Below, piece by piece: positions 1 to 64,000 of a DNA stretch of 64,000 nt. The notes under the pieces are model-generated. The model was not told the origin of the DNA. It saw nothing but the letters and a program-made list of their open reading frames with translations, and searched no databases. The stretch lies in NCBI GenBank assembly GCA_000092065.1, contig CP000590.1; one strand, 5' to 3'. How positions within the stretch are numbered: the first letter of the stretch is position 1; each line of letters begins with the position of its first letter. The translations under genes were made by a program, and so were the position numbers. Origin of the DNA: Ostreococcus lucimarinus (lineage: Eukaryota).

Positions 1-248
1 GAGCGATTCGGCGGTGCGTCGACATCGCGCGTCATGTCGGGCGCGCGCGCGCGAGGGCGCGGCGAGTCGGCGTGTGAGGATCGATGGACGCGTCGCGGCA
101 GTCTTGAACATCCAGCGCGCGGCGAGCGGCGACCGCGGCGCGGCGGCTCGATCGGAAACGATGCGCGCGAGCGCGCGGGTCGACGATCGGTTCGTGTGAC
201 GCATGATTAATAACGTCTGTGTTCTAGCTATGTGTGCGATGTGCGCGG

Positions 249-3200
249 TCAAGGGTCGATTTCGCCGCGCTCGATGGCGGCTTGTCGCGCGGCGGCGCGC
301 CGCTCGACGTCTTTTCGCGCGAGCTCGTCGGCTTGCGCGCGGAGGTTGGCGTATTCGGGCGGAATGCCGCCGGATTGCTCGAGCCACTTGCGCGCGGCGT
401 CGTCGGGAAGTACGATGGCGACGTCCAAGCGCTCTTCATCGGACATTTGGGTGAGGTAGTGCTCGGCCCAATCCGGAAGCGGGACGCCTTCCTCCGCAGA
501 GGCCATGCTGTGGATTTGGTCCTTGACGAGCCCCCAGAATTTTCCCTTGGAAGGGTCGTCCGACCAAATTGCGCTCATCAAATCGTCCCAATACACTTCT
601 TGCTGTTCACCCCACGCGATGTCCCAAACCCCCATGCCACGATCGCGTGTGATACCAGCCTTTTCGAAGGCTTGCGCAAGCTGGCGACCGCCGATTTCTC
701 GCGCCGTCGCGAGCGACTCCTTGAGCGAAAAGAGCATCTCTCTATTTTTCGGCTCGTGAAGAATCGCCACCGTACGCTGGGCCGCCTTAATCAACGTCTT
801 TCTCACCTCATTGTACACTAATAAATCCAATTCAGGCGATAACTGCCTCATCACCTCGATGTGCTCAGTCTTGCCGACGCGCAGGTAACCTTCTTCGCGC
901 GTAGGTTCGGCGGCGAGGGCGATGGGACCTAAATCACTCCACCCGTTCTGCATCACCATTTCGCACGCCAAATTCGTCGCAGCGGCGACATCGTGCATGC
1001 CGCGGGTCGTTACGTTCTCGGGACCGTACAAATAACGCTCCGCCATCTGGCCTGCGAGGAGTACGCACAGCTTGGCTTCGTAATACTCCATGGAGCGCAC
1101 CGTGCGAGCCGCGGGAGAGTCGACTTCATCCGGCACGTAGACGATTTGACCCGTGGCTACACCACCGTTAAACACCGTCACCTTGCTAATCTCGTCGTAC
1201 GAAGGCATGTGCATCGCGACCACGGCCTGCGCGGCGTAATAATTCACCACCGAGTCTCGTTCGTACGCGTCGAGTTGCGCGATGAGGGTATCTTCGAGCA
1301 TTCTATCGCGAGCCAAACTTCCGCTGCCACTTCCGTTGCGAACGAACGCTTGCGATCGTCGAATATCGTCGATGCAAAACAAGAAGTCACCCGTAGACGC
1401 GAGCGCCTTCTCGCCTTGCGCACAGCGCATGACGGCCGACTTGGTGAGGTTCTCGATGTCGGCGCCGCTGAAACCGGCAGTTTGTCTGGCGAGGTACTCG
1501 TAGTCCAAGTTGGGATCGACACTCGACGCGAACGATGGCTTGTTGCAGTGCAAGAACAAGATTTCTTGACGCGACTTCTTGTTCGGCAGACCCATCTCGA
1601 TGATGCGATCAAAACGACCGGCACGAATGAGCGCAGGATCGAGTACTTGCGGACGGTTCGTCGCCGCCAACACCATGATGCCCGTGGCGGTCGAGAAACC
1701 GTCCATCTCCGTCAGCATTTGATTGATCGTCGCCGTCGCTTCGTCGTTACCGTAAACCTGACCGGATTGTGTCTCAGTACGCTTCGTGCCGACGGCATCG
1801 AATTCATCGATGAAGATGATGCACGGCGCAACCTTCTTGGCTTGATCAAACAAGTTGCGAATACGCGCGGCTCCGACGCCGACGAACATCTCCATAAACT
1901 CCGTACCAGCGCATGAGAAGAAGGGCACATTTGCCTCGCCCGCGACACAACGAGCGAGCAACGTCTTACCCGTACCGGGCGGACCGCACAAAAGCACGCC
2001 TGCGGGAATGCGCGCGCCCATGGAGTTGTACTTTTCGAAATCCTTCAAGTAGGAAATGAGTTCAAACATTTCCGCCTTGACGTTGTCGATGCCGGTGATG
2101 TCCTTCAACGTCATCCCTTGGCGAACGTTCGAGTCGTAGTTACGCGTAGTCATGTTACCGAACATGTCTTCCGAGCTATCCTTGTACGTGCCTTCGTAAA
2201 TAAGCCACGCATAGAACACCATCACCATCGGCGTCAACGCGTTGAACAGGAACGCCGTAATCTCGAGCCAGCGAGGATACTTCTCCATCTCAATCTGAAT
2301 GACCCCTCCATTACCCGGTCTTTCGGTGACGAGCTTTTTGAACAACACCGGATCGTACGGAAGGTTGCAACCGAACACCTCCTCCGTGTCGTCGATGTAA
2401 TATCTAATGCTCGTCTCGTTGGCGCGGTACACCACGCGGTTGACGCGCCCGACGTCGAGTAATCTGTGGAACGACGTGTAAGACGTCTCCGTGGGGAATC
2501 TATCGGTGCCCATGGTTGAGTACGGATCGCGCAAGTACGCCAAGTTCACGTTGCGCACGAATCGTTCGCCGCGGTTGGAGAAAATCTTCTTGACGGGATT
2601 CTTCTTCTCCTGTTCGTACTTTTCGTACCGCTGGATGTCCTTCAAAACCTTTTCCTCCGCCGCGCTCAATTGCCTATTCCTACTCTCGGTGTGCTCACCA
2701 GTTTTCAACCCAACGAGTTCTTTCACCCTGTCCGCCATCACCTTCACCTTATCCACCTGTCCTCCCTGTTTGGGGGCCCTACGTTGGTGTTCTAAATTCA
2801 TTTTTTTCTTCTTCACCGTCCCGCGACGTCGTCGTCGTCTCTGCTTCGTCGGCGCCTCGACGACGCGCGGCTTATCCTCCGCGATCGCGTCGAGCTCTTC
2901 CAACAACTTCGCCGTCTCGTCCTCTTCATCCTTGGGATCGGAATCCACCGGCGCGATGTCGATCCCCACCCCCGCCACCTCGCCCACGCACGGCTCGCGC
3001 CGCGCGCTCGCCGTCGCCGCGCTCCTCGCCCCCTCCCGCCTCGCCTCGCGCGCCCCAGTCTCCAGCGCGCCCGCCGCTTTCGGCGCGCTCAACATCACCA
3101 ACGCCGCGATCGCGCCCATCTTCGTCGCCCGCTTCGCGCGCGCCCAGCCGTCGTCCGCGTTCGCGTCCCTCGCCGCGCGTCCCGCGCCGTCGTCGCCGCC

Positions 3201-3605
3201 GACGCCGCATCGCACCCCTCGTCCCCACCGCGCGCCCGCCTTCGCCCGCGCGACGCGCGCGCGTCGTCGTCCGAGTCCATCCGCGATCGCGCCGCGCGTC
3301 GGCGCGATCGTCGCGCCTCGCGCGATCGACATCGCGCGTCCGCGCGCGATCGGTCGAGTAAACCTAAGCCGCGATCGTCGAGCCGCGAATCGCGCGCGCG
3401 CGCGTCTCGAGGCGCGTCGAACCCGCGCGCGCGCGTCTCCCGACGCGTTCGCGACCTCGGCGCGCGCTTCGAGCGACCGCGCGTCGCGTCGCGCGCGTCG
3501 TCGTGTGCGCGCCGCCGCGCGCGGCGCGAGGGTTCGACGCGCGCTCGAATGATCGCGTTTCGTACGTCGTTTTCGACATACACTAGAGCATTTTAGCGCC
3601 ATCAT
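249..3605 (-). CDS. FtsH-like AAA+ ATPase / M41 peptidase homolog with degenerate zinc-binding site (FtsHi-like, presumed proteolytically inactive); 1118 aa ORF with Arg/Ala-rich N-terminal presequence-like region
   Basis: Walker A GPPGTGKT, Walker [10 protein letters not shown] and [23 protein letters not shown] are present. Where FtsH has AYHEAGHA the sequence reads [13 protein letters not shown], so HEXXH is lost. The rest of the M41 region is still alignable ([20 protein letters not shown]). Long C-terminal extension. The true start Met is uncertain because the N-terminal 200 aa is low-complexity. Confidence 0.8.
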
Positions 3606-3676
3606 TCAAAACGCTCGCGACGCGCGCCGACGCGCGCGCGACGGCGCGACGCGCGGCGACACCGCGACGCGCGACG

Positions 3677-4849
3677 ATGTCGAGCGTCGCGCCGACGCGC
3701 GCGCGATGGTCGTCGCGGCGGTTCGCGGGCGACGCGGGACGCGCGCGCGACGCGCGCGCGACGCGACGGCGCGCGCGAGATTTGAACGCGGCGCCGGCGA
3801 CGCGCGCGGGCGACGGCGACGGCGACGGCGCGGCGCTGGATTTCAACGCGTGCGCGCGCGAGCACGCGCGAGCGTTTCGCGCGACGCCGATGAGCGCGCG
3901 ACTGACGCGAGAGTTCGGGATGGGGGACTCGGGGACGGACGTGTCGCTCGCGCAGCGGTTGCTCGGGCGGGACGCGAGACGCGCGCACGGCGTGTGCGAC
4001 CGAGAGACGACGGAGGCGCTGCGCGCGTGGCAGATTTCGCGCGGATTAAAGCCGAGCGGGTTCTTCGGGGCGAGCTCGCGGGCGCAGATGGCGATGGAGG
4101 AGGAGCGGTGGCGCGAACTGGGGGGGGGGGCGCTGCTGGAGCGACTTTGGGAGGAGGAGGCGCGCGCGCGGGACGCGAGCGAACGCGCGAACGAACGCGC
4201 GGGAGGGAGCGGACGGACGCGCGGCGTGGTGGCGACGTCGACGACGCCGCGCGAAGCGCCGCGCGTCTCGCGCGTCGCGCGCGGCGCGTTGGTGTTGGTG
4301 GTCGCGTCGGCGGCTTTGGGCGCGGCGGCGCGTCTGAGAAATCGCGAGCGCTTCGCGGCGTTCGTCGATTCGGCGACGGCGTGGACGCGCGAATCGCGCG
4401 CGAAGGTCGCGCTCGACGTCGCGCGCGAGTTTATCGGCGCGTGCGGCGCGCGCGCGCGCGCGCGCTGGACCGAGATCGCCGCAGATTTCGCCGAGCGGCG
4501 CCGAGCGCTCGTCCGCGCCGCCGCGACGGCGATTTCTCGCGTTCGATCCGCGGCGGAACGCGTCGCGACGAACGACGCGCTCGACGCCGGCGCACCGCTC
4601 GCGGAGGGACACTTCGATGAAAACGGTCGCTGGTGGGAGTCCCCACTGCCCGCGTCCACGCCCAAAGCCGCCGACGCGAGGCCGCGTCCCGCCGAGCCGT
4701 CTCCGCGAGGCGGAGCGTCGACGGCTCGCGAGCGCGCCGAGCAAATGCGCGAGCGCTGGGTCAACATCCGTCGCCAACAGGTCGACGTCGGCGCGGACGA
4801 GCGTCGAGCGATTGAGCGCGTCTCTAAATTTCTCCGCGACGCCGAATGA
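3677..4849 (+). CDS. hypothetical protein with peptidoglycan-binding-like (PG_binding_1-type) domain
   Basis: The segment DVSLAQRLLGRDARRAHGVCDRETTEALRAWQISRGLKPSGFFGASSRAQM fits the LxxxLxxLG...G.FG..T..A...FQ...GL...G..G..T consensus. A Ser/Ala-rich ORF competes on the minus strand (3583..4956) and was judged antisense noise. Start uncertain. Confidence 0.45.
   Translation: MSSVAPTRARWSSRRFAGDAGRARDARATRRRARDLNAAPATRAGDGDGDGAALDFNACAREHARAFRATPMSARLTREFGMGDSGTDVSLAQRLLGRDARRAHGVCDRETTEALRAWQISRGLKPSGFFGASSRAQMAMEEERWRELGGGALLERLWEEEARARDASERANERAGGSGRTRGVVATSTTPREAPRVSRVARGALVLVVASAALGAAARLRNRERFAAFVDSATAWTRESRAKVALDVAREFIGACGARARARWTEIAADFAERRRALVRAAATAISRVRSAAERVATNDALDAGAPLAEGHFDENGRWWESPLPASTPKAADARPRPAEPSPRGGASTARERAEQMRERWVNIRRQQVDVGADERRAIERVSKFLRDAE
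4120..4130. repeat. G11 homopolymer inside a coding region
   Basis: Direct reading of gaactg followed by 11 g then cgctg. It encodes ELGGGALLE. Confidence 0.9.
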
Positions 4850-4939
4850 GCGCGCGCGCGCGATTTCAATGTACACGCATTCGTCGCCCTCGATTCGCTC
4901 CGTCGCCGCGCCTCCGCCGCGCCCGCACTCGACGACGCC

Positions 4940-6802
4940 ATGCTCGGTTTAGACACCTACGGCTCGTCCGATTCCGACGACGAGAACGACGCGCTCGCGA
5001 ACGTCGCGTCCGTCAAGCGCCCGATCGCGTCCGCGCCGCCCGTCGACGCCGGCGCGTTGGCGCTCGAGCGCGCGCTCGACGGCGATGGCGGCTCGACGGG
5101 AATGCGCGTCGTTCCGCTCGCGTCCACGCGCACGGTCGTCGGTGCGCGCGACGCGCGAACGCGATGGCATCGATCGATCGCTCGACGCGCGCGCGTCGCG
5201 CGAGGAACGCGCGTGGACGATGGACTGACGGAGATTCGTTCGACGCGCGCAGACCCGACGACGCGAGAGATGCGCGTGAACCTGACGTACGACGAGATGA
5301 CGGCCCCGATCGAGGGACCGAGGCACGAGACGCGAGAGGATAGACTCACGGGGCGAGGGGCGAGGAATCACGCGCTCGGGCAGGTGGACGCGACGACGGT
5401 GAACGCGTTTAGTTTCGACGAACAGTACAATACGTACAATTCGCGGGGGTACGCGGCGGCGCCGTCGGGGACTGGGGTCGTCGGTGACGCCGACGCGATG
5501 CGAGCGAGCAAGGGGGAGACGGCGTTTAATATTTCTGCGGCGAAAAAACGAAGGATTCGCGAGGAAGTGCTCGCGGGGGTGGCGACGCCGGCGAGCGGCG
5601 AGACGGATACGTCGGCGTGGGCGCCGGCTCGAGCGGCGCAAAAGGTGCTCGTGCACGATGATTTGTCGGAGAAGGAGAAGGAGTACGTGAAATGGCACAT
5701 GGATAATCGCGAGGCAAAGCTTCGGGCGAAAGGAAAGTTGGAAGGTTTGGAGACGGGTCCGGGCGAGGACGGCGGCGCTCAAGACGACTCAAAGTTTACA
5801 AAGTTTCACGGCTCGGAGGAAGTCAACTACGCGGGGGATTCTTGGATTGCGGCGCCAAAGAGCGAGAAGCGCGATGGAGATGGAACTTGCTTCGCGCCGA
5901 ACAAGTGCGTGCACACGTTTAACGGTCACACGAAGGGTGTGTCAAAGATTGAATTTTTCCCTCACACCGGTCACCTGTTGCTCTCGGCGGGCATGGACAA
6001 CGTGGTCAAGATTTGGGACGTGTACAACAGTCGAAAGTGCATGCGCACGTACATGGGACACGACAAGGCGGTAAAAGACGTGTGCTTCAACGGCGATGGC
6101 ACGCGCTTCGTGTCGACGTCGTGGGATAAAAAGGTTCGATTGTGGGACACGGAGACTGGCAAAATAATCCAAACCGTGACGAGCGGGAAAATCGGTTACT
6201 GCGCGAAGATTCATCCAAAGCAAGACAACTTGGTGTTGATCGGGCAGAGCGATAAAAAAATCGTGCAGTGGGACATGAACAACGGGGACTTGGTGCAAGA
6301 GTACGACCAGCATCTCGGGCCGGTGAACTCGATCACTTTCGCCGACGGCGGCGAACGCTTCATGTCCTCTTCGGACGACAAAACGCTTCGAGTTTGGGAG
6401 TTTGGAATCCCGGTGACGACTAAATACATCGCTGACCCGTCGATGCACTCCGTGCCCGCGACTGCGATATCGAACAACGGCAAGTACATCATCGGTCAAT
6501 CGCTCGACAATCAAATTATCACCTTTAGCGTCGACGAACGCTTTCGAAGAAACAACAAGAAACGCTTTGGTGGTCACCACAACGCCGGTTACGCGTGCCA
6601 GCCCGCGTTTTCTACCGATGACAGCACCGTCGTTAGCGGCGACGGGTCTGGTAAGATCTTCTTCTGGGATTGGAAGACGTCCAAAATCATCAAATCCGTC
6701 AAGGCGCACGCCGAGGTGTGCATCGGCGTCGCTTGGCACCCGCTCAAGAGCTCCGTCGTCGCGTCGTGCAGTTGGGACAAGACGATCAAGCTGTGGAAGT
6801 AG
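4940..6802 (+). CDS. PRP17: pre-mRNA-processing factor 17 (PRP17/CDC40), WD40 protein
   Basis: The N-terminus MLGLDTYGSSDSDDEN is typical of PRP17. The C-terminal half has 7 WD40 repeats (GHTKGVSKIEFFPHTGHLLLSAGMDNVVKIWDV, GHDKAVKDVCFNGDGTRFVSTSWDKKVRLWD and others). Single uninterrupted ORF. Confidence 0.9.
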   Translation: MLGLDTYGSSDSDDENDALANVASVKRPIASAPPVDAGALALERALDGDGGSTGMRVVPLASTRTVVGARDARTRWHRSIARRARVARGTRVDDGLTEIRSTRADPTTREMRVNLTYDEMTAPIEGPRHETREDRLTGRGARNHALGQVDATTVNAFSFDEQYNTYNSRGYAAAPSGTGVVGDADAMRASKGETAFNISAAKKRRIREEVLAGVATPASGETDTSAWAPARAAQKVLVHDDLSEKEKEYVKWHMDNREAKLRAKGKLEGLETGPGEDGGAQDDSKFTKFHGSEEVNYAGDSWIAAPKSEKRDGDGTCFAPNKCVHTFNGHTKGVSKIEFFPHTGHLLLSAGMDNVVKIWDVYNSRKCMRTYMGHDKAVKDVCFNGDGTRFVSTSWDKKVRLWDTETGKIIQTVTSGKIGYCAKIHPKQDNLVLIGQSDKKIVQWDMNNGDLVQEYDQHLGPVNSITFADGGERFMSSSDDKTLRVWEFGIPVTTKYIADPSMHSVPATAISNNGKYIIGQSLDNQIITFSVDERFRRNNKKRFGGHHNAGYACQPAFSTDDSTVVSGDGSGKIFFWDWKTSKIIKSVKAHAEVCIGVAWHPLKSSVVASCSWDKTIKLWK

Positions 6803-6964
6803 TCTCCGAGCTCAATCTTTGTCGTTGATATATCTCGCGTAGCGCACTTCCTCACGCGCGCGCCTTCTCTTTGCGTCGGCGTCTTCGTGTCCGCGTCTCG
6901 CTGTCCTTTCGCTTTCGCGAATTCTGAGCGCATCTCGTCATTGCCCCGCGCCCGATCGTCCAGC

Positions 6965-8164
6965 ATGCGCCGTTCGCGCGCGCGCGCGCTCGCCGGCGCG
7001 CTCGCGCTCACACTCGCCTGCGCCGCCCTCCCCCGCGCGCTCGCGCGCGCTGATTCGCACGCGGCGTCGCATCTGCGACTCGCCACGTCGGATGTCCCGG
7101 TCGACACCGTCGACGCTTCGGAGCCCGCGCGCGACGCCGTGCGCGAGGCGCGCGCGCTGGTCGCCGACGCCGCGGCGCTCGAAGCGAAGTTCGAGGCGTT
7201 CGTGGACGCGTTCGATAAACGCGCCGAGTACGCGACGAAGACGGCGACGGAACGCGCTCGGAGAATCGTCATCTTTGGCGAAAATCTCGTCAAGGCGGCG
7301 ACGAATCAAGCGAACGATCGAGGCAGCGCGAACCACGGGGTGACGATGTTCAGCGATCTCACCGCGGAAGAGTTTGCGGCGCGGTATTTGGGTCACGTGC
7401 GGTTGTCGAGCGAGGAGAGGGAGAAACGGAAGGCGAGGGGAGGGGAGACGCTCGAGACGTTGCCGGTGGAACATTTGCCGGAGGAATTCGATTGGCGATT
7501 TAAGGGCGCGGTGACGCGGGTGAAGGATCAAGGACAGTGTGGATCGTGCTGGACGTTTTCAACGACGGGTGCGATCGAGGGCGCGCACTTCATCAGCACC
7601 GGAAAGCTCGTTGAATTGAGCGAACAACAACTCGTGGACTGCGACGTCGGTTGCGATCCAGACGTGCCGAACGCGTGCGATTCTGGCTGTAACGGCGGCT
7701 TGCCGTCGAACGCGATGGAGTACATCGTAGAGCACGGAGGCATCGATACCGAGAAGTCGTACCCGTACGTCGGCGAGAAGGGCGAGTGCAAGGCGAAGAA
7801 AGGCAAACTCGGCGCGACGCTCAAGAACTTCTCCTTCGTCAGCGACGACGAAAAACAAATGGCGGCGGCGTTGGTCAAATACGGCCCACTGTCCATCGGG
7901 ATCAACGCTGCGTGGATGCAAAGTTACATCGGCGGCGTCGCCTGCCCTTGGCTCTGCGACGCCGAGTCGCTCGATCACGGCGTCCTCATCGTCGGCTACG
8001 GCTCGAGCGGCTTCGCCCCGGTTCGATGGGCGCCCGAACCGTACTGGATCGTCAAGAATTCTTGGAGTCCGGCGTGGGGCGAGGGTGGATACTACCGCAT
8101 ATGCAAAGACAAAGGTTCGTGCGGCATCAACAACATGGTCGTCGCCGCGCACGGCGTCGACTGA
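6965..8164 (+). CDS. cathepsin L-like papain-family (C1A) cysteine protease precursor with I29 propeptide
   Basis: Signal peptide RALAGALALTLACAALP. I29-like propeptide. Active-site Cys in QGQCGSCWTFSTTGAIEG, His in LDHGVLIVGYG, Asn in NSWSPAWGEGGYYRI. The ORF begins at 6887, but the Met at 6965 precedes the signal peptide. Confidence 0.9.
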   Translation: MRRSRARALAGALALTLACAALPRALARADSHAASHLRLATSDVPVDTVDASEPARDAVREARALVADAAALEAKFEAFVDAFDKRAEYATKTATERARRIVIFGENLVKAATNQANDRGSANHGVTMFSDLTAEEFAARYLGHVRLSSEEREKRKARGGETLETLPVEHLPEEFDWRFKGAVTRVKDQGQCGSCWTFSTTGAIEGAHFISTGKLVELSEQQLVDCDVGCDPDVPNACDSGCNGGLPSNAMEYIVEHGGIDTEKSYPYVGEKGECKAKKGKLGATLKNFSFVSDDEKQMAAALVKYGPLSIGINAAWMQSYIGGVACPWLCDAESLDHGVLIVGYGSSGFAPVRWAPEPYWIVKNSWSPAWGEGGYYRICKDKGSCGINNMVVAAHGVD

Positions 8165-8354
8165 TCGCGCTTCGCGTTCGCCTCGCGTCTTCATGCTTCT
8201 CTCGCGCCTCGTCGCCTTCATCGACGACGTCGCGCGCGTTTCTCGCATTTTCATCTCTGTATCTCATCATTCTAAAACTATCGTTACAATCGTATCTCGC
8301 CTCGCCGTCGTCGCGTTCGCGCGATAACCCTCGTCGTCTCGCCGCGCGTCCGCC

Positions 8355-8702
8355 CTACACCGCCTTCGGCCCGTTCGCGTCGAACGCCCCGCTCCACCTC
8401 TGGCTCGGTATCGCGTGCGCGGGATATATCGGCCGCTTCTCCCGCGCGCGCGAGTAGTTGAACGTCATCATCGCCAGCGCGCCGAGCGCGACGAATCCCC
8501 CGACCGTGTTTCGTTTCCACGCCTTCGGATCCGCGAACCACCCGCCGTACGTCGTCCACACGTGTCCCGTCACGCTCGTCGGTCCGCCGCCGCTCGCGGG
8601 CGCGCCCATGGTCGTCGCTGTGCGAACGCCGCCGATGGACGCGTCGTCGTCTGTCGTCGCGGCGCGTCGTCGATCCGCGATCGTCGAACGGCGGATCGTC
8701 AC
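8355..8702 (-). CDS. small hypothetical single-TM protein (possible start at internal Met near 8609)
   Basis: An ORF in the gap between the cathepsin 3' end and the proteasome gene start. Composition is non-repetitive ([45 protein letters not shown]) with one hydrophobic helix. No family recognised with certainty. Confidence 0.25.
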
Positions 8703-8773
8703 ACGACGACGCGCGCGCGCGCGACGCTCGACGCGACGCGACTCGACTCGACGGCGTCGCGACTCGACTCGAG

Positions 8774-9487
8774 ATGTTTCAGACGCGCAGCGAGTACGAC
8801 CGGGGCGTGAACACGTTCAGCCCGGAGGGACGGTTGTTTCAGGTGGAGTACGCCATCGAGGCGATCAAGCTCGGGTCGACGGCGATCGCGATAAAGACGC
8901 GCGAGGGCGTGGTGCTGGCGGTGGAGAAGCGCGCGACGTCGCCGCTGATGGACGCGTCGTCGCTGGAGAAGATCGCGGAGATCGACGCGCACGTGGGGTG
9001 CGCGGTGAGCGGGCTGACGGCGGACGCGTGGACGATGGTGGAACACGGACGGGCGGAGTGCCAGAATCATTACTTTACGTATAACGAACCGATGCCGGTG
9101 CTGAGCTGCACGACGTCGCTGTGCGAACTGGCGATGTCGTTCGCGGGCGAGGGGGAGAAGAGAATGTCGAGACCGTTCGGGGTGGCGCTGTTGGTGGCGG
9201 GGAAGGATGAGGACGGGTATCACTTGGTGCACACGGATCCGAGCGGTACGGCGGTGCAATATAAAGCGAAAGCGATCGGAAGCGGGAGCGAAGGCGCGCA
9301 GACGGCGCTGCAAGAGGAATATAGAGACGATTTGACGCTCAAAGAGGCGGAGACGCTGGCGTTGAAGACGTTGAAGGCGGTCATGGAGGAAAAGGTCAAC
9401 ACGACGAACGTCGACATGGCGCGCGTGGCGCCGGCGTACGTCAAGTATTCCGACGCCGCGATTCAGGAAATCATCGATCGTTTATGA
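8774..9487 (+). CDS. PSMA5: 20S proteasome subunit alpha type-5
   Basis: [53 protein letters not shown] is near-identical to the alpha-5 N-terminus. Full length 237 aa, single exon. Confidence 0.95.
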
Positions 9488-9518
9488 TGAGTGAGTAGAT
9501 TTAATTTCGGTTCGAGCT

Positions 9519-9534
9519 TGTAAGTTTCGTGTAA
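9519..9534 (+). promoter_or_regulatory. two TGTAA motifs (chlorophyte-type polyadenylation signal) in the proteasome alpha-5 3' UTR
   Basis: TGTAA at 9519-9523 and 9530-9534, about 30-45 nt after the stop codon. TGTAA is the established poly(A) signal of green algae. Confidence 0.4.
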
Positions 9535-9627
9535 AAGATTCTTCGTTCAATGATTTACATTACGTGCCTTGCGGCGCGCGCGCGCTCAACTGTTTTAAAC
9601 TAATCGATTATTCATCCAGTATTCCTC

Positions 9628-10830
9628 TCATTTCTTCGCCTTCTTCGCCGAAAGCGGCGATTTACCGACGCCTTTTGAGGGGGTCGGGGTTTTGCGCTTC
9701 ACCGGCGTCGCCTTTTGTGTCGTCGGTGTTTTCGACGTCGACGCTTTCGCCTCCGCGCCGCCGTCGTCGCCGACGACGCGCTTCTTGTGCAAATTGATCA
9801 TCTTCGTCAAGACGTGGAATCCGTCGTGGATTTGGAACGGCGTTCGATTGAAATCAAAGTGCACCGTTCGCTGATCGTCGGATATCTCCACGTCGATTTC
9901 CGCCTCGGATTTGGTTTGAATCAAAATGAAAGGAAGCTGAATGCCGGTGGGCGGCGGACCGTCCCCCGCGAGGGCTTTTTGGTTGCGTTCCACGAGCGCC
10001 ACGAGCGCGTCGTGTTGCTCCACGAGCTCGGCGAGGTAGTTGGTCTTCTGCTCGAACGCATCTATCGACTCCGTGGACGCCAATTCCCGATTCGACGTTC
10101 TCGGTCCCGCCGCCTTCGCGGGCGGCGGCGATTCGCCCGGTTTCACGTATCCCTCGGGGTATCCGTTCCAGAATATTTCCTTCTTCTTCTTTCTGATGAT
10201 TTCTAGCGCCATGAGAACATTAAGCGCGTCGTACACCCGTCGACGCACGTTCTTTTCGTCGAAATCCGCGTTCGTTTCTTCTGCAGTCACGCGAAGCTCC
10301 TCGACGAGCTCGTTCGCCACCTCGTTGTAAGACGTGTGCTTCTTCTCTTCAACCTTTTCGCACACGCGCATGCTAAAATGTCGCAACCCTTTCTGCTCGC
10401 GCTCGCCCGTCCCAGGAGTTTGCGGTAATGATTTTCGAATTTTGGACGACTTGGGCGTCGCGTACGCCTCATCGTCGCCAACTTCTGCTTTGACGCCCGC
10501 GCGCAAGTTCGCGCGCGCCGTGGCGATGATCCGTCGCGCCTGCGCGACGAATTCCGCCGCCTCCTGACACTTCTTTTCGGCCACCTCCGCGTCGTACTTC
10601 CCGATCGTAGGCGTCATCGCGCGCATCACCGTCGCTGCGGACGTCCCCGCCCTTTGAAATCGCAACCCGTCGTCCTCCGCCGCCTCGCGCCCGCTCACCC
10701 TCGCCGCCAAATCCCCGCGCTCGGGCGTCCCAAACTTCGGCGTAAACGCCCCACTATCCTCAAATCCCAACCCCGGCGACGTCGACTCCCCCCGTCGTCC
10801 TCCCTCGACGTCCCCCATGAACGCATTCAA
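9628..10830 (-). CDS. DP: transcription factor DP (E2F dimerisation partner)
   Basis: DP DNA-binding domain: GLRHFSMRVCEKVEEKKHTSYNEVANELV...EKNVRRRVYDALNVLMALEIIRKKKKEIFWNGYP, followed by the dimerisation region. Confidence 0.85.
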   Translation of the reverse strand: MNAFMGDVEGGRRGESTSPGLGFEDSGAFTPKFGTPERGDLAARVSGREAAEDDGLRFQRAGTSAATVMRAMTPTIGKYDAEVAEKKCQEAAEFVAQARRIIATARANLRAGVKAEVGDDEAYATPKSSKIRKSLPQTPGTGEREQKGLRHFSMRVCEKVEEKKHTSYNEVANELVEELRVTAEETNADFDEKNVRRRVYDALNVLMALEIIRKKKKEIFWNGYPEGYVKPGESPPPAKAAGPRTSNRELASTESIDAFEQKTNYLAELVEQHDALVALVERNQKALAGDGPPPTGIQLPFILIQTKSEAEIDVEISDDQRTVHFDFNRTPFQIHDGFHVLTKMINLHKKRVVGDDGGAEAKASTSKTPTTQKATPVKRKTPTPSKGVGKSPLSAKKAKK

Positions 10831-11436
10831 CGCATCCGCGTCGGCTAAGCCTACCCTCGCGCGTTCCGCTCGTCAGTCTCTCGCGTCTCTCGCTCGTCTC
10901 TCGTCTCTCGTCTCTCCTTCGCCTCGTTCCATTCGCACCTGAATCCCCGAGCACATCGTCGACGTCCGCGTACTCCGACACCCCCTACGCCTCGTTCGCG
11001 CGCCGCGCTTCGCCGTCAGTCGCCTCTTCGGTTTCGCCGCGTCTCGCGCGTCTTCGTCCTTTAAAATCTCCAAAAAATCTCCGCATAAAGCCATCTGTCG
11101 AATCGTCCGTCGTCCGTCGTCTCGCGTTCGCCTCGCGTCTCGCACGCACCGCGTCTCGCAGCGATCGAAACAGTTCCTCCGCCAGCGCGTCGTCGTCGCG
11201 CGAGGTCGTCGCCGTCGCCGTCGTCGCGCGTCGTCGTCGCGTCGACATGTCGAGCGCGAATTCCGAAACGTCGCGTCGCGCGTCGCGTCGCGCGCGCGAT
11301 GGGACGCGCGCGACGCGCGATGGGACGCGCGCGCGTCGCGCGCGTTCGCGCGGCTCGACGGCGCCGCGGTGCGCGCGCGTGTGACGCGCGCGACGCGACG
11401 ACGTCGGTTCGAACGACACTTCGCGACCGCGCGCGC

Positions 11437-11955
11437 ATGGCGACGTCGCGCGTCGCGCGCGCGACGCTGGACGTGCGAGGATACGCCGCGGATGGAAGCG
11501 CGCATCGCGTGAGCGCGCGCGCGAGCTTCGAGTACGCGTACGAGACGAGGGAGGACGACGCGAACGCGACGGTGCGAGTGATGCTCACGCCGAGCGACGG
11601 ACGGGCGACGTTCGCGCGGTACGCGTGCGCGCTGACGCGGGAACGGTTCGAAACGATGCGACGGGAACAGTCGTTGACGCTGCGGACGGCGAGGGAGTGC
11701 GCGGAGACGTGCGGGAGGGCGCTGGAGAAGGCGGCGCGCGGGGAGGGGCTCGCGGTGTTGGCGTGCGACGCGAAGAGCGGGAAAGCGAGGTTGGAGATCG
11801 TGGAGGAGTACGCGAATAGGTTGGTGAGCGTGATGGAGATGGAGTTTGAGATGATGGATGACGTCGAGGTCAGGGCGAGGGTGTCGGAGGAGTACGGGCG
11901 GATGAAGCGGACGTTGGCGGCGTACGAAGCCAAGTTTGGTCGGTTGGAGGCGTGA
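11437..11955 (+). CDS. hypothetical protein (no family recognised)
   Basis: Non-repetitive composition (SFEYAYETREDDANATVRVMLTPSDGRATFARYACALTRERFETMRREQSLTLRTARECAETCGRALEKAARGEGLAVLACDAKSG...), unlike the Arg-rich ORFs on the opposite strand. Start chosen at the first Met after the low-complexity leader. Confidence 0.3.
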   Translation: MATSRVARATLDVRGYAADGSAHRVSARASFEYAYETREDDANATVRVMLTPSDGRATFARYACALTRERFETMRREQSLTLRTARECAETCGRALEKAARGEGLAVLACDAKSGKARLEIVEEYANRLVSVMEMEFEMMDDVEVRARVSEEYGRMKRTLAAYEAKFGRLEA

Positions 11956-12043
11956 GGAAGACGCGCGCGTTTGATCGTTTGTATTGATAACCAGTAAGAA
12001 TCTCCGATACTAGTGCTTCTACTTTCCTTCTGCGGTCGTCGCG

Positions 12044-15037
12044 CTACATCGGATTTATGAGGCCGATTGGCTGAGTCTGGCCTAAGCGGCCGCGCGGAGG
12101 CGTCGGCGGACGATCGCGGTTGACGTCTTGCAGCCACAAGTTGTCGTCGATGCGGTCGGAGGGCGATAAAGACTCCATGGCGATCGGTGGTAACGGGTGG
12201 ATGAGCTTGGGGTATAACGTCAGATCGCGCCCTAACACCAGAATCGCTCCGGCGTTATTCGCGGTCCCGCAATAGTTTGTTGCGCTAAAGACGGTGAGCA
12301 GTTGTCCTTGGGCGAAACGCTCGAAACCGTCCATGACGCACTCGTGCGCGCGGATGATCATCTGGATCCCGTTCGTTTCGCAGAACGCCTTCACACGATC
12401 TGGCCCGAAAGTCACGAGACCTGGACCCCGCGCGTTCGGGCGTAAACCTTCGATACCATCGTTCTCTGTCGGGTCGCTCCAGAGAATGTCCATGAGCTCG
12501 ACGCCGCCGTTTTCCATGTTCAACGGTCGCTTCAGCTCATTGATTTGCGAGATGTGCGTCAAGCTACGGCCGATACCACCGTGCATGCAGCAAATACGAT
12601 CCTCGATGACGGCCGCAAGCGGGAGCCATTCGAACAACTCGTTGAATCTTCGCCAGACTGCGTCGCCCGCGGATTCGCCCAGACGCTCGACGCACTCGAT
12701 GCGGAATCCAAACAACGCATTGATGTCCGACTCTTCGTGGTTACCGCGAAGTAAATGCACAGCTTGCGGGTGCTCAATTTTCAGCGCGAGCAGCAGAGAA
12801 ATGGTCTCCAAGGAGTACGCACCGCGATCGACGTAGTCTCCCAAGAAAACGTAATCGATGTATGCGATGTCGCCCGCCGTCGATGGCGCGCCGTATTCGG
12901 CGAATAACCGCATCAAATCTCCAAACTGACCGTGCAGGTCGCCAAAGATTTTCGCCGGACCTTTCACCGTAAGTACGGTCTCTTCGTTCTTGAAACAATG
13001 CTCTGCGGCGTCGCATAACTCGTTGATGGCGCTCGCGCTAAGAAAGAATCGACGATCCGTGCTCGGCTCCCAGGTGTGCGGATGAAGCAAGTGCGTGAGC
13101 ACGGCCTTGTGCACGGGTTGCGCCCCGAGCTCAGCGGCGCGTCTCGCGCGCGCCATCTTCGCTGGAGTGTCTCCGGGGGTGAGCATATCCACACCGGGAG
13201 TACCGATGCGTCGCGCCTCGTTTTCAAACTGATCGATGGACAGCTGCCGCACCATGCTCGCGACGCCTCGCGGCGTTGACTTCGCGCCAGAATCTGGCGG
13301 CGCGGCGGCAACGACTACGGCACGATGATGTAACCTAACTTCCGACGCGGGCGTGCGTAGAGCCGATTCTGGGGAGCCGAAACGAGCGAATCCAGGCGAT
13401 GGCGTGTGCACGGACGATCCCGGAGAGCCAGAGTCAGATTCGCCCAACGAAAACTTTCTTCGAGCGACCAACTCGAGCGCGGCTGCCGCTTCTTGCGCGC
13501 TCGCCGCACGCAGCTCTTTCTCCGCAGCGGCGTTCATGTTGTCGGGCGAATCCGGGGACCCCGGCGAACCTCCGAGCGGTCGCAAGGCGATGCCCTCGGG
13601 AGACGAGGGCGAACTGAAGGATCCGTTTGAATACGTTGCGTCTCGTTGCGTGTTGATTGCGAACGAGTCTCGAACGTTTCTCGGCGAGTGCATTCCTAAT
13701 ATATCAGCCGACAGCCCGGTTTCACCGAGCCATTTACGCCAAGCCAAGGAATTCGGATCGATGAGAGTCGCGAGCTCTCGCGTGCGTTCGGCGCGCGTCG
13801 AACCGCTCTCTTGCGGCGGCTCTTCGAGCACGACCAAATCATCCAACAACGTTCCGTTTCTCAAACCACCGTGCACGAAAATGAATGGACCATACGCCAC
13901 ACTTGCATGGCGGCACCGTCGTCCGACGAGTGAGCTCGCGTCGTAGGAAAGCTGTGCCTTGCCCTCGGAACTCTTCGCGTCCCGCCATCCCGTGCTTCCA
14001 CCCGACGACGTGTCCAGCATCGACATCGTCGCTTCGTTCGTGACGAGCTGTCCCCCACCCGACGCCCCACCGGTGATGTGCAATCTCGTGTCCACGAATG
14101 CGGTCGCGTGCTGGTATCGACGCGTTGGTGCCTTGCCCGGCGCTTCGGCCCACTCCCAACGCCCGTCGCGGTGCCTAGCCAAACCGTACGCGTCATTCAG
14201 CGCGAAACCGTCCGCACCGCGGCCACCGCAGAGCAGCAACAGACCATCGCTTCGAGTACTCGCGCTCGCGTACGTTCTCGCGCTCGGCACGGGCCCACTC
14301 GGCGCGCACTTGGTCCATTCGTACGGTTTCGTCGTCGTGTCCAACACCCACGTATCGTCCAAGCACTTCGAACCGTCCGTCCCCCCGATCACCACCAAAA
14401 ATCTCTGCGCCACGAAACTCAACACGTGCGCGTATCGTTGCCCCGGACCTTGCCCCCGCACGTGCACGCGGTGCCACTTCGGGTCCCTCGTCGCTAAATC
14501 CAACACGTACAAATCTTCATCCGCCAACCCGTCCGGCCCGATGCCGCCGAGCACGACGAGCATCCCTCCCACCGTGGCCGCCCCGTGCGCCGCCCGCGGG
14601 CTCGGCACGTCACCGCCGCACTCCAACTTCCCCCACTCCCCGTTAAACGGGTCCAAGACGTGCAATTCATTCGTCGCGCCGCTCAGCTTGACCCACGCGC
14701 CCGCGTCTCGACCCGCCTGCGGGCTCAACCCCACGTTCGCGCTCGCGTTCGCCCCGCTTCCGCCCTCGAGCTCGGTCGCACCCCCGAACGTGACTATCTT
14801 CGTCTTTTGATTCCATCGCAGCGCCGTCATCGTGTGTCCACAGCGCGCGCCCGGCGCCGAAGACGTCGCGAACGTTTTCGAGTCATTCGCGAACGTCGAC
14901 GCGTTATTCGTCGCGTCCGCGAACCCAGCGCGCGATCGCGTCGCGTCGAACGGCGCGGCGAGCATTCTTCGCCCTCTGCGCGCCCGCGCGACGCGCAGTT
15001 CGCCGCTCGCGCGTCGTTCTGACGCGCAGTCGTTCAA
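12044..15037 (-). CDS. Kelch-repeat serine/threonine protein phosphatase (BSU1/BSL/PPKL family, PP1-like catalytic domain)
   Basis: N-terminal Kelch propeller (GHTMTALRWNQKTKIVTFGG, PRAAHGAATVGGMLVVLGG and others). C-terminal PPP catalytic motifs GDLHGQFGDL, GDYVDRG, RGNHE, HGG and the tail. 997 aa continuous ORF. Confidence 0.9.
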   Translation of the reverse strand: MNDCASERRASGELRVARARRGRRMLAAPFDATRSRAGFADATNNASTFANDSKTFATSSAPGARCGHTMTALRWNQKTKIVTFGGATELEGGSGANASANVGLSPQAGRDAGAWVKLSGATNELHVLDPFNGEWGKLECGGDVPSPRAAHGAATVGGMLVVLGGIGPDGLADEDLYVLDLATRDPKWHRVHVRGQGPGQRYAHVLSFVAQRFLVVIGGTDGSKCLDDTWVLDTTTKPYEWTKCAPSGPVPSARTYASASTRSDGLLLLCGGRGADGFALNDAYGLARHRDGRWEWAEAPGKAPTRRYQHATAFVDTRLHITGGASGGGQLVTNEATMSMLDTSSGGSTGWRDAKSSEGKAQLSYDASSLVGRRCRHASVAYGPFIFVHGGLRNGTLLDDLVVLEEPPQESGSTRAERTRELATLIDPNSLAWRKWLGETGLSADILGMHSPRNVRDSFAINTQRDATYSNGSFSSPSSPEGIALRPLGGSPGSPDSPDNMNAAAEKELRAASAQEAAAALELVARRKFSLGESDSGSPGSSVHTPSPGFARFGSPESALRTPASEVRLHHRAVVVAAAPPDSGAKSTPRGVASMVRQLSIDQFENEARRIGTPGVDMLTPGDTPAKMARARRAAELGAQPVHKAVLTHLLHPHTWEPSTDRRFFLSASAINELCDAAEHCFKNEETVLTVKGPAKIFGDLHGQFGDLMRLFAEYGAPSTAGDIAYIDYVFLGDYVDRGAYSLETISLLLALKIEHPQAVHLLRGNHEESDINALFGFRIECVERLGESAGDAVWRRFNELFEWLPLAAVIEDRICCMHGGIGRSLTHISQINELKRPLNMENGGVELMDILWSDPTENDGIEGLRPNARGPGLVTFGPDRVKAFCETNGIQMIIRAHECVMDGFERFAQGQLLTVFSATNYCGTANNAGAILVLGRDLTLYPKLIHPLPPIAMESLSPSDRIDDNLWLQDVNRDRPPTPPRGRLGQTQPIGLINPM

Positions 15038-15091
15038 GATTTTTGAATTTCAACGACGCGCGCGCGACAGTCGCGGCACTCGCGCGCGCGC

Positions 15092-16942
15092 ATGCCGCCG
15101 GCGACGCGGTCGCCGCTCGACGCGATCGCGCGAAACGTCGACATGCGCGCCTCGGCGCTGAGCGCGGTGGAGAAGTTGGCGCTCGAGGCCGACGCGACGG
15201 CGCTGTCGCCGATCGACGTCGCGCGCGCGCCGCGCGTCGAGACGACTCGCGCGCGCGAGAGCGACGCGACGGCGCGCGAGAGCGACGCGAACGCGCGCGA
15301 GGACGACGCGCGCGAGGACGACGCGGACGAGGCGTCGACGGCGACGACGGAGTATCGAGAGACGGTGGCGCTGCTGCGCGCGCAGACGACGGCGCTGCGC
15401 GAGGCGAACGAAGCGCGCGAGGAGCTCGAGGAAGCGCTTCGCGAGGCGGAGACGACGAAGGCGACGCTCGAGGGCGACGCGCTGGAGCGAATGCGCGCGG
15501 TGCGGGGAGAGATGGAATCGCTTCGCGCGACGCTGGAGGAGGTGGTGGAGAGTCGGCGACGCGCGCGAGAGGGGGAGGCGAACGCGGTGGCGCGAGCGAA
15601 GGCGTCGGAGGAGACGCTCGCGCGCGAGAGGGAATCGCACGAGCGCGCGGTGGAGGAAATGCGCGCGGAGCTGGCGCTCGCGCGGTCGAGCGCGGAAATC
15701 GCGGCTCGAGGCGTGCGAACGAAGGACGGCGTCGAAGTCACCGCGGAGCTGTACGAACAGTCGCACTCGATGGAAAAGAAGGCGTTGAAGGATGCGCAGC
15801 GGGCCAAAAACGCGCTCGTGGAGCAGAAGAAAACGCTCGAGGCGCTGGAGAAGCGATTGCGCGACACGAGGTCGCGCGCGGATTTAGCCGAAGCCAAGTG
15901 CCGAGAATTGAAATCGGCGCAAAAACGATGGGATCGATTGGAAGCCGGTGGTGATAACGCGTTCGCACAGTCCCCTGCCTCGGCAGCTACGCCGCGGACG
16001 CTGCGACAGAGCCATCGCGACGTGCGGGCGTACGCCGCCCAGCGCGTGGAGGCGTTGGAGAAGGATGTCAAGACGACGCGGCGCGAAGCTACGCTAGCGA
16101 CTGCGGATTTAGATTCAAAGTTAGCCGCCGAGTCAGGCACGCGTAGCGCTGTGCAAGGAAGCTTGGAGAGCGCACGCGCGCGTATCCGCGTGCTCGAAGG
16201 TGAGCGTGATGCGTTGCGAGCGCGCGCCGAGGCGGCAGAGACTGAGGTCGCAGATTTGAAGATGACGCTCAAGTTGACGGAGGAACGCGCGGCGCAAGCG
16301 GAGGAAACGGCGGCGAAAGAAATCGCGGCGGCTATGGACGCGATGCACCGAGTTCATTCGGCAGAAGACGCCCTGATGTCCGCCTCGCACCAGCAAGAGG
16401 AGGCGGTCAAGGCGAAAAGTGCAATGAAGCGGCGCGAATACGGAGAGAAGACGCGTGAGCTCGAGGAACGCATCGAAGCCGCTGAACGGGCGCGCGATGC
16501 CGCAGCGCAACGCGCACAAGTGGCGGAGGATGCACGCAGACGCGCCGAGTCCGAACTTGCGCGCGCGCAGACGAGCACAGCGCGCGACGGCGACGGCGCC
16601 GACGTCCGCGAACGAATTTGCGCCGCCGAGGACAGAGCGCTTCGCGCCGAGGAAGAGCTCTCTCAAGTCCGTAAAGCCGCGCGCGATGCCGCGCGCAACG
16701 CAAACGAATCCATCTCGCCGTCGCCCGAACGCGTGGCGCACCGACCACCGTTCTCGCAATCGCGACCGACTCGTCTTGCGCGCGAGCGCGACGGCCAACG
16801 CGCCGCCGCCGCCGAGCTCCTGCACAGCCTTCGCGCCAAACTCGAGGCCAGTTCCCCGTCGATCGGGCAGAAGTCGAAAAGTAGATTCACGGATGCCGAT
16901 CACGACGACGCCTCGTACGCTACGCCCGTGAAACGGGCTTGA
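15092..16942 (+). CDS. long coiled-coil protein (Ala/Glu/Arg-rich), hypothetical
   Basis: 616 aa ORF with heptad-like EEL/REL periodicity throughout. The competing minus-strand ORF is Ser/Ala low-complexity. Confidence 0.45.
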   Translation: MPPATRSPLDAIARNVDMRASALSAVEKLALEADATALSPIDVARAPRVETTRARESDATARESDANAREDDAREDDADEASTATTEYRETVALLRAQTTALREANEAREELEEALREAETTKATLEGDALERMRAVRGEMESLRATLEEVVESRRRAREGEANAVARAKASEETLARERESHERAVEEMRAELALARSSAEIAARGVRTKDGVEVTAELYEQSHSMEKKALKDAQRAKNALVEQKKTLEALEKRLRDTRSRADLAEAKCRELKSAQKRWDRLEAGGDNAFAQSPASAATPRTLRQSHRDVRAYAAQRVEALEKDVKTTRREATLATADLDSKLAAESGTRSAVQGSLESARARIRVLEGERDALRARAEAAETEVADLKMTLKLTEERAAQAEETAAKEIAAAMDAMHRVHSAEDALMSASHQQEEAVKAKSAMKRREYGEKTRELEERIEAAERARDAAAQRAQVAEDARRRAESELARAQTSTARDGDGADVRERICAAEDRALRAEEELSQVRKAARDAARNANESISPSPERVAHRPPFSQSRPTRLARERDGQRAAAAELLHSLRAKLEASSPSIGQKSKSRFTDADHDDASYATPVKRA

Positions 16943-17016
16943 TAGATATTTAATGTACCAACTCCCGACTCCCAGCGACCTCGACCGCCACTCCGCGGCT
17001 CGCACGTCTCCCAACC

Positions 17017-17913
17017 ATGCGCCTGGATCTCGCCCGCGTCGCCAGATTCGCCCAGCGCACGACGGGCGACGCTTCGGACGCGACGCCGAGTCGTCACACC
17101 ACTCCAGCGCGGCGTAAAACAATTTCAATGACGCTCATGGCCATCGTGCACGGCTTTGGATTACTCACCTTAACCGTCCCGGAAAACGATCTCACGGCGA
17201 ACGGGTTCGACAACAGCACCGCGCGTACGCTCCTCGCGCTGTTTGCGTTCGATGTCGTCGCGTACTGGCGCGTGCTCGGAAGCGATCCCGGATACGTGGA
17301 CGCGAGCGAGGACGCGAACGACGACGCCGAGGACGGCGAGCGACGCGCGTGCGAAAAATGCGCCGGCGCGCGCGTGCCGCTGCGAGCGAAACACTGTCAC
17401 GTGTGCGAAAGATGCGTGCGAAAATTTGATCATCACTGCTTTTGGGTCGGGACGTGCGTGGGCGAGCGGAACCACGGACGGTTTTGGTGGTTTTTGTTGG
17501 CGCAGTCGTGCGTCGCGGCGCACGCGTGTTGGATCGCGGTCACGGGCGTCGTGGGAGCGACGGTGAATCACGCGACGTGGTTCGATGTCTGGCGTGATAA
17601 CGCGTGGAGTGCGATGGCGTGCGGATACACGCAAATGATGACGCTGTTTGTGGGATTTTTATTCGTGTTTCACAGTTATTTATTGCTCAGCGGGCAGACG
17701 ACGTGGGAGGTGAGCAGCGAGCAGCGGGTGACGTATTTGCGGTCTTTACCGCGCGGGAGCAAGCCATTTGACGAGGGTGCGATCGAAAACGCGCGCACGG
17801 CGTGTTTTCCGAGAAAGATTCCCAAAACTTGGCGCATTCCGAGTGTAGAAACGTTGCAGGCTCGAGAAAACGAGCAAACCTTCTTCCAAAACGATCACTA
17901 TAGCTGCTTCTAG
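17017..17913 (+). CDS. DHHC-type protein S-acyltransferase (palmitoyltransferase)
   Basis: DHHC-CRD: [49 protein letters not shown], flanked by TM helices. True start may be an internal Met. Confidence 0.8.
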
Positions 17914-17936
17914 ATTTGCTTGTATTGCATAGACTT

Positions 17937-19025
17937 TTAGCCTTGAAAGAATGTGTGCTTCGAGGGTTCGCTCGGAACGTATTCTATCGGCCCGACGACG
18001 ACGGCGGCTTCGGGCAACGGCGCGCCAGGTGACGGGATCTTTTGAAAGAAGACCACCTCGTTCTCTTTGACAGCTTTCGCTGCGAGTGCGGCCACACGCG
18101 AGGCGAGCTCGCCGTGATACGTCGCCCACGAGACGATTTCTCCGGAGGCCTGCGCGCAATCGCGCACGGCTTCCTCCGCGCGCCTACACGCTGCGATGAC
18201 TTCGCCGCACTCGTCCGCAGCGCGCCGCGCCTCGGCGTGCGCGAGAAATGCCTCCGCTTCGTGCGTCTTCCAAGCTACCAGCACGCCGGCCGTCAAAAAT
18301 ATGTCCACGCCGTTCCAATCGCATCGACGCGACTGCAACACCGCGTTGGCATCGCGGTACAACTCGCTCGCGCCGCGATGCAGCCGCGCGCGCAAATTCG
18401 CCGCGCTTCCGCGTTCGAGCGCTCGCCGACACGCCGCGCCCTGCGCGTCACCGAGCGAAATCAACGTCATCACCTCCGCCATCGACGCCGTGAGTTCATT
18501 CGCCACGCATTCACCATCCAACGACGCCTTCAGCGGCGGCAAAACCGTCTCCTGCAAGTGCTTGAACATCCCCGCCGCGACTCTCGCGTTCTTCGAGCAG
18601 CTCGCCGCGCCCGCGTCGCCCAATCCTCCCTCCGCCATCCGCGCCGCCGTCTCTCGCGCGCAAAGTCTTCTGTGACACGACGCGAGTCCAAACAGCGCGA
18701 ACGCGCGCTCGCCGGCCAATCCCGGCGCCGGATACGACCTCGCCTCGCGTCCGCTCTCGAGCGTCGACGCCCATCGCGCCGTCGGCCCCTCCCCGCGGTC
18801 CAGCGCCTCCAGCGCGCCCTCCGCCTCCGTGATCACGTCCACGTATCGCTCGTACTTGCGCCTTCCGACGTCCGCGTCCGCGTGCGCCGCCGCGTGCGCG
18901 CACGACGCGCGCGCGGCGTTCAACGCGCGAAGTCGTTGGAACGCGAGCGAATCCGCGGCGCCGTCGGCGACGAACTCGATCGCCTCGGGCGTCAGCGCGC
19001 GCGCGTAGTCGATCGGCAGGAACAT
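17937..19025 (-). CDS. BRO1-domain protein (BROX-like); start taken at Met 19025 inside an 807-aa ORF whose upstream part is Pro/Arg low-complexity
   Basis: BRO1-like signatures: ERAFALFGLASCHRRLCA (compare ALIX ERSCVLFNCAALASQIA), LISLGDAQGAACRRAL (compare LAQAQE), and the C-terminal KENEVVFFQKIPSP (compare KDNDFIYHERVP). Confidence 0.55.
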   Translation of the reverse strand: MFLPIDYARALTPEAIEFVADGAADSLAFQRLRALNAARASCAHAAAHADADVGRRKYERYVDVITEAEGALEALDRGEGPTARWASTLESGREARSYPAPGLAGERAFALFGLASCHRRLCARETAARMAEGGLGDAGAASCSKNARVAAGMFKHLQETVLPPLKASLDGECVANELTASMAEVMTLISLGDAQGAACRRALERGSAANLRARLHRGASELYRDANAVLQSRRCDWNGVDIFLTAGVLVAWKTHEAEAFLAHAEARRAADECGEVIAACRRAEEAVRDCAQASGEIVSWATYHGELASRVAALAAKAVKENEVVFFQKIPSPGAPLPEAAVVVGPIEYVPSEPSKHTFFQG

Positions 19026-19108
19026 CTCGCGCGTCGTCGCGCGCGCGCGCGAGGGCCCGACGCGCCGTCGCGGCGCGCGGCGCGAGATGGCGTCGGACGG
19101 CGCGCGCG

Positions 19109-20260
19109 ATGCATCGAACTTTCGCCGCACCGCGACGCGCGCGCGGCGCGCGACGCGCGCGCGCGATGACGCGCGAATCACCCGCGACGGCGTCGACGTC
19201 CGCGCGCGCGTTTCTGCGCGGCGGCGCGTTCGAGCGCGCGGTGGCGACGCGTTCTTGGCCGTTTTTGGGCCTCTTCGCCGCGCGCGACGACGACGACGCG
19301 CGCGACGACGACGACGCGCGCGGCGAGGACGACGCGCGCGACGACGACGACGTCGCGAAAGTCGAGACCGTCGCGCGCGCGTCGCTCGATGGGCGCGTCG
19401 CGTACGATAAAGCGGCGTTGCTGCGACTTCGGGACGCGGCGGCGTCGAGCGGGACGCCGCCGGGCGCGACGGAGGAAGACATGCGGGCGTACCCTTGGCG
19501 CGCGCGCGTGGATGTGGGTCAAGGCGCGAGCGAGGTCGAGAATGACGCGGAGGAAGACGCGGTGACGGCGGCGGCGACGGCGAGGGTGGTGATGGAGACG
19601 GAGGCGGTCGCGCGCGCGCGGTCGGCGTGGCGCGAGCGGGAGACGTTCGAGGCGGACGCGGAACAGGCGGCGGTGGCGTTGAGGCGGGTGTTGGCGCGCG
19701 AATCGGAAGGTGACGGTGATGCGGTGAGCGAGGGTTATCGGGTGACGTTTCGCGACGGCGCCGTGCGGGCGTTCGTGCGAAAGCTGACGCGCGAACGGTT
19801 CGGCGATTTGTCGGCGGCGGATTTGGATCTTCGCGAGACGTCGCGAGAAGGAGAGACAGCGGTTTTGTACGGCACGCGAAGGCTCGCGGAAGACGGCGCG
19901 TACGAAGTGAGCGTGGCGTTCGTACATCCGTGGGATGGTGAACTCGAGCACGTGGTTTCGTGGCTCTCAAAACCGGCGGACGATTCGGAAACCGTCGTCT
20001 CGCCCGTGGGTTGGCTTCGCGCGAACGCCAGTCTCGGCGCCAGTTTACCCCCGAACGCGAAACGTGCGTACGACGACATCGCCACTGGTCGTGGCGATGC
20101 GCATGTGAACGTCTCAGCCGCGCGATTGTTTGTCGCGCTCGACGTCTCGACGAGCGCGTGCGGCCCTTTGGTGATGGAGTGTTACGATTTAGAATCGCGC
20201 GCGGGCGTAGAGTACTTCCTCGGGGGTGCCGACGCGGCGGAGCACGACGAGGATTATTAG
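19109..20260 (+). CDS. hypothetical protein (C-terminal globular domain, no family assigned)
   Basis: The C-terminal 250 aa is non-repetitive (YRVTFRDGAVRAFVRKLTRERFGDLSAADL...VAFVHPWDGELEHVVSWLSKP...). The N-terminal part overlaps the low-complexity antisense of the BRO1 ORF. Contains a YDKAALLRL (YxxxxLphi-like) segment of unknown significance. Confidence 0.35.
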   Translation: MHRTFAAPRRARGARRARAMTRESPATASTSARAFLRGGAFERAVATRSWPFLGLFAARDDDDARDDDDARGEDDARDDDDVAKVETVARASLDGRVAYDKAALLRLRDAAASSGTPPGATEEDMRAYPWRARVDVGQGASEVENDAEEDAVTAAATARVVMETEAVARARSAWRERETFEADAEQAAVALRRVLARESEGDGDAVSEGYRVTFRDGAVRAFVRKLTRERFGDLSAADLDLRETSREGETAVLYGTRRLAEDGAYEVSVAFVHPWDGELEHVVSWLSKPADDSETVVSPVGWLRANASLGASLPPNAKRAYDDIATGRGDAHVNVSAARLFVALDVSTSACGPLVMECYDLESRAGVEYFLGGADAAEHDEDY

Positions 20261-20341
20261 CGAGATAGCTCGATAGGCTTTTGCAACGTGAATGACAACG
20301 ATTATTATATGCGTGCGCAGTACGGAGACGAACATCGTTGT

Positions 20342-21721
20342 CTAGTCGTCGATACCACACTTCAAGTTGGCTGGGAGCGACTCGTCGATTTTCTTTGGGT
20401 ACGCCAAATTCAAGTTGCTCATGATTTCTACGAACTCCTCTTTGGTCTTCTTCAACCCTAATCGCGGGTTGAGCTCTTTTTCCTCACCGATCGTACTCAC
20501 CATACGCCCCTTGTAGTCGTGCGCTGGATACACGAGCGTCTCGTCGGGGAGTTCGAAGAGTTGAGTGCGCACCGAGTCGTATAGTTTTTCGCTCGAACCA
20601 CCTTGGAAATCGGTTCGACCGCATCCACGAATGAGTAACGCGTCGCCCGTGAAGACCATATTATCGCACACGTAGCTCACGCATCCGTCGGTGTGCCCCG
20701 GAGTCGCGCGGACTTCCAAGTTGATGACGTTGGAATCGGCGCCGAAAGAAATCACGTCGCCGTGCTTGATGTGCACGTCTGCGCGCGCGCCTGAAGACTC
20801 TGCGATGACGCTTTGCAGACCGGTGACTTTCGCCTTCAAATCACCGCTGCCCGTGATGTGATCGGCGTGGCAGTGCGTGTTGATGGCGTACTTGAGCTTC
20901 AAGCCCAAATCGTTGACAACCGCCAAATCACGGTCCACCATCTCCTTCAACGGATCGATTAACACCGCCTCCTTGCTCACCGGGTCCCCCAATAAGTACG
21001 TGTACGTCGAGCTCCCGCTTGTGTCGAACAACTGTCGGAAAATCAACCCTGCATCCGGGCGCAACCCCTCGCGCACGAAATCCGCCAACGGCGGCTTGGA
21101 GAAAAACTTCAAGTCCATCGCTCTCGCGCGTTGCAACGCCCCCGCCTGCGGCCATCGCTGCTCGCGAGCCTTGAACAGTATATACGCCATACTCGCTCGC
21201 GTTGCCGTCGAGCACTGCACCATCGTCGGTCGCGGTAACGCCTCCATGGCGTCCGCCAGCTTCTTCGCCAAGCCTCGCGTGAGCGTCGCGCCCTCCACGA
21301 CGAATTGTTTAAACCCATCGCCGAGCGCTTTCTTCGCCGCCGCCGGAAACGCGGCGTCGCTCTCGGCGTTCATGTATATCCACGACTTGAACTCACCCTC
21401 GCTCAGCGCTCGATCGACGTCCGCGGCGGAGAGATCGCCGACGAGCGTGATTCGTTCGCTCGAGAATTCTCGCGCGTGCGGTAAGTCGAGCGGCATCGTC
21501 CGCGTGAGACGACGCAGAAGCGCGAACGGGGGCCGGGAGACTCGAAACGAGACACCGCGAGGGTTCGTCGAGGGGCTGGATGCGAGTCGTGAGCACAGGG
21601 ACGCCGTGACGCGCATGGGTGTGCCTGTGGCGCGCGATGGCGCGTCCGGGCGGCACCGCAGTCGGCACCGAGATGTGGAATCGACGCCGAGGGCGAGTTC
21701 GCGAGCGCGAGAGCGCGGCAC
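20342..21721 (-). CDS. ETHE1: ETHE1-type persulfide dioxygenase (metallo-beta-lactamase fold) with additional about 150-aa N-terminal domain and organellar presequence
   Basis: C-terminal MBL motifs [23 protein letters not shown] and YPAHDY match ETHE1/GLY3. The N-terminal domain ([32 protein letters not shown]...) resembles the DUF442/phosphatase-like module fused to ETHE1 in bacterial Blh proteins. Confidence 0.85.
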
Positions 21722-21893
21722 GCGATCGACGGCGCGCGAAAACCAAACGACACGAGAGGAAGGGTAAAACGCGATGGAACGAGAACGAGAACGAGCGAAC
21801 GCGAGAGCGGTCGACGCGACGGCGCGCGCGCCGAGGCGCGGAAACGACTACGTGTTCGACGGTCGGCCACCACAAAACTAAACTTAACCGCGC

Positions 21894-22388
21894 CTACACC
21901 GCGCGCATCAACAGATAAATCCTATCATCGATCTCAATCTCCTGCAAATTCTTCGGATCGGCCTTCAAGTTCATCAATAATCCACCGAAGGAGATGTACG
22001 CGCTCGCGCGAGTCAATCCTCCCGCGTTTTCGTCGACCTTTTTGTAACACTTCCCGTACATCACGTACTCGTACCCATCCGCCAGCGACGGCTTCCCGCT
22101 CTGATCGAACGCGTCGTCTTCCGGAGTTCCATCCAGCGACAGCGTCGGCGCGAGCGCCAGGGAGAATCTCTGTCCGACCGTCAACGGGTACACGTCGACG
22201 TTGACGTCGATCGTGAGCTCTGCGTCGAATTCGCTTCGGCACTTGTACCTCGACACGCGATCGAATTTCTTTCCATCCGGATCGCGATCGATGACTTCAA
22301 ACATATCCTCGTACTTCGTCGCCCCCCCCGCGGTGGCTTTCTGCGCCGTCGCCGCCGCGGCGGCGGATTTCTTTTTACTTCCCGCCAT
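21894..22388 (-). CDS. RPB8: DNA-directed RNA polymerases I, II and III subunit RPABC3 (RPB8)
   Basis: MAGSKKKS...YEDMFEVIDRDPDGKKFDRVSRYKCRSEFDAELTIDVNVDVYPL...YEYVMYGKCYK...SAYISFGGLLMNLKADPKNLQEIEIDDRIYLLMRAV aligns along the whole length of RPB8. Start Met at 22388; the ORF track extends it upstream through low complexity. Confidence 0.9.
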   Translation of the reverse strand: MAGSKKKSAAAAATAQKATAGGATKYEDMFEVIDRDPDGKKFDRVSRYKCRSEFDAELTIDVNVDVYPLTVGQRFSLALAPTLSLDGTPEDDAFDQSGKPSLADGYEYVMYGKCYKKVDENAGGLTRASAYISFGGLLMNLKADPKNLQEIEIDDRIYLLMRAV

Positions 22389-22700
22389 GCGCGTCGTTGA
22401 TTCTCGTGCCGCGTTCCGCGCGACGCCGGCGTTCGCGCCTCGACGATCGCGCGCTTCGAGCGCGACGACGCGACGCGGCCGCCTTCGCGCGACGCTCGAC
22501 GTTCGCGCGGGCGGTCGCGCGCGAGAGTGCGGTCGCGGTCGCGGCGCGGAATCTCGCAGGGTTACGGCGACGCCCACCCGCGCAAACAGTGCGACACCGA
22601 CGACGCCGACCGCGCGCCCGTTTTTCGCGCGTTTTTCGTCGCGAAAAACCGGCACCGACGCGCGGTCGCGTCACACCGCGACGCGCGACGCGAACGCACC

Positions 22701-25319
22701 ATGAGCGAAGACACCGAAACCTTCGCCTTCCAGGCCGAGATCAACCAGCTGTTGTCGTTGATCATCAACGTGCGTCTCGACGCCGACCGCGACCGCGCGC
22801 GCGCCGCGAACGATCGCGGCGTCGCGACGCGCATCGCGATGGCGCGTCGCGGGACGACGGCGCGTCGAACGCATCGACGCGCTCGCGACGCGAGCGAACG
22901 ACTGACGAGGAAATCGTGGATTCGAAACGATCGCAGACGTTTTATTCCAACAAGGAAATCTTCTTGCGCGAGCTCATCAGGTGCGAGGCGCGAACGGCGA
23001 CGCGATTCGCGCGCGATGGCGATCGACGCATCGCGATGCGATGGCGGCGGTTGACTTTACGCGATGACGATGCGCGCGGGCGGGCGCGGGGGGGACGGAC
23101 GCGAGCGCGCGATGCGTGAGAATTCGTTTCGACGGGCGCGCGCGCGGGCGAGGACGCGCGCGCGAGGGATGGGGTAGAAAACGCGCGATCGTGATTCGGG
23201 CGTGCGTTTTCGAGTCATCTTCCAGAAGGGTGAAGAAGGCGCGACGGCGAGGACGAGCGGCGGCGCGCGCGAGCGAGACGCTTGGACGAACGGTGTGACT
23301 GACGACGAACGGTGTGTACGCGCGAATAATAGTAACTCTTCCGATGCGCTCGATAAGATTCGATTCGAGGGCTTGACGGATAAGTCCAAGCTCGAGTCCC
23401 AACCCGAGCTGTTCATTCACGTCGTGCCGGACAAGACGAATAACACGCTGACCATCATCGATAGCGGCGTGGGGATGACCAAGGCGGATCTCGTGAACAA
23501 TCTCGGTACGATCGCGCGTTCTGGTACGAAAGCGTTCATGGAAGCGCTCACCGCGGGGGCGGATATCTCGATGATTGGCCAGTTCGGCGTCGGTTTCTAC
23601 TCGTCGTACTTGGTCGCCGAAAAGGTCGTCGTGTACACCAAGCACAACGACGACGAGGGCTACCGATGGGAATCTCAAGCCGGTGGTTCGTTCACGGTGA
23701 CCAAGGACGCGTCCGCGAACGAACTCGGTCGTGGTACGAAGATGGTGCTTCACTTGAAGGATGATCAGCTCGAGTACCTCGAGGAGCGCCGCCTGAAGGA
23801 TTTGGTCAAGAAGCACTCTGAATTCATCTCGTACCCGATTTCGCTTTGGACCGAGAAGACGACCGAGAAGGAAGTCTCCGACGACGAAGCCGAGGAGGCT
23901 GGCGAGGAAGAAGAGGGCAAGATCACCGAAATCAAGGACGAGGGTGACGAGGTCAAGGAGAAGAAGACGAAGACGATCAAGGAAGTTTCTCACGAGTGGG
24001 CCATCATGAACAAGCAAAAGCCGATTTGGATGCGCGTGCCGGAAGAAATCACCAAGGATGAGTATGCTGCGTTCTACAAGTCGCTCACCAACGATTGGGA
24101 AGAGCAACTTGCGGTGAAGCACTTCGCCGTCGAAGGTCAATTGGAGTTCAAGTCGGTGCTCTTCGTCCCGAAGCGCGCGCCGTTTGATATGTTCGACGGC
24201 AAGAAGAAGTCGAACAACATCAAGTTGTACGTCCGTCGCGTTTTCATCATGGACAACTGCGAGGACATCATTCCGGAATACTTGGGCTTCGTTAAGGGCA
24301 TCGTCGACTCCGAAGATTTGCCGCTCAACATTTCTCGCGAAATGCTCCAGCAAAACAAGATTCTCAAGGTTATCAAGAAGAACATCGTCAAGAAGTGCCT
24401 CGAGATGTTCAATGAAATCGCCGAGAACAAGGATGACTACACCAAGTTCTACGAATCTTTCGGCAAGAACTTGAAGCTCGGTATTCACGAAGATGCGCAA
24501 AACCGCAGCAAGATCGCTGAGTTGATCCGATACTCTTCCACCAAGTCTGGCGAAGAGCAAACGTCGCTCAAGGATTACGTCACGCGCATGAAGGAGGGCC
24601 AAAAGGACATCTACTACATTACCGGCGAATCCAAGAAGGCGGTCGAGAACTCTCCGTTCATCGAGAAGCTCAAGAAGCGTGGCTACGAAGTTCTCTTCAT
24701 GACCGATCCGATCGACGAGTATGCGGTGCAACAGCTCAAGGAGTACGACGGCAAGAAGCTCGTCTCCGTCACCAAGGAAGGTCTGGAGCTCGACGAAACC
24801 GAGGAAGAGAAGAAGCAAAAGGAGGAAGTCAAGGCGCAATACGAGAACTTGTGCCGATTGATCAAGGACATCTTGGGCGACAAGATCGAGAAGTGCGTCG
24901 TCTCCGACCGCGTCGTCGACTCCCCGTGCGTGCTCGTCACCGGCGAATACGGCTGGAGCGCCAACATGGAGCGCATCATGAAGGCGCAAGCGCTTCGCGA
25001 CAACTCCATGGGTAGCTACATGTCGAGCAAGAAGACGATGGAAATCAATCCGGATAACTCCATCATGAAGGAGTTGCGCAAGCGCGCCGATGCGGACAAG
25101 GGTGACAAGACTGTCAAGGATTTGGTCCTCCTCGTATTCGAAACTGCGATGCTCACCTCTGGCTTCTCCTTGGACGAGCCGACGACGTTCGGCGGTCGCA
25201 TCCACCGCATGATCAAGCTCGGTCTCTCCATCGATGAGGACGACGCCCCGGCGGTTGATGACTTGCCCGCGCTCGAGGAAGAAGTCGACGAAGGTTCCCG
25301 CATGGAAGAAGTCGATTAA
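22701..25319 (+). CDS. HSP90: cytosolic heat shock protein 90 (HSP90/HSP83), 3 exons: 22701..22769, 22937..22980, 23333..25319
   Basis: Exon 1 encodes [23 protein letters not shown]. Exon 2 encodes [14 protein letters not shown](S). Exon 3 starts [17 protein letters not shown] and runs to MEEVD at the C-terminus. Splice sites gtgcgt...cgcag and gtgcgag...aatag restore the canonical HSP90 N-terminus exactly, and the phase is conserved. Confidence 0.92.
22770..22936 (+). other. intron 1 of HSP90 (167 nt, GC-rich)
   Basis: Donor GTGCGT, branch-like CGACTGACG 33 nt before the acceptor CGCAG. Joining the flanks gives ...LIIN|TFYSN... Confidence 0.85.
22981..23332 (+). other. intron 2 of HSP90 (352 nt, GC-rich, phase 2)
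   Basis: Donor GTGCGAG, branch-like GTGACTGACG, acceptor AATAG. Joining gives ...[13 protein letters not shown]. Confidence 0.85.
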
Positions 25320-25565
25320 TCGCCGCGCGCAGCAGTTGTGTTGACAAAAACGAGAGCGCCGCGTCGGCGGCGAGGATAATAGAAGAAAATACGCACCCCT
25401 CCTTACGAGGCGTCGAGATATACACCATCAACGTGATGTAACGTCAGATTCACGCGCACACGATTCATTCGCTCGACCGCCCTCTCGTCCGCTACGCGCT
25501 CGAACCAGCCCGGCCCAACACCGTCGCGACGAGCGCGACGCGCCGCACACGCCGCCTCCGTCGGC

Positions 25566-26860
25566 ATGGCGCCCGATCGCCGACCCCCCGACGGCAAATG
25601 GGCGCGCGCGCGCATCACGCGGCCGACGTTCGGCGCCATGGCGTCATCCATAGGCGCTGTGGTCGTCCCCGTCGCGATCGCGATGGCGCTCTGCGTGTGG
25701 TTGGTGACGCTGTTGCGCGGTGACGCCACCGAAGACGCGGAGGCGACGAGCGGTGGGGTGATCTCGGCGGTGTACACCGAAAAGGTACGACGATTTAAGA
25801 CGCGCGCGCGGCGAACGGACGATTGAACGACGCGTGGGATGGGAAAACCTGATGTTGGCGCGCCGCGAGAGGGTGTTGAGACGCGGAAACGCGACCTCAT
25901 CGACGATGATACTGACGCACGCGATGTGATTTCGCGAGTAAACAGAGCGGTGATAGCGAGTACGTCAAATTTACGGGTAGTGTGGAGAACGCGGCGGTGT
26001 TCGTGGGGTTCATTACCGCCATGACGTTTGCCCTTTTTCTGCTCTTCAAGTATCGAATGGGCAAGGTGATTTGGGCGTACATGGGCTTCAGCGGATTGTT
26101 GATATTCGGCGTGCTCGGGGGAAATATTCTCATGCGAGTGCTGCAAAAGTTAGATATAGCGATAGATATGGTGACGGTGGGGCTGCTGATGTGGAATTTC
26201 TCAATCGGCGGCGTGCTGATGACATTTTTCTGGCACGGACCTCTGGTGGTGAAGCAAGGATATTTAATTTGTGTGTCCACGATCGTGTCGTTTTACTTCA
26301 CGCAGATTCCCGAGTGGACGACGTGGTCGCTTTTGATCGCGATGGCGCTGTACGATCTGTACGCCGTGCTCACGCCGAACGGGCCGCTCAGGTTGATGGT
26401 GGAGTTGGCGCAAGAGCGCGACGAAGACATTCCCGCGCTCGTGTACGAATCAAGGGGCGGAAGTTTCGGCGACGCGCGCGCTCGCGCGCGGCAAAATTCT
26501 GGTGTATCGGGCGAGGCAGTCGGGGCCGATGGGTCGCCGTACGATCCGTCGTTGGAAGCCGACGACGAAGACGGTGAGTTCGGACTTCCCGATTCCATCA
26601 AACTCGGTCTCGGAGATTTCATCTTCTACAGCGTCCTCGTCGGTCGAGCGGCGATGTGGTCTCCGATCACGTGCGCGTTTTGTTTCATCGCCGTGCTGCT
26701 TGGTTTAGTGCTCACGCTCGTCGCCCTCGGCATGTACGGCAAGGCGCTTCCCGCGCTCCCCGTGTCCATCGCCCTGGGCTCGGCGACGTACTTTCTCTCT
26801 CGATTTTTCCTCGAGCCCGCGATCGTGCAGTCCTACGCCAGGCACTTCCTGTGCGAATAG
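25566..26860 (+). CDS. PSEN: presenilin (intramembrane aspartyl protease, gamma-secretase catalytic subunit), 2 exons: 25566..25784, 25946..26860
   Basis: Exon 1 encodes TM1 and ends ...AVYTEK. Exon 2 continues SGDSEYVKFTGS... (compare human YTRKDGQLIYTPFT). It carries the catalytic YD in LYDLYAVLTPNGPLR, GLGDFIFYS, and the PAL motif in ALPALPVSI. Confidence 0.85.
25785..25945 (+). other. presenilin intron (161 nt, phase 0)
   Basis: Donor GTACGA, branch-like ATACTGACG 34 nt before the acceptor AACAG. Confidence 0.7.
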
Positions 26861-27045
26861 CGCGCGACTCGAATATTTCCCGACGACTCGCGTCGTCGTC
26901 GCCATCCGTAGAATGTAAACTTAGCCAGCCGCGTATTCCGCGCGTCGCGTCCGCCGCGCCCCGACCGGCCCTGGACGACGCGTCCCCACACCCGCGCGCG
27001 CGCCCGGTCGCGCCGATCGCCCCGTCGCGCTCGATTTCGACCGCG

Positions 27046-27557
27046 ATGTCCCTCGTCGTCGCGCGCGCGTCGACGCGCGCGCCGACGCGCGCCGGCGCGT
27101 CCGCGCGTCCGTCCCATCCGTCCCGCTCGAGGTTTCCCGCTCGAGGTTTGTCCCCAGTCTGTCGAAGCTCGGCGAGCGGAGACGGCGTCCCCGACCCGAT
27201 CAGCGCGCGCGAGAAAGCCGACGCCGCGCGCAAAGCCCTGCAGGGCGCGCTCGGGAACAAGCGCGACGTCCTGAGCAAGTTCGACGGCGGAGGAAAGGGC
27301 GGCGGGCCGCTGGACTGGTTCTTCGGCGGCGGCGGCGGCGACGACGACGGCGAAAACGCGCAAGCGCGAAAAATCGCCAACTGGGTCTTCCTCGCCTTCG
27401 TGGTGCTTTTGTTGTTCAAACCAGTCACCGCGGTGATCGTGAATGCGGTGTATTACGCGTTCGGGTGGCGCACGGGACGAGAGGCGCCGACGGAGGCGGA
27501 GCTCGCGGCGATGAACGCGCCCGCGGACGCGAGCGTGATATCAAAGTACGCCGCCGA

Positions 27558-27597
<40 letters not shown>

Positions 27598-27600
27598 TAG
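27046..27600 (+). CDS. hypothetical small membrane protein with transit-peptide-like N-terminus, Gly-rich segment, one TM helix and poly-Asp C-terminal tail
   Basis: ORF 26656..27600; the Met at 27046 begins MSLVVARASTRAP... The sequence includes GGGKGGGPLDWFFGGGGG, the TM helix WVFLAFVVLLLFKPVTAVIV, and ends D13-A. Confidence 0.4.
27556..27594 (+). repeat. (GAC)n trinucleotide microsatellite encoding poly-Asp
   Basis: GAT followed by 12 GAC, read directly at the 3' end of the ORF. Confidence 0.95.
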
Positions 27601-27727
27601 TTAAATTTGTTTGTTGCTTGTATTAGACGTAACATCGTAGGCGGAGGTATTTCCCGCGGCGTCGTTCCGCGGCTCGTCGACGAAGCCGAGCGCGCCGCGC
27701 GCCCCTCCTCACATTCGCGCACGCACC

Positions 27728-28363
27728 ATGGTCAAGCAAATCGCCAGCGCGGAAGAATTCGCCGCCATTAAAGCGGCCGGTAAACCGGTGCGTGCGTCGA
27801 CGCGCGATCGCGCGCGAATCGACGTCGACCGCGACGCGATCGCACTCGGCACCGTCTCGGAATGCGAACGCGCGATCGACGCGCGCGACGCGACGTTCGT
27901 CGAGCGAGGCGCGCGCGCGCGGGTCTGAAACGTGCGCGTCGTCATCGCGCGTCGATGCGCGGCGTCGCGCTCGCGCTCCACGCGTCTGGAACGATGCATT
28001 CGAACGCGTCGCGCGGCGGCGATCGATCGATCGCCGCGCGAAAACCGACGCGAGCCGAGCGAAGACTGACGACGTCACGCCGCGAACGCGCGTCGCGCGA
28101 AACAGGTCGTCGTTGATTTCACCGCGAGCTGGTGCGGACCGTGCAAGTCCATCGCGCCGTTCTTCGAGGAATTGGCGGCCAAGTACCCAGAAGTTGAATT
28201 CGTCAAGATCGACGTCGACGAACTCGAAGACGTCGCGGCCGAGTGCGGAATCTCCGCGATGCCGACGTTCCAAGTGTACTCCAACGGCGTGAAGGTTTCT
28301 GAAATGACTGGTGCGGACAAGGACAAGCTGTCCGCGCTCGTCAAGGATGCCAACGAGTTGTAG
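27728..28363 (+). CDS. TRX: thioredoxin (h-type), 2 exons: 27728..27787, 28106..28363
   Basis: Exon 1 encodes MVKQIASAEEFAAIKAAGKP. Exon 2 encodes VVVDFTASWCGPCKSIAPFFEELAAKYPEVEFVKIDVDELEDVAAECGISAMPTFQVYSNGVKV... with the WCGPC active site. The ORF track shows the two halves as separate ORFs in the same frame. Confidence 0.85.
27788..28105 (+). other. thioredoxin intron (318 nt, GC-rich, phase 0)
   Basis: Donor GTGCGTG, branch-like AGACTGACG 36 nt before the acceptor AAACAG. Confidence 0.8.
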
Positions 28364-28402
28364 GTGGATGAAGCGCGCGCTAGACGTACGAAAAGTTCAG
28401 GT

Positions 28403-28407
28403 GTAAT
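28403..28407 (+). promoter_or_regulatory. TGTAA polyadenylation-signal motif in thioredoxin 3' UTR
   Basis: TGTAA 40 nt after the stop codon, in an AT-richer stretch between the convergent thioredoxin and DUF760 genes. Confidence 0.4.
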
Positions 28408-28498
28408 CAGAGCGTCACTCGCGAACGTTTCAATTTATTTATCCGCTCGCGCGTTCGGGTTCCTTAATATTTCGCATTAAAATGAATCAAGCATTAAC

Positions 28499-29887
28499 CT
28501 AGGCCACGGGACTCCCGCCGTCGTCGTCGTCTCCGGACGGGAGCGAGGCCCCGGGCGGGCCCGTCGGACCGCGCGGCGTGGGGGTCAACAGTTTGGGGTT
28601 GTAACCGTCGATGTAAGTTTCGGATTGGCGCAAAAACGCGCCGAACGCCACGGCTTCGAGCACAAGGCGACGCTGCGACGCATATGCGAGCGTGAGCGTC
28701 TGTACTTTCTTCTCCGCGACCGCGTCGTTCACCGCATCCATGAGCTCTTCCGGGGTCACCGCGTTCATGCCCACCGCGTCTTGCATCTCGCGTTGCAAAT
28801 CTTCGATCGAACCGAACAACGCGCCGGTTTGGCGCTCGGCCACTTGTACGCCCTCCATGGAAACGATGCGCGCCGTTTGCGCCAACGTGGACTGATCAAA
28901 GTTCTGAATGTATTGCTTCAGAGTGAGTTGACTCCCCGTCCCGCTCGAGGGGGCGCTGTCGCTGAACAAGTCGAAATCCTCGCCGCCAAAGTTTTGCGGC
29001 GCCGCGTCAGCCTCGTCGATGGAATCCATCGCGCTGGCGCTGTTGAACAAGCGTTCGAGCGCCATGGCGCTCTCCATCGGGTCCATGGGCAAAGTGCCCA
29101 CCATGCGATCGAGCTGGAACCGCTTATCCGCGCGCGTGACAAAGTATCCAAACATGATCGACGCCGCGTACACCTGCGCCGCCTGAAGCTTGGACATCCG
29201 CACGAGCTGCGACGAGTACGCGTTCTCCCCCGCCCCTCCCAACACGGCCATCAGGTGTTCTCGCACCATGTCCAGCGCCTCCTTGCTGTGCACGCCGTCC
29301 GTCAACCGATTCAAATCGATCCCCTTCAGCATCGTCGTCTCGTCCAACGGCGGCAACATATCCACGCCGACGCTCAAAAACTTTTGAATGATCGTCGTGT
29401 ACATGATATCCTCCAGCCCGTTCCTCCGCTCCAGCGCCCGCACGTCCGCGATTCGTTTAAACAGCACCAACTGCTCCGTCTTCGCCTCCTCGCTCGCGCT
29501 CTTCGCCTCGCGTTCGACTTCCTCGCCCAGCCCGTCCAACTGCGAATCCACCGCCGCGTCGAACATCTCCGGCGCCGTTCGCAGTATGTACGCCAGCTGC
29601 TGCCCTCGCGGGCTCTCCGGCGTGCTCGGCGCTTTCAGTCCCGCCGCTGGATTCGTCTCCGCGTCCCCGAAGCCGTCGCCGCGTCCCGTCGCGCGCGCGC
29701 GTCCCGTCGCCCTCGCCCTCGCCGCGCGTCCCGCGTCCCATCGTCCGCGCGCGCGCGTCGCCGTCGCGCGCGCGCGCGCGCGCGTCGCCTCGAGCGTCGC
29801 TCGACCGATCGTCGCCGTCGCCATCGCCGTCGCGCGCGTCGTCGCGCCGCGTCGTCGTCTGTCGACGCGCGGCGAAACAATTTCCAA
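28499..29887 (-). CDS. DUF760-family protein (UV-B-induced At3g17800-like, likely plastid-targeted)
   Basis: Two DUF760-like units: ...GTLPMDPMESAMALERLF / MFGYFVTRADKRFQLDRM and LTLKQYIQNFDQSTLAQTARIVSMEG (compare plant IGTLPPQFF, TGYMFRNAQYRLELQ, LQQYLKSVQPE). Arg/Ala-rich presequence. Confidence 0.75.
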   Translation of the reverse strand: MEIVSPRVDRRRRGATTRATAMATATIGRATLEATRARARATATRARGRWDAGRAARARATGRARATGRGDGFGDAETNPAAGLKAPSTPESPRGQQLAYILRTAPEMFDAAVDSQLDGLGEEVEREAKSASEEAKTEQLVLFKRIADVRALERRNGLEDIMYTTIIQKFLSVGVDMLPPLDETTMLKGIDLNRLTDGVHSKEALDMVREHLMAVLGGAGENAYSSQLVRMSKLQAAQVYAASIMFGYFVTRADKRFQLDRMVGTLPMDPMESAMALERLFNSASAMDSIDEADAAPQNFGGEDFDLFSDSAPSSGTGSQLTLKQYIQNFDQSTLAQTARIVSMEGVQVAERQTGALFGSIEDLQREMQDAVGMNAVTPEELMDAVNDAVAEKKVQTLTLAYASQRRLVLEAVAFGAFLRQSETYIDGYNPKLLTPTPRGPTGPPGASLPSGDDDDGGSPVA

Positions 29888-29949
29888 AACATTCGCGCGT
29901 CGCCACCGCGCGACGCGCGACGACGGCGACGCGCGCGCGTCGCGCGAGC

Positions 29950-30819
29950 ATGGCGACGCGCGCGCTTCGCGCGATGGCGACGCGCGCGACGCGCGCGACG
30001 GCGACGGCGACGCCGACGCTTCGACAATCGATGACGGCGCTCGTGCGACTCGTGCACCCGGACGTGCTCGCGGCGACGCACCCCGAGCACGCGCGCGCGA
30101 ACGGCGACGCGCTGGCGCACCTGCAGGGGACGCTGGACGACGCGCGCGGGCGAGGGGCGCTGCCGGGGGCGAGGGTGCGGCGATTGCGATTTTACGTGCG
30201 GGACGACGCGCGCGCGGAGGGCGTGCGAGACGTCGGGTTCACGCTGCGCACGACGGGAGGGGACTGTCGAAACGTGATGCGACGGGATTTGGGCGCGCTG
30301 TTCGCGCAGGTGGGGATCGAGCGGGAGTTCGAGTGGGGGGAGGGCGATTGGGGCGCGACGCGGACGGAGACGGAGGCGGAGGACGAAGGCGCGCGAGGAC
30401 GCGGGGAGGGCGAGACGTCGAGGTCGAGCGAGACGCCGGAGGTGGCGCAGGCGTACAGAGAACAGACGACGACGAACGCGGGGGGCGGTGGGACGCGGAC
30501 GAGGGACGTGCACGAGGCGCTCAAGGCGTTGGATCCCGCGTTCGAGGGCGTCGCCGCCGTCGCGTGGTTGCGCGACGCGAGCGAAAACGCGGACGAGGGC
30601 GAACGGAAGCGCATCGTCATGTTTGAGGTGATTCCGCATCTCGTGCGCGAGGGATGGAATCTGAAGGGCGAGACGCTGGAGGCGATTTGGCGCGGCGAAC
30701 GCGACGAGAAGGTTTTATTGGACGGGTTGGACGGCGGCAGCGCGTTGGCCGTCGTGTCCATTTTAAAGCACACGAAGAATCTCGAGCGCATGTACGGACC
30801 AGCGCCGCGGAAGGATTAG
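29950..30819 (+). CDS. hypothetical protein with J-domain-like HPD segment
   Basis: TALVRLVHPDVLAATHPEHARANGDALAHLQGTLDD resembles the helix II/III region of a J domain, including the HPD tripeptide. The rest is non-repetitive. The overlapping minus-strand ORF is Arg-rich noise. Confidence 0.4.
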   Translation: MATRALRAMATRATRATATATPTLRQSMTALVRLVHPDVLAATHPEHARANGDALAHLQGTLDDARGRGALPGARVRRLRFYVRDDARAEGVRDVGFTLRTTGGDCRNVMRRDLGALFAQVGIEREFEWGEGDWGATRTETEAEDEGARGRGEGETSRSSETPEVAQAYREQTTTNAGGGGTRTRDVHEALKALDPAFEGVAAVAWLRDASENADEGERKRIVMFEVIPHLVREGWNLKGETLEAIWRGERDEKVLLDGLDGGSALAVVSILKHTKNLERMYGPAPRKD

Positions 30820-30929
30820 GACGTAGAATCGATCGTCCGCTAGGTACGAGTAGGTAGCGCTTGTGTAAATAGTTAGCGAAAGATGTCGAGGTGATGTATC
30901 GTTACAAACAAGTGCGTCGTCGTGATAAT

Positions 30930-32606
30930 TCAGAATATTTGCGCGTTTCCTTGGCGAAGATTTTCGTTATCGTCTCGTTCGTAAGCGACCACGTAGCACT
31001 CGCGTTCGAATTCTTGAAGCGAGTTGAAAATGAGCTCATCGCGCGCCACGTAGGAAGTCACGCGCTCGTCGTCGTAAGTCTTCCACGCCTTCGATTTGCG
31101 CTCGCGGATGTGCGCGACGAAGTGCCCGAGCTCAACCGTGTTCCCGTGGTGCGAGATGACGGCGAGCAAGTCGAACGGTCTCGTAGCCGCCACCGATCGC
31201 GTGTTGTGACGCTTCACACCCGGGGTATCGGGCGAACTTTTGGACGCGTTGTTAGCGTGTTCGAGATCCGAATCGTCTCCAGACGATTTGGGGACGACGA
31301 TTTCGGCGGCGGCGGATCCAGCGTGCATCAGCGACATCTTTGAAGGAAGACGAATCGAAGCCGTGAGCTTTTGCAAACGCAACACACCGCGCGCTATCAC
31401 CGCATTGAATCGCTTGAGGTGCAAGAGGAGGAATTTCGGCTCTGAGACGATTTGTCGAGTCGAGATTGCGAACAAGCATCCACACGAACACTTGCGTTCG
31501 AGCTTTTCTGGAATGAAGTACCGATCGAGCAGCGCGTCGACAGACTCGTTCTCGTCGATGATGAGCTGCAACGTCAGCATGTACATCGATTCGTCCATCA
31601 CGCTCCTTTCGCCGCAGCTGACGCACGATAGCGCGTGCTCGATGCGCCACGCGAAGTTTTGTCGACTCGGACAGTGCGCCGCGTCGTCACCCATTTCGCG
31701 CTCGATCGTGTCCAACATTTGCGTCATGAATTCCATTGCGTCGTGTTGATCGAACTCTCCGTACTCGTCCCGCACGCGACCCATTTCGCGCTTCACGCCC
31801 GACGCGCTCAACTCGCTCGCGTCCGATCTGAAAAACTCGCCGAGCGCGGCGAGTAACGGTTTACCGTCCTCGTCTCCAGACACCTCGTGAACCGACTCCA
31901 CGAATCCACGCATGCTTCGCAACAACTGCAAAGACGCGGCGATGTAGCACGAATTCCCTAAATTTTCAATCCCGCCCGTCTCGCGCGCCGGTCGCCGTCG
32001 CTCGCTCCGCGCCGTCTCGCGCTCCCACGCCGACATGTGCTTCCCCTCGCTCGCCACCCCTCGCCACATCTGCGCGTCGAACCCCTCGCATCGAGTCCTT
32101 TTCTTTCTCTCGTACGTCACGACGTCGTGATTCACGCGCGCCGCGCCGCGCGTGAACGATCGATCCCGGTCGCCGCCGTATCCGCGCGCTCGCGCCGCCT
32201 CGGTCGTCTCGGACCAATCGAGCGCGTTCGCCCGCCCCCACGCCTCCGTCGCGTCGCGCCGCATCGCCTCGTCGCGCCGGTACGCGTCGTCGATCGCGTC
32301 GTCCGCGATCGCGTCGTCCGCGAACGCGAACCACGCGCTGAGATCGCGCGCGTCGCTCGGCGACGCGTCGTCGAACAATCGTCGATTGGTGTCCTCGGAC
32401 GCGACGACGGGCGTCTTCAGCGGCAACGCGCCGCGGTTCGCGCGCGGTTCGCGCGGCGCGCGCGCGGCGCGCGCGCGTCTCGATTTCGCGCCGCCGTAGC
32501 CGCGGCCGCGGCCGCCGCCGCGCGCGCGCGCGTCGTCGTCGTCGTCGGTGACTCGCATCGAGTCGTCGCGAAGTGACTTCAGTCGGCGGCGCGCGGCGCG
32601 CGGCAT
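30930..32606 (-). CDS. ubiquitin carboxyl-terminal hydrolase (USP/UBP family C19 peptidase)
   Basis: Cys box GIENLGNSCYIAASLQLL. His box ISHHGNTVELGHFVAHIRERKSKAWKTYDDERV. A zinc-ribbon CSCG...CGC lies between them. The true start may be an internal Met, since the first ATG overlaps the PIG-C start on the other strand. Confidence 0.85.
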   Translation of the reverse strand: MPRAARRRLKSLRDDSMRVTDDDDDARARGGGRGRGYGGAKSRRARAARAPREPRANRGALPLKTPVVASEDTNRRLFDDASPSDARDLSAWFAFADDAIADDAIDDAYRRDEAMRRDATEAWGRANALDWSETTEAARARGYGGDRDRSFTRGAARVNHDVVTYERKKRTRCEGFDAQMWRGVASEGKHMSAWERETARSERRRPARETGGIENLGNSCYIAASLQLLRSMRGFVESVHEVSGDEDGKPLLAALGEFFRSDASELSASGVKREMGRVRDEYGEFDQHDAMEFMTQMLDTIEREMGDDAAHCPSRQNFAWRIEHALSCVSCGERSVMDESMYMLTLQLIIDENESVDALLDRYFIPEKLERKCSCGCLFAISTRQIVSEPKFLLLHLKRFNAVIARGVLRLQKLTASIRLPSKMSLMHAGSAAAEIVVPKSSGDDSDLEHANNASKSSPDTPGVKRHNTRSVAATRPFDLLAVISHHGNTVELGHFVAHIRERKSKAWKTYDDERVTSYVARDELIFNSLQEFERECYVVAYERDDNENLRQGNAQIF

Positions 32607-33567
32607 GCCGCGCGACGACGCGCGCGCGAGAGACTATCGCGTGCTCTACGACCGCGACGCGCGCGCGCTGCGCGATAATCACACCGATCCGCGGACGTTT
32701 CTCGCGCGCATGCGATTGAACAAAAGCGTCAAGACGCGGTCGTTCGCGACGAGCGCGCGCGCGGCGTGGACGATCTCGCAGCAGTGCGCGGTGGTGGTGA
32801 TACACAGCGGCGCGCACGGCGCGATCGCGGACGGCGCGGTGCGCGCGCGGACGCTGGTGCGGTGGGAGACGCGGGCGCTGGGCGTCGGGCTGGCGGCGTG
32901 GGCGCTGGGCGGCGACGGATCGAGCGCGGAGGGATCGGTGAAGCTCGGGCGCGCGGGAAGGGCGTGGCGGTCGATTCGATTGGGCGCGCTCACGCTCGGG
33001 GGGCTCGTGGCGCTGACGCCGCTGTGTCAGACGATGACGGCGGCGGTGAGCGACGATACGGCGGCGACGTGCGCGACGCTCGCGCTCGCGCTCTACGCCA
33101 TCACGTACGATTACGCGTTCGTGAATCTCGAGACGAAACAGCTCGCGAGTTCGTTTTCGCTCGGAGCGTCCATGTTCGCGTCGTTGCTCATGGCGAGTCG
33201 TTTGGACGATCCCGCGAGCGTCTTCGCCGACGTCTTGCTCGCGCTCGAGTGTTACGTGTTATCGCCGTACGTCTGGCGCGCCATTCGCGCCTTCTCCACG
33301 ACGCTTCATCTCGTCGTGGTGTTCGCACTACACATCATCGCGTTCACCGTCGCGCGGGCGCGCGACGAGACTTTGGCGTGGGCGTACGTCGTCGGCGTCT
33401 TTCTTCTCGCCGTCGTCGCGCCGGCGTCGCTCGTTCGGCTCGCCGCGAGCGGTAAGCGTCAAATCGCCGGTCCGTGGGACGAGGCGTTGCCCAAGCTGTA
33501 TTTATTCAAGGACACCGTGCGCGCGGCCGGGGTGCCGCGGTACCGCCACTGGGCGGCGAACAAGTAG
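32605..33567 (+). CDS. PIGC: phosphatidylinositol N-acetylglucosaminyltransferase subunit C (PIG-C/GPI2)
   Basis: YRVLYDRDARALRDNH (compare WQKVLYERQPFPDNYVD), SQQCAVVVI (compare IQQLCSVCVF), SLGASMFASLLMASRLDD (compare SLNMAIFASVCLASRLP), and the C-terminal QIAGPWDEALPK (compare NIHGPWDEA). Multi-TM protein. Confidence 0.8.
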   Translation: MPRDDARARDYRVLYDRDARALRDNHTDPRTFLARMRLNKSVKTRSFATSARAAWTISQQCAVVVIHSGAHGAIADGAVRARTLVRWETRALGVGLAAWALGGDGSSAEGSVKLGRAGRAWRSIRLGALTLGGLVALTPLCQTMTAAVSDDTAATCATLALALYAITYDYAFVNLETKQLASSFSLGASMFASLLMASRLDDPASVFADVLLALECYVLSPYVWRAIRAFSTTLHLVVVFALHIIAFTVARARDETLAWAYVVGVFLLAVVAPASLVRLAASGKRQIAGPWDEALPKLYLFKDTVRAAGVPRYRHWAANK

Positions 33568-33844
33568 CCTTAGCTCTCTAGCCGACGTCTCTCGCGCTCT
33601 CGCGCGCCGCGTCTGTAATTTCTTTCTTCTAAACCCTCAGTGTGGGTCCGGCGCTGAGATCGTCAGAGCGCGACGCCTCGCGCTTTCCAACTCGCGTCTT
33701 CGGCGATCGAGCGACGCAACACTTCCTCCCGCCGCGTCTCCGCGCGCGCGCTCGCCCCGAGCGCGCGCACCGCGCGCGGAAAGTGTCGTCTTCTCGAACG
33801 ATCGCGCCGAAGCACGAAATCTTGCGCGCGCATTTTCTCACGAA

Positions 33845-36800
33845 ATGAGCGTTCACGATCGGTTCCCGCACTCGACCGCGGAGCTGTGCCGCGTAAACGC
33901 GGTGCAGTTTGGGGTGTTGTCGCCCGATGAGATCGTACGTGCATCGAACGCGCGCGCGCGCGAAGCGAAGGCGCGAAAGAGCGCCGGCGCGGGAGATCTT
34001 CGAGAGGGCGAGGCGGCGAGGGCGAACGCGCGACGCGGGCGACGAAGGCGAGCGAGCGCGCACTGACCGAACGTGAAACTTTCGCGCGATAGCGTAAAAT
34101 GTCCGTGTGCGCGATCGAGACGAGCGAGACGTACGAGAAGGGTAGACCCAAGCGAGGGGGTTTGTCCGATCCGCGCATGGGGACGATGGATCGCGGCGCG
34201 GTGTGCGAGACGGACGGGTGCGACAGCGTGCAGACGCCGGGTTACTTTGGGCATCTTGAGTTGGCGAAACCGGTGTACCATCATGGGTTCATCAACGTCG
34301 TGTTGAGAATTCTGAGATGCGTCGGATACTCGTCTTCGCAATTGTTGCTGCACAAGGACGAGGACCCAAAGTTTGCGCAGTTGATGCGAATCAAGAACCC
34401 GAAAAACCGATTGAAGAAACTCACCGACGCGTGTAAAACCAAGAGCGTGTGTCCGTACACCGGGACGGCGCAACCGCAGTATCGTTTGGAGGGAATGAAG
34501 ATCACCGCCGAGTTCAAGCACCGCGACGAGGAGCTGTTGCCGGAAGGTGGCGAACGCAAGGTGATCGTCACCGCGGAGCGCGCGTTACAGATCTTGAAGG
34601 CGATTTCTGACGAGGATTGCCGTGCGCTGGGTCTCGACCCCGAGCACGCGCGTCCGGATTGGTTCATCTTGCAAGTGATGCCCGTGCCGCCGCCGCCGGT
34701 TCGTCCGTCGGTGTCGTTCGACGCTTCCACGCGCTCGGAGGACGATTTGACGGTCAAGCTCATGGAAATCGTGAGAACGAATAAAAATTTAGAGAGACAA
34801 GAACAAAATGGAGCGCCGCAGCACGTCATTTTAGAATTTACAGAGCTGCTTCAGTATCACATCATGACCTTCATGGACAACACGGTGGCTGGCATGCCGC
34901 GAGCGCTCACGCGCAGCGGCCGAAGCATTAAATCCATTTCAGAGCGTTTGAAGGGCAAGGCGGGTAGAATTCGAGGCAACTTGATGGGTAAGCGCGTGGA
35001 TTTCTCTGCGCGTACCGTCATTACGCCCGATCCAAACTTGATGCTCGACGAGCTCGGAGTTCCGTGGTCCATCGCGTTGAACATGACGTATCCGGAAACC
35101 GTGACGCCGTACAACATCGATCGCCTTCAACGATTGGTCGAGAACGGCCCGCATCCACCTCCTGGTGAGACCGGTGCGCGTTACATCATTCGTGAGGATG
35201 GTCAGCGACTCGATCTTCGCTTCTTGAAGAAGTCGAGCGAGAAGCGTCTCGAGTACGGTTACAAAGTTGAACGTCACATGGTGAACGGAGACGTCGTCCT
35301 GTTCAATCGTCAACCTTCTTTGCACAAGATGTCCATCATGGGTCATCGCGTCCGAATCATGCCTTACTCGACGTTCAGATTGAACTTGTCTGTCACGCCG
35401 CCATACAACGCTGATTTTGATGGGGATGAAATGAACATGCACCTTCCGCAGTCTTACGAGACACGCGCGGAGGTGAAGGAGTTGATGATGGTACCGAAAA
35501 TGATCGTATCGCCCCAGGCCAACAAGCCCGTGATGGCTATCGTGCAAGACACCTTGTTGGGTTGCCGCTTGATCACGAAGCGCGACACCTTCATCACAAA
35601 GGACGTCTTCATGAACATCATCATGTGGTTGGAGGATTGGGACGGGAAGGTGCCGAAGCCGGCTATCCTCAAACCCCAACCTTTGTGGACTGGTAAACAA
35701 GTGTTTTCGATGATGTTACCGAAGGTGAACTTGCTTCGCACGAGTGCGTGGGCCAAGGACTCCGACGACATGGCTTTCAGCGTGGACGACACCGGTGTCC
35801 GAATTGAACAAGGCGAATTGCTCACCGGGACGCTGTGCAAGAAGACTATGGGTAGCGGCGGTGGCGGTTTGATCCACGTGACCTGGGAAGAGTGGGGTCC
35901 CATCGCCGCACGCGGGCTCATCTCTCAGACGCAGACGCTCGTCAACTACTGGGTGCTCCACCACGGTTTCACCGTCGGCATTGCGGATACCATTGCGGAC
36001 GACGAGACAATGTTCTCCATTAACAACACCATCACCAAGGCTAAAGCTGACGTGAAGGAAGTCATCAAACTCGCACAAAACAATGAACTCGAGTTGCAAC
36101 CGGGTATGACGATGCAACAATCGTTCGAACAGAAGGTGAACCAAATCTTGAACAAGGCGCGTGATAACGCTGGTAACTCGGCGCAAAACTCGCTTATGGA
36201 TACCAACAATGTCAAGATGATGGTGACGGCCGGTTCGAAGGGTTCGTTCTTGAACATTTCGCAGATGATTGCGTGTGTAGGACAACAAAACGTAGAAGGA
36301 AAACGTATTCCGTACGGTTTCAAAGGCAGAACATTGCCGCACTTTAGCAAGGATGATTTCGGTCCCGAGTCGCGTGGTTTCGTCGAGAACTCGTATTTGC
36401 GTGGTTTGACTCCTCAGGAGTTCTTTTTCCACGCCATGGGTGGCCGAGAAGGTTTGATCGATACTGCAGTTAAGACGTCTGAAACTGGTTACATCCAACG
36501 TCGTCTTGTCAAGGCTATGGAGGACGTGGTTGTCAAGTACGACGGCACTGTGCGTAACAGCGTCGGCGACGTCATCCAGTTCTTGTACGGCGAGGACGGC
36601 ATGGACGCGACCATGATTGAAAGCCAATCCATCGATACGTTGCGTTTCAGCGTGAAGGAGTTCGCGGCGAAGTTCCACATCGATCCAGATGTCCCGGGCT
36701 TTAACAATGGCTGGTTGAGCGAGGAGCAAGCGAGCGAACTCGCGCACACTGCAAAGGTGCGCGAGATTCTTGACGCAGAATGGGATCGACTTCAGCGCGA

Positions 36801-38943
36801 CCGAGTCGAACTGCGAACGATTTGTCCCACAGGGGATCCTCACGTGCACTTACCAGTGAACATGAAGCGTATCTTGTGGAATGCACAAAAGCAGTACGGC
36901 CTGTACCGACCGGATTCTGGCGAAGAAGAGGTCAAGGTGACGCACATCATCGAGAGCGTCGCTGAACTTTTGCCGAAGCTCATCGTGGTGCCTGGTACAG
37001 ATCCGTTATCCGTCGAAGCGCAAAGAAACGGTACGATGCTATTTTTCGCGCACGTGCGCGCCAATTTGGCAGCCAAGCGCGTGCTGAAAGAACACAAGCT
37101 CACGCGCGCCGGCTTCGACTGGGTCATCGGCGAAATCGAATCACGCTTCAAGATGGCACTTGCGCCGCCCGGTGATGGTATTGGCACGGTTGCCGCGCAA
37201 TCAATCGGTGAGCCGGCGACGCAGATGACGTTGAATACGTTCCACTTCGCCGGTGTGTCCGCCAAGAACGTGACCCTTGGTGTGCCGCGCTTGAAAGAAA
37301 TCATCAACATCGCGAAGAGCATCAAGACGCCAAGCTTGACGATCGCACTCAAGCCAGAGTTAGCTGGTGACAGAACGAGAGCGAAGGACTGTCAAGCGAG
37401 CCTAGAGTACACCACGCTCCACAGCGTTGCCGCAGTCACCGAGGTTCACTACGATCCAGATCCCACGGACACTGTCATCGAGGAAGACCGCGAATTCGTT
37501 CGCGCGTACTACGAAATGCCAGACGAAGACGTTGACCCGTCGCGCATGTCCCCATGGTTGTTGCGTATCGAGCTTAACCGTGAGATGATGGTAGACAAGA
37601 AGCTCCTCATGGCGGATGTTGCGGAGAGAATCAACGAAGATTTCGCCGGCGACTTGAGCTGCATCTTCAACGACGACAACTCTGAAAAGTTGGTGTTGAG
37701 AATTAGAATCATGAACCCCGAAGGCGTGAAATACGAGGACGCCTCGACCGAGGACGAAGTATTCTTGAAGCGTCTCGAGACGCAGATGTTGAGCAACCTT
37801 GCATTGCGCGGTATTCCAGACATTAAGAAGGTTTTCATCCGCGAAGCCAAACAAAACGCCATCAACAGCAAGACGGAGCTCTTCGAGAAAACCACCGAGT
37901 GGATGTTGGACACCGAAGGCGTCAACTTGCTCGAAGTCATGGCACATCCGGACGTCGACTTCACGAGAACTACATCTAACCACTTGATTGAAGTGATTCA
38001 AGTTCTTGGCATCGAAGCGGTGCGCAATACGCTCTTGCGTGAGTTGCGTGGTGTGATTGAGTTCGACGGTTCGTACGTGAACTACAGACATCTCGCGATT
38101 CTCGTCGAAGTGATGACATACCGTGGTCACTTGATGTCGATTACGCGACACGGCATCAACCGCGTGGAGACCGGTCCGCTCATGCGCTGCAGCTTCGAAG
38201 AAACTGTCGACATTCTCATGGAGGCGTCGGCGTTCTCTGAGCGAGACAATATGACTGGGCCGAGCGAGAATATCATGCTCGGGCAGTTCTGTCCGATCGG
38301 TACCGGGGAGTTCAAGCTGCACTTGAACGACGAGTTGTTACAAGATGCAGTTGAGTTAGAACTGTTCGGGGATGGATCTAGGACCCCTGGACACGGCGGA
38401 ATGATGACGCCGGGGCGCGATGGAACGCCCGGTTGGGGATCAAAGTCGCCGAGTTTCTTGTTGAGTCCAGGTGGACATCAAAGTCCGTTCGATACAAGCA
38501 TGGCATTCTCGCCGTACTCCGATGGCATGGCGTTCTCACCGGGAATGTCCCCTGGTGGTTTTGGAGGTTACTCCCCCACGAGTCCAGCGTATTCTCCGAC
38601 GAGCCCAGCATACTCCCCCACGAGTCCGGCGTACTCGCCCACGAGCCCAGCGTACTCGCCCACGAGTCCAGCGTACTCGCCCACGAGCCCGGCTTACTCG
38701 CCCACGAGTCCAGCGTACTCCCCCACGAGTCCAGCGTACTCCCCCACGAGTCCGGCGTACTCGCCCACGAGCCCAGCGTACTCGCCCACGAGTCCAGCGT
38801 ACTCGCCCACGAGCCCGGCTTACTCGCCCACGAGTCCAGCGTACTCCCCCACGAGTCCAGCGTACTCCCCCACGAGTCCGGCGTACTCGCCCACGAGCCC
38901 AGCGTACTCCCCGAAAGAGGAAGAAGAAAACGAAGAAGAATAG
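33845..38943 (+). CDS. RPB1: DNA-directed RNA polymerase II largest subunit RPB1, 2 exons: 33845..33934, 34093..38943; CTD of 16 perfect YSPTSPA heptads
   Basis: Exon 1 encodes ...VNAVQFGVLSPDEI. Exon 2 continues RKMSVCAIETSE..., which restores the conserved VQFGxLSPDEIRxMSV. All RPB1 regions A-H are recognisable (NADFDGDEMN metal-binding site and others). The C-terminus holds tandem YSPTSPA repeats ending YSPKEEEENEEE. Confidence 0.93.
33935..34092 (+). other. RPB1 intron (158 nt, phase 0)
   Basis: Donor GTACGTG, branch-like GCACTGACC 30 nt before the acceptor GATAG. Confidence 0.85.
38569..38904 (+). repeat. RPB1 CTD heptad array: 16 x 21-bp units encoding YSPTSPA, containing a perfect 126-bp (6-heptad) tandem duplication (38632..38757 = 38758..38883)
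   Basis: Unit-by-unit reading shows synonymous variation between neighbouring heptads. The 6-unit block is repeated identically, and a 7th identical unit starts a third copy. Confidence 0.9.
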
Positions 38944-39048
38944 AGGAAAGGAGACAACTGTTTGTTTTAATGCATCACTGCACAGTTACGTTGCACAAGA
39001 TTTTGTTTACAACAACTTTCGGCGCCGCGCTCGATTATAATAAACTGT

Positions 39049-40572
39049 TCACAGTTTTGACTGTGGGCGCGTCATTTCTTCAGGCTTTATCCATTCATCG
39101 AACTGTTCGTTCGTCAGTAAACCGAGCGCGATGCCAGCTTCGCGTAAAGTTAAACCTTCGGCGTGTGCTTTTTTCGAAATTTTTGCGGCGTTGTCGTACC
39201 CGATCTTCGGCAGCAAGCTGGTGACGAGCATTAAGCTGCTTCGCATGAGCGCGTCGATGCGCTCGATGTTTGGTTCGATACCAACGACGCAGTTTTGCGT
39301 GAAGCTGATGACCGAATCAGAAAGGAGCGCGATGGAGTTCAGGTTGTTGTGAGCGATCAGAGGCTTAGCTACGTTGAGCTCAAAGTGGGAGCTCGCGGAA
39401 CCGCCGATGGTGACCGCGAGATCGTTACCGATGACTTGCGCGCACACCTGCATCAGACTTTCGCACTGCGTCGGGTTCACCTTACCAGGCATGATACTGC
39501 TTCCGGGCTCGTTTTCAGGCAGCTGAAGTTCGCCGAGTCCGGCGCGAGGTCCAGAGCCGAGAAGACGAATATCGTTGGCAATTTTCAACAACGAAATCGC
39601 GATAGTCTTCAACAGACCGGACAGCGCGGACTGCGCGTCGTGTGCGGCGAGCGCCTCAAACTTATTTGGCGCGCTCACGAACGGCAAACCGGTTAATAGG
39701 GAGATTTCCGCCGCCATCGCCTCGCCGAAACCTGGTGGCGAGTTTAGCCCCGTGCCGACGGCGGTGCCGCCGATGGCGAGCTCGAGCAAGTGAATGAGCG
39801 CACCTTTGGCGCGCACGAGAGAATTCTTGCACTGTTGCTCGTACCCACTGAATTCTTGCGCGAGCGTGATCGGGACGGCGTCTTGAAGATGCGTTCTGCC
39901 GATTTTCACTATGCCTCCCCACGCGAGCACTTTCTGGTGCAACGCCTCCTGCAGCATTTTCAACGCCGGAATCAGCCGCTCTTGCACTTCGTGCGCGGTG
40001 GCGATGGACATAGCGGTCGGAAACGTATCGTTACTCGACTGCGATTTGTTGACGTGATCGTTCGGGTGAATCGGAGACTTGGTCCCGACGGCGCCGCCGA
40101 GCACGCGCGAATTCGCGTAATTCGAGATGACCTCGTTCAGATTCATGTTCGTCTGCGTCCCACTTCCCGTTTGCCACACGGCGAGCGGAAAATGATCATC
40201 CAACCGTCCCTCCACCACCTCCCGCGCCGCCTTTCGAATCGCATCCGCCAATCTCGGCTCCAGTCCCCCCGCCCGTTCGTTCACCGTCGCCGCCGCGTAC
40301 TTGACGATGGCCAAGCTTCGCACGATCGCCACCGGCATCTTCTCCCCCCCGATCCTAAAATTCTGCAGCGACCGCTGCGTCTGCGCCCCCCACAGCTTAT
40401 CCGCGGGCACGCGCACCTCTCCCATCGTGTCCGTCTCGACGCGCCACCCGCGCTCGCCCTCACCGCTCGCCGTCGTCGTCGGCGCGAGCGACGTCCCGTG
40501 CGCGACGATCCGCGTCTCGTCCCGCGCGTTCGACGCCCGCATCAGCTCCACCAACCGCTCCGCGAACGGCAT
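39049..40572 (-). CDS. FUM: fumarate hydratase class II (fumarase C), mitochondrial-type presequence
   Basis: [15 protein letters not shown] signature. Conserved along the whole length ([30 protein letters not shown] and others). Confidence 0.93.
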
Positions 40573-41217
40573 CGCCTCTCGCGCGTCGCGTCGACCCGGT
40601 CGCGAGGATTCGATTCAATCCGCGTAACGACCCGCGTCGCGTCGCGCGCGCCGACTCGATCGAATCCTCGCGCGCGCGTCGCGCGTCGCGCGCGTCGCGT
40701 CGCTCGCGCGCGAACGGCGCGTCGCGCCCGTTTTTTATTCGCCGTCCGCGGCGTTCGCGCGTCGACGCGTGCCGACGCCGCGTCGCGTCGCGTCGCGCGA
40801 CGCGTCGACGCGGCCGTTCGCGAATCGCGACGGTCGCGCGCGGCGCGCGAATCGACGTCGCCGCGCCCCGCGCGCGCGCGGCGCGACGCCCGCGACGCGC
40901 GCGACGGCGCGCGAAAATTTTTATCGCGCGTTTCGCGTCGACGCGCGCGCGCCGGGCGTCGCGACGGCGATGCGGCGGCGCATCGCGCGCGCATCGCGCG
41001 CGCATCGCGCGTCCGCGACGCGCGGCACTGCGCGCCTCGCGACGTCTCGCGCGTCGATCCGACCGACGCGCGCGCGGACGGACGAAGAGCTCGGCGACGC
41101 GCGCGGCGCGGACGCACGACGAGCGCGGCGCGCGTCATCGCGCGCGTCGCGCGCGCGCGCGGCGCGAGCGCGAGGGGCGCGCGCGACGGACGGCGACGCG
41201 CGGCGACGACGCGCGCG
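40573..41217. promoter_or_regulatory. CG-dinucleotide-rich simple-sequence divergent intergenic region between fumarase (-) and MYG1 (+) starts; presumed bidirectional promoter
   Basis: 645 bp made almost entirely of cgcgcg/gacgcg motifs. It lies between two head-to-head start codons. All long ORFs here are Arg-rich artefacts. Confidence 0.4.
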
Positions 41218-42231
41218 ATGACGAACGAGGCGAAGCGGACGAAGGCGCAGACGACGATCGCGACGCACGACGGCGCGTTTCACTGCGACGAGGCGCTCGG
41301 GTGTCACCTGCTGCGAAGGACGCGCGCGTTCGCGGGCGCGGCGATCGACCGCTCGCGAGACGGCGAGCGATGGGCCAAGGCGGACGTCGTCATCGACGTC
41401 GGCGCGGTGTACGACGCGGAGAAGAGGCTGTACGATCATCATCAGCGGGAGTTCGCGGAGACGTTCGGACGGGGGTTCGGGACGAAGCTGTCGAGCGCGG
41501 GGTTGGTGTACAAGCACTACGGGGAGGAAATCGTGCGCGAGGCGTTGACGCGAGCGAAGCGCGGCGAGGCGCCGGATGAGAAGACGGTGGAGAAGATTTA
41601 CGTGAAGATGTACGAAGAATTCATCGAGGGCGTGGACGCGATCGATAACGGGGTGAACATGTACGATACGGATGCGAAGGCAAAGTACAAGGACAACACC
41701 GGGTTGTCGGCGCGCGTCAAGCGATTGAATCCGGCGTGGGACGAGCCCAATTCGCCGGAAAAGCAAATGGAACAGTTCGAAAAGGCGGTGGCGTTGACCG
41801 GGGGTGAGTTCGACGACGTGCTCGAGTACTACGCGAGTAAGTGGCTTCCCGCGCGCTCGCACGTGGAGAGCGCGCTCGACAAGGCGAAGAGCGTGCACGA
41901 GAGCGGCGAAATTCTTTACCTCGAGACATTTTGTCCGTGGAAAGAGCACCTTTACGAGCTCGAAGCCGAACGTCAGATGACGACGTTGCCGAAGTTTGTG
42001 TTGTGGCAAGACCCCAAAGGTTTCCGCGTGAGCACGATCTCCCTCTCGCCCTCGAGTTTTGAGTTTCGCAAAGGCTTGCCTACGGCGTGGCGCGGTCTTC
42101 GCGACGATGACTTGAGCAAGGCGTCGGGGATTCCGGGATGCGTGTTCATCCACGCCGCTGGATTCATCGGTGGCAACGCCACCTACGATGGCGCGCTCGC
42201 CATGGCCGTAGCGGGCTTACAGATGGATTAG
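41218..42231 (+). CDS. MYG1: UPF0160 protein MYG1 (metal-dependent protein hydrolase family)
   Basis: IATHDGAFHCDEALGCHLL N-terminal motif and overall length match the MYG1 family. The ORF track merges it into an 813-aa ORF whose upstream part is antisense to fumarase. Confidence 0.85.
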   Translation: MTNEAKRTKAQTTIATHDGAFHCDEALGCHLLRRTRAFAGAAIDRSRDGERWAKADVVIDVGAVYDAEKRLYDHHQREFAETFGRGFGTKLSSAGLVYKHYGEEIVREALTRAKRGEAPDEKTVEKIYVKMYEEFIEGVDAIDNGVNMYDTDAKAKYKDNTGLSARVKRLNPAWDEPNSPEKQMEQFEKAVALTGGEFDDVLEYYASKWLPARSHVESALDKAKSVHESGEILYLETFCPWKEHLYELEAERQMTTLPKFVLWQDPKGFRVSTISLSPSSFEFRKGLPTAWRGLRDDDLSKASGIPGCVFIHAAGFIGGNATYDGALAMAVAGLQMD

Positions 42232-42281
42232 AAGACAGACGATTTTAGAGACGCGCTTGTTGTCGTACGAACCCTCACAAC

Positions 42282-42788
42282 ATGCCTCCCAACATCCCGG
42301 GCGCGCGCCGCGGCGTGCGTCCGAGCAAAGGTTCGCGCAAAGCGAACGCCCGCGCGCACAAATTCTCCAAGCGCGCGTCCAAGCGCGGTGCGAGCGACGA
42401 CGGTCGTCCCCGTCCCCGCGGCGGCTTTGGTCTCCTGGCGCTTGTCGGCGCCGGTGTCGCCGCGCTCGTCGGTTTCGTGCTCCATCAAGCCGCGGAGTAC
42501 GAGCGCGAGAACGAGCGCGTGCGCGCGAGGCTGCGGTCGAAGCCTCGGGTGACGAGCGAGCACGCGGCGTGCCGCATGGAGTGCAGGTTCATCACGGCGG
42601 AGGAGGTCGAGCGCACGCTCGTGGACGGGAAAGTGGATGCGAGGCACAGCACGCCCAACGCGCGACCGTGTCCGAAAATAGCTCTAAACATGGGTCGCGT
42701 GCGAGCGGTTTGGGCGGATTGCGCGGACAGCACGAGGCTGGTGACGGCGATCGACGCGGAGACGAACCATCCGTGCGGGCCGTGCTGA
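42282..42788 (+). CDS. hypothetical small membrane protein with DUF4258-like segment
   Basis: Basic N-terminus, the TM helix FGLLALVGAGVAALVGFVL, then EHAACRMECRFITAEEVERTLVDGKV, which resembles the hAxxRMxERgIt.eev motif. Confidence 0.4.
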   Translation: MPPNIPGARRGVRPSKGSRKANARAHKFSKRASKRGASDDGRPRPRGGFGLLALVGAGVAALVGFVLHQAAEYERENERVRARLRSKPRVTSEHAACRMECRFITAEEVERTLVDGKVDARHSTPNARPCPKIALNMGRVRAVWADCADSTRLVTAIDAETNHPCGPC

Positions 42789-42882
42789 GACGCGGGACGA
42801 CGTAGTACATTTCAGAGGAGGATAGCGCGAGAGGAGAGCGATTGTAACATTAAGTAGCGCGAGGTAGAGAGATATCAAATCA

Positions 42883-43470
42883 CTATGCGGCGCGTCGCGT
42901 TTTTCCCGCACGAACGGTGGACTTTTTGACATCGCCGTCGCCGCGACTCTTCGTATTCTTCGCGCGCTTCGTCTTGGTCTTCCTCTTCTTCGGACGCTTA
43001 CGTCCGTTGGCGACCCAACGCCGAAATGCGCGCTGAATCGTGGTCGCCGAACGCACGCGCCGGAACTCTAAGAGACGCGCCTGCGCACGCGCTTCGCGCT
43101 TTGCTGCCGCCGCCCTCTCGGCGCGCTCGCGAATCGCTTCGACTTCGCTCGCCAACTGCGCGTTGGCGTTCTGAATCTCGCGCAAGACGTCGCGCGCGCC
43201 ATCACACTTCACGTCCAATGCCGACATACGCGCGCGCGACGTCGCGCAGTCTCGCTCGGATGCCGCGCCTACTGCGCGCACGGCGGCTCGGTGCCGCTCG
43301 AGCGTCGTCGCCGAGCGCGTCTCCAGCGCCTTTAACTCCCGCCTCAAGTCATCAATCTCAGCCTCTCGCGCGCGCTTCGCAAACGCACGCTCGTGCGACA
43401 ACGACTTTACGCGAACAGATATCTCGATCCTCGCCGTTCGAGCGGCGCGCGCGCGTCTACTCGCCCACAT
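42883..43470 (-). CDS. hypothetical coiled-coil protein with IQ-like motif
   Basis: Heptad-pattern coiled coil, then TIQRAFRRWV (IQ-like) and a basic tail. Confidence 0.35.
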   Translation of the reverse strand: MWASRRARAARTARIEISVRVKSLSHERAFAKRAREAEIDDLRRELKALETRSATTLERHRAAVRAVGAASERDCATSRARMSALDVKCDGARDVLREIQNANAQLASEVEAIRERAERAAAAKREARAQARLLEFRRVRSATTIQRAFRRWVANGRKRPKKRKTKTKRAKNTKSRGDGDVKKSTVRAGKTRRAA

Positions 43471-43705
43471 TCGCTCGACCGAAAATAGAAGCCCGGTAAG
43501 ATTAGAATACCAGGCGTCTCGCGCAGCGGACGCCTCGTCGCGCGCGCGCGCCGTTCAAGGTTAAAATTCGCGAGATCAAAATCGCCACGCGCCGATTCGT
43601 CGCGCGGCGTGAGCGCGCGCGACCGCTTGAGGCCCAGCCGCGTCTTGAACTGAGGCTCGTTCGCGCCTGTAGCATACGAAACGCCACTACGACGCGTGAC
43701 GCGTC

Positions 43706-44221
43706 ATGCGCGCGCGACGCCGCTCCGCGACGCTCGCGTGCGTCGCGTCATCACTCGTGTCCGTCGTTCGCGCGCACTCCGCCGCCGAGTGCGCGGCGCT
43801 CGGCTTCGTGTCGTCCGAGTGCTCTGTGGATGCCTGCGATAATTTACGTTCGAAAACAGCGTCCGTCGCGCTCTACGACGAGTGCCGCGCGTGTTGCGCC
43901 GCCTCGAACGACGCCGCGGCGCCCGTGACATACGCTCGAGCGCTCGTTCGCGTGTGCTCGTGAAAACTGGGACGCTTTCCGGAGTTGAAGAAGTTTCAAA
44001 CGGAGAGCTTGCCCGCGTTGCGCCAGACCCGCGACGTGCGGTTCGATTTAGTTCAAGGAATGTCACCGACGCTCACGATGTACGAAGACGCGGCGAGCGA
44101 TAACAACGGCATCGACGTCGACGTCGGTAGCTGGAGTTCGGACGTCATCGTGGAGTATCTCAAATCAAAGTTGACGCCGAGCCCGGACGCGTCGTCGCGG
44201 TCCTCGCGAGACGAGCTTTAA
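43706..44221 (+). CDS. SEP15: selenoprotein Sep15/SELENOF-like with in-frame TGA (selenocysteine) at 43961..43963 and C-terminal RDEL
   Basis: Signal peptide and Cys-rich N-terminal domain. ...RVCS-TGA-KLGRFPELKKFQTESLPALRQTRDVRFDLVQGMSPTLTMYED... matches the Sep15 redox motif C-x-U-KLGRFP. The ORF track splits the gene into 43706..43963 and 43985..44221, which share a frame. Confidence 0.8.
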
Positions 44222-44339
44222 GACGCCGCATCGCGCGAAACATAGACACACGGACATCGCGCCACGACGATCGGTCGTCGCGCGCCGTTAGATTAGCCCG
44301 CGTACGAGTCTTGGGCTTTGACGTTGACGAATTCGACGA

Positions 44340-44410
44340 CGACCGCGCGGTGACTCGCGCTCGGCGAAACGCTCTCGATTCCGAGCCGCCGAGCGCGACG
44401 ATACGCGGTC
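44340..44410 (+). promoter_or_regulatory. candidate SECIS element region in Sep15 3' UTR (unverified)
   Basis: GTGAC...AAA...GA arrangement (ggTGACtcgcgctcggcgAAAcgctctcgattccGAgcc) about 130 nt after the stop. The non-canonical GUGA quartet and the fold are not verified. Confidence 0.2.
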
Positions 44411-44633
44411 GTGCGTCGCGTCGCGTCCTCGTTTTCGACCGTCTCGCGCCTAGCGCCGCACCGTGTAATCACGGCATCACATTCGCTCGGCGAACGCGCT
44501 TCGTCGCGCGTTTTCGCGACGCCCTCGTCTCGCGTCTCGCCGCGACGTTTGCCTCGCGGCGCGAGAGCTCGATCGATCTTCACACTCGCGCTCGCGCCGC
44601 GTCCGCACGCGTCCGATCGTCCGCGCGCGCGCG

Positions 44634-46145
44634 ATGACGCGTGCGAAACATCATCCCGCGCGGGCGCGCGGGCGTCGTTCCCCGCTCGCGCGCCTCGTCG
44701 CGCTGATTTCCTTCGCGTTCGTCGTCCGCGCGCGCCTCATCGTGGCGTCGTCGGATGACTACTATAAACTGCTCGGCGTCGATCGCAACGCGGACGAACG
44801 CACGCTGAAGAAGAACTATCGCATTCAGGCGCTGAAGCATCACCCCGATAAGGGCGGATCGCCCGAACACTTCGCGAAGATCTCCGAAGCGTACGAGGCG
44901 CTGACGGATCCGGAGAAGCGACGCGTGTACGACCAGTACGGCGCGGAGGGACTGCGGAACCAGCAAGCCGGCGGGCATCCGGGCGGCGGAGGCGGATTCG
45001 GTGGAGGTGGGTTCGGACATCCGGGAATGCGGTTCGAGTTTAATCAACGCGGCGGCGGGGGAGGTCCGTTCGGCGGGGGCGACCCGTTCGGGGACATTTT
45101 CGGCGACATGTTCGGACGCGGAGGCGGAGGCGGACGCGGAGGGCGAAGACATCCGCATCAGCAGCAGCGTCAGCAGCAACAGCGACCGAAGGAAAATTTA
45201 TTCGATAAAAAGTCACCGGTGACGAGCTTGAGGCAAGGACGGTTTCCGGGGACGGATGCGAAGAATATTTGGTTCATTTCGTTTTACGCCCCGTGGTGCG
45301 GGCACTGTCAGCAGATGAAATCGCAGTTTGAGGAACTCGCGAAGGCGCTCAATGGGTTCGTTCGCGTCGGGGCGGTGAATTGCGAGAAGCAAAAAGGTCT
45401 CTGCGCGATGGAGGGCGTTGATTCGTACCCGACGCTTAAGCTGAAGAAAGCCGGCGTGAGCACGACGTACGATAGCGGCGGACACGGATTTCAACAAATG
45501 TACGACTGGGTGATGAATCAGCTTCCCGTGAGTTTTGCGAACTTGCGAAAGACGGTGCAGTTGGAGAAATTTGTCGCCACGGATTGCACGAAGTGGTCGT
45601 CGAGCGGGAGCGCGTGCGTCATCTTTTTGAACGACAAGCACGAGACGCCGGCTTGGTTTAAAGTCACCGCGTACGCGTTCAGGGACAGGATGCACATGGC
45701 GGAGAGTAGGAGCAACAATCTCGAAATGGGTTTGCATTTCGACGTCGTGAAGCAGCCCGTGCTCATGGTACTTTGCGACGGTGACATGGACAAGACGGTT
45801 GCATACGGTGGCAAGCTCGATCACGACATGAAGAGCGCCGAGGTGGAGAAGTGGCTCGAGTCGTACGCGAAGAGCTACGCGACGGGTTGCGCTCGCGTGA
45901 AAGCGGTGCCGAAACAAGGCCTCAAACTCGACCCTTCGAAGAATTACAGCAAGATGAAAGTGAGCGCGATCAAGGCGCTCATGCAAGTGCACTCGATTCC
46001 GTGCGTCTCATGCTACGAAAAGAGTGATTTCGTCAACGCGATCAACGCGTACATTGAAGAAAAGTTTCCTAAACCGAAATCGAAGAAGAAACGCGGATTC
46101 GGTGCGGAGTACTTGCACTCGTCGTTCGCGCACGACGATTTTTAG
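44634..46145 (+). CDS. DnaJ (J-domain) plus thioredoxin-domain ER protein (ERdj5/PDI-like)
   Basis: Signal peptide. J domain DYYKLLGVDRNADERTLKKNYRIQALKHHPDKGG...EAYEALTDPEKRRVYDQYG. Gly-rich linker. Thioredoxin domain WFISFYAPWCGHCQQMKSQF. Confidence 0.85.
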   Translation: MTRAKHHPARARGRRSPLARLVALISFAFVVRARLIVASSDDYYKLLGVDRNADERTLKKNYRIQALKHHPDKGGSPEHFAKISEAYEALTDPEKRRVYDQYGAEGLRNQQAGGHPGGGGGFGGGGFGHPGMRFEFNQRGGGGGPFGGGDPFGDIFGDMFGRGGGGGRGGRRHPHQQQRQQQQRPKENLFDKKSPVTSLRQGRFPGTDAKNIWFISFYAPWCGHCQQMKSQFEELAKALNGFVRVGAVNCEKQKGLCAMEGVDSYPTLKLKKAGVSTTYDSGGHGFQQMYDWVMNQLPVSFANLRKTVQLEKFVATDCTKWSSSGSACVIFLNDKHETPAWFKVTAYAFRDRMHMAESRSNNLEMGLHFDVVKQPVLMVLCDGDMDKTVAYGGKLDHDMKSAEVEKWLESYAKSYATGCARVKAVPKQGLKLDPSKNYSKMKVSAIKALMQVHSIPCVSCYEKSDFVNAINAYIEEKFPKPKSKKKRGFGAEYLHSSFAHDDF

Positions 46146-46194
46146 ATTAGCTACGCGGTAATATTCTTTTACAACACACGAATTCGTTCGAGTT

Positions 46195-47175
46195 TTAATC
46201 GCCACTTCCCCAGGCGTCGCCGAAGGAGGCGGCTCCGGGCGCGCCGCGATTGTCGAACCCGCCCGGCCCGCCCGGAGGACCGAACTGCTGCGGCGGACGT
46301 GGGGGCACGGGATATCCCATAGCCTTGAGTAAAATGCGTGACATCTCTCCGTACAAATGCCCGCCGCGGTCTAGGAGCTGCAACAGCGACATGATGAAAA
46401 AATGCAACGCCTGCGTGTTTTCGTCGACGAGAAAGGAAATCTTCCCAAACAAGTGCACGACGGACGACAAAGAGTGCATGAGCGCCTGCCAACCCGTCAA
46501 CGGCGGCGCGCCGGGCGGTGGACCACCGGGCCCATACGGTCCCATGGGTGGCTGCCCGTACATCCCGCCGCCGTACATCCCGCCGCCGTGCCCGCCGTAC
46601 ATCCCGCCGCCGTACCCGCCGTACATCCCGCCGCCGTACCCGCCGCCGTACCCGCCGCCGTACATCCCGCCGCCGTACCCGCCGCCGTACATCCCGCCGC
46701 CGTACATCCCGCCGCCGTACCCTCCGTACCCGCCGCCGTACATCGAATTTCCGTACGCGCCTCCCCGATACCCTCCGTACATCGAATTTCCGCCGTACGG
46801 CGCGCCTCCGTACGTCGTCCCCGCGTACCCGCTCGGCGACGCCCCGTGCGACGTCCCTCGATTCGTCGTCTCCCACGCTCGACTCTCCGGCGTCGCCGTC
46901 GTTCCCGTCGGATTATTCACCGTCGCCACGGGCGCTATCGCGCGAACGTCGTCGTCGTCGTCGTCGTCAGTCTCTCCGCGTTCGCCTTCGCCTTCGCCTT
47001 CGCCTTCGCGTCGCGTCGCCCGTTCGCTCGTTCGCGCACCGCTCGGCGTCTGTCCCGCCCCCGGCTTATCCCACGGTTTCACCGCGCTTCCGTCGGCCAC
47101 CGGCGTGGACTTCACCGCCGTCTCGCCCGCGCCCGCCGCCGCGCGCCACGGTTTCGGCGGCGGCGGCGTCGCCAT
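46195..47175 (-). CDS. PEX13: peroxin PEX13-like (Gly/Tyr/Met-rich repeat region plus conserved Peroxin-13 N-type domain; no SH3, as in plants)
   Basis: GGGMYGGGYGG repeats, then SVVHLFGKISFLVDENTQALHFFIMSLLQLLDRGGHL (compare human PEX13 SVVHTVGSIAMMLDSTYMALHNSFRAVLDVANHFSRL). The plus-strand Pro/Tyr-rich ORF is its antisense. Confidence 0.7.
   Translation of the reverse strand: MATPPPPKPWRAAAGAGETAVKSTPVADGSAVKPWDKPGAGQTPSGARTSERATRREGEGEGEGERGETDDDDDDDVRAIAPVATVNNPTGTTATPESRAWETTNRGTSHGASPSGYAGTTYGGAPYGGNSMYGGYRGGAYGNSMYGGGYGGYGGGMYGGGMYGGGYGGGMYGGGYGGGYGGGMYGGYGGGMYGGHGGGMYGGGMYGQPPMGPYGPGGPPPGAPPLTGWQALMHSLSSVVHLFGKISFLVDENTQALHFFIMSLLQLLDRGGHLYGEMSRILLKAMGYPVPPRPPQQFGPPGGPGGFDNRGAPGAASFGDAWGSGD
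46540..46800. repeat. imperfect tandem DNA repeats (ccgccgccgtacatcccg-type) encoding the Gly/Tyr/Met repeats of PEX13
   Basis: Repeats of 18-30 bp with variants, visible by direct reading. Confidence 0.8.
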
Positions 47176-47639
47176 GCCGATTCCCCTCGACGATTCGATT
47201 CGTTCGTCGCGTCGCGCCTTCTCGCCGTCGTCGCGCGTTCGATCGCGACGGCGCGCGCGACGATCAACGCGCGCGTCGTCGCGCGTCGTCGCGGCGCGAC
47301 GGAAGCGACGCGAGCCGACGCGAGCGCGCGATTGTGCGGCGAGTCAACGGCGTCGCGATTCCGTCGCCAGATCGCGCCGCGACGACGCGCGCGATGCCCG
47401 CGCGCGCGCGCGGACGCGCGACGACGCGCGCGGAGAACGCGTTCGTCGTCGCGCGCGATCGCGAGATCGGGCTGCGGCGCGCGCGCGACGAACGACGCGA
47501 CGACGACGACGACGACGATAAAGGCGAGCGATTAGCGACGACGCGCGACGTCGAGCGCACGCCGCGACGCGACGACGCGCGCGCGAGGACGCGGAACGCG
47601 AACGACCGCGCGACGACGCGCGCGCGGTGCGAGGGGCGG

Positions 47640-49376
47640 ATGCGACGATGGGCCGAGGACGACGCGCTGCGGCGGGTGAGCGGACGGTACTGCCCGTTCG
47701 AGCCGGCGCCGCGAAGCACGATCGCGGTGGCGTACAGCGCGGACGGGAAGACGCTGGCGAGCACGCACGGCGATCACACGGTGAAGCTGATCGAGTGCGC
47801 GACGGGGAGGATGGTGCGGACGCTGGAGGGACACGGAAGGACGCCGTGGGTGGTGCGGTTTCACCCGACGAATTCAGACGTGCTGGCGAGCGGATCGCTG
47901 GATAACACGGTGATCGTGTGGGATCGGGCGAGCGGGGTGATGACGGCGCGGTGGGACTTCGGGAAGAGCATCGCGAGCCTGGCGTTCTTTCCAGGGAGCG
48001 ATATTTTGTGCGTCACGTCGGGGCACAGGCTGTACGCGTGGAAGTATAAAAAGTACAAGTTTAGAGAGCAGGTGAACCCCGATGGGAGCGCGGTGAGCGC
48101 GCAGGACGCGATCAAGGTGCTGCTGCGAACGACGCGGTCGCTGCGCGCGGTGCACTTTCATCCCACGGGGGCGCCGATGATTCTCACGGCGGAGGTTCGC
48201 GACATGGACGCGGACGCGCTCGGTCCGGCGTACACTAAGGATGTGGAAGGGGGTTATGATCAAGAAGCTGGGGTGTATTGCGCGCGCGACGACGTCGTCG
48301 AAACGGCGCGGTCGAGATTAGAGACGGAGCTGGAGCTCGGAACGGCCACGAGCGGCCGCCGACGTAGCCTCAACGCCCAAGGAGACGCGATGTGGCGAGA
48401 CCGAGCGAACGCGCCGGCGAACGTCGAAAACGCGCCCGAGGCGACGCGGAAGTACGTGCACGAAATGTTAGGGTTAGGGAATCGTAGATACGCCACGTAT
48501 TCCATGACGCAGATGATGGGACGGATCACGAGCGCGCCCATGCGAGCCGCGCACGAGGAGCGAAACGACGAGGGCGCCGACGCTCGAGGCGCTCGGCGTT
48601 TGCAGCCAGAAGCGAGAGCGGGAGGGATGCCGCAACAGATGCCGCAACAGACGGCACCGATCGTCGCCGCGGCGAGCGCATCGACGATGGCGTCGCCAGA
48701 CTTGCCGTGTATCGTCAAGCTCAAGCTTTGGGAGTTTGAAACGCAATTGGACGAGGATGGCGAGATTGAACTCAAACCTCTCGAGGAGCTACCGTTCGTG
48801 TTACCACAAACAGTGCTATGTAGCGAGATGGGTGCGCACTTTTCACCGTGCGGACGGTACATCGCGACCTGCCAGGCGTGTAAACCGCCCGTACCGAGGC
48901 AAGATTTACGATTTATTTGCGAGCTGCGAGTGTACTCGCTCGATTCACAAAATTTCGGTCAAGTCCTGAGCGCGAGGGCCATCAAGGCGGCGCAGTGCTT
49001 GACGAGCATCCAGTTCAGTCCAACGAGCGCACACGTACTTTTGGCATACGGCCGTCGACACGCTGCGCTGGAAATTCTCATGCCGCATGGTGATTCGTTT
49101 TCCCAAGTGCACACCATCCTCGAGGTGTTTTGCACTGAGAACATGCGTCTCGTGCGGATCATTCCATCCGTCGAGGACGAAGTCAACGCCGCGTGTTTTC
49201 ACCCGATCCCAGGGCAGGGTATCGCGTATGGCACCAAAGAAGGCCGGCTTCGAGTTTTACTCCACGACAGCTCTCCGAAGAGAGCGGAGAAGAGATTATT
49301 GGCCGATGCCGCGGGCGACGATTCACCGCTCACCGTGTCCCGTCGCGATTCTCACGCCATGGACATCGACGAGTGA
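47640..49376 (+). CDS. WD40-repeat protein, AMBRA1/DCAF-like
   Basis: TIAVAYSADGKTLASTHGDHTVKLIECATGRMVRTLEGHGRTPWVVRFHPTNSDVLASGSLDNTVIVWD matches the AMBRA1 N-terminal WD pattern (LASTH..H.....TG....L.GH.RTPW.V.FHP....ASG.LD..V..WD). Start taken at the Met where the Arg-rich upstream ORF part ends. Confidence 0.65.
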   Translation: MRRWAEDDALRRVSGRYCPFEPAPRSTIAVAYSADGKTLASTHGDHTVKLIECATGRMVRTLEGHGRTPWVVRFHPTNSDVLASGSLDNTVIVWDRASGVMTARWDFGKSIASLAFFPGSDILCVTSGHRLYAWKYKKYKFREQVNPDGSAVSAQDAIKVLLRTTRSLRAVHFHPTGAPMILTAEVRDMDADALGPAYTKDVEGGYDQEAGVYCARDDVVETARSRLETELELGTATSGRRRSLNAQGDAMWRDRANAPANVENAPEATRKYVHEMLGLGNRRYATYSMTQMMGRITSAPMRAAHEERNDEGADARGARRLQPEARAGGMPQQMPQQTAPIVAAASASTMASPDLPCIVKLKLWEFETQLDEDGEIELKPLEELPFVLPQTVLCSEMGAHFSPCGRYIATCQACKPPVPRQDLRFICELRVYSLDSQNFGQVLSARAIKAAQCLTSIQFSPTSAHVLLAYGRRHAALEILMPHGDSFSQVHTILEVFCTENMRLVRIIPSVEDEVNAACFHPIPGQGIAYGTKEGRLRVLLHDSSPKRAEKRLLADAAGDDSPLTVSRRDSHAMDIDE

Positions 49377-49605
49377 GCGCGACGGGTACACCGAACCCAT
49401 CCCATAGTTGTATCACACACTGTATCACCCCACCTTGTATTCGAACACGTTTTGTCTAGTCTTCACTTTCATCGCGTTCCCCGAGGCGCTGCTGCCGACG
49501 TCGCGGCGTCGCGTCGTTCCGATATCTGGGCCCAACTCCCGCGAAATCCGCATACACGCGCGCGCGACCGCGTCGATGGTGCCAAAACCCTAAGCATAAA
49601 ATTCC

Positions 49606-50592
49606 ATGTCGATCGACATCGTCACGCGCGCGTCGCCTCGCGCCCGTTCGTCGCGCAAACTGTTTCAGGAAGACGTTGACGGTGGCAACGCCGCGAGCTC
49701 CAACGCCACCACACTCGAACCGAGCGCGCGCATGCGCCAACCGTACGCTTGGCCAGCTTTGTGGATATTTCCCGTCGCCGTGTTGTTTCTCGCGTTGTTG
49801 TTCCGGGGCATTCGATGCGGTCGCCGTGGTCGCCGATGCCAAAGGCTGTGCTTCGGCGACGATTCAGATTCCAATGACGACGACGTCGAGTTGGGCGATC
49901 GACGCGCGAGCGAATCGGGAGAATCCGACGCCGCGATCACACCAATCGTGCCAGACGCGGATGTCCACGAGTTCCTTCGCGTGATGCGACGGGCGGAATC
50001 TCGCAGAGCGCCAGGTCGATGGACGCACGACGCCGCGTTCGATCCGGGGACGTGGCGCCAGTTAGCCGTCGCTCGCGAGCTCGAGCGACAACGACGTTTG
50101 CGCGACAACGACGAAGCGTCGACGCATCGTCAACCGCTCGTTGGTTTACCCGATCGTCTCGTTCGCCGCGCGAGTACATTTGAAGAGCTCAACAAAGCGC
50201 GCGTCGGCCCCGCGTCGAGAACCGCTCTCCGCAGCTTGCCGCGCTGCGTCGTCGGCAGCCCGCGCTGGTTTCAATTCCTCCGAGCGAACGGCCACATCGA
50301 AGTCAAGATCATCGACGGCTCGGTTCGCCACGTCAAGGACTGCGCCGTCGCCGAGTGCGCGATCTGCACCGAAAGTTTCGAAGACGAGGACTTGGCCCTC
50401 GTCCTCAAGTGCGCGCACGCGTTTCACGACGAGTGCTGCACGCATTGGCTTAAAATTCACGCCTCGTGTCCCATATGTCGCGAGGAGGTCACGCGCATGT
50501 CCCTCGTCGACCGTCACGACGTTTTCACGCGTCGGCGCCGGCGGTACGTGCGCGACGACGCCGAGGCCGCGTCGCGCGGCGCGGCGCCGTGA
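49606..50592 (+). CDS. RING-H2 finger E3 ubiquitin ligase with N-terminal TM segment
   Basis: CAICTESFEDEDLALVLKCAHAFHDECCTHWLKIHASCPICREEV (C3H2C3). TM helix PALWIFPVAVLFLALLF. Confidence 0.8.
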   Translation: MSIDIVTRASPRARSSRKLFQEDVDGGNAASSNATTLEPSARMRQPYAWPALWIFPVAVLFLALLFRGIRCGRRGRRCQRLCFGDDSDSNDDDVELGDRRASESGESDAAITPIVPDADVHEFLRVMRRAESRRAPGRWTHDAAFDPGTWRQLAVARELERQRRLRDNDEASTHRQPLVGLPDRLVRRASTFEELNKARVGPASRTALRSLPRCVVGSPRWFQFLRANGHIEVKIIDGSVRHVKDCAVAECAICTESFEDEDLALVLKCAHAFHDECCTHWLKIHASCPICREEVTRMSLVDRHDVFTRRRRRYVRDDAEAASRGAAP

Positions 50593-50793
50593 GCGGGACG
50601 CTCGCGAACAGACGCCGAGGCACTCGACGTCGCCGCACACGGCCGCGCGCGGTCGACGCCTCGCGCGCGCGCGCGAAACGAAAGATCGAACCAATCGACG
50701 ACGTTGTGATACGAACGTGCGCGCGCAAACCGAGCGAACGACGCGAAAACGGCGCGCAAACGTTCACGCGGTTGAAATTACGAATCGGTTTGA

Positions 50794-52436
50794 ATGAGTT
50801 CTCCCGCGCGTAAACGCGGCGCTGAGAACGCGTCGCCGGGCCTGTGCACGCCCACGGATGCGTCGCCGGAGACGTCGATCGCGACGCCGCACTACGGCGA
50901 GCGGGAGAGCGGTAATAAACGAGGACGGGTGAAGAAGGATGATGAGACGGGGGCGAGCGGACGAGAGTCGAGCGGACGAGAGTCGAGCGGCGAACGGGCG
51001 TCTCGATCGTCCGTGCGTCAGGTAGCGGTGAAGATGCATCTGGACGCGACCCGAACGCGAATGCGAGAGCTGTGCGCGGATTTGGCGGCTAATTACGAAC
51101 GGGCGAGGCGCGCGAGGTAGGGATTCCGGACGATTGCGCTCGAATCGCGTCGGGTCGGACGCTCGGCGCGAACGGCGATGACGCGCTCGGACGATCGCGC
51201 GCGAGAAAGACACTGACGCGTTGGATGTATTGATCATTACAGTGCCCACGCCGCTCGCGAAGAGGCGAGATTGGCCGCGGAAGATATTTTAGACGAGCTC
51301 GAGGAAGTGGAACGGTACGTTTGAACGCACGAAAGACCCGAACCGTTTGAACGGGCACTGACTTCGTTCTTTTTCGCGTCCTTTGCAGGCGACTTCGTGC
51401 GATCGGTGACGACGAACCCGCGGTGGCGGCGATGTTGACGTACTTGTCGTTCGTGCGACGAAAGTCGCGAACGATGGTGACGTTGAACGACATCAACGAG
51501 GACACCCTGCAACTCATTTTGCGGCGAATCGAAGCGCCGTCGCCGAAAGAGTTACTCGCGCTTTCGCTCGTCAACAAACGGTTTCGCGCGGCGATCCGAA
51601 GCCCTACTGTGTGGCATACGCTCGATCTCAGCCGACATGCGGCGACGATGACGAACAAAGTGTTGTACGGGATAGTCAAGGACGACAACGCGTTCGCGTC
51701 CATCGAAGTGCTGAACTTGAGCGGGTGTTCGCAACTCACGGATCTTTCAGTGTTGAAGGTGTTGAACAAGTGCCATCACACCATTCGAGAGATCGATTTG
51801 AGTGGATGCGAACTCTTGACGCTCGAAACCGCGGAGTACATCGGCTTCCACTGCCACGAGCTCGAGCGACTCGACCTCACGGGCTGCAAGCGCGTGCCGA
51901 CGACGTTTTTGTTTCAGAACCTTCCCATCATGCAGTTGAACCTCAAAGACTTGCGCGTCAAAGGGACGAAGCATCTCAACGGGCGCGTTGACGAAGTCGA
52001 CTTTGAAGATCTCGTGGACGCCATCGCGAAATACGTTCGTTGGCTTCAATCGTTCGATGGGACAGTCTTTGACAAGGGTGACGTCCGAGACGTGATGGAG
52101 CTCGTCCACGTGTGCGAGGAGCACCTCGAGTTTTGGCGAAGTGGGAATGCGGTCGCGATCTGTGATCACGCGAGTGAATTACAAAACAATGATCCAACGA
52201 GCACGCCCATGTGTACCATCTTTCCGGAGTGCGGTCACGTCATGTGCGTCGAGTGCTCGGCCGTGGAGCGCCGAAACATGATGCGCGAGGGCGGACGTTA
52301 CGTCTACCCGTGCTCACATTGCGCGCACCCAGTGCGTTTCATGCCCGCGCCGGGCGGATTTGAAATTGTCGTTCACTCGCCCGAAGACTTCAAAAAGCTG
52401 CTCGCCGAACGGCGACGTTTGGGTGGTCCGCCTTGA
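50794..52436 (+). CDS. F-box/LRR-repeat protein with C-terminal Cys/His zinc-binding module; proposed 3 exons 50794..51116, 51243..51314, 51389..52436 (core CDS 51432..52436 certain)
   Basis: F-box LNDINEDTLQLILRRIEAPSPKELLALSLVNKRFRAAIRSPTVWHTLDL. LRRs LNLSGCSQLTDLSV, IDLSGCELLT, LDLTGCKRV. The proposed splices ag|GTAGGG...ATTACAG and GGTACGT...CCTTTGCAG join three ORFs into one continuous reading (...ANYERARRA-S-AHAAREEARLAAEDILDELEEVE-R-RLRAIGDDEPAVAAMLTYL...). Both introns carry CACTGAC. Confidence 0.7.
51117..51242 (+). other. proposed intron 1 of F-box gene (126 nt, phase 2)
   Basis: Donor GTAGGG, branch-like ACACTGACG 39 nt before the acceptor TTACAG. Confidence 0.45.
51315..51388 (+). 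other. proposed intron 2 of F-box gene (74 nt, phase 2), AT-richer with polypyrimidine tract
   Basis: Donor GTACGT, branch CACTGAC, then TTCGTTCTTTTTCGCGTCCTTTGCAG. Confidence 0.5.
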
Positions 52437-52870
52437 ACGAGGAGTAGTCCTAGCAAACGCCGACGCCGCGAGCGCGTTTTAGTTCTCTACTAGTGCTTTG
52501 CTACTGCTGTACCAATTTTGTAACGCAATGCGTAGATGTATTACGATTCGTACCGTTGTGATCGCGGAGTTACAGGCGAGAGACGAGGCACATTCTTCGG
52601 TGATGTCACGAAAACTTCGTATTACAGGTGAAATGCCGCCGCCCCGCTGCGGGGCGCCGCGTCGCCGAGAGCTTTATCGACGGACTAGAAAGAAGTGGGT
52701 TGAGCTTTCGCCAGGATACAAACCTGAGCGTATAGATCACGCTTATGAGAAAGCGCGCTTACTTACTGTGGGCAGGATAAAGTATAATGTCGTCAGTCTT
52801 TTGTTCGGTTCGGGTTGGGGTCGGCGTCGGGGACGGGAGCTTTCGCTTCTCTTTCGCCTCAAAAGAAAAC

Positions 52871-54055
52871 TTACCTGAGCGCATTCGTCGCGTTGAGATC
52901 TTCATAAGCCGCAAGCAACCGGTCGCACGTCGCTTGTTCCGCGGATCGGATCCACGCGCGCGGATCGTAGTACTTCTTGTTCGGCTTTTCGGCGCCCTCC
53001 GGGTTGCCAATTTGGCCTTGGAGGTACGCGTTGTTCTTGGCTTCGTAGTTCTTGACGCCATCCCAGAAGCTCCACTGGGTGTCGGTGTCGATGTTCATCT
53101 TGATGACACCGTAGCCAACCGCCTCACGGATTTCTTCGCGGGAAGAACCGGAGCCGCCGTGGAAGACAAAGTACACCGGCTTGTCGCTGTCGCCGCCCGT
53201 CTTTTCCTTGACGAACTTTTGCGCGTTGGCCAAAATCTTCGGCGTGAGCTTGACGTTACCCGGGGAGTAGACGCCGTGCACGTTACCGAACGCCGCAGCG
53301 ATGGAGTAGAAGTCCGGCGCGATCGGTTGGAGCGCTTCGTAGACTTGGTAGATCTCTTCCGGCTTGGAGTAGAGGTCTTCCGGCGCGACGTCCGAGTTGT
53401 CGACGCCGTCCTCCTCGCCGCCGGTGATGCCGATCTCCATCTCGAGGAAGCAGTTGATCTTCTTCATGCGCGCCAAGTACTTCTTGCAGATTTCCAAGTT
53501 CTCCTCGATCGGTTCCTCGCTCAAGTCGAGCATGTGCGACGAGAACAACGGTTCACCGTGCTTGGCAAAGTACGCCTCGTTCGCCTCCAACAAGCCGTCG
53601 AACCACGGGAGCAAGTTTTTCGCGCAGTGGTCGGTGTGCAAAATCACCGGCACGCCGTACAGCGCCGCCAATTCCCGCACCATGACCGCGCCCGCGACGC
53701 ATCCCGCGACCGCGGCCTTCTCATCCGCGTTGCTCGTGCCCTTACCGGCCATGAAGTATCCGCCGCCGTTTGAGAATTGCACGATCATCGGCGCGTTCGC
53801 CTTCTTCGCCGCCTCGAGGCACGCGTTGATCACCGGCGACATCGTGCAGTTCACCGCCGGAATCGCGTATCCGTGATGACGCGCGTGGTTCAGCACGTCG
53901 ATCATGTCCTGTCCCGTGACGACGCCCGTCTTCAGCGTCTTCGGCGGCGCGCTCACCGCCGCGCGCGTCTTCGTCGCGCGTCGCGATCGCGACGCGGTGC
54001 TCCGCGACGTCGTCGTCGCGATTCGCGCGGTGTGCGCGAGCTGGCTCGCGTGCAT
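52871..54055 (-). CDS. FBA: fructose-bisphosphate aldolase class II (FbaA-type) with transit-peptide-like N-terminus
   Basis: HTDHCAKNLLPWFDGLLEANEAYFAKHGEPLFSSHMLDLSEE and the remaining class II FBA zinc/substrate motifs. Full length 394 aa. Confidence 0.93.
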   Translation of the reverse strand: MHASQLAHTARIATTTSRSTASRSRRATKTRAAVSAPPKTLKTGVVTGQDMIDVLNHARHHGYAIPAVNCTMSPVINACLEAAKKANAPMIVQFSNGGGYFMAGKGTSNADEKAAVAGCVAGAVMVRELAALYGVPVILHTDHCAKNLLPWFDGLLEANEAYFAKHGEPLFSSHMLDLSEEPIEENLEICKKYLARMKKINCFLEMEIGITGGEEDGVDNSDVAPEDLYSKPEEIYQVYEALQPIAPDFYSIAAAFGNVHGVYSPGNVKLTPKILANAQKFVKEKTGGDSDKPVYFVFHGGSGSSREEIREAVGYGVIKMNIDTDTQWSFWDGVKNYEAKNNAYLQGQIGNPEGAEKPNKKYYDPRAWIRSAEQATCDRLLAAYEDLNATNALR

Positions 54056-54375
54056 GATGAGAGAGGTGTGCGCGCGCGTGTGCGTCTCGGTTCGGTCGTC
54101 GGGCGGTCGAGCGCGGCGATGTGACGACGCGTCGCGCGTCGCGATCGCGTCGCGCGAGCCTTATCCGCGGCGGCGCGGATGACGTCGCGCGTTCGGACAT
54201 TCGGAGTCATAAAGATGGGCGCATTCGCGACTCTTGTGCGGGGATGTTCGGTGATAAATACGATAAATACATCGTGACTGCGCGCGCATACGACCGTGCG
54301 GTCGGTCGCGGTCGGTCGCCGCGAGTCCGAGCGTCGCGCGCGCCGCGCGACGCCGCTCGGCGACGCGCGCGCGCG

Positions 54376-54855
54376 ATGGACGATCTCGCGCGGCACCGCG
54401 CGACGCTCGGACTCGCGCGCGACGCGCGTCCGACGCGCGACGAGGTCAAGGCGGCGTTTAAGCGCGCGGCGCGCGCGGCGCATCCCGACGCGGCGGGATG
54501 CGCGGTGAAGTTTCGCGAGGTCGTCGCCGCGCGAGACGCGCTGCTGGGACGAGGGCGATCGCGCGACGCGGCGTACGCGCGCGGAGGGGCGGCGGCGGCG
54601 GCGGCGGCGCGGGGGGGGTCGGGAGGGCGGCAGACGCGGGCGTTCGCGGCGGTGCTGGCGACGCCGTTCTTCGTCGCGGCGATGGTGTCGACGACGCTGC
54701 CGAAATCGAACGAGAGCGGCGCGAACGCGGAGATAGGACGGGTGCACGGATGGATAAACGCGCCGGTGAACGCGTGGTTGAAGGAGGATCGACGCGAGCC
54801 GGGAGATGGGAATCGGGAAAGGTTTTGGAAGACGGGTCGCGTCAACGCGAAGTGA
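54376..54855 (+). CDS. hypothetical J-like-domain protein with TM segment
   Basis: EVKAAFKRAARAAHPDAAGCAVKFREVVAARDALL (J-domain-like, with HPD), then the hydrophobic helix FAAVLATPFFVAAMV. Confidence 0.4.
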   Translation: MDDLARHRATLGLARDARPTRDEVKAAFKRAARAAHPDAAGCAVKFREVVAARDALLGRGRSRDAAYARGGAAAAAAARGGSGGRQTRAFAAVLATPFFVAAMVSTTLPKSNESGANAEIGRVHGWINAPVNAWLKEDRREPGDGNRERFWKTGRVNAK

Positions 54856-54910
54856 CGCGAAGCGCGCCGACGCCGAGGCGCGTATTGTAGCGAGCTTAAC
54901 TGTATGTAAA

Positions 54911-56053
54911 CTAGGTAGTAGTACTAGCGGCAGACACCGAGGCGTCGACGACGACGTTGGCGCCCTCGAGACGTTCGCCCGCGCAAAACTGGCGAAAGTT
55001 TTCCGCGGTGTGCTTGGCGATTTCGTCCAGCGCCTCGTGCGTCAAAAACGCGGTGTGCGGCGTCACGAGTACTTGCGGCATCGAGCCTAAGATCGCCATC
55101 GTCTCGTCCCACACCAACATGCGCTCGTTCGTGTTCATCGAACTGAAATCCTTGAAGAAGAGGCGATTTTCGTTTTCGTACACGTCCAAGCCGAGCGCGG
55201 CGATGCGCCCGGAATACAAACCGTCGATAGCAGCGCGAGCGTCGACGAGCAGACCACGGCTGGTGTTGATGAGGATCGTACCCTCCTTCATCTTCGCTAT
55301 CGTCTCCACGCAAATCATCCCACGCGTCTCCGGCGTGAGCGGAAGGTGGAGCGACACGACGTCGCTCCGCGCCAAGAGCTCGTCGAGCGACACGTAATCG
55401 CCGCAAAAATCGTCCTTCTCGAATTTATCGTACCCGAGCACGCGCATCTGAAATCCATTCTTCAAAATTTCCGCCACACCGCGGCCGATTTTACCCGTTC
55501 CCACGACGCCGACGGTTTTCCCTCGCATCGAACTTCCCACCAAGCCGTCGAGCGTAAAGTTTCCCATGCGCAGCCGGTCGCGCGACGCGCACAAGTGTCG
55601 ATTCAGACTCATCATCATCGCCACCGCGTGCTCGCTGATGCTCAACGGATCGTACGCCGGCACGCGCAGCACGCTGATCCCTCTCTCGCGCGCTCGCTCG
55701 CAGTCCACGTTGTCGAATCCCGCGCAGCGGAGCAATATCAACTTCACCCCGCGCTCCGCGAGGGCGTCCACGACCTCGCCGCGCGCGTCGTCGTCGACGA
55801 ACACGCAGACCGCGTCGTGGCCCTGCGCGAGCGACGCGGTGTCGAGCGATAGACGCGCGCTGCTGTACGTCGCGTTCGGGAGCGCGCGGCGAAGCGTTTC
55901 GTCTTCGTAACGGTGCGCGCTGAAAACAAAGCATCGCGCGTCCGAGGACGCGCGCGCGGCGACGATGACGCTCGAGAGACGTCGCGCACCGCGCGCGCGC
56001 GCGCGGGACGCGCGGGCGGCGATGAGGGGCGCGCGAACGACGGAAGAAGACAT
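54911..56053 (-). CDS. LDHA: D-lactate dehydrogenase, fermentative LdhA-type (D-isomer-specific 2-hydroxyacid dehydrogenase) with organellar presequence
   Basis: Aligns throughout with E. coli LdhA: LRCAGFDNVDCERARERGISVLRVPAYDP, GKTVGVVGTGKIGRGVAEIL, the catalytic RGLLVD...E...H region, MLVWDE. Confidence 0.9.
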   Translation of the reverse strand: MSSSVVRAPLIAARASRARARGARRLSSVIVAARASSDARCFVFSAHRYEDETLRRALPNATYSSARLSLDTASLAQGHDAVCVFVDDDARGEVVDALAERGVKLILLRCAGFDNVDCERARERGISVLRVPAYDPLSISEHAVAMMMSLNRHLCASRDRLRMGNFTLDGLVGSSMRGKTVGVVGTGKIGRGVAEILKNGFQMRVLGYDKFEKDDFCGDYVSLDELLARSDVVSLHLPLTPETRGMICVETIAKMKEGTILINTSRGLLVDARAAIDGLYSGRIAALGLDVYENENRLFFKDFSSMNTNERMLVWDETMAILGSMPQVLVTPHTAFLTHEALDEIAKHTAENFRQFCAGERLEGANVVVDASVSAASTTT

Positions 56054-56144
56054 GCCGCCGCCGCGAGGTGAGCTACGTTGTGCGGTTGGATTATTACAGC
56101 CGCGAGTGTGTCTTCGATTCTAAAAGTGCGCGCGCGATCGGCGC

Positions 56145-56866
56145 CTACTCGAACGGTGCGGGAACGGTGTTGGCGTCGGTCTCCTTCTGACGCCGGCGCG
56201 ACCAGCGAGAGACGTCTTCGCCCGCGAGCGTGTCCGTCGCCGCCTGCCCGCGCTCGAACCGCTCGCGGCGCGTCGCCGCCAACTTCTCGTCCGTGTCCAC
56301 AAACTTGCGCATGAGCCAGTGCAACGCGATCGTCGGCGGGTTGCGAATGTTCGGCACCAATCCTCGAACGTTTCGTGCGGGCACCCAATCCGACAACCCG
56401 TTCCCCCAAACCAACGTGTGTTCGTCCACGACGCCGTTCACCCAGCACTGTCGCATCGTGTTCAACGGCGCCGGTCCACGGCACTTACCCACGCGATCGC
56501 GGTAAAACCACACGTTATTATCGTTCGCTGTTTTCGGTCGAAAATTCACGAAACCGTCGTCAGTCGCGCGTTCGTCGTCGTTCGCTTCGTCTCGCCGTCG
56601 CCGTCGACCCTACGCCGCGAGAAGGTCCACCGGTTTCCTCGCTTTCGCGCGCCCGTCGTCGCGCGCGTTCGCGCGCGCGCGCTTCCGCGGTGTCGAACGC
56701 GCGCTCGCGCGTCGCGCGCGGGCGCGGCGCGACGCGCACCGTCCGTCGCGCGAAGATCGTTCCGCGCTTCAAACTTGTACGGCCCGAGCTTGTCTCGCCA
56801 CGACTGCAGGTACTTTCTGCGCGATTCCGTCGCGTCCGTGGGGCTGTCTTCGCCGTAGAAGCTCAT
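56145..56866 (-). CDS. GYF-like/DUF4339 domain protein, proposed 2 exons (minus strand): 56740..56866 and 56145..56527
   Basis: Exon 2 encodes WFYRDRVGKCRGPAPLNTMRQCWVNGVVDEHTLVWGNGLSDWVPARNV. Exon 1 (MSFYGEDSPTDATESRRKYLQSWRDKLGPYKFEARNDLRATD) joins through donor GGTGCGCG, branch GACTGACG 31 nt before the acceptor AAAACAG. The apparent Met of ORF 56145..56549 is a GTG. Confidence 0.5.
56528..56739 (-). other. proposed intron of GYF-like gene (212 nt, phase 1)
   Basis: See CDS evidence. The donor/branch/acceptor pattern is identical to the other introns in the window. Confidence 0.45.
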
Positions 56867-57069
56867 GGTGCGCGCCTGGGGGGGGCGGGCGGGGGCGAGC
56901 GCGTCGGCGCCGCGCGCGCGAGTGCGGACGGGGCGCGCCCGCCGTGAGGGTCTAGGTTTTTTTCGTCTCGAGTCGCGCGAGACGTTTCGCGCGCGCGAGA
57001 CGCCCGCGGGCGCGTGATTTACAAGAGAGCGAGCGCTAATAAATGATGCTAAATGCACGCTCGGTGCGA

Positions 57070-58248
57070 TCAACGCCAGCGCGAGCGGGCGATGTTGAGG
57101 ATGATTTGCGCGACGGCGTCGTACACCACGGGGCGGTAGTGGACGCCGTCGACGGAGCACTCCGCGCCGCACAGGGCGGTGATTTCGCGCGCGCGCACGC
57201 GCACCGCCGGACCGGCGGGGAGGACGATCCTCGTTGACTTTTGGTCGTCTCGTATTTTGGCGTACCGCGCCAGATTCGTGTCGGTAAATTTGACGCGTTT
57301 GTCCTCGGCGACGAGCTTGTCGCGAATCACGAGCGCGGCGTCGATCCACACAATCACCACCTTTGGATGCGCCGCCTCGATCGTGCGCACGCGCGCACCG
57401 AGCGCGGCCATCGTCGTCTTGTACCTAGACACCGATTCGTCGTGCAAAACGTGCCACAGCGCCGTGGATATGACGATCAAATCCGGCGCGTCGCGCTCGC
57501 CGTACGCGTCCAGCGCGTCGACGACGTCCGACGCGTACGGCGCCCACGTAAACGTCGCCTTCGCCCCCCCGACCAAGTCGTGCGCCCAATCGCGATGTTT
57601 CTCCCCATCCTTCGTCGTCAAGCTCACGTCGCTCCACGCATCGCTCGTCGCCGCGACGAATCCCCCGTACGCGTTTCTCGCGCCCGAGTCGCCCAAAAAC
57701 GCCGCGCGCCGCCCTTCGATCAATTTCCCCACCCTGTTCCCCCGCGCCGTCGCCGCCAACCGCCCGAACCCGCACGTCTCCCCCACGTCCTCGCGCATGA
57801 CCCACGCCAGGGCGTTTTCTCGCCCCCTTCGTCCTCTCTTTCCTCCGCGTCCCCGTCCCCGCGTCTCCGCGTCGTCCTCGTCGCCGCACCCCGTCCTCGC
57901 CAGCGTCCACGCGCGCGTCGCGCACGCGCTCGCGCCGCGCGTCCACGTCCCTCGCCACGCGTGCGTCGCGCACCCGTCGACGTCGACCGCGAACGCGCCG
58001 ACGTCGACGTCGTCGTCGCGCGTCGTCGTCGTCGTCCCCGTCGTCGCGTCTCGCGGCGCGTCGCGCGTCGTCGCCGCGCGCGCCGCGCACGCGACCGCCG
58101 CGCACGCGAGCGCGACGACCGTCGCGACGCGCGCCTTCGTCGCCGTCGCCGTCGGCGCGCGCGCGTCGCCGCGCGCGCGCATGCGCGCCGCGCTCTGCCG
58201 CGCGCCGCCGCGCGTCCCGGCACATCGTCGCGCGCGACGGCGCGCCAT
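57070..58248 (-). CDS. PC-esterase/SGNH-type (TBL/PMR5-like) domain protein with signal-anchor
   Basis: GDS motif in FLGDSGARNAYGG and DxxH motif in SVDGVHYRPVVYDA; hydrophobic N-terminal segment. The true start is probably an internal Met. Confidence 0.6.
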   Translation of the reverse strand: MARRRARRCAGTRGGARQSAARMRARGDARAPTATATKARVATVVALACAAVACAARAATTRDAPRDATTGTTTTTRDDDVDVGAFAVDVDGCATHAWRGTWTRGASACATRAWTLARTGCGDEDDAETRGRGRGGKRGRRGRENALAWVMREDVGETCGFGRLAATARGNRVGKLIEGRRAAFLGDSGARNAYGGFVAATSDAWSDVSLTTKDGEKHRDWAHDLVGGAKATFTWAPYASDVVDALDAYGERDAPDLIVISTALWHVLHDESVSRYKTTMAALGARVRTIEAAHPKVVIVWIDAALVIRDKLVAEDKRVKFTDTNLARYAKIRDDQKSTRIVLPAGPAVRVRAREITALCGAECSVDGVHYRPVVYDAVAQIILNIARSRWR

Positions 58249-58720
58249 GGCGTCCGCGCGCGGCGTCGTGCTCGGGTGCGCGCGAATCGCGCGCGTCTCG
58301 CGCGCGCGACTGACGACGGCGCGCAGCGCGTACAGAGAGCTCGTGTGGCTCGCGCGACGCGCGCGGGCGGAGGAGCGGCGAAGACTCGAGGACGTCGTCG
58401 CGGACGTCGCGCGGCGCGCGCGCGCGGCGCGCGGGGCGAACGCGACGGCGGCGGACGTCGCGGACGGCGTGCGACGATTGGTGGGGACGGTGGGGTACGC
58501 GCGAGCGATGACGTCGAGGGTCGGGCGACGACGGTTCGAGTGGGACGAGGACGCGCGCGAGGCGACGCGCGTCGTGGAGCGAACGGGAGGAAAGAGCGGA
58601 CGCGAACGCGTCGCGAACGGCGTGCTGAGTCGAGAAGACGCGTGGGCGTATCACAATAGGTTGATCGATCGACAACACTTCGGGAGACGGTTGAAAAAGT
58701 TTAAGCCGGAACCGCTGTAG
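58247..58720 (+). CDS. hypothetical small protein with LYR-like motif (Complex1_LYR-type)
   Basis: RSAYRELVWLARRARAEERRRLEDVV resembles the LYR/F motif. Non-repetitive C-terminus ...AWAYHNRLIDRQHFGRRLKKFKP. It lies at the 3' end of a long plus-strand ORF that is otherwise antisense noise. Confidence 0.4.
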   Translation: MASARGVVLGCARIARVSRARLTTARSAYRELVWLARRARAEERRRLEDVVADVARRARAARGANATAADVADGVRRLVGTVGYARAMTSRVGRRRFEWDEDAREATRVVERTGGKSGRERVANGVLSREDAWAYHNRLIDRQHFGRRLKKFKPEPL

Positions 58721-58776
58721 ACGGCGGGATGCAATAAATACATGAAATGGGACGCGCTCGGCGGCGACGGAGCGCT

Positions 58777-60396
58777 TTAATCTTTTCTCGTCGCGCTGGC
58801 GAGCTCGTGCCTTCGCTGACGCATGCTCTTTTGCAATTCTGATCCGACGTCTGGATCCGAGGCGATCGCCCACGCCATCTCGCGTCGACCCATGACCAGA
58901 CATTGCACTTCGGTTTGGGCGATGACGTCGGCGTTGCGTCGACCGCCGATCCATTTCTTGGCGACCATTCTCGCGCTCACCCACGATTTCAGTGTGAATT
59001 TCTCCCCTTTTTTTCTCTTGGGCGGGCCTTTGGCGAGGACTTCCGCAATGCGTTTATCAATCATCGCGCGCGACGATGAGGCTGACTTGCTTTTCGCAAT
59101 CAACCGATCGCCGAGAGCCATCTCTCCGATGAATTCGCCCGGCTCGCGCTTGGCCACCTGCGCGCCCTGGTCGCGCAAGATGTTCCGGTCCGCGTCCACC
59201 GGACTGACGACAATTTTCACACTGCCGGACTTAATGAGAAACACTTCATCGGTCGCGCGTGCGCCCTGATGAATGAGGATATCACCGGCTTCGTACTTTC
59301 TCAACGGAAGCTTCATGCCCTTCGCGAAGTCGCGAAGCTTGGATTTAATGCGCAGAGGCGCCGGTCGCACGCTCTCCACTTGTTGCAACCATGGATGCTT
59401 GAGGCAGTTTGCCGGGGTCAAACGATGGACCGGTTTGTGCGCCAGACACGACATGACGAACTCGCGAGCCGTTTCACTCACGGAGTCCCACTCGAAGCAA
59501 TCAAAACCAAAATCGCGTTGGACGACGCGTCCGTACTTCAACGCGCTCTTCCACAAGCTCCTCGGCATGGCGCCCGTGAGCAACACGTACGTGATGACAC
59601 CGAGAGACCACATATCGATCGCACCACCGTACGACTTTTGCTCCACGACCTCCGGCGCGGCGAACACGGGCGTACCCACGGGCGCGGTATCGATCCCTCG
59701 GCTGTGCGGCAACGACCCCAACCCTTCAGGGTTTTGGCACCGTCTCGCCAACCCGAAATCCGCGATCACGACGCTCGCGAGATCATCGTTCGACCGCAGC
59801 AATAAGTTCTCCAGCTTCAAATCTCGATGTAACACAAAATTTTTATGCATGTAATCGATCCCTTGCACCGTGCGCTGCACCACCACCTTCGCCTCCGCCT
59901 CGGTGTATCGCTCGCTCTTCATGCGCAAAATCGCGTCCAACACCGCCCCCCCGTGCAGGACCTCCGTCACGACGTACACCTTATCGCCGTACCAGTGGCA
60001 CTCTTCGAGTCTCAACATCGTCGGCGACGTCAACACGCGCAGAATATCGATCTCACTCGTGACCTCGTTCACGCTCATGCGTTCCTTCCCATGTTCGTCC
60101 TTGTCCGCGTCCGCGTCCGCGTCGCCCTCCTTGACGCTGATGATCTTCATCGCGTACGTCTTCGCGCTCTGACGATGGCGCACTTTGCGCACGACGCTGA
60201 AACCGCCCGCACCGAGCGACTCGAGGTCGTCGTAGCGCTCCATCGGGTCGCGCTCCGCGCGCTTCAGCTTCACCGGCGGGACGCTCGGCATCGTCTCGCG
60301 CGTCGCCGGCGCGCCGCCGTCGCGCGTGCGCGCGCTGCCGCGCTTTCGAGGCTTCGGCGACGCATCGCCGTCGGGTTTGGAGGCGACGCAACCCAT
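58777..60396 (-). CDS. Ser/Thr protein kinase (CaMK-like) with C-terminal cyclic-nucleotide-binding domain and N-terminal MGC acylation motif
   Basis: Start MGCVASKPDG. Kinase subdomains LGAGGFSVV, AMK, HRDLKLENLLL, DFGLA, APE. C-terminal CNB domain FLIKSGSVKIV...GEFIGEMAL...RNADVIAQTEVQCLVM. The upstream part of the ORF is antisense to the ABCG gene. Confidence 0.85.
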   Translation of the reverse strand: MGCVASKPDGDASPKPRKRGSARTRDGGAPATRETMPSVPPVKLKRAERDPMERYDDLESLGAGGFSVVRKVRHRQSAKTYAMKIISVKEGDADADADKDEHGKERMSVNEVTSEIDILRVLTSPTMLRLEECHWYGDKVYVVTEVLHGGAVLDAILRMKSERYTEAEAKVVVQRTVQGIDYMHKNFVLHRDLKLENLLLRSNDDLASVVIADFGLARRCQNPEGLGSLPHSRGIDTAPVGTPVFAAPEVVEQKSYGGAIDMWSLGVITYVLLTGAMPRSLWKSALKYGRVVQRDFGFDCFEWDSVSETAREFVMSCLAHKPVHRLTPANCLKHPWLQQVESVRPAPLRIKSKLRDFAKGMKLPLRKYEAGDILIHQGARATDEVFLIKSGSVKIVVSPVDADRNILRDQGAQVAKREPGEFIGEMALGDRLIAKSKSASSSRAMIDKRIAEVLAKGPPKRKKGEKFTLKSWVSARMVAKKWIGGRRNADVIAQTEVQCLVMGRREMAWAIASDPDVGSELQKSMRQRRHELASATRKD

Positions 60397-60580
60397 GACG
60401 GCGGTCGCGACGCGGTGTGGACGCGCGACCGGTCGAAAGACCCGAAGCCCGCGAAGGTGCCGCGAAGGTGCCGCGAAGGCTGGAACGCGGCGAAGGCGAG
60501 GCGAGACGAAAGCGACGCGCGATGGGCGTCGCACGGCGGTGGTGCGCGCGATTTGAGATGAAATGCATCTCTGGGTTACA

Positions 60581-62503
60581 CTATTTCGCGCGTTTGAGCA
60601 CCAGAGCGACGTAGGTGACGGCGACGTTGAGCGCGGCGACGCCGAGCTGAGATTTGCACGCTCTGCCGGCGTGCCCGCGAACGGGCAAACCCAAGCCTTC
60701 GAGGACGTCCTCGCCGTTTCTCGGGGGGACGCCCTCGTTGAATCGACGCGCGAGGACCTTTCGAACGCCGCGGGATTTGGCGAGCTTTTTGCTCTTGGCG
60801 TCGGTGTCTTCTTTCTCGAAGACCAAGCCCTCAAATTCCGAGCACAAGACGCCTTCAAAGGCGTGGCGAATGAGCGAGAGCTTGGAAAGCGGCGCTAAAG
60901 AATCGGGAATTTCTGCGAATGCGCCGGATGCATCGCCGAGCATGATGTTAAGTACCATTACGCACGGTCCGATGGCGAGAGCGACGTCAGCGCTCGGACT
61001 CAGGGCGCTTATGGAGAGCCCCAAAGACGACGCCGCGGCGGATTGCAACGCGAGCGACGTCAGAAACATCTTTCGTCCAGACTTGTTTAAACCTACCATG
61101 GGCGCCATGACACCTCCGAAAACGACTGGAAACACCATATCAATCGGAGTTTCTATCAAAAGCTTCGATAGAAAGTACGGGCCAGGGCTGTAGCCACCGC
61201 TTTGGCGCGCCATCTCGCGTCGCACCGTGGCGCGCTCGCGTGGAAACCCGTTCAAGCTCTTCACCAATGCGAGCATGGAGGTGTTAATGCACGCCTGCAT
61301 GAGTACCGCGACTCGTCGTTTCACACTACGAGGTCCGAGTCCAAGCTGGAAGTTACATCCGCCAAACATCGCGGCCAGACCGACTGAGGCCACCATGCGG
61401 ACGCCGTTCACCCACATCTCTCGCTTGGCTTGTCGCCAAGCACGACCGGCGAGTAATCTAAATTGCTTAAGCGGATCACAGGCTTTCTTTCGCACGGCTT
61501 TCGAAGTCGAAGTCGATTCAGGCGCCCGTGTCACATCTGCCGCTCTCGGTGCCGTTGTTTTGCTATGCTTTGCCCACTCGTCAACGATGCGTTCTATTCG
61601 CGCGCGGCTCTTGGCCTCGGCGTCGTCGCTCCCGACGCCGTCGCCGACGTCGACGCTCACGAGATCAATCAAAAACTCGGCCGGATTAAAATGCTCGGGG
61701 CACTCGAAACCGATGCCGCGAAAGTAACTGATGACGTCTTCGCTCGGCCCGTGGTACGCCACACGCGCGCCGCTCGCGAGCAACAACACGTCGTGCACCT
61801 TGGCGAACGAGGCGCTCCTCGGTTGGTGCAGCGTGCACACTACGCACGCGTCTTCGCGTTCCGCGAGCTCGACCAGCTTCTCCACCATCTTATCCGCCTG
61901 AAATGCATCGAGCCCAGACGTCGGCTCGTCCACGAGCACGACTAAACCACCACCCGACTTCGAATCCGTCGTTCCCAGTCCGAGCGTCTCGCTCGCGATG
62001 GCCAACCGCCGCCGCTCGCCTCCTGATATCCCCGCCACCGCCTTCCCTCCGGTATCACCCCCCACGACCGTATCCGCGCACGTCATCAACGACATCTTTC
62101 TCAACGTCGAGTTCACGAGCGCCGCGGCGCTCTCCTGCGTCTCTCCGCGCAGCCGCGCGTCCAACTCGAGCGTCTCTCGCACCGTGAGATTGCTAAAGAA
62201 TTTCGGCTCTTGCTCCACGTAGCTCATCGAAACGTCCTCGTCATCGGCGCCGGTGATGCGTTTCCCATCGTACGTCACGACGCACTCGAGCGAGTCGCCT
62301 CGCTTGACGTCCAGGCGATGGGACAGGGCGTTGAGCAGCGATGTCTTGCCGCAACCGCTCGGGCCGAGAATCGCCAAGACGCGGCCGCTGTTGGCGTGCG
62401 CGGACGTCCCGCGCAGGATTACGCGCGAAGAGGCGTTGTGGCCGTCGGCATCTTTCGTGCGGACGACGTATTCGACGTCGCGCCAAGCCAGGGTGCCACC
62501 CAT
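60581..62503 (-). CDS. ABCG: ABC transporter G-family half-transporter (white/WBC type, NBD-TMD)
   Basis: Walker A GPSGCGKTS, signature ISGGERRRLAIA, Walker B LVVLVDEPTSGLD, and the ABC2 membrane domain with 6 TM segments. Confidence 0.9.
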   Translation of the reverse strand: MGGTLAWRDVEYVVRTKDADGHNASSRVILRGTSAHANSGRVLAILGPSGCGKTSLLNALSHRLDVKRGDSLECVVTYDGKRITGADDEDVSMSYVEQEPKFFSNLTVRETLELDARLRGETQESAAALVNSTLRKMSLMTCADTVVGGDTGGKAVAGISGGERRRLAIASETLGLGTTDSKSGGGLVVLVDEPTSGLDAFQADKMVEKLVELAEREDACVVCTLHQPRSASFAKVHDVLLLASGARVAYHGPSEDVISYFRGIGFECPEHFNPAEFLIDLVSVDVGDGVGSDDAEAKSRARIERIVDEWAKHSKTTAPRAADVTRAPESTSTSKAVRKKACDPLKQFRLLAGRAWRQAKREMWVNGVRMVASVGLAAMFGGCNFQLGLGPRSVKRRVAVLMQACINTSMLALVKSLNGFPRERATVRREMARQSGGYSPGPYFLSKLLIETPIDMVFPVVFGGVMAPMVGLNKSGRKMFLTSLALQSAAASSLGLSISALSPSADVALAIGPCVMVLNIMLGDASGAFAEIPDSLAPLSKLSLIRHAFEGVLCSEFEGLVFEKEDTDAKSKKLAKSRGVRKVLARRFNEGVPPRNGEDVLEGLGLPVRGHAGRACKSQLGVAALNVAVTYVALVLKRAK

Positions 62504-62601
62504 GGCGTCCGAGAGTGCGGGCGCGACCGTCGTCGGGACGGGACGCGGGCAAAAGTGGTACAGTAATGTTACACGATGCCCCCGACGCGTCGTCGGGCGC
62601 G

Positions 62602-63534
62602 CTAATCAGAATCGCTACCGTAATCGCCGAGCAAACCCCCGAGCCCGGCCGGAGGCGGGGATTCAGCCTTCGGCGGCGCGGCGGCGGCGGTCGATTTGAC
62701 CTTTGCTTTGACCGCGGCATTCGTCGGACGCTTGACGACGACACTCACCGCGGGCGCGTCCACGCGAGCTTTCTTCGCCGCTGCATGATCGTCGTCGTCG
62801 CTCTCGCTCTCGATGCGCTTGACGATTTTCGCGCGCTGTTCCTTAAAAATAGCGCGCGCGGTTTCCGCGTCCAACTCGTCGGCTCTGCGCGCGAGACAAG
62901 GTGAAATAAAAGTCAGTCTTCCCGTTCGGAAATTGGCGTCGCGCTCGCATCTGAGGCGTCGACGGCACGGCGCACTCGCGTACCTCTCCTTATCCGTTCT
63001 CGTATTCGCCGTCATCGCGTTCAAAGCGTCCGCGTTCGATATTCCGGCGTGTCTCGCGTTGAGCGACCGCATCTCGTCCAACGCCGCCATGATATCCATC
63101 TCTCGTTTACTCTCCTCCGTTCGATTCTCCAATCGCCGCATCTCGTTATTTTCCTCATCATCCGCGCGCGCTTTCGCCTCATCTTCCTCCGTCGTGTCCT
63201 TCCACGCCTCAAAGTTTCGCGACGCCCCGGCTTCGACGACGTAGTCCCCGTTCTTCGGGTCCGTCTTCATCGCCAACTCCGCGCTGCATCGCGTGCATCG
63301 AAAGTAAAACCTAAATATTTGTATTCCCAAGTAGTCTTCGCCCTTGACGTCCTCCTTGCGCGCGTTGAATTTCGTGCCCTTGCAGATGAATTCGCCGCAC
63401 GTGTTGCAGCAAATCGTCATGGGGAGCATGATTCTGACTTTGATTTGTCCACCCTTCGGCGCCCTGCCGCGCGGGATCTTGGCCGGATCGAAGTCGGGAG
63501 GGATGTACTTGTTCAGCACCTTGCGCTCGCCCAT
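62602..63534 (-). CDS. YJU2: splicing factor YJU2/CWC16 (CCDC94 homolog), proposed 2 exons (minus strand): 62984..63534 and 62602..62884
   Basis: MGERKVLNKYIPPDFDPAKIP...CNTCGEFICKGTKFNARKEDV...YLGIQIFRFYFRCTRCSAELAMKTDPKNGDYVVEAGASRNFE is near-identical to the YJU2 N-terminal zinc module. A 99-nt in-frame segment (62885..62983) has donor GGTACGCGAG, branch AGACTGAC, a pyrimidine tract and acceptor CGCGCAG, so it is annotated as an intron. Confidence 0.8.
   Translation of the reverse strand: MGERKVLNKYIPPDFDPAKIPRGRAPKGGQIKVRIMLPMTICCNTCGEFICKGTKFNARKEDVKGEDYLGIQIFRFYFRCTRCSAELAMKTDPKNGDYVVEAGASRNFEAWKDTTEEDEAKARADDEENNEMRRLENRTEESKREMDIMAALDEMRSLNARHAGISNADALNAMTANTRTDKERYASAPCRRRLRCERDANFRTGRLTFISPCLARRADELDAETARAIFKEQRAKIVKRIESESDDDDHAAAKKARVDAPAVSVVVKRPTNAAVKAKVKSTAAAAPPKAESPPPAGLGGLLGDYGSDSD
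62885..62983 (-). other. proposed YJU2 intron (99 nt, frame-preserving, no in-frame stop)
   Basis: Strong splice signals, and the encoded 33 aa (YASAPCRRRLRCERDANFRTGRLTFISPCLARR) are unlike the flanking protein. Intron retention would still be translatable. Confidence 0.55.
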
Positions 63535-63692
63535 GGCGCGCGGACGTCGAGGGCGGGAGGGGAGGCGAGGAGTGCGGACGGGGAGACGGCGGCGTTCTCG
63601 AGACTTCCGGCGGCGCGCGGCGGACGAGGGAAGGCGTTTGAAACAAGGCAACACGGACTATGACAATGCGAAACTATATGCGACTAATAATA

Positions 63693-64000
63693 TTAGGCCA
63701 CTGGGGCGAGCTCGACGCCCGGCTCGTCGTCGGCGTCGAGCTCGCGACCGGCGGTTTCGACGGCGAGCGAGAGCGCGGCGGCGCACGCGACGGCGGCGAC
63801 GGCGATGAAGACGACGACGGAGAGCGTCAGATGTCCGGACTCAATCAAAGTCACAGCGAATATCGGGCATGTTATTCCACCGATGCGCGCGAACCCGTTT
63901 CCGAGGCCGACACCGGTCGAACGGATCGACGTCGGATAGACTTCGCCGGCGAATATGTACAAGACGGTGAACGCCGCGAACGCGGCGCTTCTTCCACCGA
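63693..64000 (-). CDS. major facilitator superfamily transporter (sugar/organic-ion porter type), 3' portion only; gene continues beyond the window end
   Basis: The C-terminal TM segments carry the MFS sugar-porter motif EVYPTSIRSTGVGLG. The ORF is open to the window edge. Confidence 0.6.
   Translation of the reverse strand, partial: GGRSAAFAAFTVLYIFAGEVYPTSIRSTGVGLGNGFARIGGITCPIFAVTLIESGHLTLSVVVFIAVAAVACAAALSLAVETAGRELDADDEPGVELAPVA

What the first reader, a model, noticed from the sequence alone, without database searches (positions are those of the whole stretch)
249..3605. Protease-dead FtsH homolog (FtsHi-like) with intact AAA+ module and long C-terminal extension
The AAA module is complete ([12 protein letters not shown] Walker B, SRH arginines). 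The M41 zinc motif HEXXH is replaced by AAQAV in [13 protein letters not shown]. The surrounding peptidase fold and a C-terminal extension of about 300 aa are retained. In land plants such FtsHi proteins form the Ycf2-FtsHi ATP-driven import motor at the chloroplast inner envelope. An algal member with its own extension is worth comparing.
Basis: partly seen in the sequence, partly recalled or inferred. Interest (0 to 1): 0.6.

Follow-up and report, generated by a model that had tools for sequence, protein, structure and literature searches.

The report
Protease-dead FtsH ATPase of picoalga
This nuclear gene of a tiny marine green alga encodes an FtsH-type membrane ATPase that has kept its motor but lost its zinc protease site; it is a new lineage-specific member of the known "FtsHi" pseudo-protease class, some of whose members drive protein import into chloroplasts.

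Summary
The ORF at 249-3605 (-) is real. It has a complete AAA+ module and an M41 peptidase fold in which HEXXH is replaced by YYAAQ. No HExxH occurs anywhere else in the protein.

- The degenerate motif is YYAAQ, not AAQAV.
- The C-terminal extension is about 134 aa, not about 300.
- The true start is probably Met92 (window 3332), giving 1027 aa.

The loss of HEXXH is conserved in all orthologs. These include Ostreococcus tauri XP_003081545.1 and a partial Micromonas pusilla protein. It is therefore not an error or a chimera.

In an exhaustive search of 1.84 billion proteins, the nearest single-AAA relatives outside the family all lack HEXXH. They are green-algal FtsH-likes of the Fhl3/FtsH12 type, and Fhl3 is a solved subunit of the Chlamydomonas Orf2971(Ycf2)-FtsHi import motor. 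The window protein is not an Fhl3 ortholog. It is a separate paralog found so far only in Mamiellophyceae-type algae, with its own Trp-rich C-terminal extension.

The literature reports plastid ftsH/ycf2 and ycf1 in all prasinophyte plastomes examined. The most likely role is an ATP-driven, non-proteolytic subunit of the plastid-envelope import motor. That role is inferred, not shown.

Verdict: new member of a known kind, of modest interest.

The parts
249..3605 (-).
249..3332 (-). Most likely CDS (1027 aa, start at Met92, stop at 249-251); single exon
   Evidence: P0001 is 100% identical and starts here. It was found on two independent contigs. Ortholog N-termini align here.
3333..3605 (-). 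In-frame upstream 91 codons, Arg/Ala-rich and (CG)n-rich; probably 5' UTR or divergent promoter region, not coding
3120..3332 (-). aa 92-162: poorly conserved Ala/Arg/Gly-rich presequence (organelle targeting peptide, inferred)
   Evidence: 29% identity among orthologs; composition
3063..3119 (-). aa 163-181: hydrophobic segment [19 protein letters not shown] (TM1 or signal-anchor; conserved APKAASA motif)
   Evidence: Kyte-Doolittle 1.55; conserved in orthologs
2706..3062 (-). aa 182-300: variable acidic, then poly-Arg/Lys region
2271..2705 (-). aa 301-445: conserved N-terminal (trans-side) domain. Its distal part is FtsH-periplasmic-like, with the SYT...RV...LPYDPxL signature shared with Fhl3-type proteins.
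   Evidence: FtsH_ext weak, 13.8-16 bits. T. maritima FtsH 7tdo 29 bits. Fhl3 is the only FtsH-type PDB hit of the family N-domain profile, but E = 0.22 is not significant. HMM cross-scores are about 50 vs 14 bits.
2196..2270 (-). aa 446-470: transmembrane helix 2
   Evidence: hydropathy 1.5-1.8; aligns with TM2 of E. coli FtsH
1371..2108 (-). aa 500-745: AAA+ ATPase core plus lid
   Evidence: Pfam PF00004 5e-43 and PF17862; 95% identity among orthologs in the core; pLDDT about 90
1962..1985 (-). Walker A GPPGTGKT (aa 541-548)
1878..1889 (-). Pore-loop 1 MFVG (aa 573-576) with the aromatic residue Phe574
1797..1820 (-). Walker B IIFIDEFD (aa 596-603)
1605..1661 (-). Second region of homology with sensor-1 Asn and Arg fingers (aa 649-667)
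654..1262 (-). aa 782-984: M41 peptidase-fold domain without a zinc site (pseudo-protease)
   Evidence: PF01434 6.6e-21; aligned to E. coli FtsH up to chain residue 590; Foldseek top hits are FtsH
1227..1241 (-). YYAAQ at the position of HEXXH (aa 789-793)
   Evidence: Y[YF]AAQ in all close orthologs and YTAAQ in a distant one
990..992 (-). Asp872, retained at the position of the third zinc ligand (GMHDV vs E. coli SNDI)
   Evidence: Alignment; invariant in the family. Its identity as the ligand position rests on my knowledge of FtsH structures.
252..653 (-). aa 985-1118: family-specific C-terminal extension. It is Trp-rich (7 W in 134 aa; VWDxAWGxQxEVYWDD...FW...PxWA...LP..AA.K.L.QSGG.P) and ends in a variable charged helix.
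   Evidence: Conserved in orthologs at 57% identity, tail 25%. Also present in Micromonas-type members. No Pfam match and no PDB sequence match. Predicted helical with low confidence except for the last helix.

Best explanation
The gene encodes an FtsHi-type pseudo-protease. This is a membrane-anchored FtsH descendant with a fully functional-looking AAA+ unfoldase module and a peptidase-M41 domain kept only as a structural (ring-forming) domain.

Shown here:
- The domain order is: presequence, hydrophobic segment, enlarged trans-side N-domain, TM helix, AAA+, M41 without HEXXH, then a 134-aa Trp-rich tail.
- The loss of the zinc motif is ancient. It is fixed in a family found so far only in Mamiellophyceae-type algae (Ostreococcus and Micromonas, plus unnamed metagenome sequences).
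- The family branches with the HEXXH-less green-algal Fhl3/FtsH12-type proteins rather than with canonical FtsH proteases. It is a separate paralog, not an Fhl3 ortholog.

Inferred:
- After import into the plastid, the protein sits in the inner envelope with its N-domain in the intermembrane space and its AAA+/M41 part in the stroma.
- There it joins the plastid-encoded Ycf2/FtsH-like protein and other nuclear FtsHi subunits in a hetero-hexameric ring.
- ATP hydrolysis moves the pore-loop Phe574 to pull preproteins out of the TIC channel, without degrading them.
- The C-terminal extension, on the stromal face of the pseudo-protease ring, would dock lineage-specific accessory proteins or neighbouring subunits.
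For: - Domains and motifs.
- Below the curated cutoff of the canonical FtsH equivalog model: TIGR01241 438 bits against a cutoff of 600.
- Loss conserved: Y[YF]AAQ in P0001-P0007, YYAAQ/YFAAQ in Micromonas-type P0031/P0311, and YTAAQ in P0297.
- Purifying selection pattern: AAA core 95% identity, M41 71%, N-domain 71%, C-extension 57%, presequence 29%.
- Orthologs are transcribed: MMETSP transcripts marked 'type:complete'.
- Relatedness, exhaustive search: with a family profile against 1.84e9 representatives, every single-AAA hit above 354 bits lacks HEXXH. The first canonical FtsH is P0109 at 354 bits.
- Identity of those relatives: they include clear Fhl3/FtsH12 orthologs. P0064 scores 299 bits to Fhl3, against 186 to E. 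coli FtsH and 148 to FtsH12. Cymbomonas P0052 scores 266, 168 and 171.
- NJ tree (475 columns, 200 bootstraps): the HEXXH-less green clade has 70-86% support and the window family 100%.
- HMM cross-scores favour the Fhl3-type profile over the canonical profile in the N-domain (about 50 vs 14 bits), AAA (347 vs 312) and M41 (150 vs 105).
- Among motor chains in the PDB, Fhl3 is the best match of the family M41 profile: 59.9 bits, then FtsH12 30.6, FtsHi5 22.1 and Ctap1 14.9. Fhl3 is also the top PDB hit of the N-domain profile, but at E = 0.22 that match is not significant on its own.
- Fhl3 chains rank 4-7 by Foldseek.
- Fhl3 is a core subunit of the solved Orf2971-FtsHi motor, in which all core subunits lack HEXXH and the complex hydrolyses ATP.
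- ftsH (= ycf2) and ycf1 are among the genes shared by all compared prasinophyte plastomes. This includes Ostreococcus. For Micromonas commoda a ycf2-like and a ycf1-like gene were later identified by RNA-seq.
Against: - No localisation, interaction or activity data exist for this protein or any ortholog.
- It is not an ortholog of any characterised motor subunit. In a like-for-like comparison its C-terminal half scores higher to E. coli FtsH (136 bits) than to Fhl3 (105), and FtsH12 does not reach the top 60.
- The clade rests on a distance tree with moderate support (64-86%). Long-branch attraction among fast-evolving pseudo-proteases is possible.
- Sequences of FtsHi1, FtsHi4, FtsHi5, Fhl1 and Ctap1 could not be obtained for the tree.
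- The plastome of this particular organism is unknown.
- The C-extension model has low confidence and matches nothing known.
- The targeting peptide was judged by eye only.
Confidence: 0.55

Rival explanations
1. It is an inactive subunit of a mixed, still proteolytic FtsH hetero-hexamer in the thylakoid or envelope. It contributes ATPase and ring structure next to catalytically active FtsH subunits and tunes protease activity, rather than driving import.
For: - The AAA and M41 domains are less diverged from bacterial FtsH than those of characterised FtsHi. E. coli FtsH is the best PDB match at 335 bits for the full length, 85.6 bits for the family M41 profile and 136 bits for the C-terminal half.
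- The M41 fold and the Asp at the third-ligand position are conserved. This fits assembly into a protease-type ring.
- From my own knowledge: land-plant FtsH12, the closest land-plant relative, keeps HEXXH inside the motor, so mixed rings are known.
Against: - The nearest relatives are all HEXXH-less and of the motor-subunit type.
- In the Chlamydomonas motor no core subunit has HEXXH.
- No active partner was identified here.
Confidence: 0.2
2. It is a stand-alone, or differently partnered, AAA+ unfoldase or chaperone of the plastid that is unrelated to preprotein import (for example membrane-protein extraction, assembly or regulation). This would resemble Arabidopsis FtsHi3, which is reported to form a complex separate from FtsH12/FtsHi.
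For: - The family is lineage-restricted and has its own Trp-rich C-terminal extension with no known homolog.
- It is a paralog beside the Fhl3-type group rather than a member of it.
- The FtsHi3 precedent is described in the review read.
Against: - All three shared regions are more similar to Fhl3-type proteins than to canonical FtsH.
- The Chlamydomonas motor hexamer holds five distinct proteins in six positions (Orf2971, Ctap1, Fhl1, Fhl2 and two copies of Fhl3). A reduced Mamiellophyceae genome would still have to fill those positions.
Confidence: 0.17
3. It is a mitochondrial inner-membrane FtsH-like pseudo-protease (a derivative of the m-AAA or i-AAA type).
For: The Arg/Ala-rich presequence is ambiguous between organelles.
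Against: - Yme1 (31-33 bits) and AFG3L2 (21 bits) are much poorer matches for the M41 domain than bacterial-type FtsH and Fhl3.
- The family clusters with plastid Fhl3/FtsH12-type proteins.
Confidence: 0.05
4. It is a pseudogene, a sequencing or assembly artefact, or a chimera.
For: None beyond the unusual motif. Long ORFs arise easily in DNA of 62% G+C.
Against: - An identical protein lies on two independent contigs with the same neighbours.
- Its 90% cluster has 124 members.
- Colinear orthologs exist in O. tauri, and a partial one in M. pusilla.
- MMETSP transcripts exist.
- The conservation pattern is strongly domain-specific.
Confidence: 0.01

Closest known systems
Chlamydomonas reinhardtii Fhl3 (PDB 8xks_F, 8xqw_B/C), a core subunit present twice in the Orf2971(Ycf2)-FtsHi import motor
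   Same: - Same domain order: long N-terminal part, FtsH-periplasmic-like domain with the SYT...RV...LP(Y/F)DPxL signature, one TM helix before the AAA, an intact AAA+ module, and an M41 fold without HEXXH.
- Tyr at the first-His position (YEAGK vs YYAAQ).
- Similar length (1112 vs 1027-1118 aa).
- Best motor-subunit match by sequence and by fold (33% identity).
- Same HEXXH-less green clade.
   Different: - Not orthologous. True orthologs score 266-299 bits to Fhl3; the window protein scores 105, below its score to E. coli FtsH.
- The Fhl3-type C-terminal 'GF.W...G.L..P ... NGNG' tail is absent and is replaced by an unrelated Trp-rich extension.
- The Glu of HEXXH is also lost.
Arabidopsis thaliana FtsH12 (PDB 8xku_B / 8xkv_B)
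   Same: It is the land-plant counterpart of the Fhl3 group (148-171 bits to Fhl3-type algal proteins). It is an envelope AAA+/M41 subunit of the Ycf2-FtsHi motor.
   Different: - FtsH12 keeps HEXXH (per the reviews read).
- It gives only 25-31 bits to the window M41 region.
Arabidopsis FtsHi1, 2, 4, 5 and Chlamydomonas Fhl1, Fhl2, Ctap1 (other motor pseudo-proteases)
   Same: - Same class: an FtsH homolog with a mutated zinc motif and a retained ATPase.
- FtsHi2 has NEAAM at the motif. Its surrounding 'AAxAVVA' resembles the window's 'AAQAVVA'.
   Different: - Much more distant. The FtsHi2 ortholog P0009 is 35% identical over the AAA domain only.
- FtsHi5 scores 22 bits and Ctap1 15 bits; the others are undetected with the M41 profile.
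Canonical bacterial FtsH (E. coli, PDB 7vhp; TIGR01241)
   Same: - Overall architecture and fold.
- Best single PDB sequence match (335 bits) and best Foldseek match (1.5e-35).
- Pore loop, Walker motifs and SRH are identical in type.
   Different: - No HEXXH.
- Below the TIGR01241 cutoff (438 < 600).
- Organellar presequence.
- N-terminal region about 200 aa longer.
- 134-aa C-terminal extension.
Ostreococcus tauri XP_003081545.1 / CAL56069.1 / OUS43395.1 (UniProt Q010G3, A0A1Y5I8Q6)
   Same: It is the named ortholog. It lies in the 90% cluster of P0004, which is 73% identical to the window protein. P0004 has YFAAQ and the same C-terminal extension.
   Different: - It is annotated only as 'cell division protein FtsH' or 'P-loop containing nucleoside triphosphate hydrolase'.
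- The full-text library searched holds no paper that combines FtsHi with a Mamiellophyceae term in a relevant way.

Membership tests
Canonical FtsH zinc metalloprotease (MEROPS M41; TIGR01241) | AAA+ module with Walker A/B, pore-loop aromatic residue and SRH arginines | tested here: met
Canonical FtsH zinc metalloprotease (MEROPS M41; TIGR01241) | M41 peptidase fold C-terminal to the AAA module | tested here: met
   PF01434 6.6e-21; AF2 model with pLDDT about 90 and FtsH as top Foldseek hits
Canonical FtsH zinc metalloprotease (MEROPS M41; TIGR01241) | HEXXH zinc-binding and catalytic motif | tested here: not met
   YYAAQ at the aligned position; no HE..H anywhere in the ORF
Canonical FtsH zinc metalloprotease (MEROPS M41; TIGR01241) | Score above the curated equivalog cutoff | tested here: not met
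   TIGR01241 438.4 bits against a cutoff of 600; PRK10733 349 against 1008
FtsHi pseudo-proteases (class definition: FtsH homolog with mutated or missing HEXXH) | FtsH-type AAA+ plus M41 domain with both zinc-binding histidines substituted | tested here: met
FtsHi pseudo-proteases (class definition: FtsH homolog with mutated or missing HEXXH) | The substitution is a fixed evolutionary state, not an error in one sequence | tested here: met
   All orthologs carry Y[YFT]AAQ; an identical protein lies on two contigs
FtsHi pseudo-proteases (class definition: FtsH homolog with mutated or missing HEXXH) | Absence of proteolytic activity with retained ATPase activity | not testable with these tools
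   Needs biochemistry on the purified protein or complex
Fhl3 / FtsH12 orthogroup | Markedly higher similarity to Fhl3/FtsH12 than to canonical FtsH, as bona fide members show | tested here: not met
   Window fragment: E. coli FtsH 136 bits, Fhl3 105, FtsH12 not in the top 60. Members score 299 vs 186 and 266 vs 178.
Fhl3 / FtsH12 orthogroup | Fhl3-type C-terminal tail (GF.W...DG.L..P, NGNG) | tested here: not met
   Alignment A4: the tail is absent from the window family and is replaced by a Trp-rich extension
Wider green-lineage clade of Fhl3/FtsH12-type FtsH-likes (nearly all without HEXXH) | Groups with these proteins to the exclusion of canonical FtsH | tested here: met
   NJ bootstrap support 70-86%. 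HMM cross-scores agree in three regions. In the ranking of the exhaustive search, all single-AAA hits above 354 bits lack HEXXH. Caveat: distance method, and several named FtsHi are missing from the tree.
Ycf2-FtsHi chloroplast import motor (system) | Plastid-encoded Ycf2/FtsH-like partner and Tic214/ycf1 present in the lineage | tested here: inconclusive
   The literature lists ftsH (= ycf2) and ycf1 among genes shared by all compared prasinophyte plastomes (PMC4194372). For Micromonas commoda, ycf2-like and ycf1-like genes were identified later, and O. tauri ORF1260/ORF537 are cited as their homologs (PMC5344333). The plastome of the source organism itself is not available.
Ycf2-FtsHi chloroplast import motor (system) | Inner-envelope localisation and physical association with Ycf2, other FtsHi and TIC | not testable with these tools
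   Needs tagging and co-purification, for example in O. tauri

The most novel reading that the evidence does not exclude
Mamiellophyceae, which include the smallest free-living eukaryotes, may build their chloroplast import motor with a lineage-specific FtsHi paralog. This paralog is far less diverged from active FtsH than any characterised motor subunit. Its conserved Trp-rich C-terminal extension would recruit stromal partners that differ from those of Chlamydomonas and land plants. That would make it a near-ancestral snapshot of how a protease ring was converted into a translocation motor.
Probability: 0.25. Interest if true: 0.5.

Novelty: new member of a known kind. Interest (0 to 1): 0.3.

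Why it matters
The Ycf2-FtsHi motor is a recent and still debated part of the chloroplast import machinery. Its structures are known only from Chlamydomonas and Arabidopsis, and the subunit sets of the two differ.

A conserved, slowly evolving pseudo-protease paralog in Ostreococcus and Micromonas could help in three ways:
- It could help reconstruct how often, and in what order, FtsH protease sites were lost. The motifs seen here are HEAGH in FtsH12 (per the literature), HEAGI in Cymbomonas, YEAxK/R in Fhl3-type proteins and YYAAQ in this family.
- It offers a minimal system, because Ostreococcus tauri is transformable.
- It corrects database annotation. These proteins are currently labelled 'cell division protease FtsH'.

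This is an incremental addition, not a new principle.

Tried and rejected
1. AF2 with a 7-sequence alignment failed (pLDDT 38). It was repeated with 103 sequences.
2. The third protein-database search used a mixed profile to fetch named plant and Chlamydomonas FtsHi sequences. It was swamped by bacterial FtsH and returned none. The tree therefore lacks FtsHi1, FtsHi4, FtsHi5, FtsH12, Fhl1, Fhl2 and Ctap1. Only FtsHi2 could be included, through P0009, a mis-named Noccaea protein.
3. PDB sequence searches with full-length queries are dominated by p97/CDC48 and show only 60 rows. Motor-subunit scores therefore had to be read from C-terminal and N-terminal fragments.
4. The C-terminal extension has no PDB sequence match at E <= 10 and no Pfam family; the only hit was TilS at E = 0.09, which is noise. 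No sub-model fold search was possible.
5. Orthology to Fhl3 was considered and rejected.
6. Orthology to FtsHi2 was considered because plant FtsHi2 proteins were the next hits. It was rejected: 35% identity, limited to the AAA domain.
7. The source organism could not be named. There were no Rfam hits, and the protein's own cluster holds only metagenome members. It is closer to O. tauri (73%) than to Micromonas (42-50%).
8. I could not establish whether the Fhl3-type 'G55' proteins (P0055, P0308, P0310) come from Mamiellales, and hence whether both paralogs coexist in one genome. Their contigs are compact and gene-dense but unnamed.
9. The antisense ORFs inside the gene (for example 2491-3552 on the plus strand) were dismissed as artefacts of the high G+C content.


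Full report
**Observation**

The window carries one uninterrupted ORF of 1118 codons at 249..3605 on the minus strand.
- Pfam finds AAA (aa 537-672, E 5e-43), AAA_lid_3 (699-729) and Peptidase_M41 (782-970, E 6.6e-21), plus a sub-threshold FtsH_ext match at 372-432.
- NCBIfam's FtsH equivalog TIGR01241 matches aa 371-972 with 438 bits, below its cutoff of 600.
- The best solved-structure match is E. coli FtsH (7vhp, 335 bits, aa 444-977). In that alignment 'AYHEAGHAIIG' pairs with '[11 protein letters not shown]'.
- A motif scan confirms Walker A GPPGTGKT (541-548), pore loop MFVG (573-576), Walker B IIFIDEFD (596-603), the SRH with both arginines (649-667) and GFSGAD (711-716). It finds no HE..H anywhere in the ORF.
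- The Asp at the position of the third zinc ligand is retained (GMHDV vs E. coli SNDI). That this is the ligand position rests on my knowledge of FtsH crystal structures.

- *Extension length.* Homology to FtsH runs to about aa 984. The C-terminal extension is 134 aa, not about 300.
- *Start codon.* The start is most likely Met92 (window 3332).
  - The database holds a 100%-identical 1027-aa protein, P0001, that starts there.
  - All orthologs begin at the equivalent position.
  - The 91 upstream codons are Arg/Ala-rich translations of a (CG)n-rich stretch.
  - The first ATG lies only 72 bp from the ATG of the divergently transcribed neighbouring gene.
  - a poorly conserved Ala/Arg/Gly presequence (aa 92-162);
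  - a hydrophobic segment with a conserved APKAASA motif (163-181);
  - a variable acidic, then poly-basic stretch (182-300);
  - a well-conserved domain (301-445) whose distal part resembles the FtsH periplasmic domain (T. maritima FtsH, 29 bits);
  - the transmembrane helix that precedes the AAA module (446-470).

**It is a real gene**

- The identical protein lies on two independent metagenome contigs, flanked by the same genes: a WD40 gene, an unannotated 410-aa gene and a Sec7 gene.
- Its 90% cluster has 124 members, all from marine metagenomes.
- Orthologs P0002-P0008 are colinear and 64-73% identical by BLASTP. P0004 is the representative of the cluster that holds O. tauri XP_003081545.1, CAL56069.1 and OUS43395.1.
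- More distant members are 42-50% identical. One of their clusters holds the partial Micromonas pusilla protein XP_003055640.1.
- MMETSP transcripts marked as complete show that orthologs are expressed.
- All members carry Y[YF]AAQ, or YTAAQ in one distant lineage, and all carry the Trp-rich C-terminal extension.
- Identity to the window protein among the Ostreococcus-type orthologs is strongly domain-specific:

| Region | Mean identity |
|---|---|
| AAA core | 95% |
| Linker | 84% |
| M41 | 71% |
| N-domain | 71% |
| C-extension | 57% |
| Presequence | 29% |
| Extreme C-tail | 25% |

**Source organism**

- The rest of the window encodes nuclear housekeeping genes: RPB1 with CTD repeats, Hsp90, a Kelch-phosphatase, and BRO1, UCH, kinase, ABCG and WD40 proteins. 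They sit in compact, apparently intron-poor DNA of about 62% G+C. There is no Rfam hit.
- By protein identity the organism is an unnamed Mamiellales alga closer to Ostreococcus than to Micromonas.

**Relation to known FtsHi**

- The PDB holds the Chlamydomonas Orf2971-FtsHi motor (8xks, 8xqw, 8xqx). Its core is Orf2971, Ctap1, Fhl1, Fhl2 and two copies of Fhl3; none has HEXXH, and the complex hydrolyses ATP. The PDB also holds the Arabidopsis complex (8xku, 8xkv).
- With a family profile of the M41 region, the ranking is E. coli FtsH 85.6 bits, Fhl3 59.9, FtsH12 30.6, FtsHi5 22.1 and Ctap1 14.9. The other subunits are not detected.
- With a profile of the family's N-domain, the only FtsH-type hit in the whole PDB is Fhl3. 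It aligns the SYT...RV...LPxDPxL signature in the right place before the TM helix, but with E = 0.22 it is not significant on its own.
- An exhaustive HMMER search of 1.84 billion representatives with the family profile was classified by motif.
  - Every hit with a single Walker A that scores above 354 bits lacks HEXXH.
  - The first canonical FtsH appears at 354 bits.
- The HEXXH-less hits include proteins from Cymbomonas, Picocystis, Prasinoderma, Helicosporidium and a dinoflagellate with a green plastid.
- Several of them are clear Fhl3/FtsH12 orthologs. The table compares the same fragment (SRH to C-terminus) of each query against PDB chains, in bits:

| Query | Fhl3 | E. coli FtsH | FtsH12 |
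|---|---|---|---|
| P0064 | 299 | 186 | 148 |
| Cymbomonas P0052 (motif HEAGI) | 266 | 168 (best bacterial FtsH: A. aeolicus, 178) | 171 |
| Window protein | 105 | 136 | not in top 60 |

- So the window protein is not an Fhl3 ortholog.
- A neighbour-joining tree of AAA+M41 (475 columns, 200 bootstraps) gives the following:
  - a clade of HEXXH-less green-lineage proteins, with 86% support including Prasinoderma and 70% without it;
  - within it, the window family (100%), sister to the Cymbomonas-type group (96%) plus the Fhl3 group (90%), with 64% for that pairing.
- HMM cross-scoring agrees in each region taken separately. Window-family members score about 50 vs 14 bits (N-domain), 347 vs 312 (AAA) and 150 vs 105 (M41) against the Fhl3-type versus the canonical profile, and the reciprocal comparison points the same way.
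- The plant proteins that came up next in the first search are FtsHi2 orthologs (1806 bits to 8xku_F). They share only 35% identity, limited to the AAA domain.

**Structure**

- With a 103-sequence alignment, AlphaFold2 gives mean pLDDT 79.8 and pTM 0.71.
  - The AAA and M41 domains are at about 90.
  - The first 70 residues of the extension are at about 50.
  - A confident long terminal helix closes the model.
- Foldseek against the PDB returns FtsH first (E. coli model, E 1.5e-35), with Fhl3 chains at ranks 4-7 (33% identity). Alignments cover about 500 columns, so the extension is unmatched.
- The extension has no Pfam or PDB sequence match. It is Trp-rich: 7 of 134 residues against 1% for the whole protein.

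**Lineage context**

- A comparative plastome study lists ftsH (the ycf2 homolog) and ycf1 among the 75 genes shared by all compared prasinophyte plastomes (PMC4194372).
- For Micromonas commoda, ycf2-like (orf1577) and ycf1-like (orf603) genes were later identified by RNA-seq. Ostreococcus tauri ORF1260 and ORF537 are cited as their homologs (PMC5344333).
- The plastid-encoded partner of the motor therefore exists in this lineage. The plastome of this particular organism could not be checked.

**Mechanism (inferred)**

- The protein is imported into the plastid. It is anchored in the inner envelope, with the enlarged N-domain in the intermembrane space and the AAA+/pseudo-protease part in the stroma.
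- It assembles with the Ycf2-like protein and other FtsHi subunits into a hetero-hexamer.
- It uses ATP-driven movement of pore-loop Phe574 to pull preproteins through TIC without degrading them.
- The M41 domain serves as the ring scaffold, and the C-terminal extension serves as a docking surface.
- Shown: architecture, motif state, conservation and relatedness. Not shown: localisation, partners and activity.
- Rival readings cannot be excluded computationally: a dead subunit in a mixed proteolytic FtsH ring; a separate non-import unfoldase, like FtsHi3; or a mitochondrial location.

**Novelty**

- FtsHi pseudo-proteases and their role in the import motor are established in Arabidopsis and Chlamydomonas.
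- The Mamiellophyceae family is annotated only as 'cell division protease FtsH' or 'P-loop NTPase'.
- The searchable literature does not discuss FtsHi in these algae.
- It is a new, lineage-specific member of a known kind, with an uncharacterised extension. It is useful for evolutionary reconstruction and annotation, but it is not surprising to a specialist.

Noticed in passing
window 3620/3677-4849 (+): A gene of 390-410 aa is transcribed divergently from the FtsHi gene. It has no Pfam family at E <= 0.001 and is Arg/Ala-rich. The same synteny appears on two independent metagenome contigs.
   Followed up: partly
window 1-35 (-), continuing beyond the window start: By synteny with L001/L002, a Sec7-family ARF-GEF gene (1431 aa) starts about 213 bp downstream of the FtsHi stop codon and runs off the window.
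   Followed up: no
window 34099-38943 (+), 23202-25319 (+), 12044-15037 (-), 17937-20360 (-), 30930-32606 (-), 58777-60858 (-), 60581-62503 (-), 4940-6802 (+): Nuclear housekeeping genes lie in long single ORFs: RPB1 with CTD heptad repeats, Hsp90, a Kelch-repeat plus calcineurin-like phosphatase (BSU1-like), and BRO1-domain, UCH, kinase with cNMP-binding domain, ABCG-type transporter and WD40 proteins. This identifies the window as compact nuclear DNA of a green picoalga. There are no Rfam hits in the 64 kb.
   Followed up: partly
window 2491-3552 (+), 993-1916 (+), 3583-4956 (-) and others: Many ORFs of 300-450 codons lie antisense to, or overlap, real genes. They are Arg/Ala-rich translations typical of DNA with 62-68% G+C, and are almost certainly not genes.
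   Followed up: partly
window 3333-3605: A (CG)n-rich low-complexity stretch lies between the two divergent genes. It is in frame with the FtsHi ORF and inflates the ORF by 91 codons.
   Followed up: yes
P0031 / P0309 / P0311 (Micromonas-type orthologs; the P0311 cluster holds M. pusilla XP_003055640.1, partial): These orthologs carry an insertion of about 50 aa, rich in Gly/Lys, inside the M41 domain. It lies between the region that contains the conserved Asp and the C-terminal helices, and it is absent from the Ostreococcus-type members.
   Followed up: no
P0052 = Cymbomonas tetramitiformis KAK3256446.1: This protein is annotated 'FTSH 1, chloroplastic' but is an Fhl3/FtsH12 ortholog (266 bits to Fhl3). 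Its zinc motif is half-degenerate, HEAGI. It may be an intermediate state between FtsH12 (HEXXH retained) and Fhl3 (YEAGK).
   Followed up: partly
P0009 (Noccaea caerulescens), P0011 (Malus domestica): P0009 is named 'FtsH 3' and P0011 'hypothetical protein'. Both lack HEXXH. P0009 is an FtsHi2 ortholog (1806 bits to 8xku_F), so its database name is wrong.
   Followed up: yes
P0171 = Helicosporidium sp. KDD77104.1: A non-photosynthetic trebouxiophyte parasite retains an Fhl3-group HEXXH-less FtsH-like protein. This fits a plastid-maintenance role rather than a photosynthesis role.
   Followed up: no
P0297 (835 aa, ENA contig of 2.9 kb): This is a family member (YTAAQ plus the C-terminal extension). 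Its N-terminal half, however, looks like an unrelated bacterial-type FtsH N-terminus. It is either a gene-model or assembly chimera, or a lineage with a replaced N-domain.
   Followed up: no
L003-L005 (contigs carrying P0308): Fhl3-type HEXXH-less FtsH-likes of the 'G55' group lie on compact, gene-dense marine contigs next to Ribosomal_L19 and bestrophin genes. They may be the Mamiellales Fhl3 orthologs, which would prove paralogy with the window family, but the organism could not be named.
   Followed up: partly

What the first reader, a model, noticed from the sequence alone, without database searches (positions are those of the whole stretch)
3677..4849. Peptidoglycan-binding-like domain protein encoded head-to-head with the FtsHi-like gene
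The plus-strand ORF contains a good match to the PG_binding_1 fold consensus (LAQRLLG...GVCDRETTEALRAWQISRGLKPSGFFGASSRAQM). Some prasinophytes retain plastid peptidoglycan-pathway genes, so a PG-binding protein sharing a 70-bp divergent promoter region with an envelope AAA protein is suggestive. It is far from proven.
Basis: inference. Interest (0 to 1): 0.5.

Follow-up and report, generated by a model that had tools for sequence, protein, structure and literature searches.

The report
Algal membrane protein with peptidoglycan-binding fold
This is a real, conserved gene of the tiny green alga Ostreococcus for a membrane-anchored protein carrying a genuine bacterial-type peptidoglycan-binding domain, but the genus has lost peptidoglycan synthesis, and lying next to the FtsHi gene gives little evidence that the two work together.

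Summary
The plus-strand ORF 3677-4849 (390 aa) is a real gene. It stays open and conserved in every orthologous locus, whereas the overlapping minus-strand Ser/Ala-rich ORF is broken in diverged relatives.

Residues about 75-137 form a true PG_binding_1 domain:
- The window protein alone scores below Pfam's cut-off (17.3 vs 23 bits).
- More distant orthologues pass it.
- A family profile retrieves hundreds of bona fide bacterial PG_binding_1 repeat proteins (E down to 3e-24).

The architecture is a basic presequence, the PG_binding_1 domain, one membrane helix, and a small conserved C-terminal module. I found that module only in Ostreococcus-like genomes.

The neighbour is a true FtsHi: AAA plus M41 domains, no HEXXH.

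- Published surveys find only DDL and MurE of the peptidoglycan pathway in Ostreococcus.
- The head-to-head pairing sits inside a 15-kb block that is collinear throughout the group.
- The one outgroup homologue has no FtsHi nearby.
- No chain in the PDB copies searched, which include solved chloroplast motor complexes, matched the domain.

Most likely this is a lineage-restricted organellar membrane protein that uses the domain as a ligand- or protein-binding module. Interest is modest.

The parts
3677..4849 (+). Complete intron-less CDS (390 aa plus stop) of the PG_binding_1-domain membrane protein
   Evidence: ORF. Thirteen homologues at 45-98% identity and more distant orthologues P0014, P0017 and P0065. 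The sense ORF is intact in all orthologous loci.
3677..3832 (+). Residues 1-52: poorly conserved basic presequence, organelle-targeting-peptide-like
   Evidence: The first 40 aa hold 11 R/K, 3 D/E and many A/S/T, with no hydrophobic signal-peptide core. Orthologues have the same composition. Only 9-42% identity to orthologues. Targeting is inferred, not predicted with a dedicated tool.
3833..3898 (+). Residues 53-74: conserved helix (ALDFNAxAREHA..PMSARL) packing on the domain
   Evidence: Conserved in alignments A1 and A3. Helix at residues 56-67 in the confident model.
3899..4087 (+). Residues 75-137: PG_binding_1 domain (three-helix bundle; GVCDxxT..WQ..GL.PSG signature)
4088..4171 (+). Residues 138-165: long conserved helix after the domain (EEExWRxxGGxxLL)
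   Evidence: Helix at residues 132-163 in the model. Invariant W145, R146, G149 and G150 within the closer family.
4271..4339 (+). Residues 199-221: single hydrophobic, probably membrane-spanning segment followed by a basic cluster
   Evidence: Best 19-residue Kyte-Doolittle window is 1.92, at residues 200-218. An equivalent segment occurs at the same position in all orthologues, usually with a basic cluster just C-terminal of it (net charge of the 15-residue flank +1 to +7 in eight of nine sequences, -1 in P0012). Helix 195-230 in the low-confidence full-length model.
4604..4651 (+). Residues 310-325: conserved EGHFDxxGRWWESPxP motif (predicted beta-hairpin)
   Evidence: Invariant in A2. The GRWWE motif occurs only in the Ostreococcus-like orthologues among 205 proteins held. 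Strands 309-313 and 319-323 in a low-confidence model.
4730..4837 (+). Residues 352-387: conserved basic C-terminal helices (RAEQMRERWVNIRRQ ... DERRAIxRVSxFL)
   Evidence: Invariant columns in A2. 33-88% identity across orthologues. No Pfam or PDB sequence match.
3570..3676 (.). Divergent intergenic / promoter region shared with the FtsHi gene; AT-rich island at 3570-3615
   Evidence: Lowest-GC 40-mer (38% GC) of the region. A lower-GC stretch lies between the two genes in the other seven loci examined, marked (17-40% GC) in six and weak (53%) in L006. Sequence.
249..3605 (-). Neighbouring FtsHi-type gene (AAA plus Peptidase_M41, catalytic HEXXH lost); context, not shown to be functionally linked
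   Evidence: Pfam AAA 5.4e-43 and Peptidase_M41 6.6e-21. No HExxH; Walker A GPPGTGKT at 541; [11 protein letters not shown] at 656. Best PDB relatives are bacterial FtsH, with weaker matches to Chlamydomonas Fhl3 and Arabidopsis FTSH12.
3583..4956 (-). Overlapping antisense 457-aa Ser/Ala/Arg-rich ORF: non-coding by-product of high GC
   Evidence: No Pfam hit. The antisense stretch is open over the whole gene only in the window and in two of the nine orthologue loci examined (L004, L006). It is reduced to 150-263 aa in the other seven (for example L001 150, L016 208, L033 234), while the sense ORF stays intact.

Best explanation
The plus-strand ORF is a real nuclear gene of an Ostreococcus-type prasinophyte.

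Shown: it encodes a protein with a basic, poorly conserved N-terminal presequence, a genuine PG_binding_1 three-helix domain flanked by two extra conserved helices, and one hydrophobic segment. After a variable spacer comes a small conserved C-terminal module (a GRWWESP hairpin plus basic helices ending RVSxFL). I found that module only in Ostreococcus-like genomes.

Inferred:
- The presequence sends the protein to an organelle, most likely the plastid.
- The hydrophobic segment anchors it in a membrane.
- The basic cluster after the segment suggests the C-terminal module sits on the stromal ('inside') face and the PG_binding_1 domain on the intermembrane or lumenal face.
- The genus is reported to lack all peptidoglycan-pathway enzymes except DDL and MurE, yet the domain is the best-conserved part of the protein. 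It therefore most likely works as a binding module for a protein partner or a small peptide/glycan-like ligand, not as an anchor to a peptidoglycan wall. Arabidopsis pTAC5 is a precedent for such a domain in a plastid without a wall.
- The shared spacer with the FtsHi gene is the normal consequence of a head-to-head pair in a very compact, collinear genome. It is not in itself evidence of a common function.
For: Real gene:
- Protein-level conservation across lineages down to 28-36% overall identity, with in-frame indels.
- The sense ORF is always intact, while the antisense ORF is broken in most diverged loci.

Domain identity:
- Pfam hits in 11 of 14 members; orthologues above the gathering score.
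- Reverse profile search: 376 hits with E<=1e-3, the non-orthologous ones checked being bona fide PG_binding_1 repeat proteins.
- AF2 pLDDT 93.

Architecture and selection: identity is concentrated in the domain (53-92% in six of seven orthologues) and the C-terminal module, against 7-30% in linkers once the closest relative P0003 is set aside.

No peptidoglycan expected: the three Ostreococcus genomes contain only DDL and MURE (PMC4815162).

Precedent: pTAC5 (AT4G13670) is a chloroplast nucleoid protein listed with a peptidoglycan-binding domain (PMC4080259).

Adjacency uninformative: the whole block is collinear, and the outgroup homologue P0045 has no FtsHi nearby.
Against: - Localisation and topology rest on composition and the positive-inside rule only. 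No targeting predictor or experimental data were available.
- The hydrophobic segment is Ala/Gly-rich and only moderately hydrophobic (KD 1.4-2.0).
- The FtsHi pairing survived at least two local rearrangements of the block: an 866-aa gene inserted downstream in L019/L020/L035/L036, and another insertion in L006. This is weakly compatible with selection for the pair.
- A residual peptidoglycan-like ligand cannot be excluded, because DDL and MurE are retained.
- The full-length model is poor (pLDDT 47), so nothing structural is known about the C-terminal half.
Confidence: 0.55

Rival explanations
1. The protein is a lineage-specific accessory subunit or tether of the Ycf2/FtsHi chloroplast import motor. 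It would be co-expressed with the FtsHi gene from the shared divergent promoter, with its PG_binding_1 domain in the intermembrane space beside the FtsHi N-terminal domains.
Against: The whole 15-kb block is collinear, so adjacency carries little information. The outgroup homologue P0045 is not next to an FtsHi. No sequence-profile or fold match to any chain of the solved motor complexes (entries seen in the PDB sequence copy). The family is narrowly distributed whereas FtsHi is reported as widespread in green plastids. No expression or interaction data.
Confidence: 0.12
2. The domain still binds a peptidoglycan-derived ligand in the plastid envelope. This could be a remnant wall or a DDL/MurE-derived peptide or nucleotide-muropeptide. 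The protein would then be a relic of the cyanobacterial wall-anchoring apparatus.
Against: Ostreococcus is reported to lack MurA-D, MurF, MraY, MurG and PBP, and no peptidoglycan layer has been observed in prasinophytes by conventional electron microscopy (PMC4815162). [quoted passage not shown] 2008, cited), and my recollection is that this role lies outside wall synthesis.
Confidence: 0.12
3. The protein is not plastidial. It could be mitochondrial, or a membrane protein displaying the domain at the cell surface to sense or bind bacterial peptidoglycan in the phycosphere.
For: Arg/Ala/Ser-rich presequences do not distinguish plastid from mitochondrion. The basic flank after the hydrophobic segment would put the N-terminal domain outside if the protein were inserted in the plasma membrane.
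Against: No hydrophobic signal-peptide core in the first 30 residues of the window protein or of the other full-length models. Translocating a 190-residue N-terminal domain without a signal peptide is unusual (my own knowledge).
Confidence: 0.1
4. The expressed gene is the overlapping minus-strand Ser/Ala/Arg-rich ORF (3583-4956), and the plus-strand domain match is fortuitous.
For: The antisense ORF is open for 457 aa and shares the high-GC third codon position (GC3 0.83 vs 0.84).
Against: The antisense frame is interrupted in most diverged orthologous loci, while the sense frame is always open. It has no Pfam match. The sense protein folds confidently into a known domain. A UniRef entry from Ostreococcus sp. 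'lucimarinus' corresponds to the sense protein.
Confidence: 0.01

Closest known systems
Bacterial and phage PG_binding_1 (PF01471) domains, e.g. Burkholderia phage AP3 endolysin (5nm7), SleB N-terminal domain (6tci), Streptomyces Zn DD-peptidase (1lbu), phiKZ gp144 (3bkh)
   Different: The bacterial domains are fused to wall-modifying enzymes and occur in organisms with peptidoglycan, often as tandem repeats. Here there is a single copy in a eukaryote, with a presequence, a membrane anchor, a private C-terminal module and no enzymatic domain, in a genus reported to lack peptidoglycan synthesis.
Arabidopsis pTAC5 (AT4G13670), a plastid nucleoid protein with a peptidoglycan-binding domain
   Same: A nuclear-encoded plastid protein that keeps a PG-binding-type domain in a plastid without a wall (PMC4080259). 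It shows that such domains can be re-used.
   Different: pTAC5 is listed with zinc-dependent disulfide isomerase activity, which by my recollection resides in a DnaJ-type Cys-rich zinc finger. No CxxCxGxG motif occurs in any family member held. The Ostreococcus protein has a membrane segment and different C-terminal motifs. Direct sequence comparison with pTAC5 was not possible.
ExeA/GspA-EpsAB of bacterial type II secretion (periplasmic PG_binding_1 domain, 4g54)
   Different: In ExeA/EpsAB the ATPase and the PG domain are in one polypeptide and bind real peptidoglycan. Here they are separate genes and no physical link is shown.
Auxiliary single-pass subunits of the Chlamydomonas Orf2971-FtsHi motor (Moc13, Moc50)
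   Same: [quoted passage not shown]
   Different: No sequence or fold similarity detected. None is described as having a PG-binding fold.

Membership tests
PG_binding_1 (Pfam PF01471) domain superfamily | Significant sequence-profile similarity over the full domain length | tested here: met
   The window protein alone is sub-threshold (17.3 bits vs a gathering score of 23, E 0.0053, profile positions 2-55 of 57). Orthologues P0014 and P0017 score 25.5 and 24.6 bits. The family profile hits proteins that carry 4-7 PG_binding_1 repeats with E down to 3.4e-24.
PG_binding_1 (Pfam PF01471) domain superfamily | Three-helix bundle fold of solved PG-binding domains | tested here: met
PG_binding_1 (Pfam PF01471) domain superfamily | Signature D-G-h-h-G-x-x-T ... 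FQ ... GL..G motif | tested here: met
   Present as H-G-V-C-D-R-E-T ... WQ ... GLKPSG. The G-h-h-D-x-x-T variant also occurs in many bacterial repeat proteins among the hits. G105, D108, T111, Q119 and G128 are invariant across the family.
PG_binding_1 (Pfam PF01471) domain superfamily | Actual binding of peptidoglycan | not testable with these tools
   Needs a sacculus or muropeptide binding assay. The literature says Ostreococcus has only DDL and MURE.
Subunits of the Ycf2/Orf2971-FtsHi chloroplast import motor | Homology to a subunit seen in the solved Chlamydomonas or Arabidopsis complexes | tested here: not met
Subunits of the Ycf2/Orf2971-FtsHi chloroplast import motor | Physical association or co-purification with FtsHi proteins | not testable with these tools
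   Only gene adjacency is available. It is conserved within the collinear Ostreococcus-like block and absent for the outgroup homologue P0045.
pTAC5-like plastid proteins | PG-binding domain combined with a DnaJ-type Cys-rich zinc finger (CxxCxGxG) | tested here: not met
   No CxxCxGxG in the 205 proteins held, which include all P-numbered family members; the window translation itself also contains none by direct reading.
FtsHi (pseudo-protease FtsH) - the neighbouring gene | AAA plus Peptidase_M41 domains with the zinc-binding HEXXH motif lost | tested here: met
   AAA 5.4e-43 and M41 6.6e-21. No HExxH in 1118 aa; the equivalent site reads [11 protein letters not shown]. Walker A and the arginine-finger region are intact.

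The most novel reading that the evidence does not exclude
The protein descends from a wall-anchoring protein of the cyanobacterial endosymbiont and survived the loss of plastid peptidoglycan in Ostreococcus. It did so by becoming an intermembrane-space tether or accessory of the FtsHi/Ycf2 import motor, co-regulated with it from the shared divergent promoter. This would be a eukaryotic counterpart of the bacterial ExeA/GspA arrangement, in which an AAA+ ATPase works with a PG_binding_1 domain.
Probability: 0.1. Interest if true: 0.65.

Novelty: new member of a known kind. Interest (0 to 1): 0.3.

Why it matters
It adds an uncharacterised example of a bacterial wall-binding domain kept under purifying selection in a plastid-bearing eukaryote that no longer makes the wall. 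That bears on how peptidoglycan-related proteins were re-used after the plastid wall was lost; pTAC5 in land plants is a documented parallel, and MurE is another as I recall it. If the protein turned out to touch the FtsHi motor or a muropeptide-like ligand, it would give a tractable handle in Ostreococcus tauri, which as I recall is transformable. As it stands it is a domain that automatic pipelines already flag (UniRef 'Peptidoglycan binding-like domain-containing protein'; JGI 'peptidoglycan hydrolase-like protein with peptidoglycan-binding domain' on orthologue clusters). It sits in a lineage-restricted protein of unknown role, and the gene-neighbour argument is weak.

Tried and rejected
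- Full-length AlphaFold2 with a 12-sequence alignment gave pLDDT 47 and was not used for fold search.
- A family profile searched against PDB sequences gave only chance hits to viral fusion proteins through the hydrophobic segment.
- The afdb50 fold library was unavailable. No survey of predicted eukaryotic structures (Micromonas, Bathycoccus, Chlamydomonas, plants) could be made.
- The word-indexed protein search returned few distant relatives. No named homologue from Micromonas, Bathycoccus, Chlamydomonas or land plants was returned, so the taxonomic range rests on unnamed metagenome contigs judged by GC content and synteny.
- The minus-strand ORF as the real gene: rejected.
- pTAC5-type architecture: rejected, no zinc-finger motif.
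- D in place of the second motif glycine as a sign of a degenerate domain: rejected, because the same variant is common in bacterial repeats.
- Searching the N-terminal part of the FtsHi neighbour against PDB to assign it to a particular FtsHi paralogue gave nothing. The C-terminal part matches bacterial FtsH better than Fhl3 or FTSH12, so the paralogue is left unassigned.
- Literature searches for this protein or for a PG-binding subunit of the FtsHi complex found nothing relevant.
- I did not scan the rest of the window for Mur/Ddl/PBP genes. 64 kb of a roughly 13-Mb genome (size from memory) would not be informative, and the published survey answers the question.

Full report
**Source and setting.** The window is GC-rich (about 62%) and densely packed with intron-less eukaryotic genes. 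The closest named relative of the ORF in question is a UniRef entry from Ostreococcus sp. 'lucimarinus', at 98% identity. The window is therefore nuclear DNA of an Ostreococcus-type prasinophyte.

Pfam reports PG_binding_1 (PF01471) at residues 86-136, covering profile positions 2-55 of 57. The score is only 17.3 bits (E 0.0053), below the gathering score of 23. On this sequence alone the match would be suggestive, not proven.

Four further lines settle it:
- Eleven of 14 close homologues hit the same model.
- More distant orthologues with the same overall architecture, P0014 and P0017, score 25.5 and 24.6 bits, above the cut-off.
- A profile of 12 family members was searched exhaustively against 1.84 billion representative proteins and gave 376 hits at E<=1e-3. 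Apart from orthologues, the best are proteins with four to seven PG_binding_1 repeats, or an L,D-transpeptidase. All match through profile positions about 74-134, with E down to 3.4e-24.

The domain is genuine and of the bacterial type.

**Which strand.** The region is so GC-rich that several frames are open, including a 457-aa Ser/Ala/Arg-rich antisense ORF.
- The sense protein is conserved across lineages down to about 28-36% identity, with in-frame indels.
- In nine orthologous loci the sense ORF is always intact. The longest open antisense stretch falls to 150-263 aa in seven of them, and spans the whole gene only in L004 and L006.
- The antisense product has no Pfam match.

The plus strand is the gene.

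**Anatomy**:
- *Residues 1-52:* a basic, Ala/Ser/Thr-rich, poorly conserved presequence without a hydrophobic signal core.
- *Residues 53-74:* a conserved helix (ALDFNAxAREHA).
- *Residues 75-137:* the PG_binding_1 bundle.
- *Residues 138-165:* a long conserved helix.
- *Next:* a low-complexity linker.
- *Residues 199-221:* one moderately hydrophobic segment, usually followed directly by a basic cluster.
- *Next:* an 85-residue variable helical stretch.
- *Residues 310-325:* an invariant EGHFDxxGRWWESPxP motif.
- *Residues 352-387:* basic helices ending DERRAIxRVSxFL.

Identity to orthologues is 53-92% in the domain (34% in the most diverged, P0065) and 33-88% in the C-terminal helices. In the linkers it is only 7-30% once the closest relative P0003 is set aside. 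Selection therefore acts on the domain and on the C-terminal module.

The C-terminal motifs were found only in the Ostreococcus-like orthologues among all proteins retrieved. They have no Pfam or PDB sequence match.

**The neighbour.** ORF 249-3605 (-) has AAA (5.4e-43) and Peptidase_M41 (6.6e-21) domains. Walker A and the arginine-finger region are intact, and there is no HExxH anywhere; the catalytic site reads [11 protein letters not shown].

The two maximal ORFs start 71 bp apart. An AT-rich island at 3570-3615 overlaps the first codons of the maximal FtsHi ORF, and a lower-GC stretch lies between the two genes in the other seven loci examined, marked in six and weak in L006. The real spacer is probably somewhat longer.

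**Does the pairing mean anything?**
- I fetched 37 related loci. Wherever upstream DNA is visible, the FtsHi gene is head-to-head with this gene.
- All those loci have 57-63% GC and share the whole order Sec7-GEF / FtsHi / this gene / WD40 / cathepsin-L / proteasome alpha / DP / SAS-6-like / Kelch-phosphatase. The adjacency is therefore part of general collinearity within one compact-genome clade.
- Two local insertions did not separate the pair: an 866-aa gene between this gene and WD40 in L019/L020/L035/L036, and an L-PSP gene in L006. That is at best weak evidence for constraint.
- The only homologue found outside the clade is P0045. It has a presequence, the domain, a hydrophobic segment and a long disordered tail without the C-terminal motifs. 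It lies on a 360-kb contig of 69.5% GC with no FtsHi within 10 kb on either side.

**Comparison with the solved motors.**
- The Chlamydomonas Orf2971-FtsHi motor has 20 subunits. The sections of the paper I read, and a term search of its main text, mention no PG-binding subunit (10.1101/2024.09.02.610899).
- The PDB sequence copy contains that complex and the Arabidopsis one (8xqw/8xqx, 8xks, 8xku/8xkv).
- Neither the sequence profile nor the fold searches with the domain model touched a chain from such complexes.
- A role as a conserved motor subunit is thus not supported. A lineage-specific accessory role cannot be excluded.

**Does peptidoglycan exist here?** van Baren et al. 2016 (PMC4815162) state that the three Ostreococcus genomes and Bathycoccus contain only DDL and MURE of the pathway. 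Micromonas pusilla has it complete. No peptidoglycan layer has been observed around prasinophyte plastids by conventional electron microscopy. A wall-anchoring function in Ostreococcus is therefore unlikely.

There is precedent for re-use. Arabidopsis pTAC5 (AT4G13670) is a chloroplast nucleoid protein listed with a peptidoglycan-binding domain (PMC4080259). The Ostreococcus protein is not pTAC5-like in architecture, since it has no CxxCxGxG zinc finger.

**Most likely explanation (confidence about 0.55 overall).**
- *Near-certain:* this is a real gene with a genuine PG_binding_1 domain.
- *Inferred:* it is organelle-targeted, probably to the plastid, and membrane-anchored. By the positive-inside rule the domain faces the intermembrane or lumenal side and the C-terminal module the stromal side.
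- *Inferred:* the domain serves as a binding module for a protein partner or a small peptide/glycan-like ligand, not for a wall.

**Rivals.**
- A lineage-specific FtsHi-motor accessory (0.12).
- A binder of a residual peptidoglycan-derived ligand (0.12).
- A non-plastid location, mitochondrial or cell surface (0.10).
- The antisense ORF as the real gene (0.01).

**Novelty and interest.** Automatic pipelines already flag the domain. UniRef names the close relative 'Peptidoglycan binding-like domain-containing protein'. JGI labels orthologue clusters 'peptidoglycan hydrolase-like protein with peptidoglycan-binding domain', and one member of the closest cluster 'murein L,D-transpeptidase YcbB/YkuD'.

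I found no paper on the protein. It is a new, lineage-restricted member of a known domain family with a private C-terminal module. The link to FtsHi and to plastid peptidoglycan remains speculative. I rate interest at 0.3.

Noticed in passing
window 3570-3615 and 249-3605 (-): An AT-rich island (38% GC in a region of about 65-70% GC) overlaps the first codons of the maximal FtsHi ORF. Called orthologues are 991-1047 aa against 1118 aa here. The real FtsHi start codon is probably downstream of the first ATG, and the intergenic spacer longer than 71 bp.
   Followed up: partly
window 3583-4956 (-), 3706-4620 (+), 4046-4876 (-): Several long overlapping ORFs (457, 304 and 276 aa) in other frames of the same GC-rich stretch. 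They are Arg/Ala/Ser-rich and have no support. The 457-aa antisense frame was tested and is not conserved in most diverged orthologue loci.
   Followed up: yes
L019 10066-13206, L020, L035 8649-11249, L036 2409-5009: In one sub-lineage (GC about 57-58%) an extra gene for an 866-aa protein without any Pfam hit sits between the PG-binding-domain gene and the WD40 gene. L006 has a Ribonuc_L-PSP gene inserted between the WD40 and cathepsin genes.
   Followed up: no
L033 9876-9924: A perfect 20-bp inverted repeat (GACGCCACTAATGTAAACAC ... GTGTTTACATTAGTGGCGTC) with a 9-nt spacer rich in ACGTG. It lies in the spacer between the FtsHi and PG-binding-domain genes of a diverged orthologous locus and is not seen in the window.
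   Followed up: no
P0004 (423 aa, 6.6-kb ENA contig): A 95%-identical variant whose sequence diverges completely after about residue 260 and runs past the normal stop. It looks like a frameshift from an assembly error or a pseudogenised allele.
   Followed up: no
window 4940-6802 (+): The next gene, for a 620-aa WD40 beta-propeller protein, starts only 91 bp after the stop of the PG-binding-domain gene. This illustrates how compact the genome is and why short shared spacers are the rule.
   Followed up: partly
window 36001-38000: A stretch of lower GC (52%) than the window average (62.5%) in the composition profile. It was not examined.
   Followed up: no
P0217 (member of the P0001 cluster): One JGI record names the same protein 'murein L,D-transpeptidase YcbB/YkuD'. 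This over-annotation was probably transferred from the PG_binding_1 domain alone. The window protein and the A1 homologues show no catalytic-domain hit; P0217 itself was not scanned.
   Followed up: partly

Follow-up and report, generated by a model that had tools for sequence, protein, structure and literature searches.

The stretch of Ostreococcus lucimarinus DNA analyzed here (64 kb, hereafter the window) has a GC content of 52-70% per 2 kb, with a mean of ~62%, and is syntenic with O. tauri and O. mediterraneus-like contigs. The species is common in marine metagenomes, many contigs of which match the window at 99.6-99.9% identity and carry its exact fumarase ORF. Among named organisms, those closest to it are O. 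mediterraneus (75%), O. tauri (77%, for the 2-hydroxyacid dehydrogenase) and Micromonas (70-74%). A first-pass annotation had proposed nine introns in the genes for HSP90, presenilin, thioredoxin h, RPB1, an F-box protein, a GYF-domain protein and YJU2. All of them were upheld, each at its proposed place or no more than 1 nt away, and are given below with the distance from the branch A to the 3' splice site:

22770-22936 (+): HSP90 intron 1, 167 nt; donor GTGCGTC; branch sequence GACTGACG at 22900-22907, distance 31 nt; acceptor CGCAG.
22981-23332 (+): HSP90 intron 2, 352 nt; donor GTGCGAG; GACTGACG, 30 nt; acceptor AATAG.
25785-25945 (+): presenilin intron, 161 nt; donor GTACGAC; TACTGACG, 30 nt; acceptor AACAG.
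27788-28105 (+): thioredoxin h intron, 318 nt, phase 0 after codon 20; donor GTGCGTG; GACTGACG, 36 nt; acceptor AACAG.
33935-34092 (+): RPB1 intron, 158 nt; donor GTACGTG; CACTGACC, 26 nt; acceptor GATAG.
51117-51242 (+): F-box intron 1, 126 nt, phase 2; atypical donor GTAGGGA; CACTGACG, 26 nt; acceptor TACAG.
51315-51388 (+): F-box intron 2, 74 nt, GC 0.51; donor GTACGTT; CACTGACT, 27 nt; T-rich tail; acceptor TGCAG.
56528-56739 (-): intron of the GYF-domain gene, 212 nt, phase 1; donor GTGCGCG; GACTGACG, 32 nt; acceptor AACAG.
62885-62983 (-): YJU2 intron, 99 nt, in frame and stop-free, GC 0.61; donor GTACGCG; GACTGACT, 28 nt; T-rich tail; acceptor CGCAG.

At the sequence level, the nine introns are confirmed as real, with junctions derived from homology and cross-species comparison, because splicing restores conserved HSP90, thioredoxin and presenilin sequences that align without gaps to solved structures, while the RPB1, GYF, F-box and YJU2 introns occupy the same codon or site in other Ostreococcus. 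Removal of HSP90 intron 1 joins ...LSLIIN|TFYSNK..., intron 2 interrupts the Ser codon of ELI-S-NSS, and both junctions are based on the gapless alignment of the spliced N-terminus (residues 1-163) with a plant HSP90 (PDB 4x9l). Metagenome gene callers have read the 3' portion of HSP90 intron 2 as a false N-terminus (MRFRVIFQ...). The spliced thioredoxin h, a protein of 105 aa, aligns with solved thioredoxins from residue 1, leaving its ...AGKP|VVVDF junction ungapped, and the equally gap-free presenilin junction YTEK|SGDSEYV aligns over the loop YTPFTEDTETV of human presenilin-1, the 3' splice site being the first YAG past the branch site.

In RPB1, the identical codon position holds an intron in three other Ostreococcus lineages (L011, L007 and L008), with lengths of 133, 138 and 196 nt and unalignable interiors, each containing GT[AG]CGT, one ACTGAC and a YAG. 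The first exon of the F-box gene ends in phase 2, counted from the ATG at 50794, and the frame stays open into exon 2 (AHAAREEARLAAEDILDELEEVER) with these bounds of intron 1 only; both F-box introns are positionally conserved in O. tauri (L012) and a second lineage, species Y (L013), with ACTGAC present in every case. Exon 2 of the GYF gene matches Pfam GYF_2, and its exon 1 and exon 2 peptides bracket a same-site intron of 233 nt in species Y and of 92 nt in O. tauri, the latter also following from the gene range given by NCBI. In YJU2, a same-site intron is present in six or more other Ostreococcus lineages, and the species Y gene lacks it and encodes ...QTEAE-R-ADEED..., an exact match to the spliced form. 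In a diverged lineage (L017/L018), the YJU2 intron shows 11 differences in 99 nt, as opposed to 2 in 120 nt of flanking exon, and none of them affects the GT, ACTGAC or AG.

Beyond these nine, five or six further introns with the same signals were detected, of which those at 46935, 52766 and 58276 fall within the range covered by the first-pass annotation (22770-63000) and the others outside it:

5142-5252 (+): probable intron of a WD40 gene, 111 nt; donor GTGCGCG; GACTGACG; acceptor CGCAG; predicted from frame continuity and splice signals.
10851-10938 (-): probable intron, 88 nt; GTGCG donor; GACTGACG; TAG acceptor.
10985-11149 (-): probable intron, 165 nt; GTGCG donor; GACTGACG; TAG acceptor.
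46935-47039 (-): intron of a gene for a Gly/Tyr-rich protein, 105 nt, in frame; donor GTGCGCG; GACTGACG, 32 nt; acceptor GATAG.
52766-52874 (-): intron of the class II fructose-bisphosphate aldolase gene, 109 nt, GC 0.51; donor GTAAGT; GACTGACG, 27 nt; acceptor CACAG.
58276-58335 (+): probable intron of a small conserved gene, 60 nt; donor GTGCGCG; GACTGACG; predicted from its signals.

The intron at 46935-47039 has a same-site counterpart in the O. mediterraneus-like contig L008, and the site is uninterrupted in O. tauri (L012) and species Y (L011). The two probable introns between 10851 and 11149, with an exon of 46 nt between them, belong to the 5' end of the gene at 9631-10872 (-), and their prediction is based on the splice signals and a frame that continues into the downstream ORF (...GVSEYADVDDVLGDS-G-LADADALNAF...). 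The gene with the probable intron at 58276-58335 starts at an ATG near 58247 and ends in ...HFGRRLKKFKPEPL; its acceptor may be either CGCAG or TACAG, since N-terminal conservation is lacking in the orthologues from O. tauri and species Y.

The aldolase intron, which lies 4 nt upstream of the stop codon, is the only catalogued intron with a GTAAGT donor. Two JGI contigs (L088 and L089) match the window at 99-100% identity but are missing precisely these 109 nt, and their junction (gcgctcag|taagtaag) gives a protein end, ...ALSK*, that matches the ...CSK* of O. tauri and the ...LAK* of species Y. Both contigs appear transcript-like, with the intron apparently excised precisely. The intron is missing in O. 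tauri (L012, L091), species Y (L013) and, apparently, a 94%-identical relative (L092), making it the sole lineage-specific position among seven comparable ones, and the CAG and TAAGT of the uninterrupted site are repeated at its junctions (CTCAG^TAAGTAAG).

ACTGAC is present exactly once in each of the nine introns listed initially, in a catalogue that was partly guided by this motif, could miss introns without it and does not prove the term 'invariant'. Its interpretation as a near-invariant branch-point motif with a constrained distance to the 3' splice site was right, although the spacing, previously put at 30-39 nt, measures 31-41 nt when counted from the start of ACTGAC to the end of the intron, or 26-36 nt from the branch A. 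In dinucleotide-preserving shuffles of the same introns, the motif is expected anywhere in 0.30 of nine and with a branch A 20-40 nt from the 3' end in 0.046 of nine, whereas nine of nine were observed in both cases. Window-wide, ACTGAC is not enriched (19 occurrences on both strands versus 21 expected), and 15 of the 19 are sense-oriented and fall within verified or probable introns, which represent ~1.8% of the strand space. The longer form GACTGACG is found in 4/9 listed introns and 9/14 overall. Four of the nine donors are GTGCG, four GTACG and one GTAGG, such that the earlier donor description holds for all but F-box intron 1 (GTAGGG). Across 28 intron instances from different species, lengths and interiors vary freely, yet 26 donors conform to GT[GA]CG and 27 branch motifs read ACTGAC, the remaining one being ACTGAT; moreover, all of 30 introns use the first YAG past the branch motif as their 3' splice site. 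Judging from these alignments, conservation is confined to the splice signals.

With a probability of roughly 0.9, we consider these sequences ordinary U2-type spliceosomal introns of the Ostreococcus genome, of the standard kind found outside its low-GC outlier region. Their recognition would depend on three short, constrained signals, comprising a GT[G/A]CG-type donor, ACTGAC (often as GACTGACG) and the first YAG, located 21-48 nt downstream of ACTGAC, with the intron interior serving as unconstrained, CpG-rich filler. The U2 snRNA contains a conserved GUAGUA box, and ACUGAC may pair with this box so that its penultimate A bulges out as the branch nucleophile; no snRNA gene was found in the window. 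A polypyrimidine tract, whose strength differs between introns, would be dispensable, given a branch site of such strength and a 3' splice site defined simply as the next YAG. Most of the introns are old, common across Ostreococcus species and sporadically lost, and they are not copies of each other.

The ACTGAC branch signal is an already published hallmark of Ostreococcus introns. Among EST-confirmed O. lucimarinus introns outside chromosome 2, 87.2% contain ACTGAC and 66.5% GACTGACG, with GTGCGTG as donor (Irimia and Roy, 2008, 'The peculiar case of Ostreococcus', PLoS Genet 4:e1000148, PMC2483917). The introns described here show no substantive difference from these canonical ones, sharing the near-universal ACTGAC and frequent GACTGACG (9/14 versus 66.5%), the atypical GTGCG-type donor, here about evenly divided between GTGCG and GTACG, the GC-rich interiors, the low intron density and the strong 3' intron structure that is general in intron-poor genomes. 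They also resemble the introns of hemiascomycete yeasts, another intron-poor system, in their near-invariant branch sequence, constrained branch-acceptor distance, little reliance on a polypyrimidine tract and 5'-biased position. However, the yeast branch sequence is UACUAAC, with an A in place of the G at the fourth position of ACUGAC, the yeast donor is GUAUGU rather than GUGCGU or GUACGU, and the introns here are GC-rich.

The first-pass annotation had further divided the introns into two classes, and mechanistically, a GC-rich class could be spliced via the branch site alone and an AT-richer one via a polypyrimidine tract and U2AF. The observation behind this division stands, as pyrimidines make up 0.83 of the tail in F-box intron 2 and 0.75 in the YJU2 intron, compared with 0.33-0.50 in the other seven, their ACTGAC is followed by TT instead of G, and several of their orthologues are also T-rich in the tail; for F-box intron 2, this feature is shared by species Y (0.68, T-rich), with an ordinary value in O. 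tauri (0.50). The separate class itself holds up poorly, and two mechanisms appear improbable. Both introns retain ACTGAC, GTACG donors, CAG acceptors, the usual branch-acceptor spacing and the first-YAG rule, and orthologues of 'GC-rich' introns are sometimes pyrimidine-rich (RPB1 in L008, 0.61; F-box intron 1 in O. tauri, 0.72). Tail pyrimidine content runs unbroken from 0.33 to 0.83 over 28 introns, GC content (0.51-0.71) grades continuously over the 14 introns and their orthologues, low GC tracks short length without forming a distinct cluster, and two or three cases are too few to establish bimodality. The 'two classes' thus look like a continuum inside one class. It is extremely unlikely that the pair represents the documented second class of Mamiellophyceae introns, from the low-GC outlier region of chromosome 2, which are AT-richer, 40-65 nt long and characterized by a weak or absent branch consensus and GTRNGT donors (Derelle 2006; Palenik 2007; summarized in PMC2367439 and PMC3879977). 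Of the nine, no others are as short or as AT-rich as this pair, but with 74 and 99 nt, perfect ACTGAC and GTACG signals, the full canonical signal set and surroundings of 58-62% GC, F-box intron 2 and the YJU2 intron differ from that class in its defining properties.

The suggestion that these introns belong to introner families, that is, near-identical mobile copies that spread recently, as in Micromonas pusilla CCMP1545, is very unlikely to be correct, judging from the DNA sampled. Micromonas introners (IE-A/B/D in CCMP1545 and IE-C/ABC-IE in RCC299; Worden 2009; Verhelst 2013; Simmons 2015; van Baren 2016) come from the same algal class and are functional spliceosomal introns, the short RCC299 family shares GACTGACG, and the aldolase intron is lineage-specific with doubled CAG/TAAGT junctions. 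Unlike introner copies, which are highly alike, number hundreds to thousands and occupy lineage-specific positions, the present introns showed no likeness of their interiors beyond CpG-rich composition in all-versus-all alignments. Over 78 pairs, interiors scored no better than dinucleotide shuffles (top z 2.4, median 0.24), and when 14 introns were compared with one another by blastn, the longest match (63 nt, 78% identity, 30% of the longer intron) stayed below the introner clustering threshold of 80% identity over 80% of the length. There was no second copy of any intron in the 64-kb window, with only CG-rich low-complexity matches elsewhere, and no non-orthologous copy of the five AT-richer introns in 747 kb of fetched Ostreococcus DNA. 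In addition, other Ostreococcus lineages have introns at six of the seven comparable positions (RPB1, GYF, F-box 1 and 2, YJU2 and 46935), the orthologous introns being unalignable save for the splice signals, and introners are described in the literature as unique to Micromonas among the Mamiellophyceae. Coding insertions would offer a different account of the segments at 62885-62983 (YJU2) and 46935-47039, which are stop-free, have lengths that are multiples of 3 and are read through by ORF callers to yield a 310-aa YJU2 and a 326-aa product in metagenome annotations. This is again a highly improbable explanation: orthologues either lack the exact segment or have a same-site segment that differs in length, is unrelated in sequence and yet runs from GT[AG]CG to YAG with an ACTGAC inside; none of the orthologues has anything corresponding to the read-through peptide (RYASAPCRRRLRCERDANF...); and the YJU2 segment of L017/L018 has diverged ~6x as much as its flanks.

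Within the reading as ordinary spliceosomal introns, the aldolase intron may tentatively be viewed as a recent gain in this Ostreococcus lineage, with the odds somewhat against it. Its insertion would have been nearly neutral, given that the spliced and unspliced C-termini (ALSK* and ALR*) are almost identical. If gained, it would have arrived with a perfect GACTGACG branch site already present, and intron transposition, reverse splicing or insertion of a low-copy element are possible routes.

As it stands, the main finding is a rediscovery of a published property of Ostreococcus introns, with little that is new. What it adds to the work of Irimia and Roy (2008) is the conservation of signals only across species and the observation that the acceptor is always the first YAG. 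The cross-species comparison points to selection on the three splice signals only and documents intron loss between Ostreococcus species. For annotation, the combination of a GT[G/A]CG donor, ACTGAC and the first YAG provides a very reliable rule for predicting introns in this genome, where prokaryote-style gene callers applied to metagenomes produce errors such as an 'HtpG' of 705 aa whose N-terminus is translated from intron sequence and a YJU2 of 310 aa that still includes the in-frame intron. Of the elements described, only the possibly young aldolase intron might merit more work on intron origin in intron-poor genomes, and, if truly gained, it would be a datable example of a new intron that meets the strict signals of such a genome.

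Comparisons across the window, which averages ~62% GC and carries a typical set of green-algal housekeeping genes, drew on syntenic loci from O. tauri (L012), O. mediterraneus-like contigs (L008/L030) and two further lineages, X (L007) and Y (L011/L013). The P0031 locus was left out because its contig was too short, the P0243 locus was rejected for its lack of synteny to the window, and P0247, considered as a further species, proved to be another O. tauri strain. Genes were located with a GC3-periodicity filter on open reading frames, which performed better than codon-usage log-odds segmentation, an approach to an unbiased intron catalogue that was discarded as too noisy. The exact product of the fumarase reading frame (39049-40572, minus strand) is encoded on dozens of marine metagenome contigs (Tara, JGI, ENA), five of which are 99.6-99.9% identical to the window across 21 kb; it matches no named NCBI protein. 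By identity, the nearest other fumarase proteins cluster at 85-89%, followed by those of O. mediterraneus (75%) and of Micromonas commoda and M. pusilla (70-74%), and a 2-hydroxyacid dehydrogenase encoded nearby shares 77% identity with its O. tauri counterpart. These identities and the shared gene order place the window in an Ostreococcus species distinct from both O. tauri and O. mediterraneus. At the 3' end of RPB1 (~38900-38960), same-species metagenome contigs (L001, L002, L004) differ by ~100-155 nt next to 21-nt CTD heptad repeats, which could represent either a polymorphism in length or a collapsed assembly.

All nine introns listed by the first-pass annotation exist, as judged from structure-based alignments of the spliced proteins and from same-site introns in other species. 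The gene names hold as well: Pfam recognizes the GYF_2, Saf4/Yju2 and F-box domains, PDB searches identify HSP90, thioredoxin and presenilin, and RPB1 follows from the Pfam annotation at its orthologous loci. Once both introns are removed, the N-terminus of HSP90 (residues 1-163) aligns without gaps to plant HSP90 in a PDB search, the alignment of spliced thioredoxin to solved structures starts at residue 1 and is gapless at the junction, and the presenilin junction aligns across loop 1 of human PS1. The RPB1 intron occupies the identical codon position in Y, X and an O. mediterraneus-like contig, the sites of the GYF intron and of F-box introns 1 and 2 are occupied in O. tauri and Y, and at least six other Ostreococcus lineages share the position of the YJU2 intron; Y lacks this intron, and its protein exactly matches the spliced form. 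F-box intron 1 is real, but its proposed start required correction: given the ATG at 50794, its first base is 51117, the donor reads GTAGGG and the phase is 2.

The placement of ACTGAC at a constrained distance from the acceptor is confirmed as highly non-random. Each of the nine introns contains a single copy, whose branch adenosine lies 26-36 nt from the 3' end, compared with 0.30 of nine introns expected to carry the motif anywhere and 0.046 of nine to carry it correctly placed in dinucleotide-preserving intron shuffles. On both strands of the whole window, ACTGAC occurs 19 times (21 expected); 15 of these are sense-oriented copies within introns classed as verified or probable, a set that occupies 1.8% of strand space. 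Only 4 copies, against 18.8 expected, fall outside introns. We considered a specific avoidance of the motif there and rejected it, since control hexamers match its depletion (AGTGAC 0.21, ACTAAC 0, CCTGAC 0.31), which is therefore non-specific. In their section on Ostreococcus, Irimia and Roy (2008) reported, for EST-confirmed O. lucimarinus introns outside chromosome 2, ACTGAC in 87.2% and GACTGACG in 66.5% of introns, together with the atypical 5' consensus GTGCGTG. The central observation of the first-pass annotation is thus a rediscovery of a signature already known for canonical Ostreococcus introns, and the presence of GACTGACG in 9 of 14 window introns agrees with the published frequency.

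The same signals recur among 28 intron instances comprising the window introns and their orthologues. The donor reads GT[GA]CG in 26 of them, the branch site ACTGAC in 27, and the acceptor YAG in all, while length (69-352 nt), GC content (0.43-0.71) and branch-to-acceptor distance (21-48 nt) vary. The single exception at the branch site, ACTGAT, is a natural variant of an otherwise fixed motif, found in the YJU2 intron of an O. mediterraneus-like population (L035-L041; ~position 3640 of L035); the sister contig L030 has ACTGAC. Beyond the splice signals, the RPB1 introns of four orthologues cannot be aligned. The YJU2 intron of the diverged L017/L018 population has changed at 11 of its 99 positions, compared with 2 of 120 exonic positions flanking it, and GT, ACTGAC and AG are all intact. 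In all 30 introns whose acceptor was set by exon homology, this acceptor is the first YAG 3' of the motif, and AG dinucleotides are nearly lacking in between. These features support a simple mechanism in which strong pairing of U2 at the branch site would be followed by the choice of the first downstream YAG as acceptor, so that a pyrimidine tract would be optional. U2 snRNA carries a conserved GUAGUA box, from which the pairing is deduced; an Rfam search of the window found no snRNA or other RNA family.

The proposed division into two intron classes fares less well. The two introns singled out as AT-richer, F-box intron 2 (51315-51388) and the YJU2 intron (62885-62983, minus strand), do rank highest in tail pyrimidine content (0.83 and 0.75), T-rich tails recur in several of their orthologues, and neither has a G after ACTGAC. 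It is conceivable on these grounds, although unlikely, that the pyrimidine tract is functionally important for a subset of introns. However, tail values are continuous over all introns, orthologues of "GC-rich" introns can also have pyrimidine-rich tails, low GC content goes with short length, and both introns possess the full set of canonical signals. Nor are they of the chromosome 2 type, whose introns are 40-65 bp long without canonical splice and branch sequences (Lanier et al., 2008) and show weak signals and GTRNGT donors (Irimia and Roy, 2008). The two-class idea is therefore weak, and the AT-richer introns are best read as variation inside one class.

Similarly, the suggestion that these introns belong to an introner family is not supported by comparisons within the window or, for the five AT-richer introns, by a search of 747 kb of Ostreococcus DNA. 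Such repeat introns have been described as unique to Micromonas (Verhelst et al.). Local alignments were made for 78 pairs of intron interiors, trimmed of donors and branch-to-acceptor parts; scored against dinucleotide shuffles, they peaked at z = 2.4, with a median z of 0.24. Values of up to 9.5 obtained with mononucleotide shuffles were misleading, as they reflected CpG-rich low complexity and disappeared with dinucleotide-preserving shuffles, and a lenient global identity of 0.71 lay within its own shuffle range. Introner families have been delimited by a clustering threshold of 80% identity over 80% of length; when the 14 introns were compared under BLAST scoring, the longest match between two of them spans 63 nt at 78% identity, with 30% coverage. 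BLAST of the introns against the window returned CG-rich matches only, located in coding as well as intergenic DNA of either strand, and the five AT-richer introns had no non-orthologous match in the 747 kb. Intron positions are mostly shared among species (6 of 7 comparable). The GC-rich interiors (e.g. 22770-22936 and 27788-28105; G+C 0.68-0.71 versus 0.56-0.63 in flanking exons) are CpG-rich low-complexity sequence and spuriously match numerous CG-rich stretches of either strand at ~75-80%.

The window also contains five to six introns with the same signals that were absent from the original list.

Additional introns in the window
46935-47039, minus strand: extra intron, with a same-site intron in another lineage
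52766-52874, minus strand: extra intron in the aldolase gene, absent exactly from two near-identical contigs
58276-58335, plus strand: probable extra intron (reading frame and signals only)
5142-5252, plus strand: probable extra intron (reading frame and signals only)
10985-11149, minus strand: probable extra intron (reading frame and signals only)
10851-10938, minus strand: probable extra intron (reading frame and signals only)

The four probable introns have GTGCG donors and GACTGACG, and three lie outside the range covered previously; those at 10985 and 10851 are back to back, with a 46-nt exon between them. Another ACTGAC (3901-3906, plus strand), with GTGCGCG upstream and the first YAG 50 nt away, is doubtful as part of an intron, the downstream sequence being apparently coding (peptidoglycan-binding-like motif). 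The 105-nt intron at 46935-47039 lies in frame in a gene for a Gly/Tyr-rich protein; it has a same-site counterpart in the O. mediterraneus-like L008 (~3560-3700) and is absent in O. tauri (L012) and Y (L011). Prokaryote-style gene calls in metagenomes render intron sequence as protein (P0377-P0391; L093-L095): a 705-aa 'HtpG' call starts (MRFRVIFQ...) within HSP90 intron 2 (22981-23332), and a 310-aa YJU2 call and a 326-aa Gly/Tyr-rich call retain the in-frame introns at 62885-62983 and 46935-47039.

For the 46935 and YJU2 introns, presence in distant lineages and absence from Y (YJU2) or from Y and O. tauri (46935) point to loss, and the 46935 pattern implies independent losses. Y, which lacks both the YJU2 intron (L013 1863-1867; L019-L028), retained by at least seven other Ostreococcus lineages, and the 46935 intron, appears prone to intron loss.

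The aldolase intron shows a different distribution. Read unspliced, class II aldolase (gene at 52874-54055, minus strand) terminates in ...ALR*, because its TAA stop overlaps with a perfect CAG|GTAAGT donor, the only GTAAGT among the introns catalogued. The 109-nt intron adjoins the gene end, 4 nt before the stop codon; it contains GACTGACG and ends in CCCACAG, followed by TAAGTAA, such that CAG and TAAGT are duplicated at both junctions. Two JGI contigs, L088 and L089, with 99-100% identity lack exactly these 109 nt and encode an end (...ALSK*) that agrees with the intronless endings in O. tauri (...CSK*) and Y (...LAK*, L013); the intron is also absent from a 94%-identical relative (L092). 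The starts of L088 and L089 lie no more than 6 nt apart and their ends no more than 2 nt apart, and L089 comprises the aldolase gene alone, with L088 fused upstream to unrelated genes, so that both look like assembled transcripts. We take the Ga0186 sample series to be re-assembled culture transcriptomes. JGI samples 3300016815 and 3300042101 would accordingly be transcriptomes; were they metagenomes, the intron would be polymorphic in this species. Whether or not the two contigs are transcripts, the boundaries of the element are fixed.

At the same site, the stop codon, the Y gene (L013 ~13430-13500) carries a 23-nt direct duplication, GCTTGCCAAGTAAAGTCTTGCGA, around a short spacer ending in ACTGAC. 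Scans of viral contigs returned no match for pieces of the aldolase intron (two scans) or for a partly mistyped YJU2 peptide query (one scan). The absence of the aldolase intron elsewhere could possibly reflect repeated loss. Its lineage restriction, unique donor, repeated CAG/TAAGT and extreme 3' position suggest instead that it may be a recent gain. If the aldolase intron is indeed young, it would be the one observation here of more than low interest.

What the first reader, a model, noticed from the sequence alone, without database searches (positions are those of the whole stretch)
38569..38943. RPB1 CTD made of 16 perfect YSPTSPA heptads with a 126-bp tandem duplication
Every heptad has Ala at position 7 instead of the canonical Ser7. 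The array is completely uniform at protein level but shows synonymous variation between neighbours at DNA level, which indicates purifying selection. A 6-heptad block (38632-38757) is duplicated base-for-base (38758-38883), and a third copy begins after it. This implies recent unequal crossing-over, or slippage, or a collapsed/expanded assembly. A uniform A7 removes the Ser7-phosphorylation mark used elsewhere for snRNA gene expression.
Basis: seen in the sequence. Interest (0 to 1): 0.55.

Follow-up and report, generated by a model that had tools for sequence, protein, structure and literature searches.

The report
Ostreococcus RNA polymerase II tail repeats
This is the ordinary repeated tail of the main RNA polymerase II subunit of the tiny green alga Ostreococcus lucimarinus; its alanine-for-serine repeat is shared by all its close relatives, and the exact 126-base duplicate is a rearrangement seen only in this reference sequence and does not change the repeat number.

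Summary
Window 38569-38904 holds 16 units of 21 bp, and all encode YSPTSPA. A perfect period-126 stretch runs 38611-38909. The gene is RPB1 of Ostreococcus lucimarinus CCE9901: the spliced product equals XP_001419944.1.

Ala7 is not special to this genome. Every Mamiellophyceae-like relative recovered, and Picocystis, has pure or near-pure YSPTSPA arrays with no Ser7. Ser7 is common only in streptophytes. The same heptad is already described for stramenopiles.

Purifying selection is well supported. 26 different 21-bp units in this species and a 93%-identical Ostreococcus-like relative all encode YSPTSPA.

The 126-bp duplicate is private to this sequence. Eight environmental assemblies of near-identical sequence, seven of them encoding the same ORF, also have 16 heptads. 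Their first ten units match the window, but units 11-16 read differently (13 differences in 126 bp against about 3 in 7.5 kb elsewhere). The window's last six heptads were therefore overwritten by a copy of heptads 5-10, either by gene conversion or by contraction followed by re-expansion. The number stayed at 16, as described for yeast CTD arrays. An assembly artefact is unlikely but not excluded.

Interest is low.

The parts
33845..33934 (+). RPB1 exon 1 (MSVHDRFPHSTAELCRVNAVQFGVLSPDEI), missed by the longest-ORF reading
   Evidence: joining 33845-33934 to 34093-38943 gives a 1646-aa product identical to P0143 (XP_001419944.1, O. lucimarinus CCE9901).
33935..34092 (+). Intron of 158 nt, GT...AG, G+C-rich
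   Evidence: GTACGT donor, GATAG acceptor. Removing it restores the conserved N-terminus seen in P0004 and in plant RPB1.
34093..38943 (+). RPB1 exon 2, including the stop codon. It holds Rpb1 domains 1-7, the linker and the CTD.
   Evidence: Pfam RNA_pol_Rpb1_1 to _7 and Rpb1_R all above their cut-offs; best solved-structure matches are Pol II RPB1 (1900-2170 bits), against Pol III at about 795 and Pol I at about 500.
38176..38568 (+). Linker between the polymerase core and the repeat array. It carries degenerate SP motifs (SPSFLLSP, FSPYSDGMAFSPGMSPGGFGG).
   Evidence: translation. The end of Pfam domain 5 at ORF residue 1359 sets the left boundary.
38569..38904 (+). CTD heptad array: 16 x 21 bp, all YSPTSPA. 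The order of unit types is abcdefeacdefeacd.
38611..38909 (+). Perfect period-126 stretch (2.37 copies). 38611-38783 is identical to 38737-38909.
   Evidence: 173-nt exact self-match at shift 126, and 0 of 20000 shuffles of unit order reach 168 nt.
38779..38904 (+). Units 11-16 (efeacd), the derived block. In eight near-identical environmental assemblies this block reads geeffg (one reads ggeffg). Against geeffg there are 13 differences, between 38799 and 38904.
   Evidence: 13 of 126 differences here against about 3 of 7509 in the rest of the locus (Fisher p = 2e-21). L020 also ends in geeffg, and the 3%-divergent haplotypes L002-L004 end in a similar pattern, gehekg. The window's state is therefore the derived one.
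38905..38943 (+). Partial 17th heptad (YSP), acidic tip KEEEENEEE and stop codon
   Evidence: Acidic tips also end the relatives' CTDs.

Best explanation

The CTD is a disordered tail of 16 YSPTSPA heptads. By analogy with other eukaryotes it is phosphorylated on Ser2 and Ser5, and possibly Tyr1 and Thr4, to recruit capping, elongation and 3'-end factors. That function is inferred, not shown here.

Position 7 is alanine in every heptad. This is the state of the whole lineage (Mamiellophyceae, Picocystis), not a local change, so these algae run the transcription cycle without a Ser7 phosphate mark.

The peptide sequence is held by strong purifying selection. The underlying 21-bp units differ only at synonymous sites.

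The DNA array behaves as a coding minisatellite. Misaligned recombination between units shuffles, deletes and copies blocks, while selection keeps the heptad number near a species-typical value of 16.

In the sequence of this window, units 11-16 have been replaced by an exact copy of units 5-10. There are two possible routes. One is a single out-of-register gene conversion. The other is loss of the last six units followed by a 126-bp tandem duplication. Either produces the perfect 126-bp repeat without changing the total count.
For: Identity of the gene:
- Pfam finds Rpb1 domains 1-7 and the CTD repeat.
- Solved Pol II RPB1 chains are by far the best matches.
- The spliced product is identical to XP_001419944.1 of O. 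lucimarinus CCE9901.

Ala7 is lineage-wide:
- Relatives at 71-93% identity, including the Micromonas pusilla cluster and the Picocystis salinarum cluster, have 14-24 heptads. Of these, 67-100% are A7 and none is S7.
- Streptophytes have 32-69% S7.

Selection on the peptide:
- 26 distinct 21-bp units from the window, environmental haplotypes and a 93%-identical Ostreococcus-like relative all encode YSPTSPA.
- Variation is confined to positions 3, 6, 9, 13-15 (an AGY/TCG serine codon switch), 18 and 21. All four Ala codons are used.
- Only 17 of 63 possible single-base changes in a unit are synonymous.

Block replacement:
- Eight independent assemblies have 16 units reading abcdefeacdgeeffg, or ggeffg at the end in one. 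They are L001 and L008-L014, and L008-L014 encode exactly the window's ORF. They come from MEGAHIT, SPAdes, Tara and JGI.
- They differ from the window at 1-11 positions in about 6 kb upstream of the array and 0-3 positions in 1.5 kb downstream, but at 13 positions in the 126 bp of units 11-16.
- L020 also ends in geeffg, and the 3%-divergent L002-L004 end in a similar pattern, gehekg.
- L007 carries the window-specific junction of unit d with the tail, on an environmental SNP background. That junction therefore exists outside the reference.

Precedent: 36 S. cerevisiae isolates show many CTD-DNA rearrangements while the repeat number stays at 24-26. Contractions there join sites of microhomology (PMC4882425).
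Against: - No independent assembly shows the full 16-unit array with the perfect duplicate.
- Two exact-match scans of JGI metagenome contigs for the window-type end found nothing. No positive control was possible for these scans.
- L007 has only 10 units. It could be a true 10-unit allele and not a collapsed 16-unit one.
- One-step conversion cannot be separated from the two-step route of contraction plus expansion.
- Phosphorylation and factor binding were not tested. They cannot be tested from sequence.
- The public reference DNA could not be fetched. The assignment of the window to the CCE9901 assembly therefore rests on protein identity, and both array types encode that same protein.
Confidence: 0.8

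Rival explanations
1. The perfect 126-bp duplicate is an error of the reference assembly. On this view the real strain carries the common array abcdefeacdgeeffg, or a 10-unit array.
For: None of the eight near-identical 16-unit environmental assemblies has it. L019 has zero mismatches to the window in the 5970 nt upstream of the array, yet it carries the environmental-type end. JGI metagenome scans found no window-type end.
Against: An assembler error would have to swap six units for six others and leave the length unchanged, which is not a usual failure mode. The whole array is only 336 bp. Reads of Sanger length would span it; that the published genome was Sanger-sequenced is my own recollection and was not checked. 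The window-specific junction of unit d with the tail is present in an unrelated sediment metagenome contig, L007, and cannot be derived from the environmental type by collapse. Short-read assemblies cannot be expected to resolve a 173-nt exact repeat, so their silence is weak evidence.
Confidence: 0.15
2. The duplicate is a net expansion. A 10-heptad ancestor abcdefeacd gained six heptads by unequal crossing-over or slippage, and the match with the common count of 16 is a coincidence.
For: L007 shows a 10-unit array, abcdefeacd plus the tail, on an environmental SNP background. The structure of 2.37 perfect copies is what a simple tandem duplication of 126 bp would give.
Against: L007 comes from a k=127 assembly, which must collapse a 173-nt exact repeat, so its 10 units may be an artefact. 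The first ten units are identical to those of the 16-unit common allele. The geeffg end is shared by L020, and a similar end is seen in the divergent L002-L004. A 10-unit form would therefore itself be derived by loss of geeffg. Return to exactly 16 is more easily explained by conversion or by selection on length. This rival overlaps with the two-step version of the best explanation.
Confidence: 0.25
3. Uniform Ala7 is a specific adaptation of this species. It would have switched off Ser7-dependent snRNA gene expression, perhaps in connection with genome streamlining.
For: Ser7 is required for RPAP2 and Integrator recruitment to human snRNA genes (PMC3262128). All 16 heptads here lack it.
Against: The trait is shared by all Mamiellophyceae-like relatives and by Picocystis. 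Ser7 is also absent or rare in the larger-genome chlorophytes Micractinium and Haematococcus. It occurs independently in stramenopiles (PMC3646058, PMC11062530), where CDK7 still binds the YSPTSPA CTD and phosphorylates Ser5. It is therefore old and not tied to this species.
Confidence: 0.03

Closest known systems
Canonical RNA polymerase II RPB1 CTD (YSPTSPS heptads: yeast 26, Arabidopsis 34, human 52)
   Same: The position is the same: at the C-terminus after Rpb1 domains 1-7 and a linker. The array is tandem 7-residue units with Y1, S2, P3, T4, S5 and P6 invariant, followed by an acidic tip. The gene is a full-length Pol II RPB1 orthologue.
   Different: Position 7 is Ala in all 16 heptads, so no Ser7 phosphorylation is possible. 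The array is short (16) and completely uniform, without the degenerate distal repeats of plants and animals.
[quoted passage not shown]
   Same: The heptad is the same and the array is just as regular (PMC3646058, PMC11062530). In Phytophthora, CDK7 binds the CTD and phosphorylates Ser5, which shows that such a CTD is functional.
   Different: The lineage is different: green algae, Mamiellophyceae. P. capsici keeps one canonical YSPTSPS as its last heptad, whereas this CTD has none. Whether the shared Ala7 is convergent or ancestral was not tested.
Instability of the CTD coding minisatellite with length homeostasis in Saccharomyces cerevisiae (Morrill et al. 2016, PMC4882425; PMC7341143)
   Same: Degenerate 21-bp units vary only synonymously. 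Strains differ by block rearrangements while the repeat number stays nearly constant: 24-26 in yeast, and 16 in three O. lucimarinus haplotype groups. The deletion forms join short exact repeats. The coding strand is C-rich, with 154 of 336 bases C.
   Different: No genetics was done here. Dependence on Rad52, Pif1 or Rad5 is unknown. The environmental 8- and 10-unit forms may be assembler collapses and not alleles.

Membership tests
RNA polymerase II largest subunit (RPB1) with heptad CTD | Full set of Rpb1 core domains 1-7 | tested here: met
   PF04997, PF00623, PF04983, PF05000, PF04998, PF04992 and PF04990 all match at E <= 4e-40 and above their curated cut-offs.
RNA polymerase II largest subunit (RPB1) with heptad CTD | Closer to Pol II RPB1 than to the Pol I or Pol III largest subunits | tested here: met
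   Pol II RPB1 chains score 1900-2170 bits, Pol III RPC1 about 795 and Pol I RPA1 about 500; best named hits are plant and algal RPB1.
RNA polymerase II largest subunit (RPB1) with heptad CTD | Tandem C-terminal heptads of type Y-S-P-T-S-P-x | tested here: met
   (PF05001, 89 bits): 16 perfect YSPTSPA units.
RNA polymerase II largest subunit (RPB1) with heptad CTD | Canonical Ser at position 7 in most heptads | tested here: not met
   0 of 16. This residue is the most variable of the heptad across eukaryotes and is not required for membership. Relatives also lack it.
RNA polymerase II largest subunit (RPB1) with heptad CTD | Cycle of Ser2 and Ser5 phosphorylation during transcription | not testable with these tools
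   Needs phospho-specific antibodies or mass spectrometry. Ser2 and Ser5 are present in every heptad.
YSPTSPA-type CTD (described for stramenopiles) | Regular array in which Ala replaces Ser7 throughout | tested here: met
   compared with PMC3646058 and PMC11062530.
YSPTSPA-type CTD (described for stramenopiles) | Common descent with the stramenopile arrays | not tested
   The organism is a green alga. No stramenopile RPB1 was retrieved or compared, so convergence versus ancestry is open.
Unstable CTD coding minisatellite with length homeostasis (yeast model) | Block rearrangements between strains while the repeat number stays constant | tested here: met
   the window reads abcdefeacdefeacd, the common environmental allele abcdefeacdgeeffg, and the divergent clade ehijjehigigehekg. 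All have 16 units.
Unstable CTD coding minisatellite with length homeostasis (yeast model) | True length polymorphism from contraction and expansion | tested here: inconclusive
   Assemblies with 8, 10 and 14 units exist. The 8- and 10-unit forms are exactly what collapse over 62-nt or 173-nt exact repeats would produce.
Unstable CTD coding minisatellite with length homeostasis (yeast model) | Dependence on recombination and G4-helicase factors (Rad52, Pif1, Rad5) | not testable with these tools
   Requires genetics. Only the C-rich coding strand was seen.

The most novel reading that the evidence does not exclude
Ser7 is missing from the Pol II CTD across a whole branch of green algae: Mamiellophyceae, Picocystis and much of the core Chlorophyta. 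These organisms would then express snRNAs and terminate short transcripts without the Ser7P-RPAP2-Integrator route used in animals. At the same time, heptad number would be actively held at a species-specific set point (16 in O. lucimarinus) by a balance of contraction, re-expansion and conversion. The window's private 126-bp duplicate would be a caught-in-the-act example of that balance.
Probability: 0.4. Interest if true: 0.4.

Novelty: new member of a known kind. Interest (0 to 1): 0.22.

Why it matters
The practical value is limited.

- The finding documents that the all-alanine position-7 CTD, so far described in the open literature I could search only for stramenopiles, is also the rule in the smallest green algae. 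Ostreococcus would therefore be a natural 'S7A' system for asking what Ser7 phosphorylation is needed for. My own knowledge, not checked here: O. tauri can be engineered by homologous recombination.
- It gives a natural example, outside yeast, of CTD-coding DNA being rearranged while the heptad number is conserved.
- It also carries a technical warning. Heptad counts taken from short-read metagenome assemblies (8, 10, 14 and 16 for essentially one protein) are not reliable.

Tried and rejected
- I looked up the annotated 1646-aa protein (P0143) to fetch the public reference DNA and confirm the source of the window at nucleotide level. It is not on record, so the assignment rests on exact protein identity.
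- I scanned JGI metagenome contigs for a 192-nt pattern that only a window-type array with more than 1.5 copies of the 126-bp period can hold. I then scanned for the 61-nt window-type 'c-d-tail' junction. Both gave 0 hits.
- I tried to read Yang & Stiller 2014 (PNAS), the main survey of CTD diversity, by DOI and by a remembered PMC id. It is not held. I therefore cannot say whether the Mamiellophyceae Ala7 arrays are already described there.
- A first literature query failed on a term-length limit.
- The Rfam and tRNA scans of the whole window found nothing, so no snRNA gene is available here to examine for a 3' box.
- I rejected a stramenopile origin of the window, which the first literature hits suggested. 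The best protein hits are Viridiplantae, and the 90% cluster contains O. lucimarinus.
- I rejected point mutation as the source of the difference between the window and the common allele: 13 of 126 against about 3 of 7509, p = 2e-21.
- I did not search for RPAP2/Rtr1 or Integrator subunits in Ostreococcus. I had no verified query sequences, and the window does not contain these genes.

Full report
**The observation**

Window 38569-38904 consists of 16 head-to-tail units of 21 bp. They lie in the frame of the long ORF 34099-38943 (+), and every one translates to YSPTSPA. The array is followed by YSPKEEEENEEE and a stop codon. Tandem Repeats Finder reports the same array, with period 21 and 16.2 copies.

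The block 38632-38757 is identical to 38758-38883. The perfect identity at period 126 actually extends over 38611-38909: 38611-38783 equals 38737-38909, giving 2.37 copies. The six DNA unit types in the window differ only at third codon positions.

The duplication is not a chance product of low unit diversity. The longest exact self-match is 173 nt. None of 20000 shuffles of the unit order reaches 168 nt, and the median is 56.

**What the gene is**

The ORF carries Pfam Rpb1 domains 1 to 7 and the CTD repeat. It matches solved Pol II RPB1 chains at 1900-2170 bits, against about 795 bits for Pol III and about 500 for Pol I.

The ORF lacks the conserved N-terminus. That lies in an upstream exon (33845-33934), separated by a 158-nt GT..AG intron (33935-34092). 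The spliced 1646-aa product is identical to XP_001419944.1 of Ostreococcus lucimarinus CCE9901, which sits in the same 90% protein cluster.

The G+C content of the window is 62.5%. The flanking genes are a GPI2-family gene upstream and a convergent fumarase gene downstream, and the same neighbours appear in the environmental contigs.

**Ala7 is a trait of the lineage**

Among the relatives recovered:
- The 93%-identical Ostreococcus-like proteins have 17 and 19 heptads, all YSPTSPA.
- Proteins at 71-82% identity have 14-22 heptads, of which 67-100% are A7 and none S7. One of these clusters contains Micromonas pusilla CCMP1545.
- The cluster containing Picocystis salinarum has 23-24 heptads, all A7.
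- Core chlorophytes have little or no S7: Micractinium 0%, Haematococcus 3%, Coccomyxa 9%, Elliptochloris 32%.
- Streptophytes, from Mesostigma to rice, have 32-69% S7.

The heptad YSPTSPA is already described as the regular repeat of stramenopiles (PMC3646058). It has also been studied in Phytophthora capsici, where CDK7 binds the CTD and phosphorylates Ser5 (PMC11062530).

In human cells Ser7 is needed to recruit RPAP2 and Integrator to snRNA genes, but not for RPAP2 recruitment to a protein-coding gene (PMC3262128). S7A budding-yeast strains are grown and used experimentally (PMC12270679).

It describes an old, widespread and tolerated state, not a feature of this locus.

**Purifying selection**

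I compared the window, the environmental haplotypes and a 93%-identical Ostreococcus-like relative. Between them they hold 26 different 21-bp units, and all encode YSPTSPA. Nucleotide variation is confined to unit positions 3, 6, 9, 13-15, 18 and 21. All four alanine codons are used. Ser5 switches between AGY and TCG codons. Only 17 of the 63 possible single-base changes in a unit are synonymous.

**The 126-bp duplicate**

Writing each distinct unit as a letter, the window reads abcdefeacdefeacd.

Seven independent environmental assemblies encode exactly the window's 1614-aa ORF (L008-L014). They come from MEGAHIT k127 and k141, SPAdes, Tara scaffolds and a 584-kb JGI contig. An eighth near-identical assembly is L001. 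All eight have 16 units and read abcdefeacdgeeffg, except one that ends in ggeffg.

These assemblies differ from the window at 1-11 positions in about 6 kb upstream of the array and 0-3 positions in 1.5 kb downstream. In the 126 bp of units 11-16 (38779-38904) they differ at 13 positions (Fisher p = 2e-21). A 14-unit haplotype (L020) also ends in geeffg. A clade about 3% divergent (L002-L004, 16 units) ends in the similar pattern gehekg.

The geeffg end is therefore ancestral, and the window's efeacd is derived. It is an exact copy of units 5-10 laid over the last six units.

The count stays at 16, so the net event is a replacement and not an expansion. I see two possible routes and cannot separate them:
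- One out-of-register gene conversion.
- Loss of the last six units, followed by a 126-bp tandem duplication. The junction would share the 5-nt microhomology TACTC.

This matches what is described for S. cerevisiae. There, 36 isolates show many rearrangements of CTD DNA while the repeat number stays at 24-26, and contractions join sites of microhomology (PMC4882425). The coding strand here is C-rich, as in yeast (154 of 336 bases C).

**Real event or assembly artefact**

No other assembly contains the full window-type array, and two scans of JGI metagenome contigs for the window-type end found nothing.

Against an artefact, contig L007 comes from an unrelated sediment metagenome and carries environmental-type SNPs. 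It reads abcdefeacd followed directly by the tail. This is the window-specific junction, and it cannot be obtained from the common allele by collapse. L007 was assembled at k=127. Its 10 units are exactly what collapse of a 173-nt exact repeat would give.

The array is only 336 bp long. By my recollection the published genome was Sanger-sequenced, though I did not check this. Reads of that length would span the whole array.

I put the probability of an assembly error at about 15%.

The other short forms equal the common allele minus the stretch between two 62-nt exact repeats: abcdgeeffg with 10 units and abcdeffg with 8 units. They may be true deletion alleles or assembler collapses. This cannot be decided here. 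Heptad counts from short-read assemblies should not be trusted.

**Verdict**

This is a correctly observed but ordinary feature: the RPB1 CTD of a published genome.
- The Ala7 heptad is characteristic of the lineage and is a known heptad type.
- The synonymous-only variation shows the expected strong constraint.
- The perfect duplicate is a private, recent rearrangement of a known kind that leaves the heptad number unchanged.

There are two modest new points. In every Mamiellophyceae-like and Picocystis RPB1 recovered here the CTD has no Ser7. The only six open-access or bioRxiv papers that contain 'YSPTSPA' do not mention green algae, and the main survey could not be read. Second, O. lucimarinus populations show array shuffling at a constant length of 16.

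Interest is low (0.22). Novelty: new member of a known kind.

Noticed in passing
window 33845-34098: The longest ORF (34099-38943) misses the real start of RPB1. A 90-nt first exon and a 158-nt G+C-rich intron lie upstream. Gene callers on metagenome contigs make the same mistake: all environmental products start at MSVCAIET or later.
   Followed up: yes
window 33845-38943, compared with 30930-32606 and 39049-40572: The RPB1 coding sequence has lower G+C (55.2%, GC3 69%) than the window average (62.5%). Neighbouring ORFs have 59.5-62.9% G+C and GC3 of 74-78%. The 36-40 kb bin is the G+C minimum of the window (54.7%).
   Followed up: partly
window 38943-39049: RPB1 and the convergent fumarase gene (ORF 39049-40572, minus strand; Lyase_1 and FumaraseC_C in the environmental contigs) have stop codons only 105 bp apart. 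Their 3' ends must nearly abut or overlap.
   Followed up: no
L005-L007 and L015-L020 (array at locus position 5971 onward): Metagenome assemblies of essentially the same gene give 8, 10, 14 or 16 heptads. The 8- and 10-unit forms correspond to removal of the stretch between 62-nt or 173-nt exact repeats. They are either assembler collapses or true contraction alleles.
   Followed up: partly
L019 and L007 compared with the window: The state of the array is uncoupled from the flanking SNPs. L019 has no mismatch to the window in the 5970 nt upstream of the array but carries the common-type array end. L007 has the environmental SNPs but the window-type end. This suggests recurrent rearrangement, or recombination between haplotypes.
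   Followed up: partly
L021-L025 (arrays of the 93%-identical Ostreococcus-like relative): Some units encode Ser5 with TCG instead of AGY (units u and w). This codon-family switch needs two or more base changes, yet the peptide is unchanged. These arrays share only unit m with O. lucimarinus, so the DNA has turned over almost completely under a fixed peptide.
   Followed up: partly
window 38569-38904: The coding strand of the array is 46% C (154 of 336 bases). The template strand therefore carries GGG to GGGGG runs in every unit. A similar strand bias was linked to G-quadruplex-like structure and instability in the yeast CTD (PMC4882425).
   Followed up: no
window 1-64000: No tRNA gene and no Rfam family above its gathering score anywhere in the 64 kb.
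   Followed up: yes
P0010 and P0011: Two relatives' predicted proteins read the heptad DNA out of frame (arginine-rich or 'GVFAH'-type tails). These are probably frameshift or assembly errors inside their CTD arrays, another sign that the region is hard to assemble.
   Followed up: no
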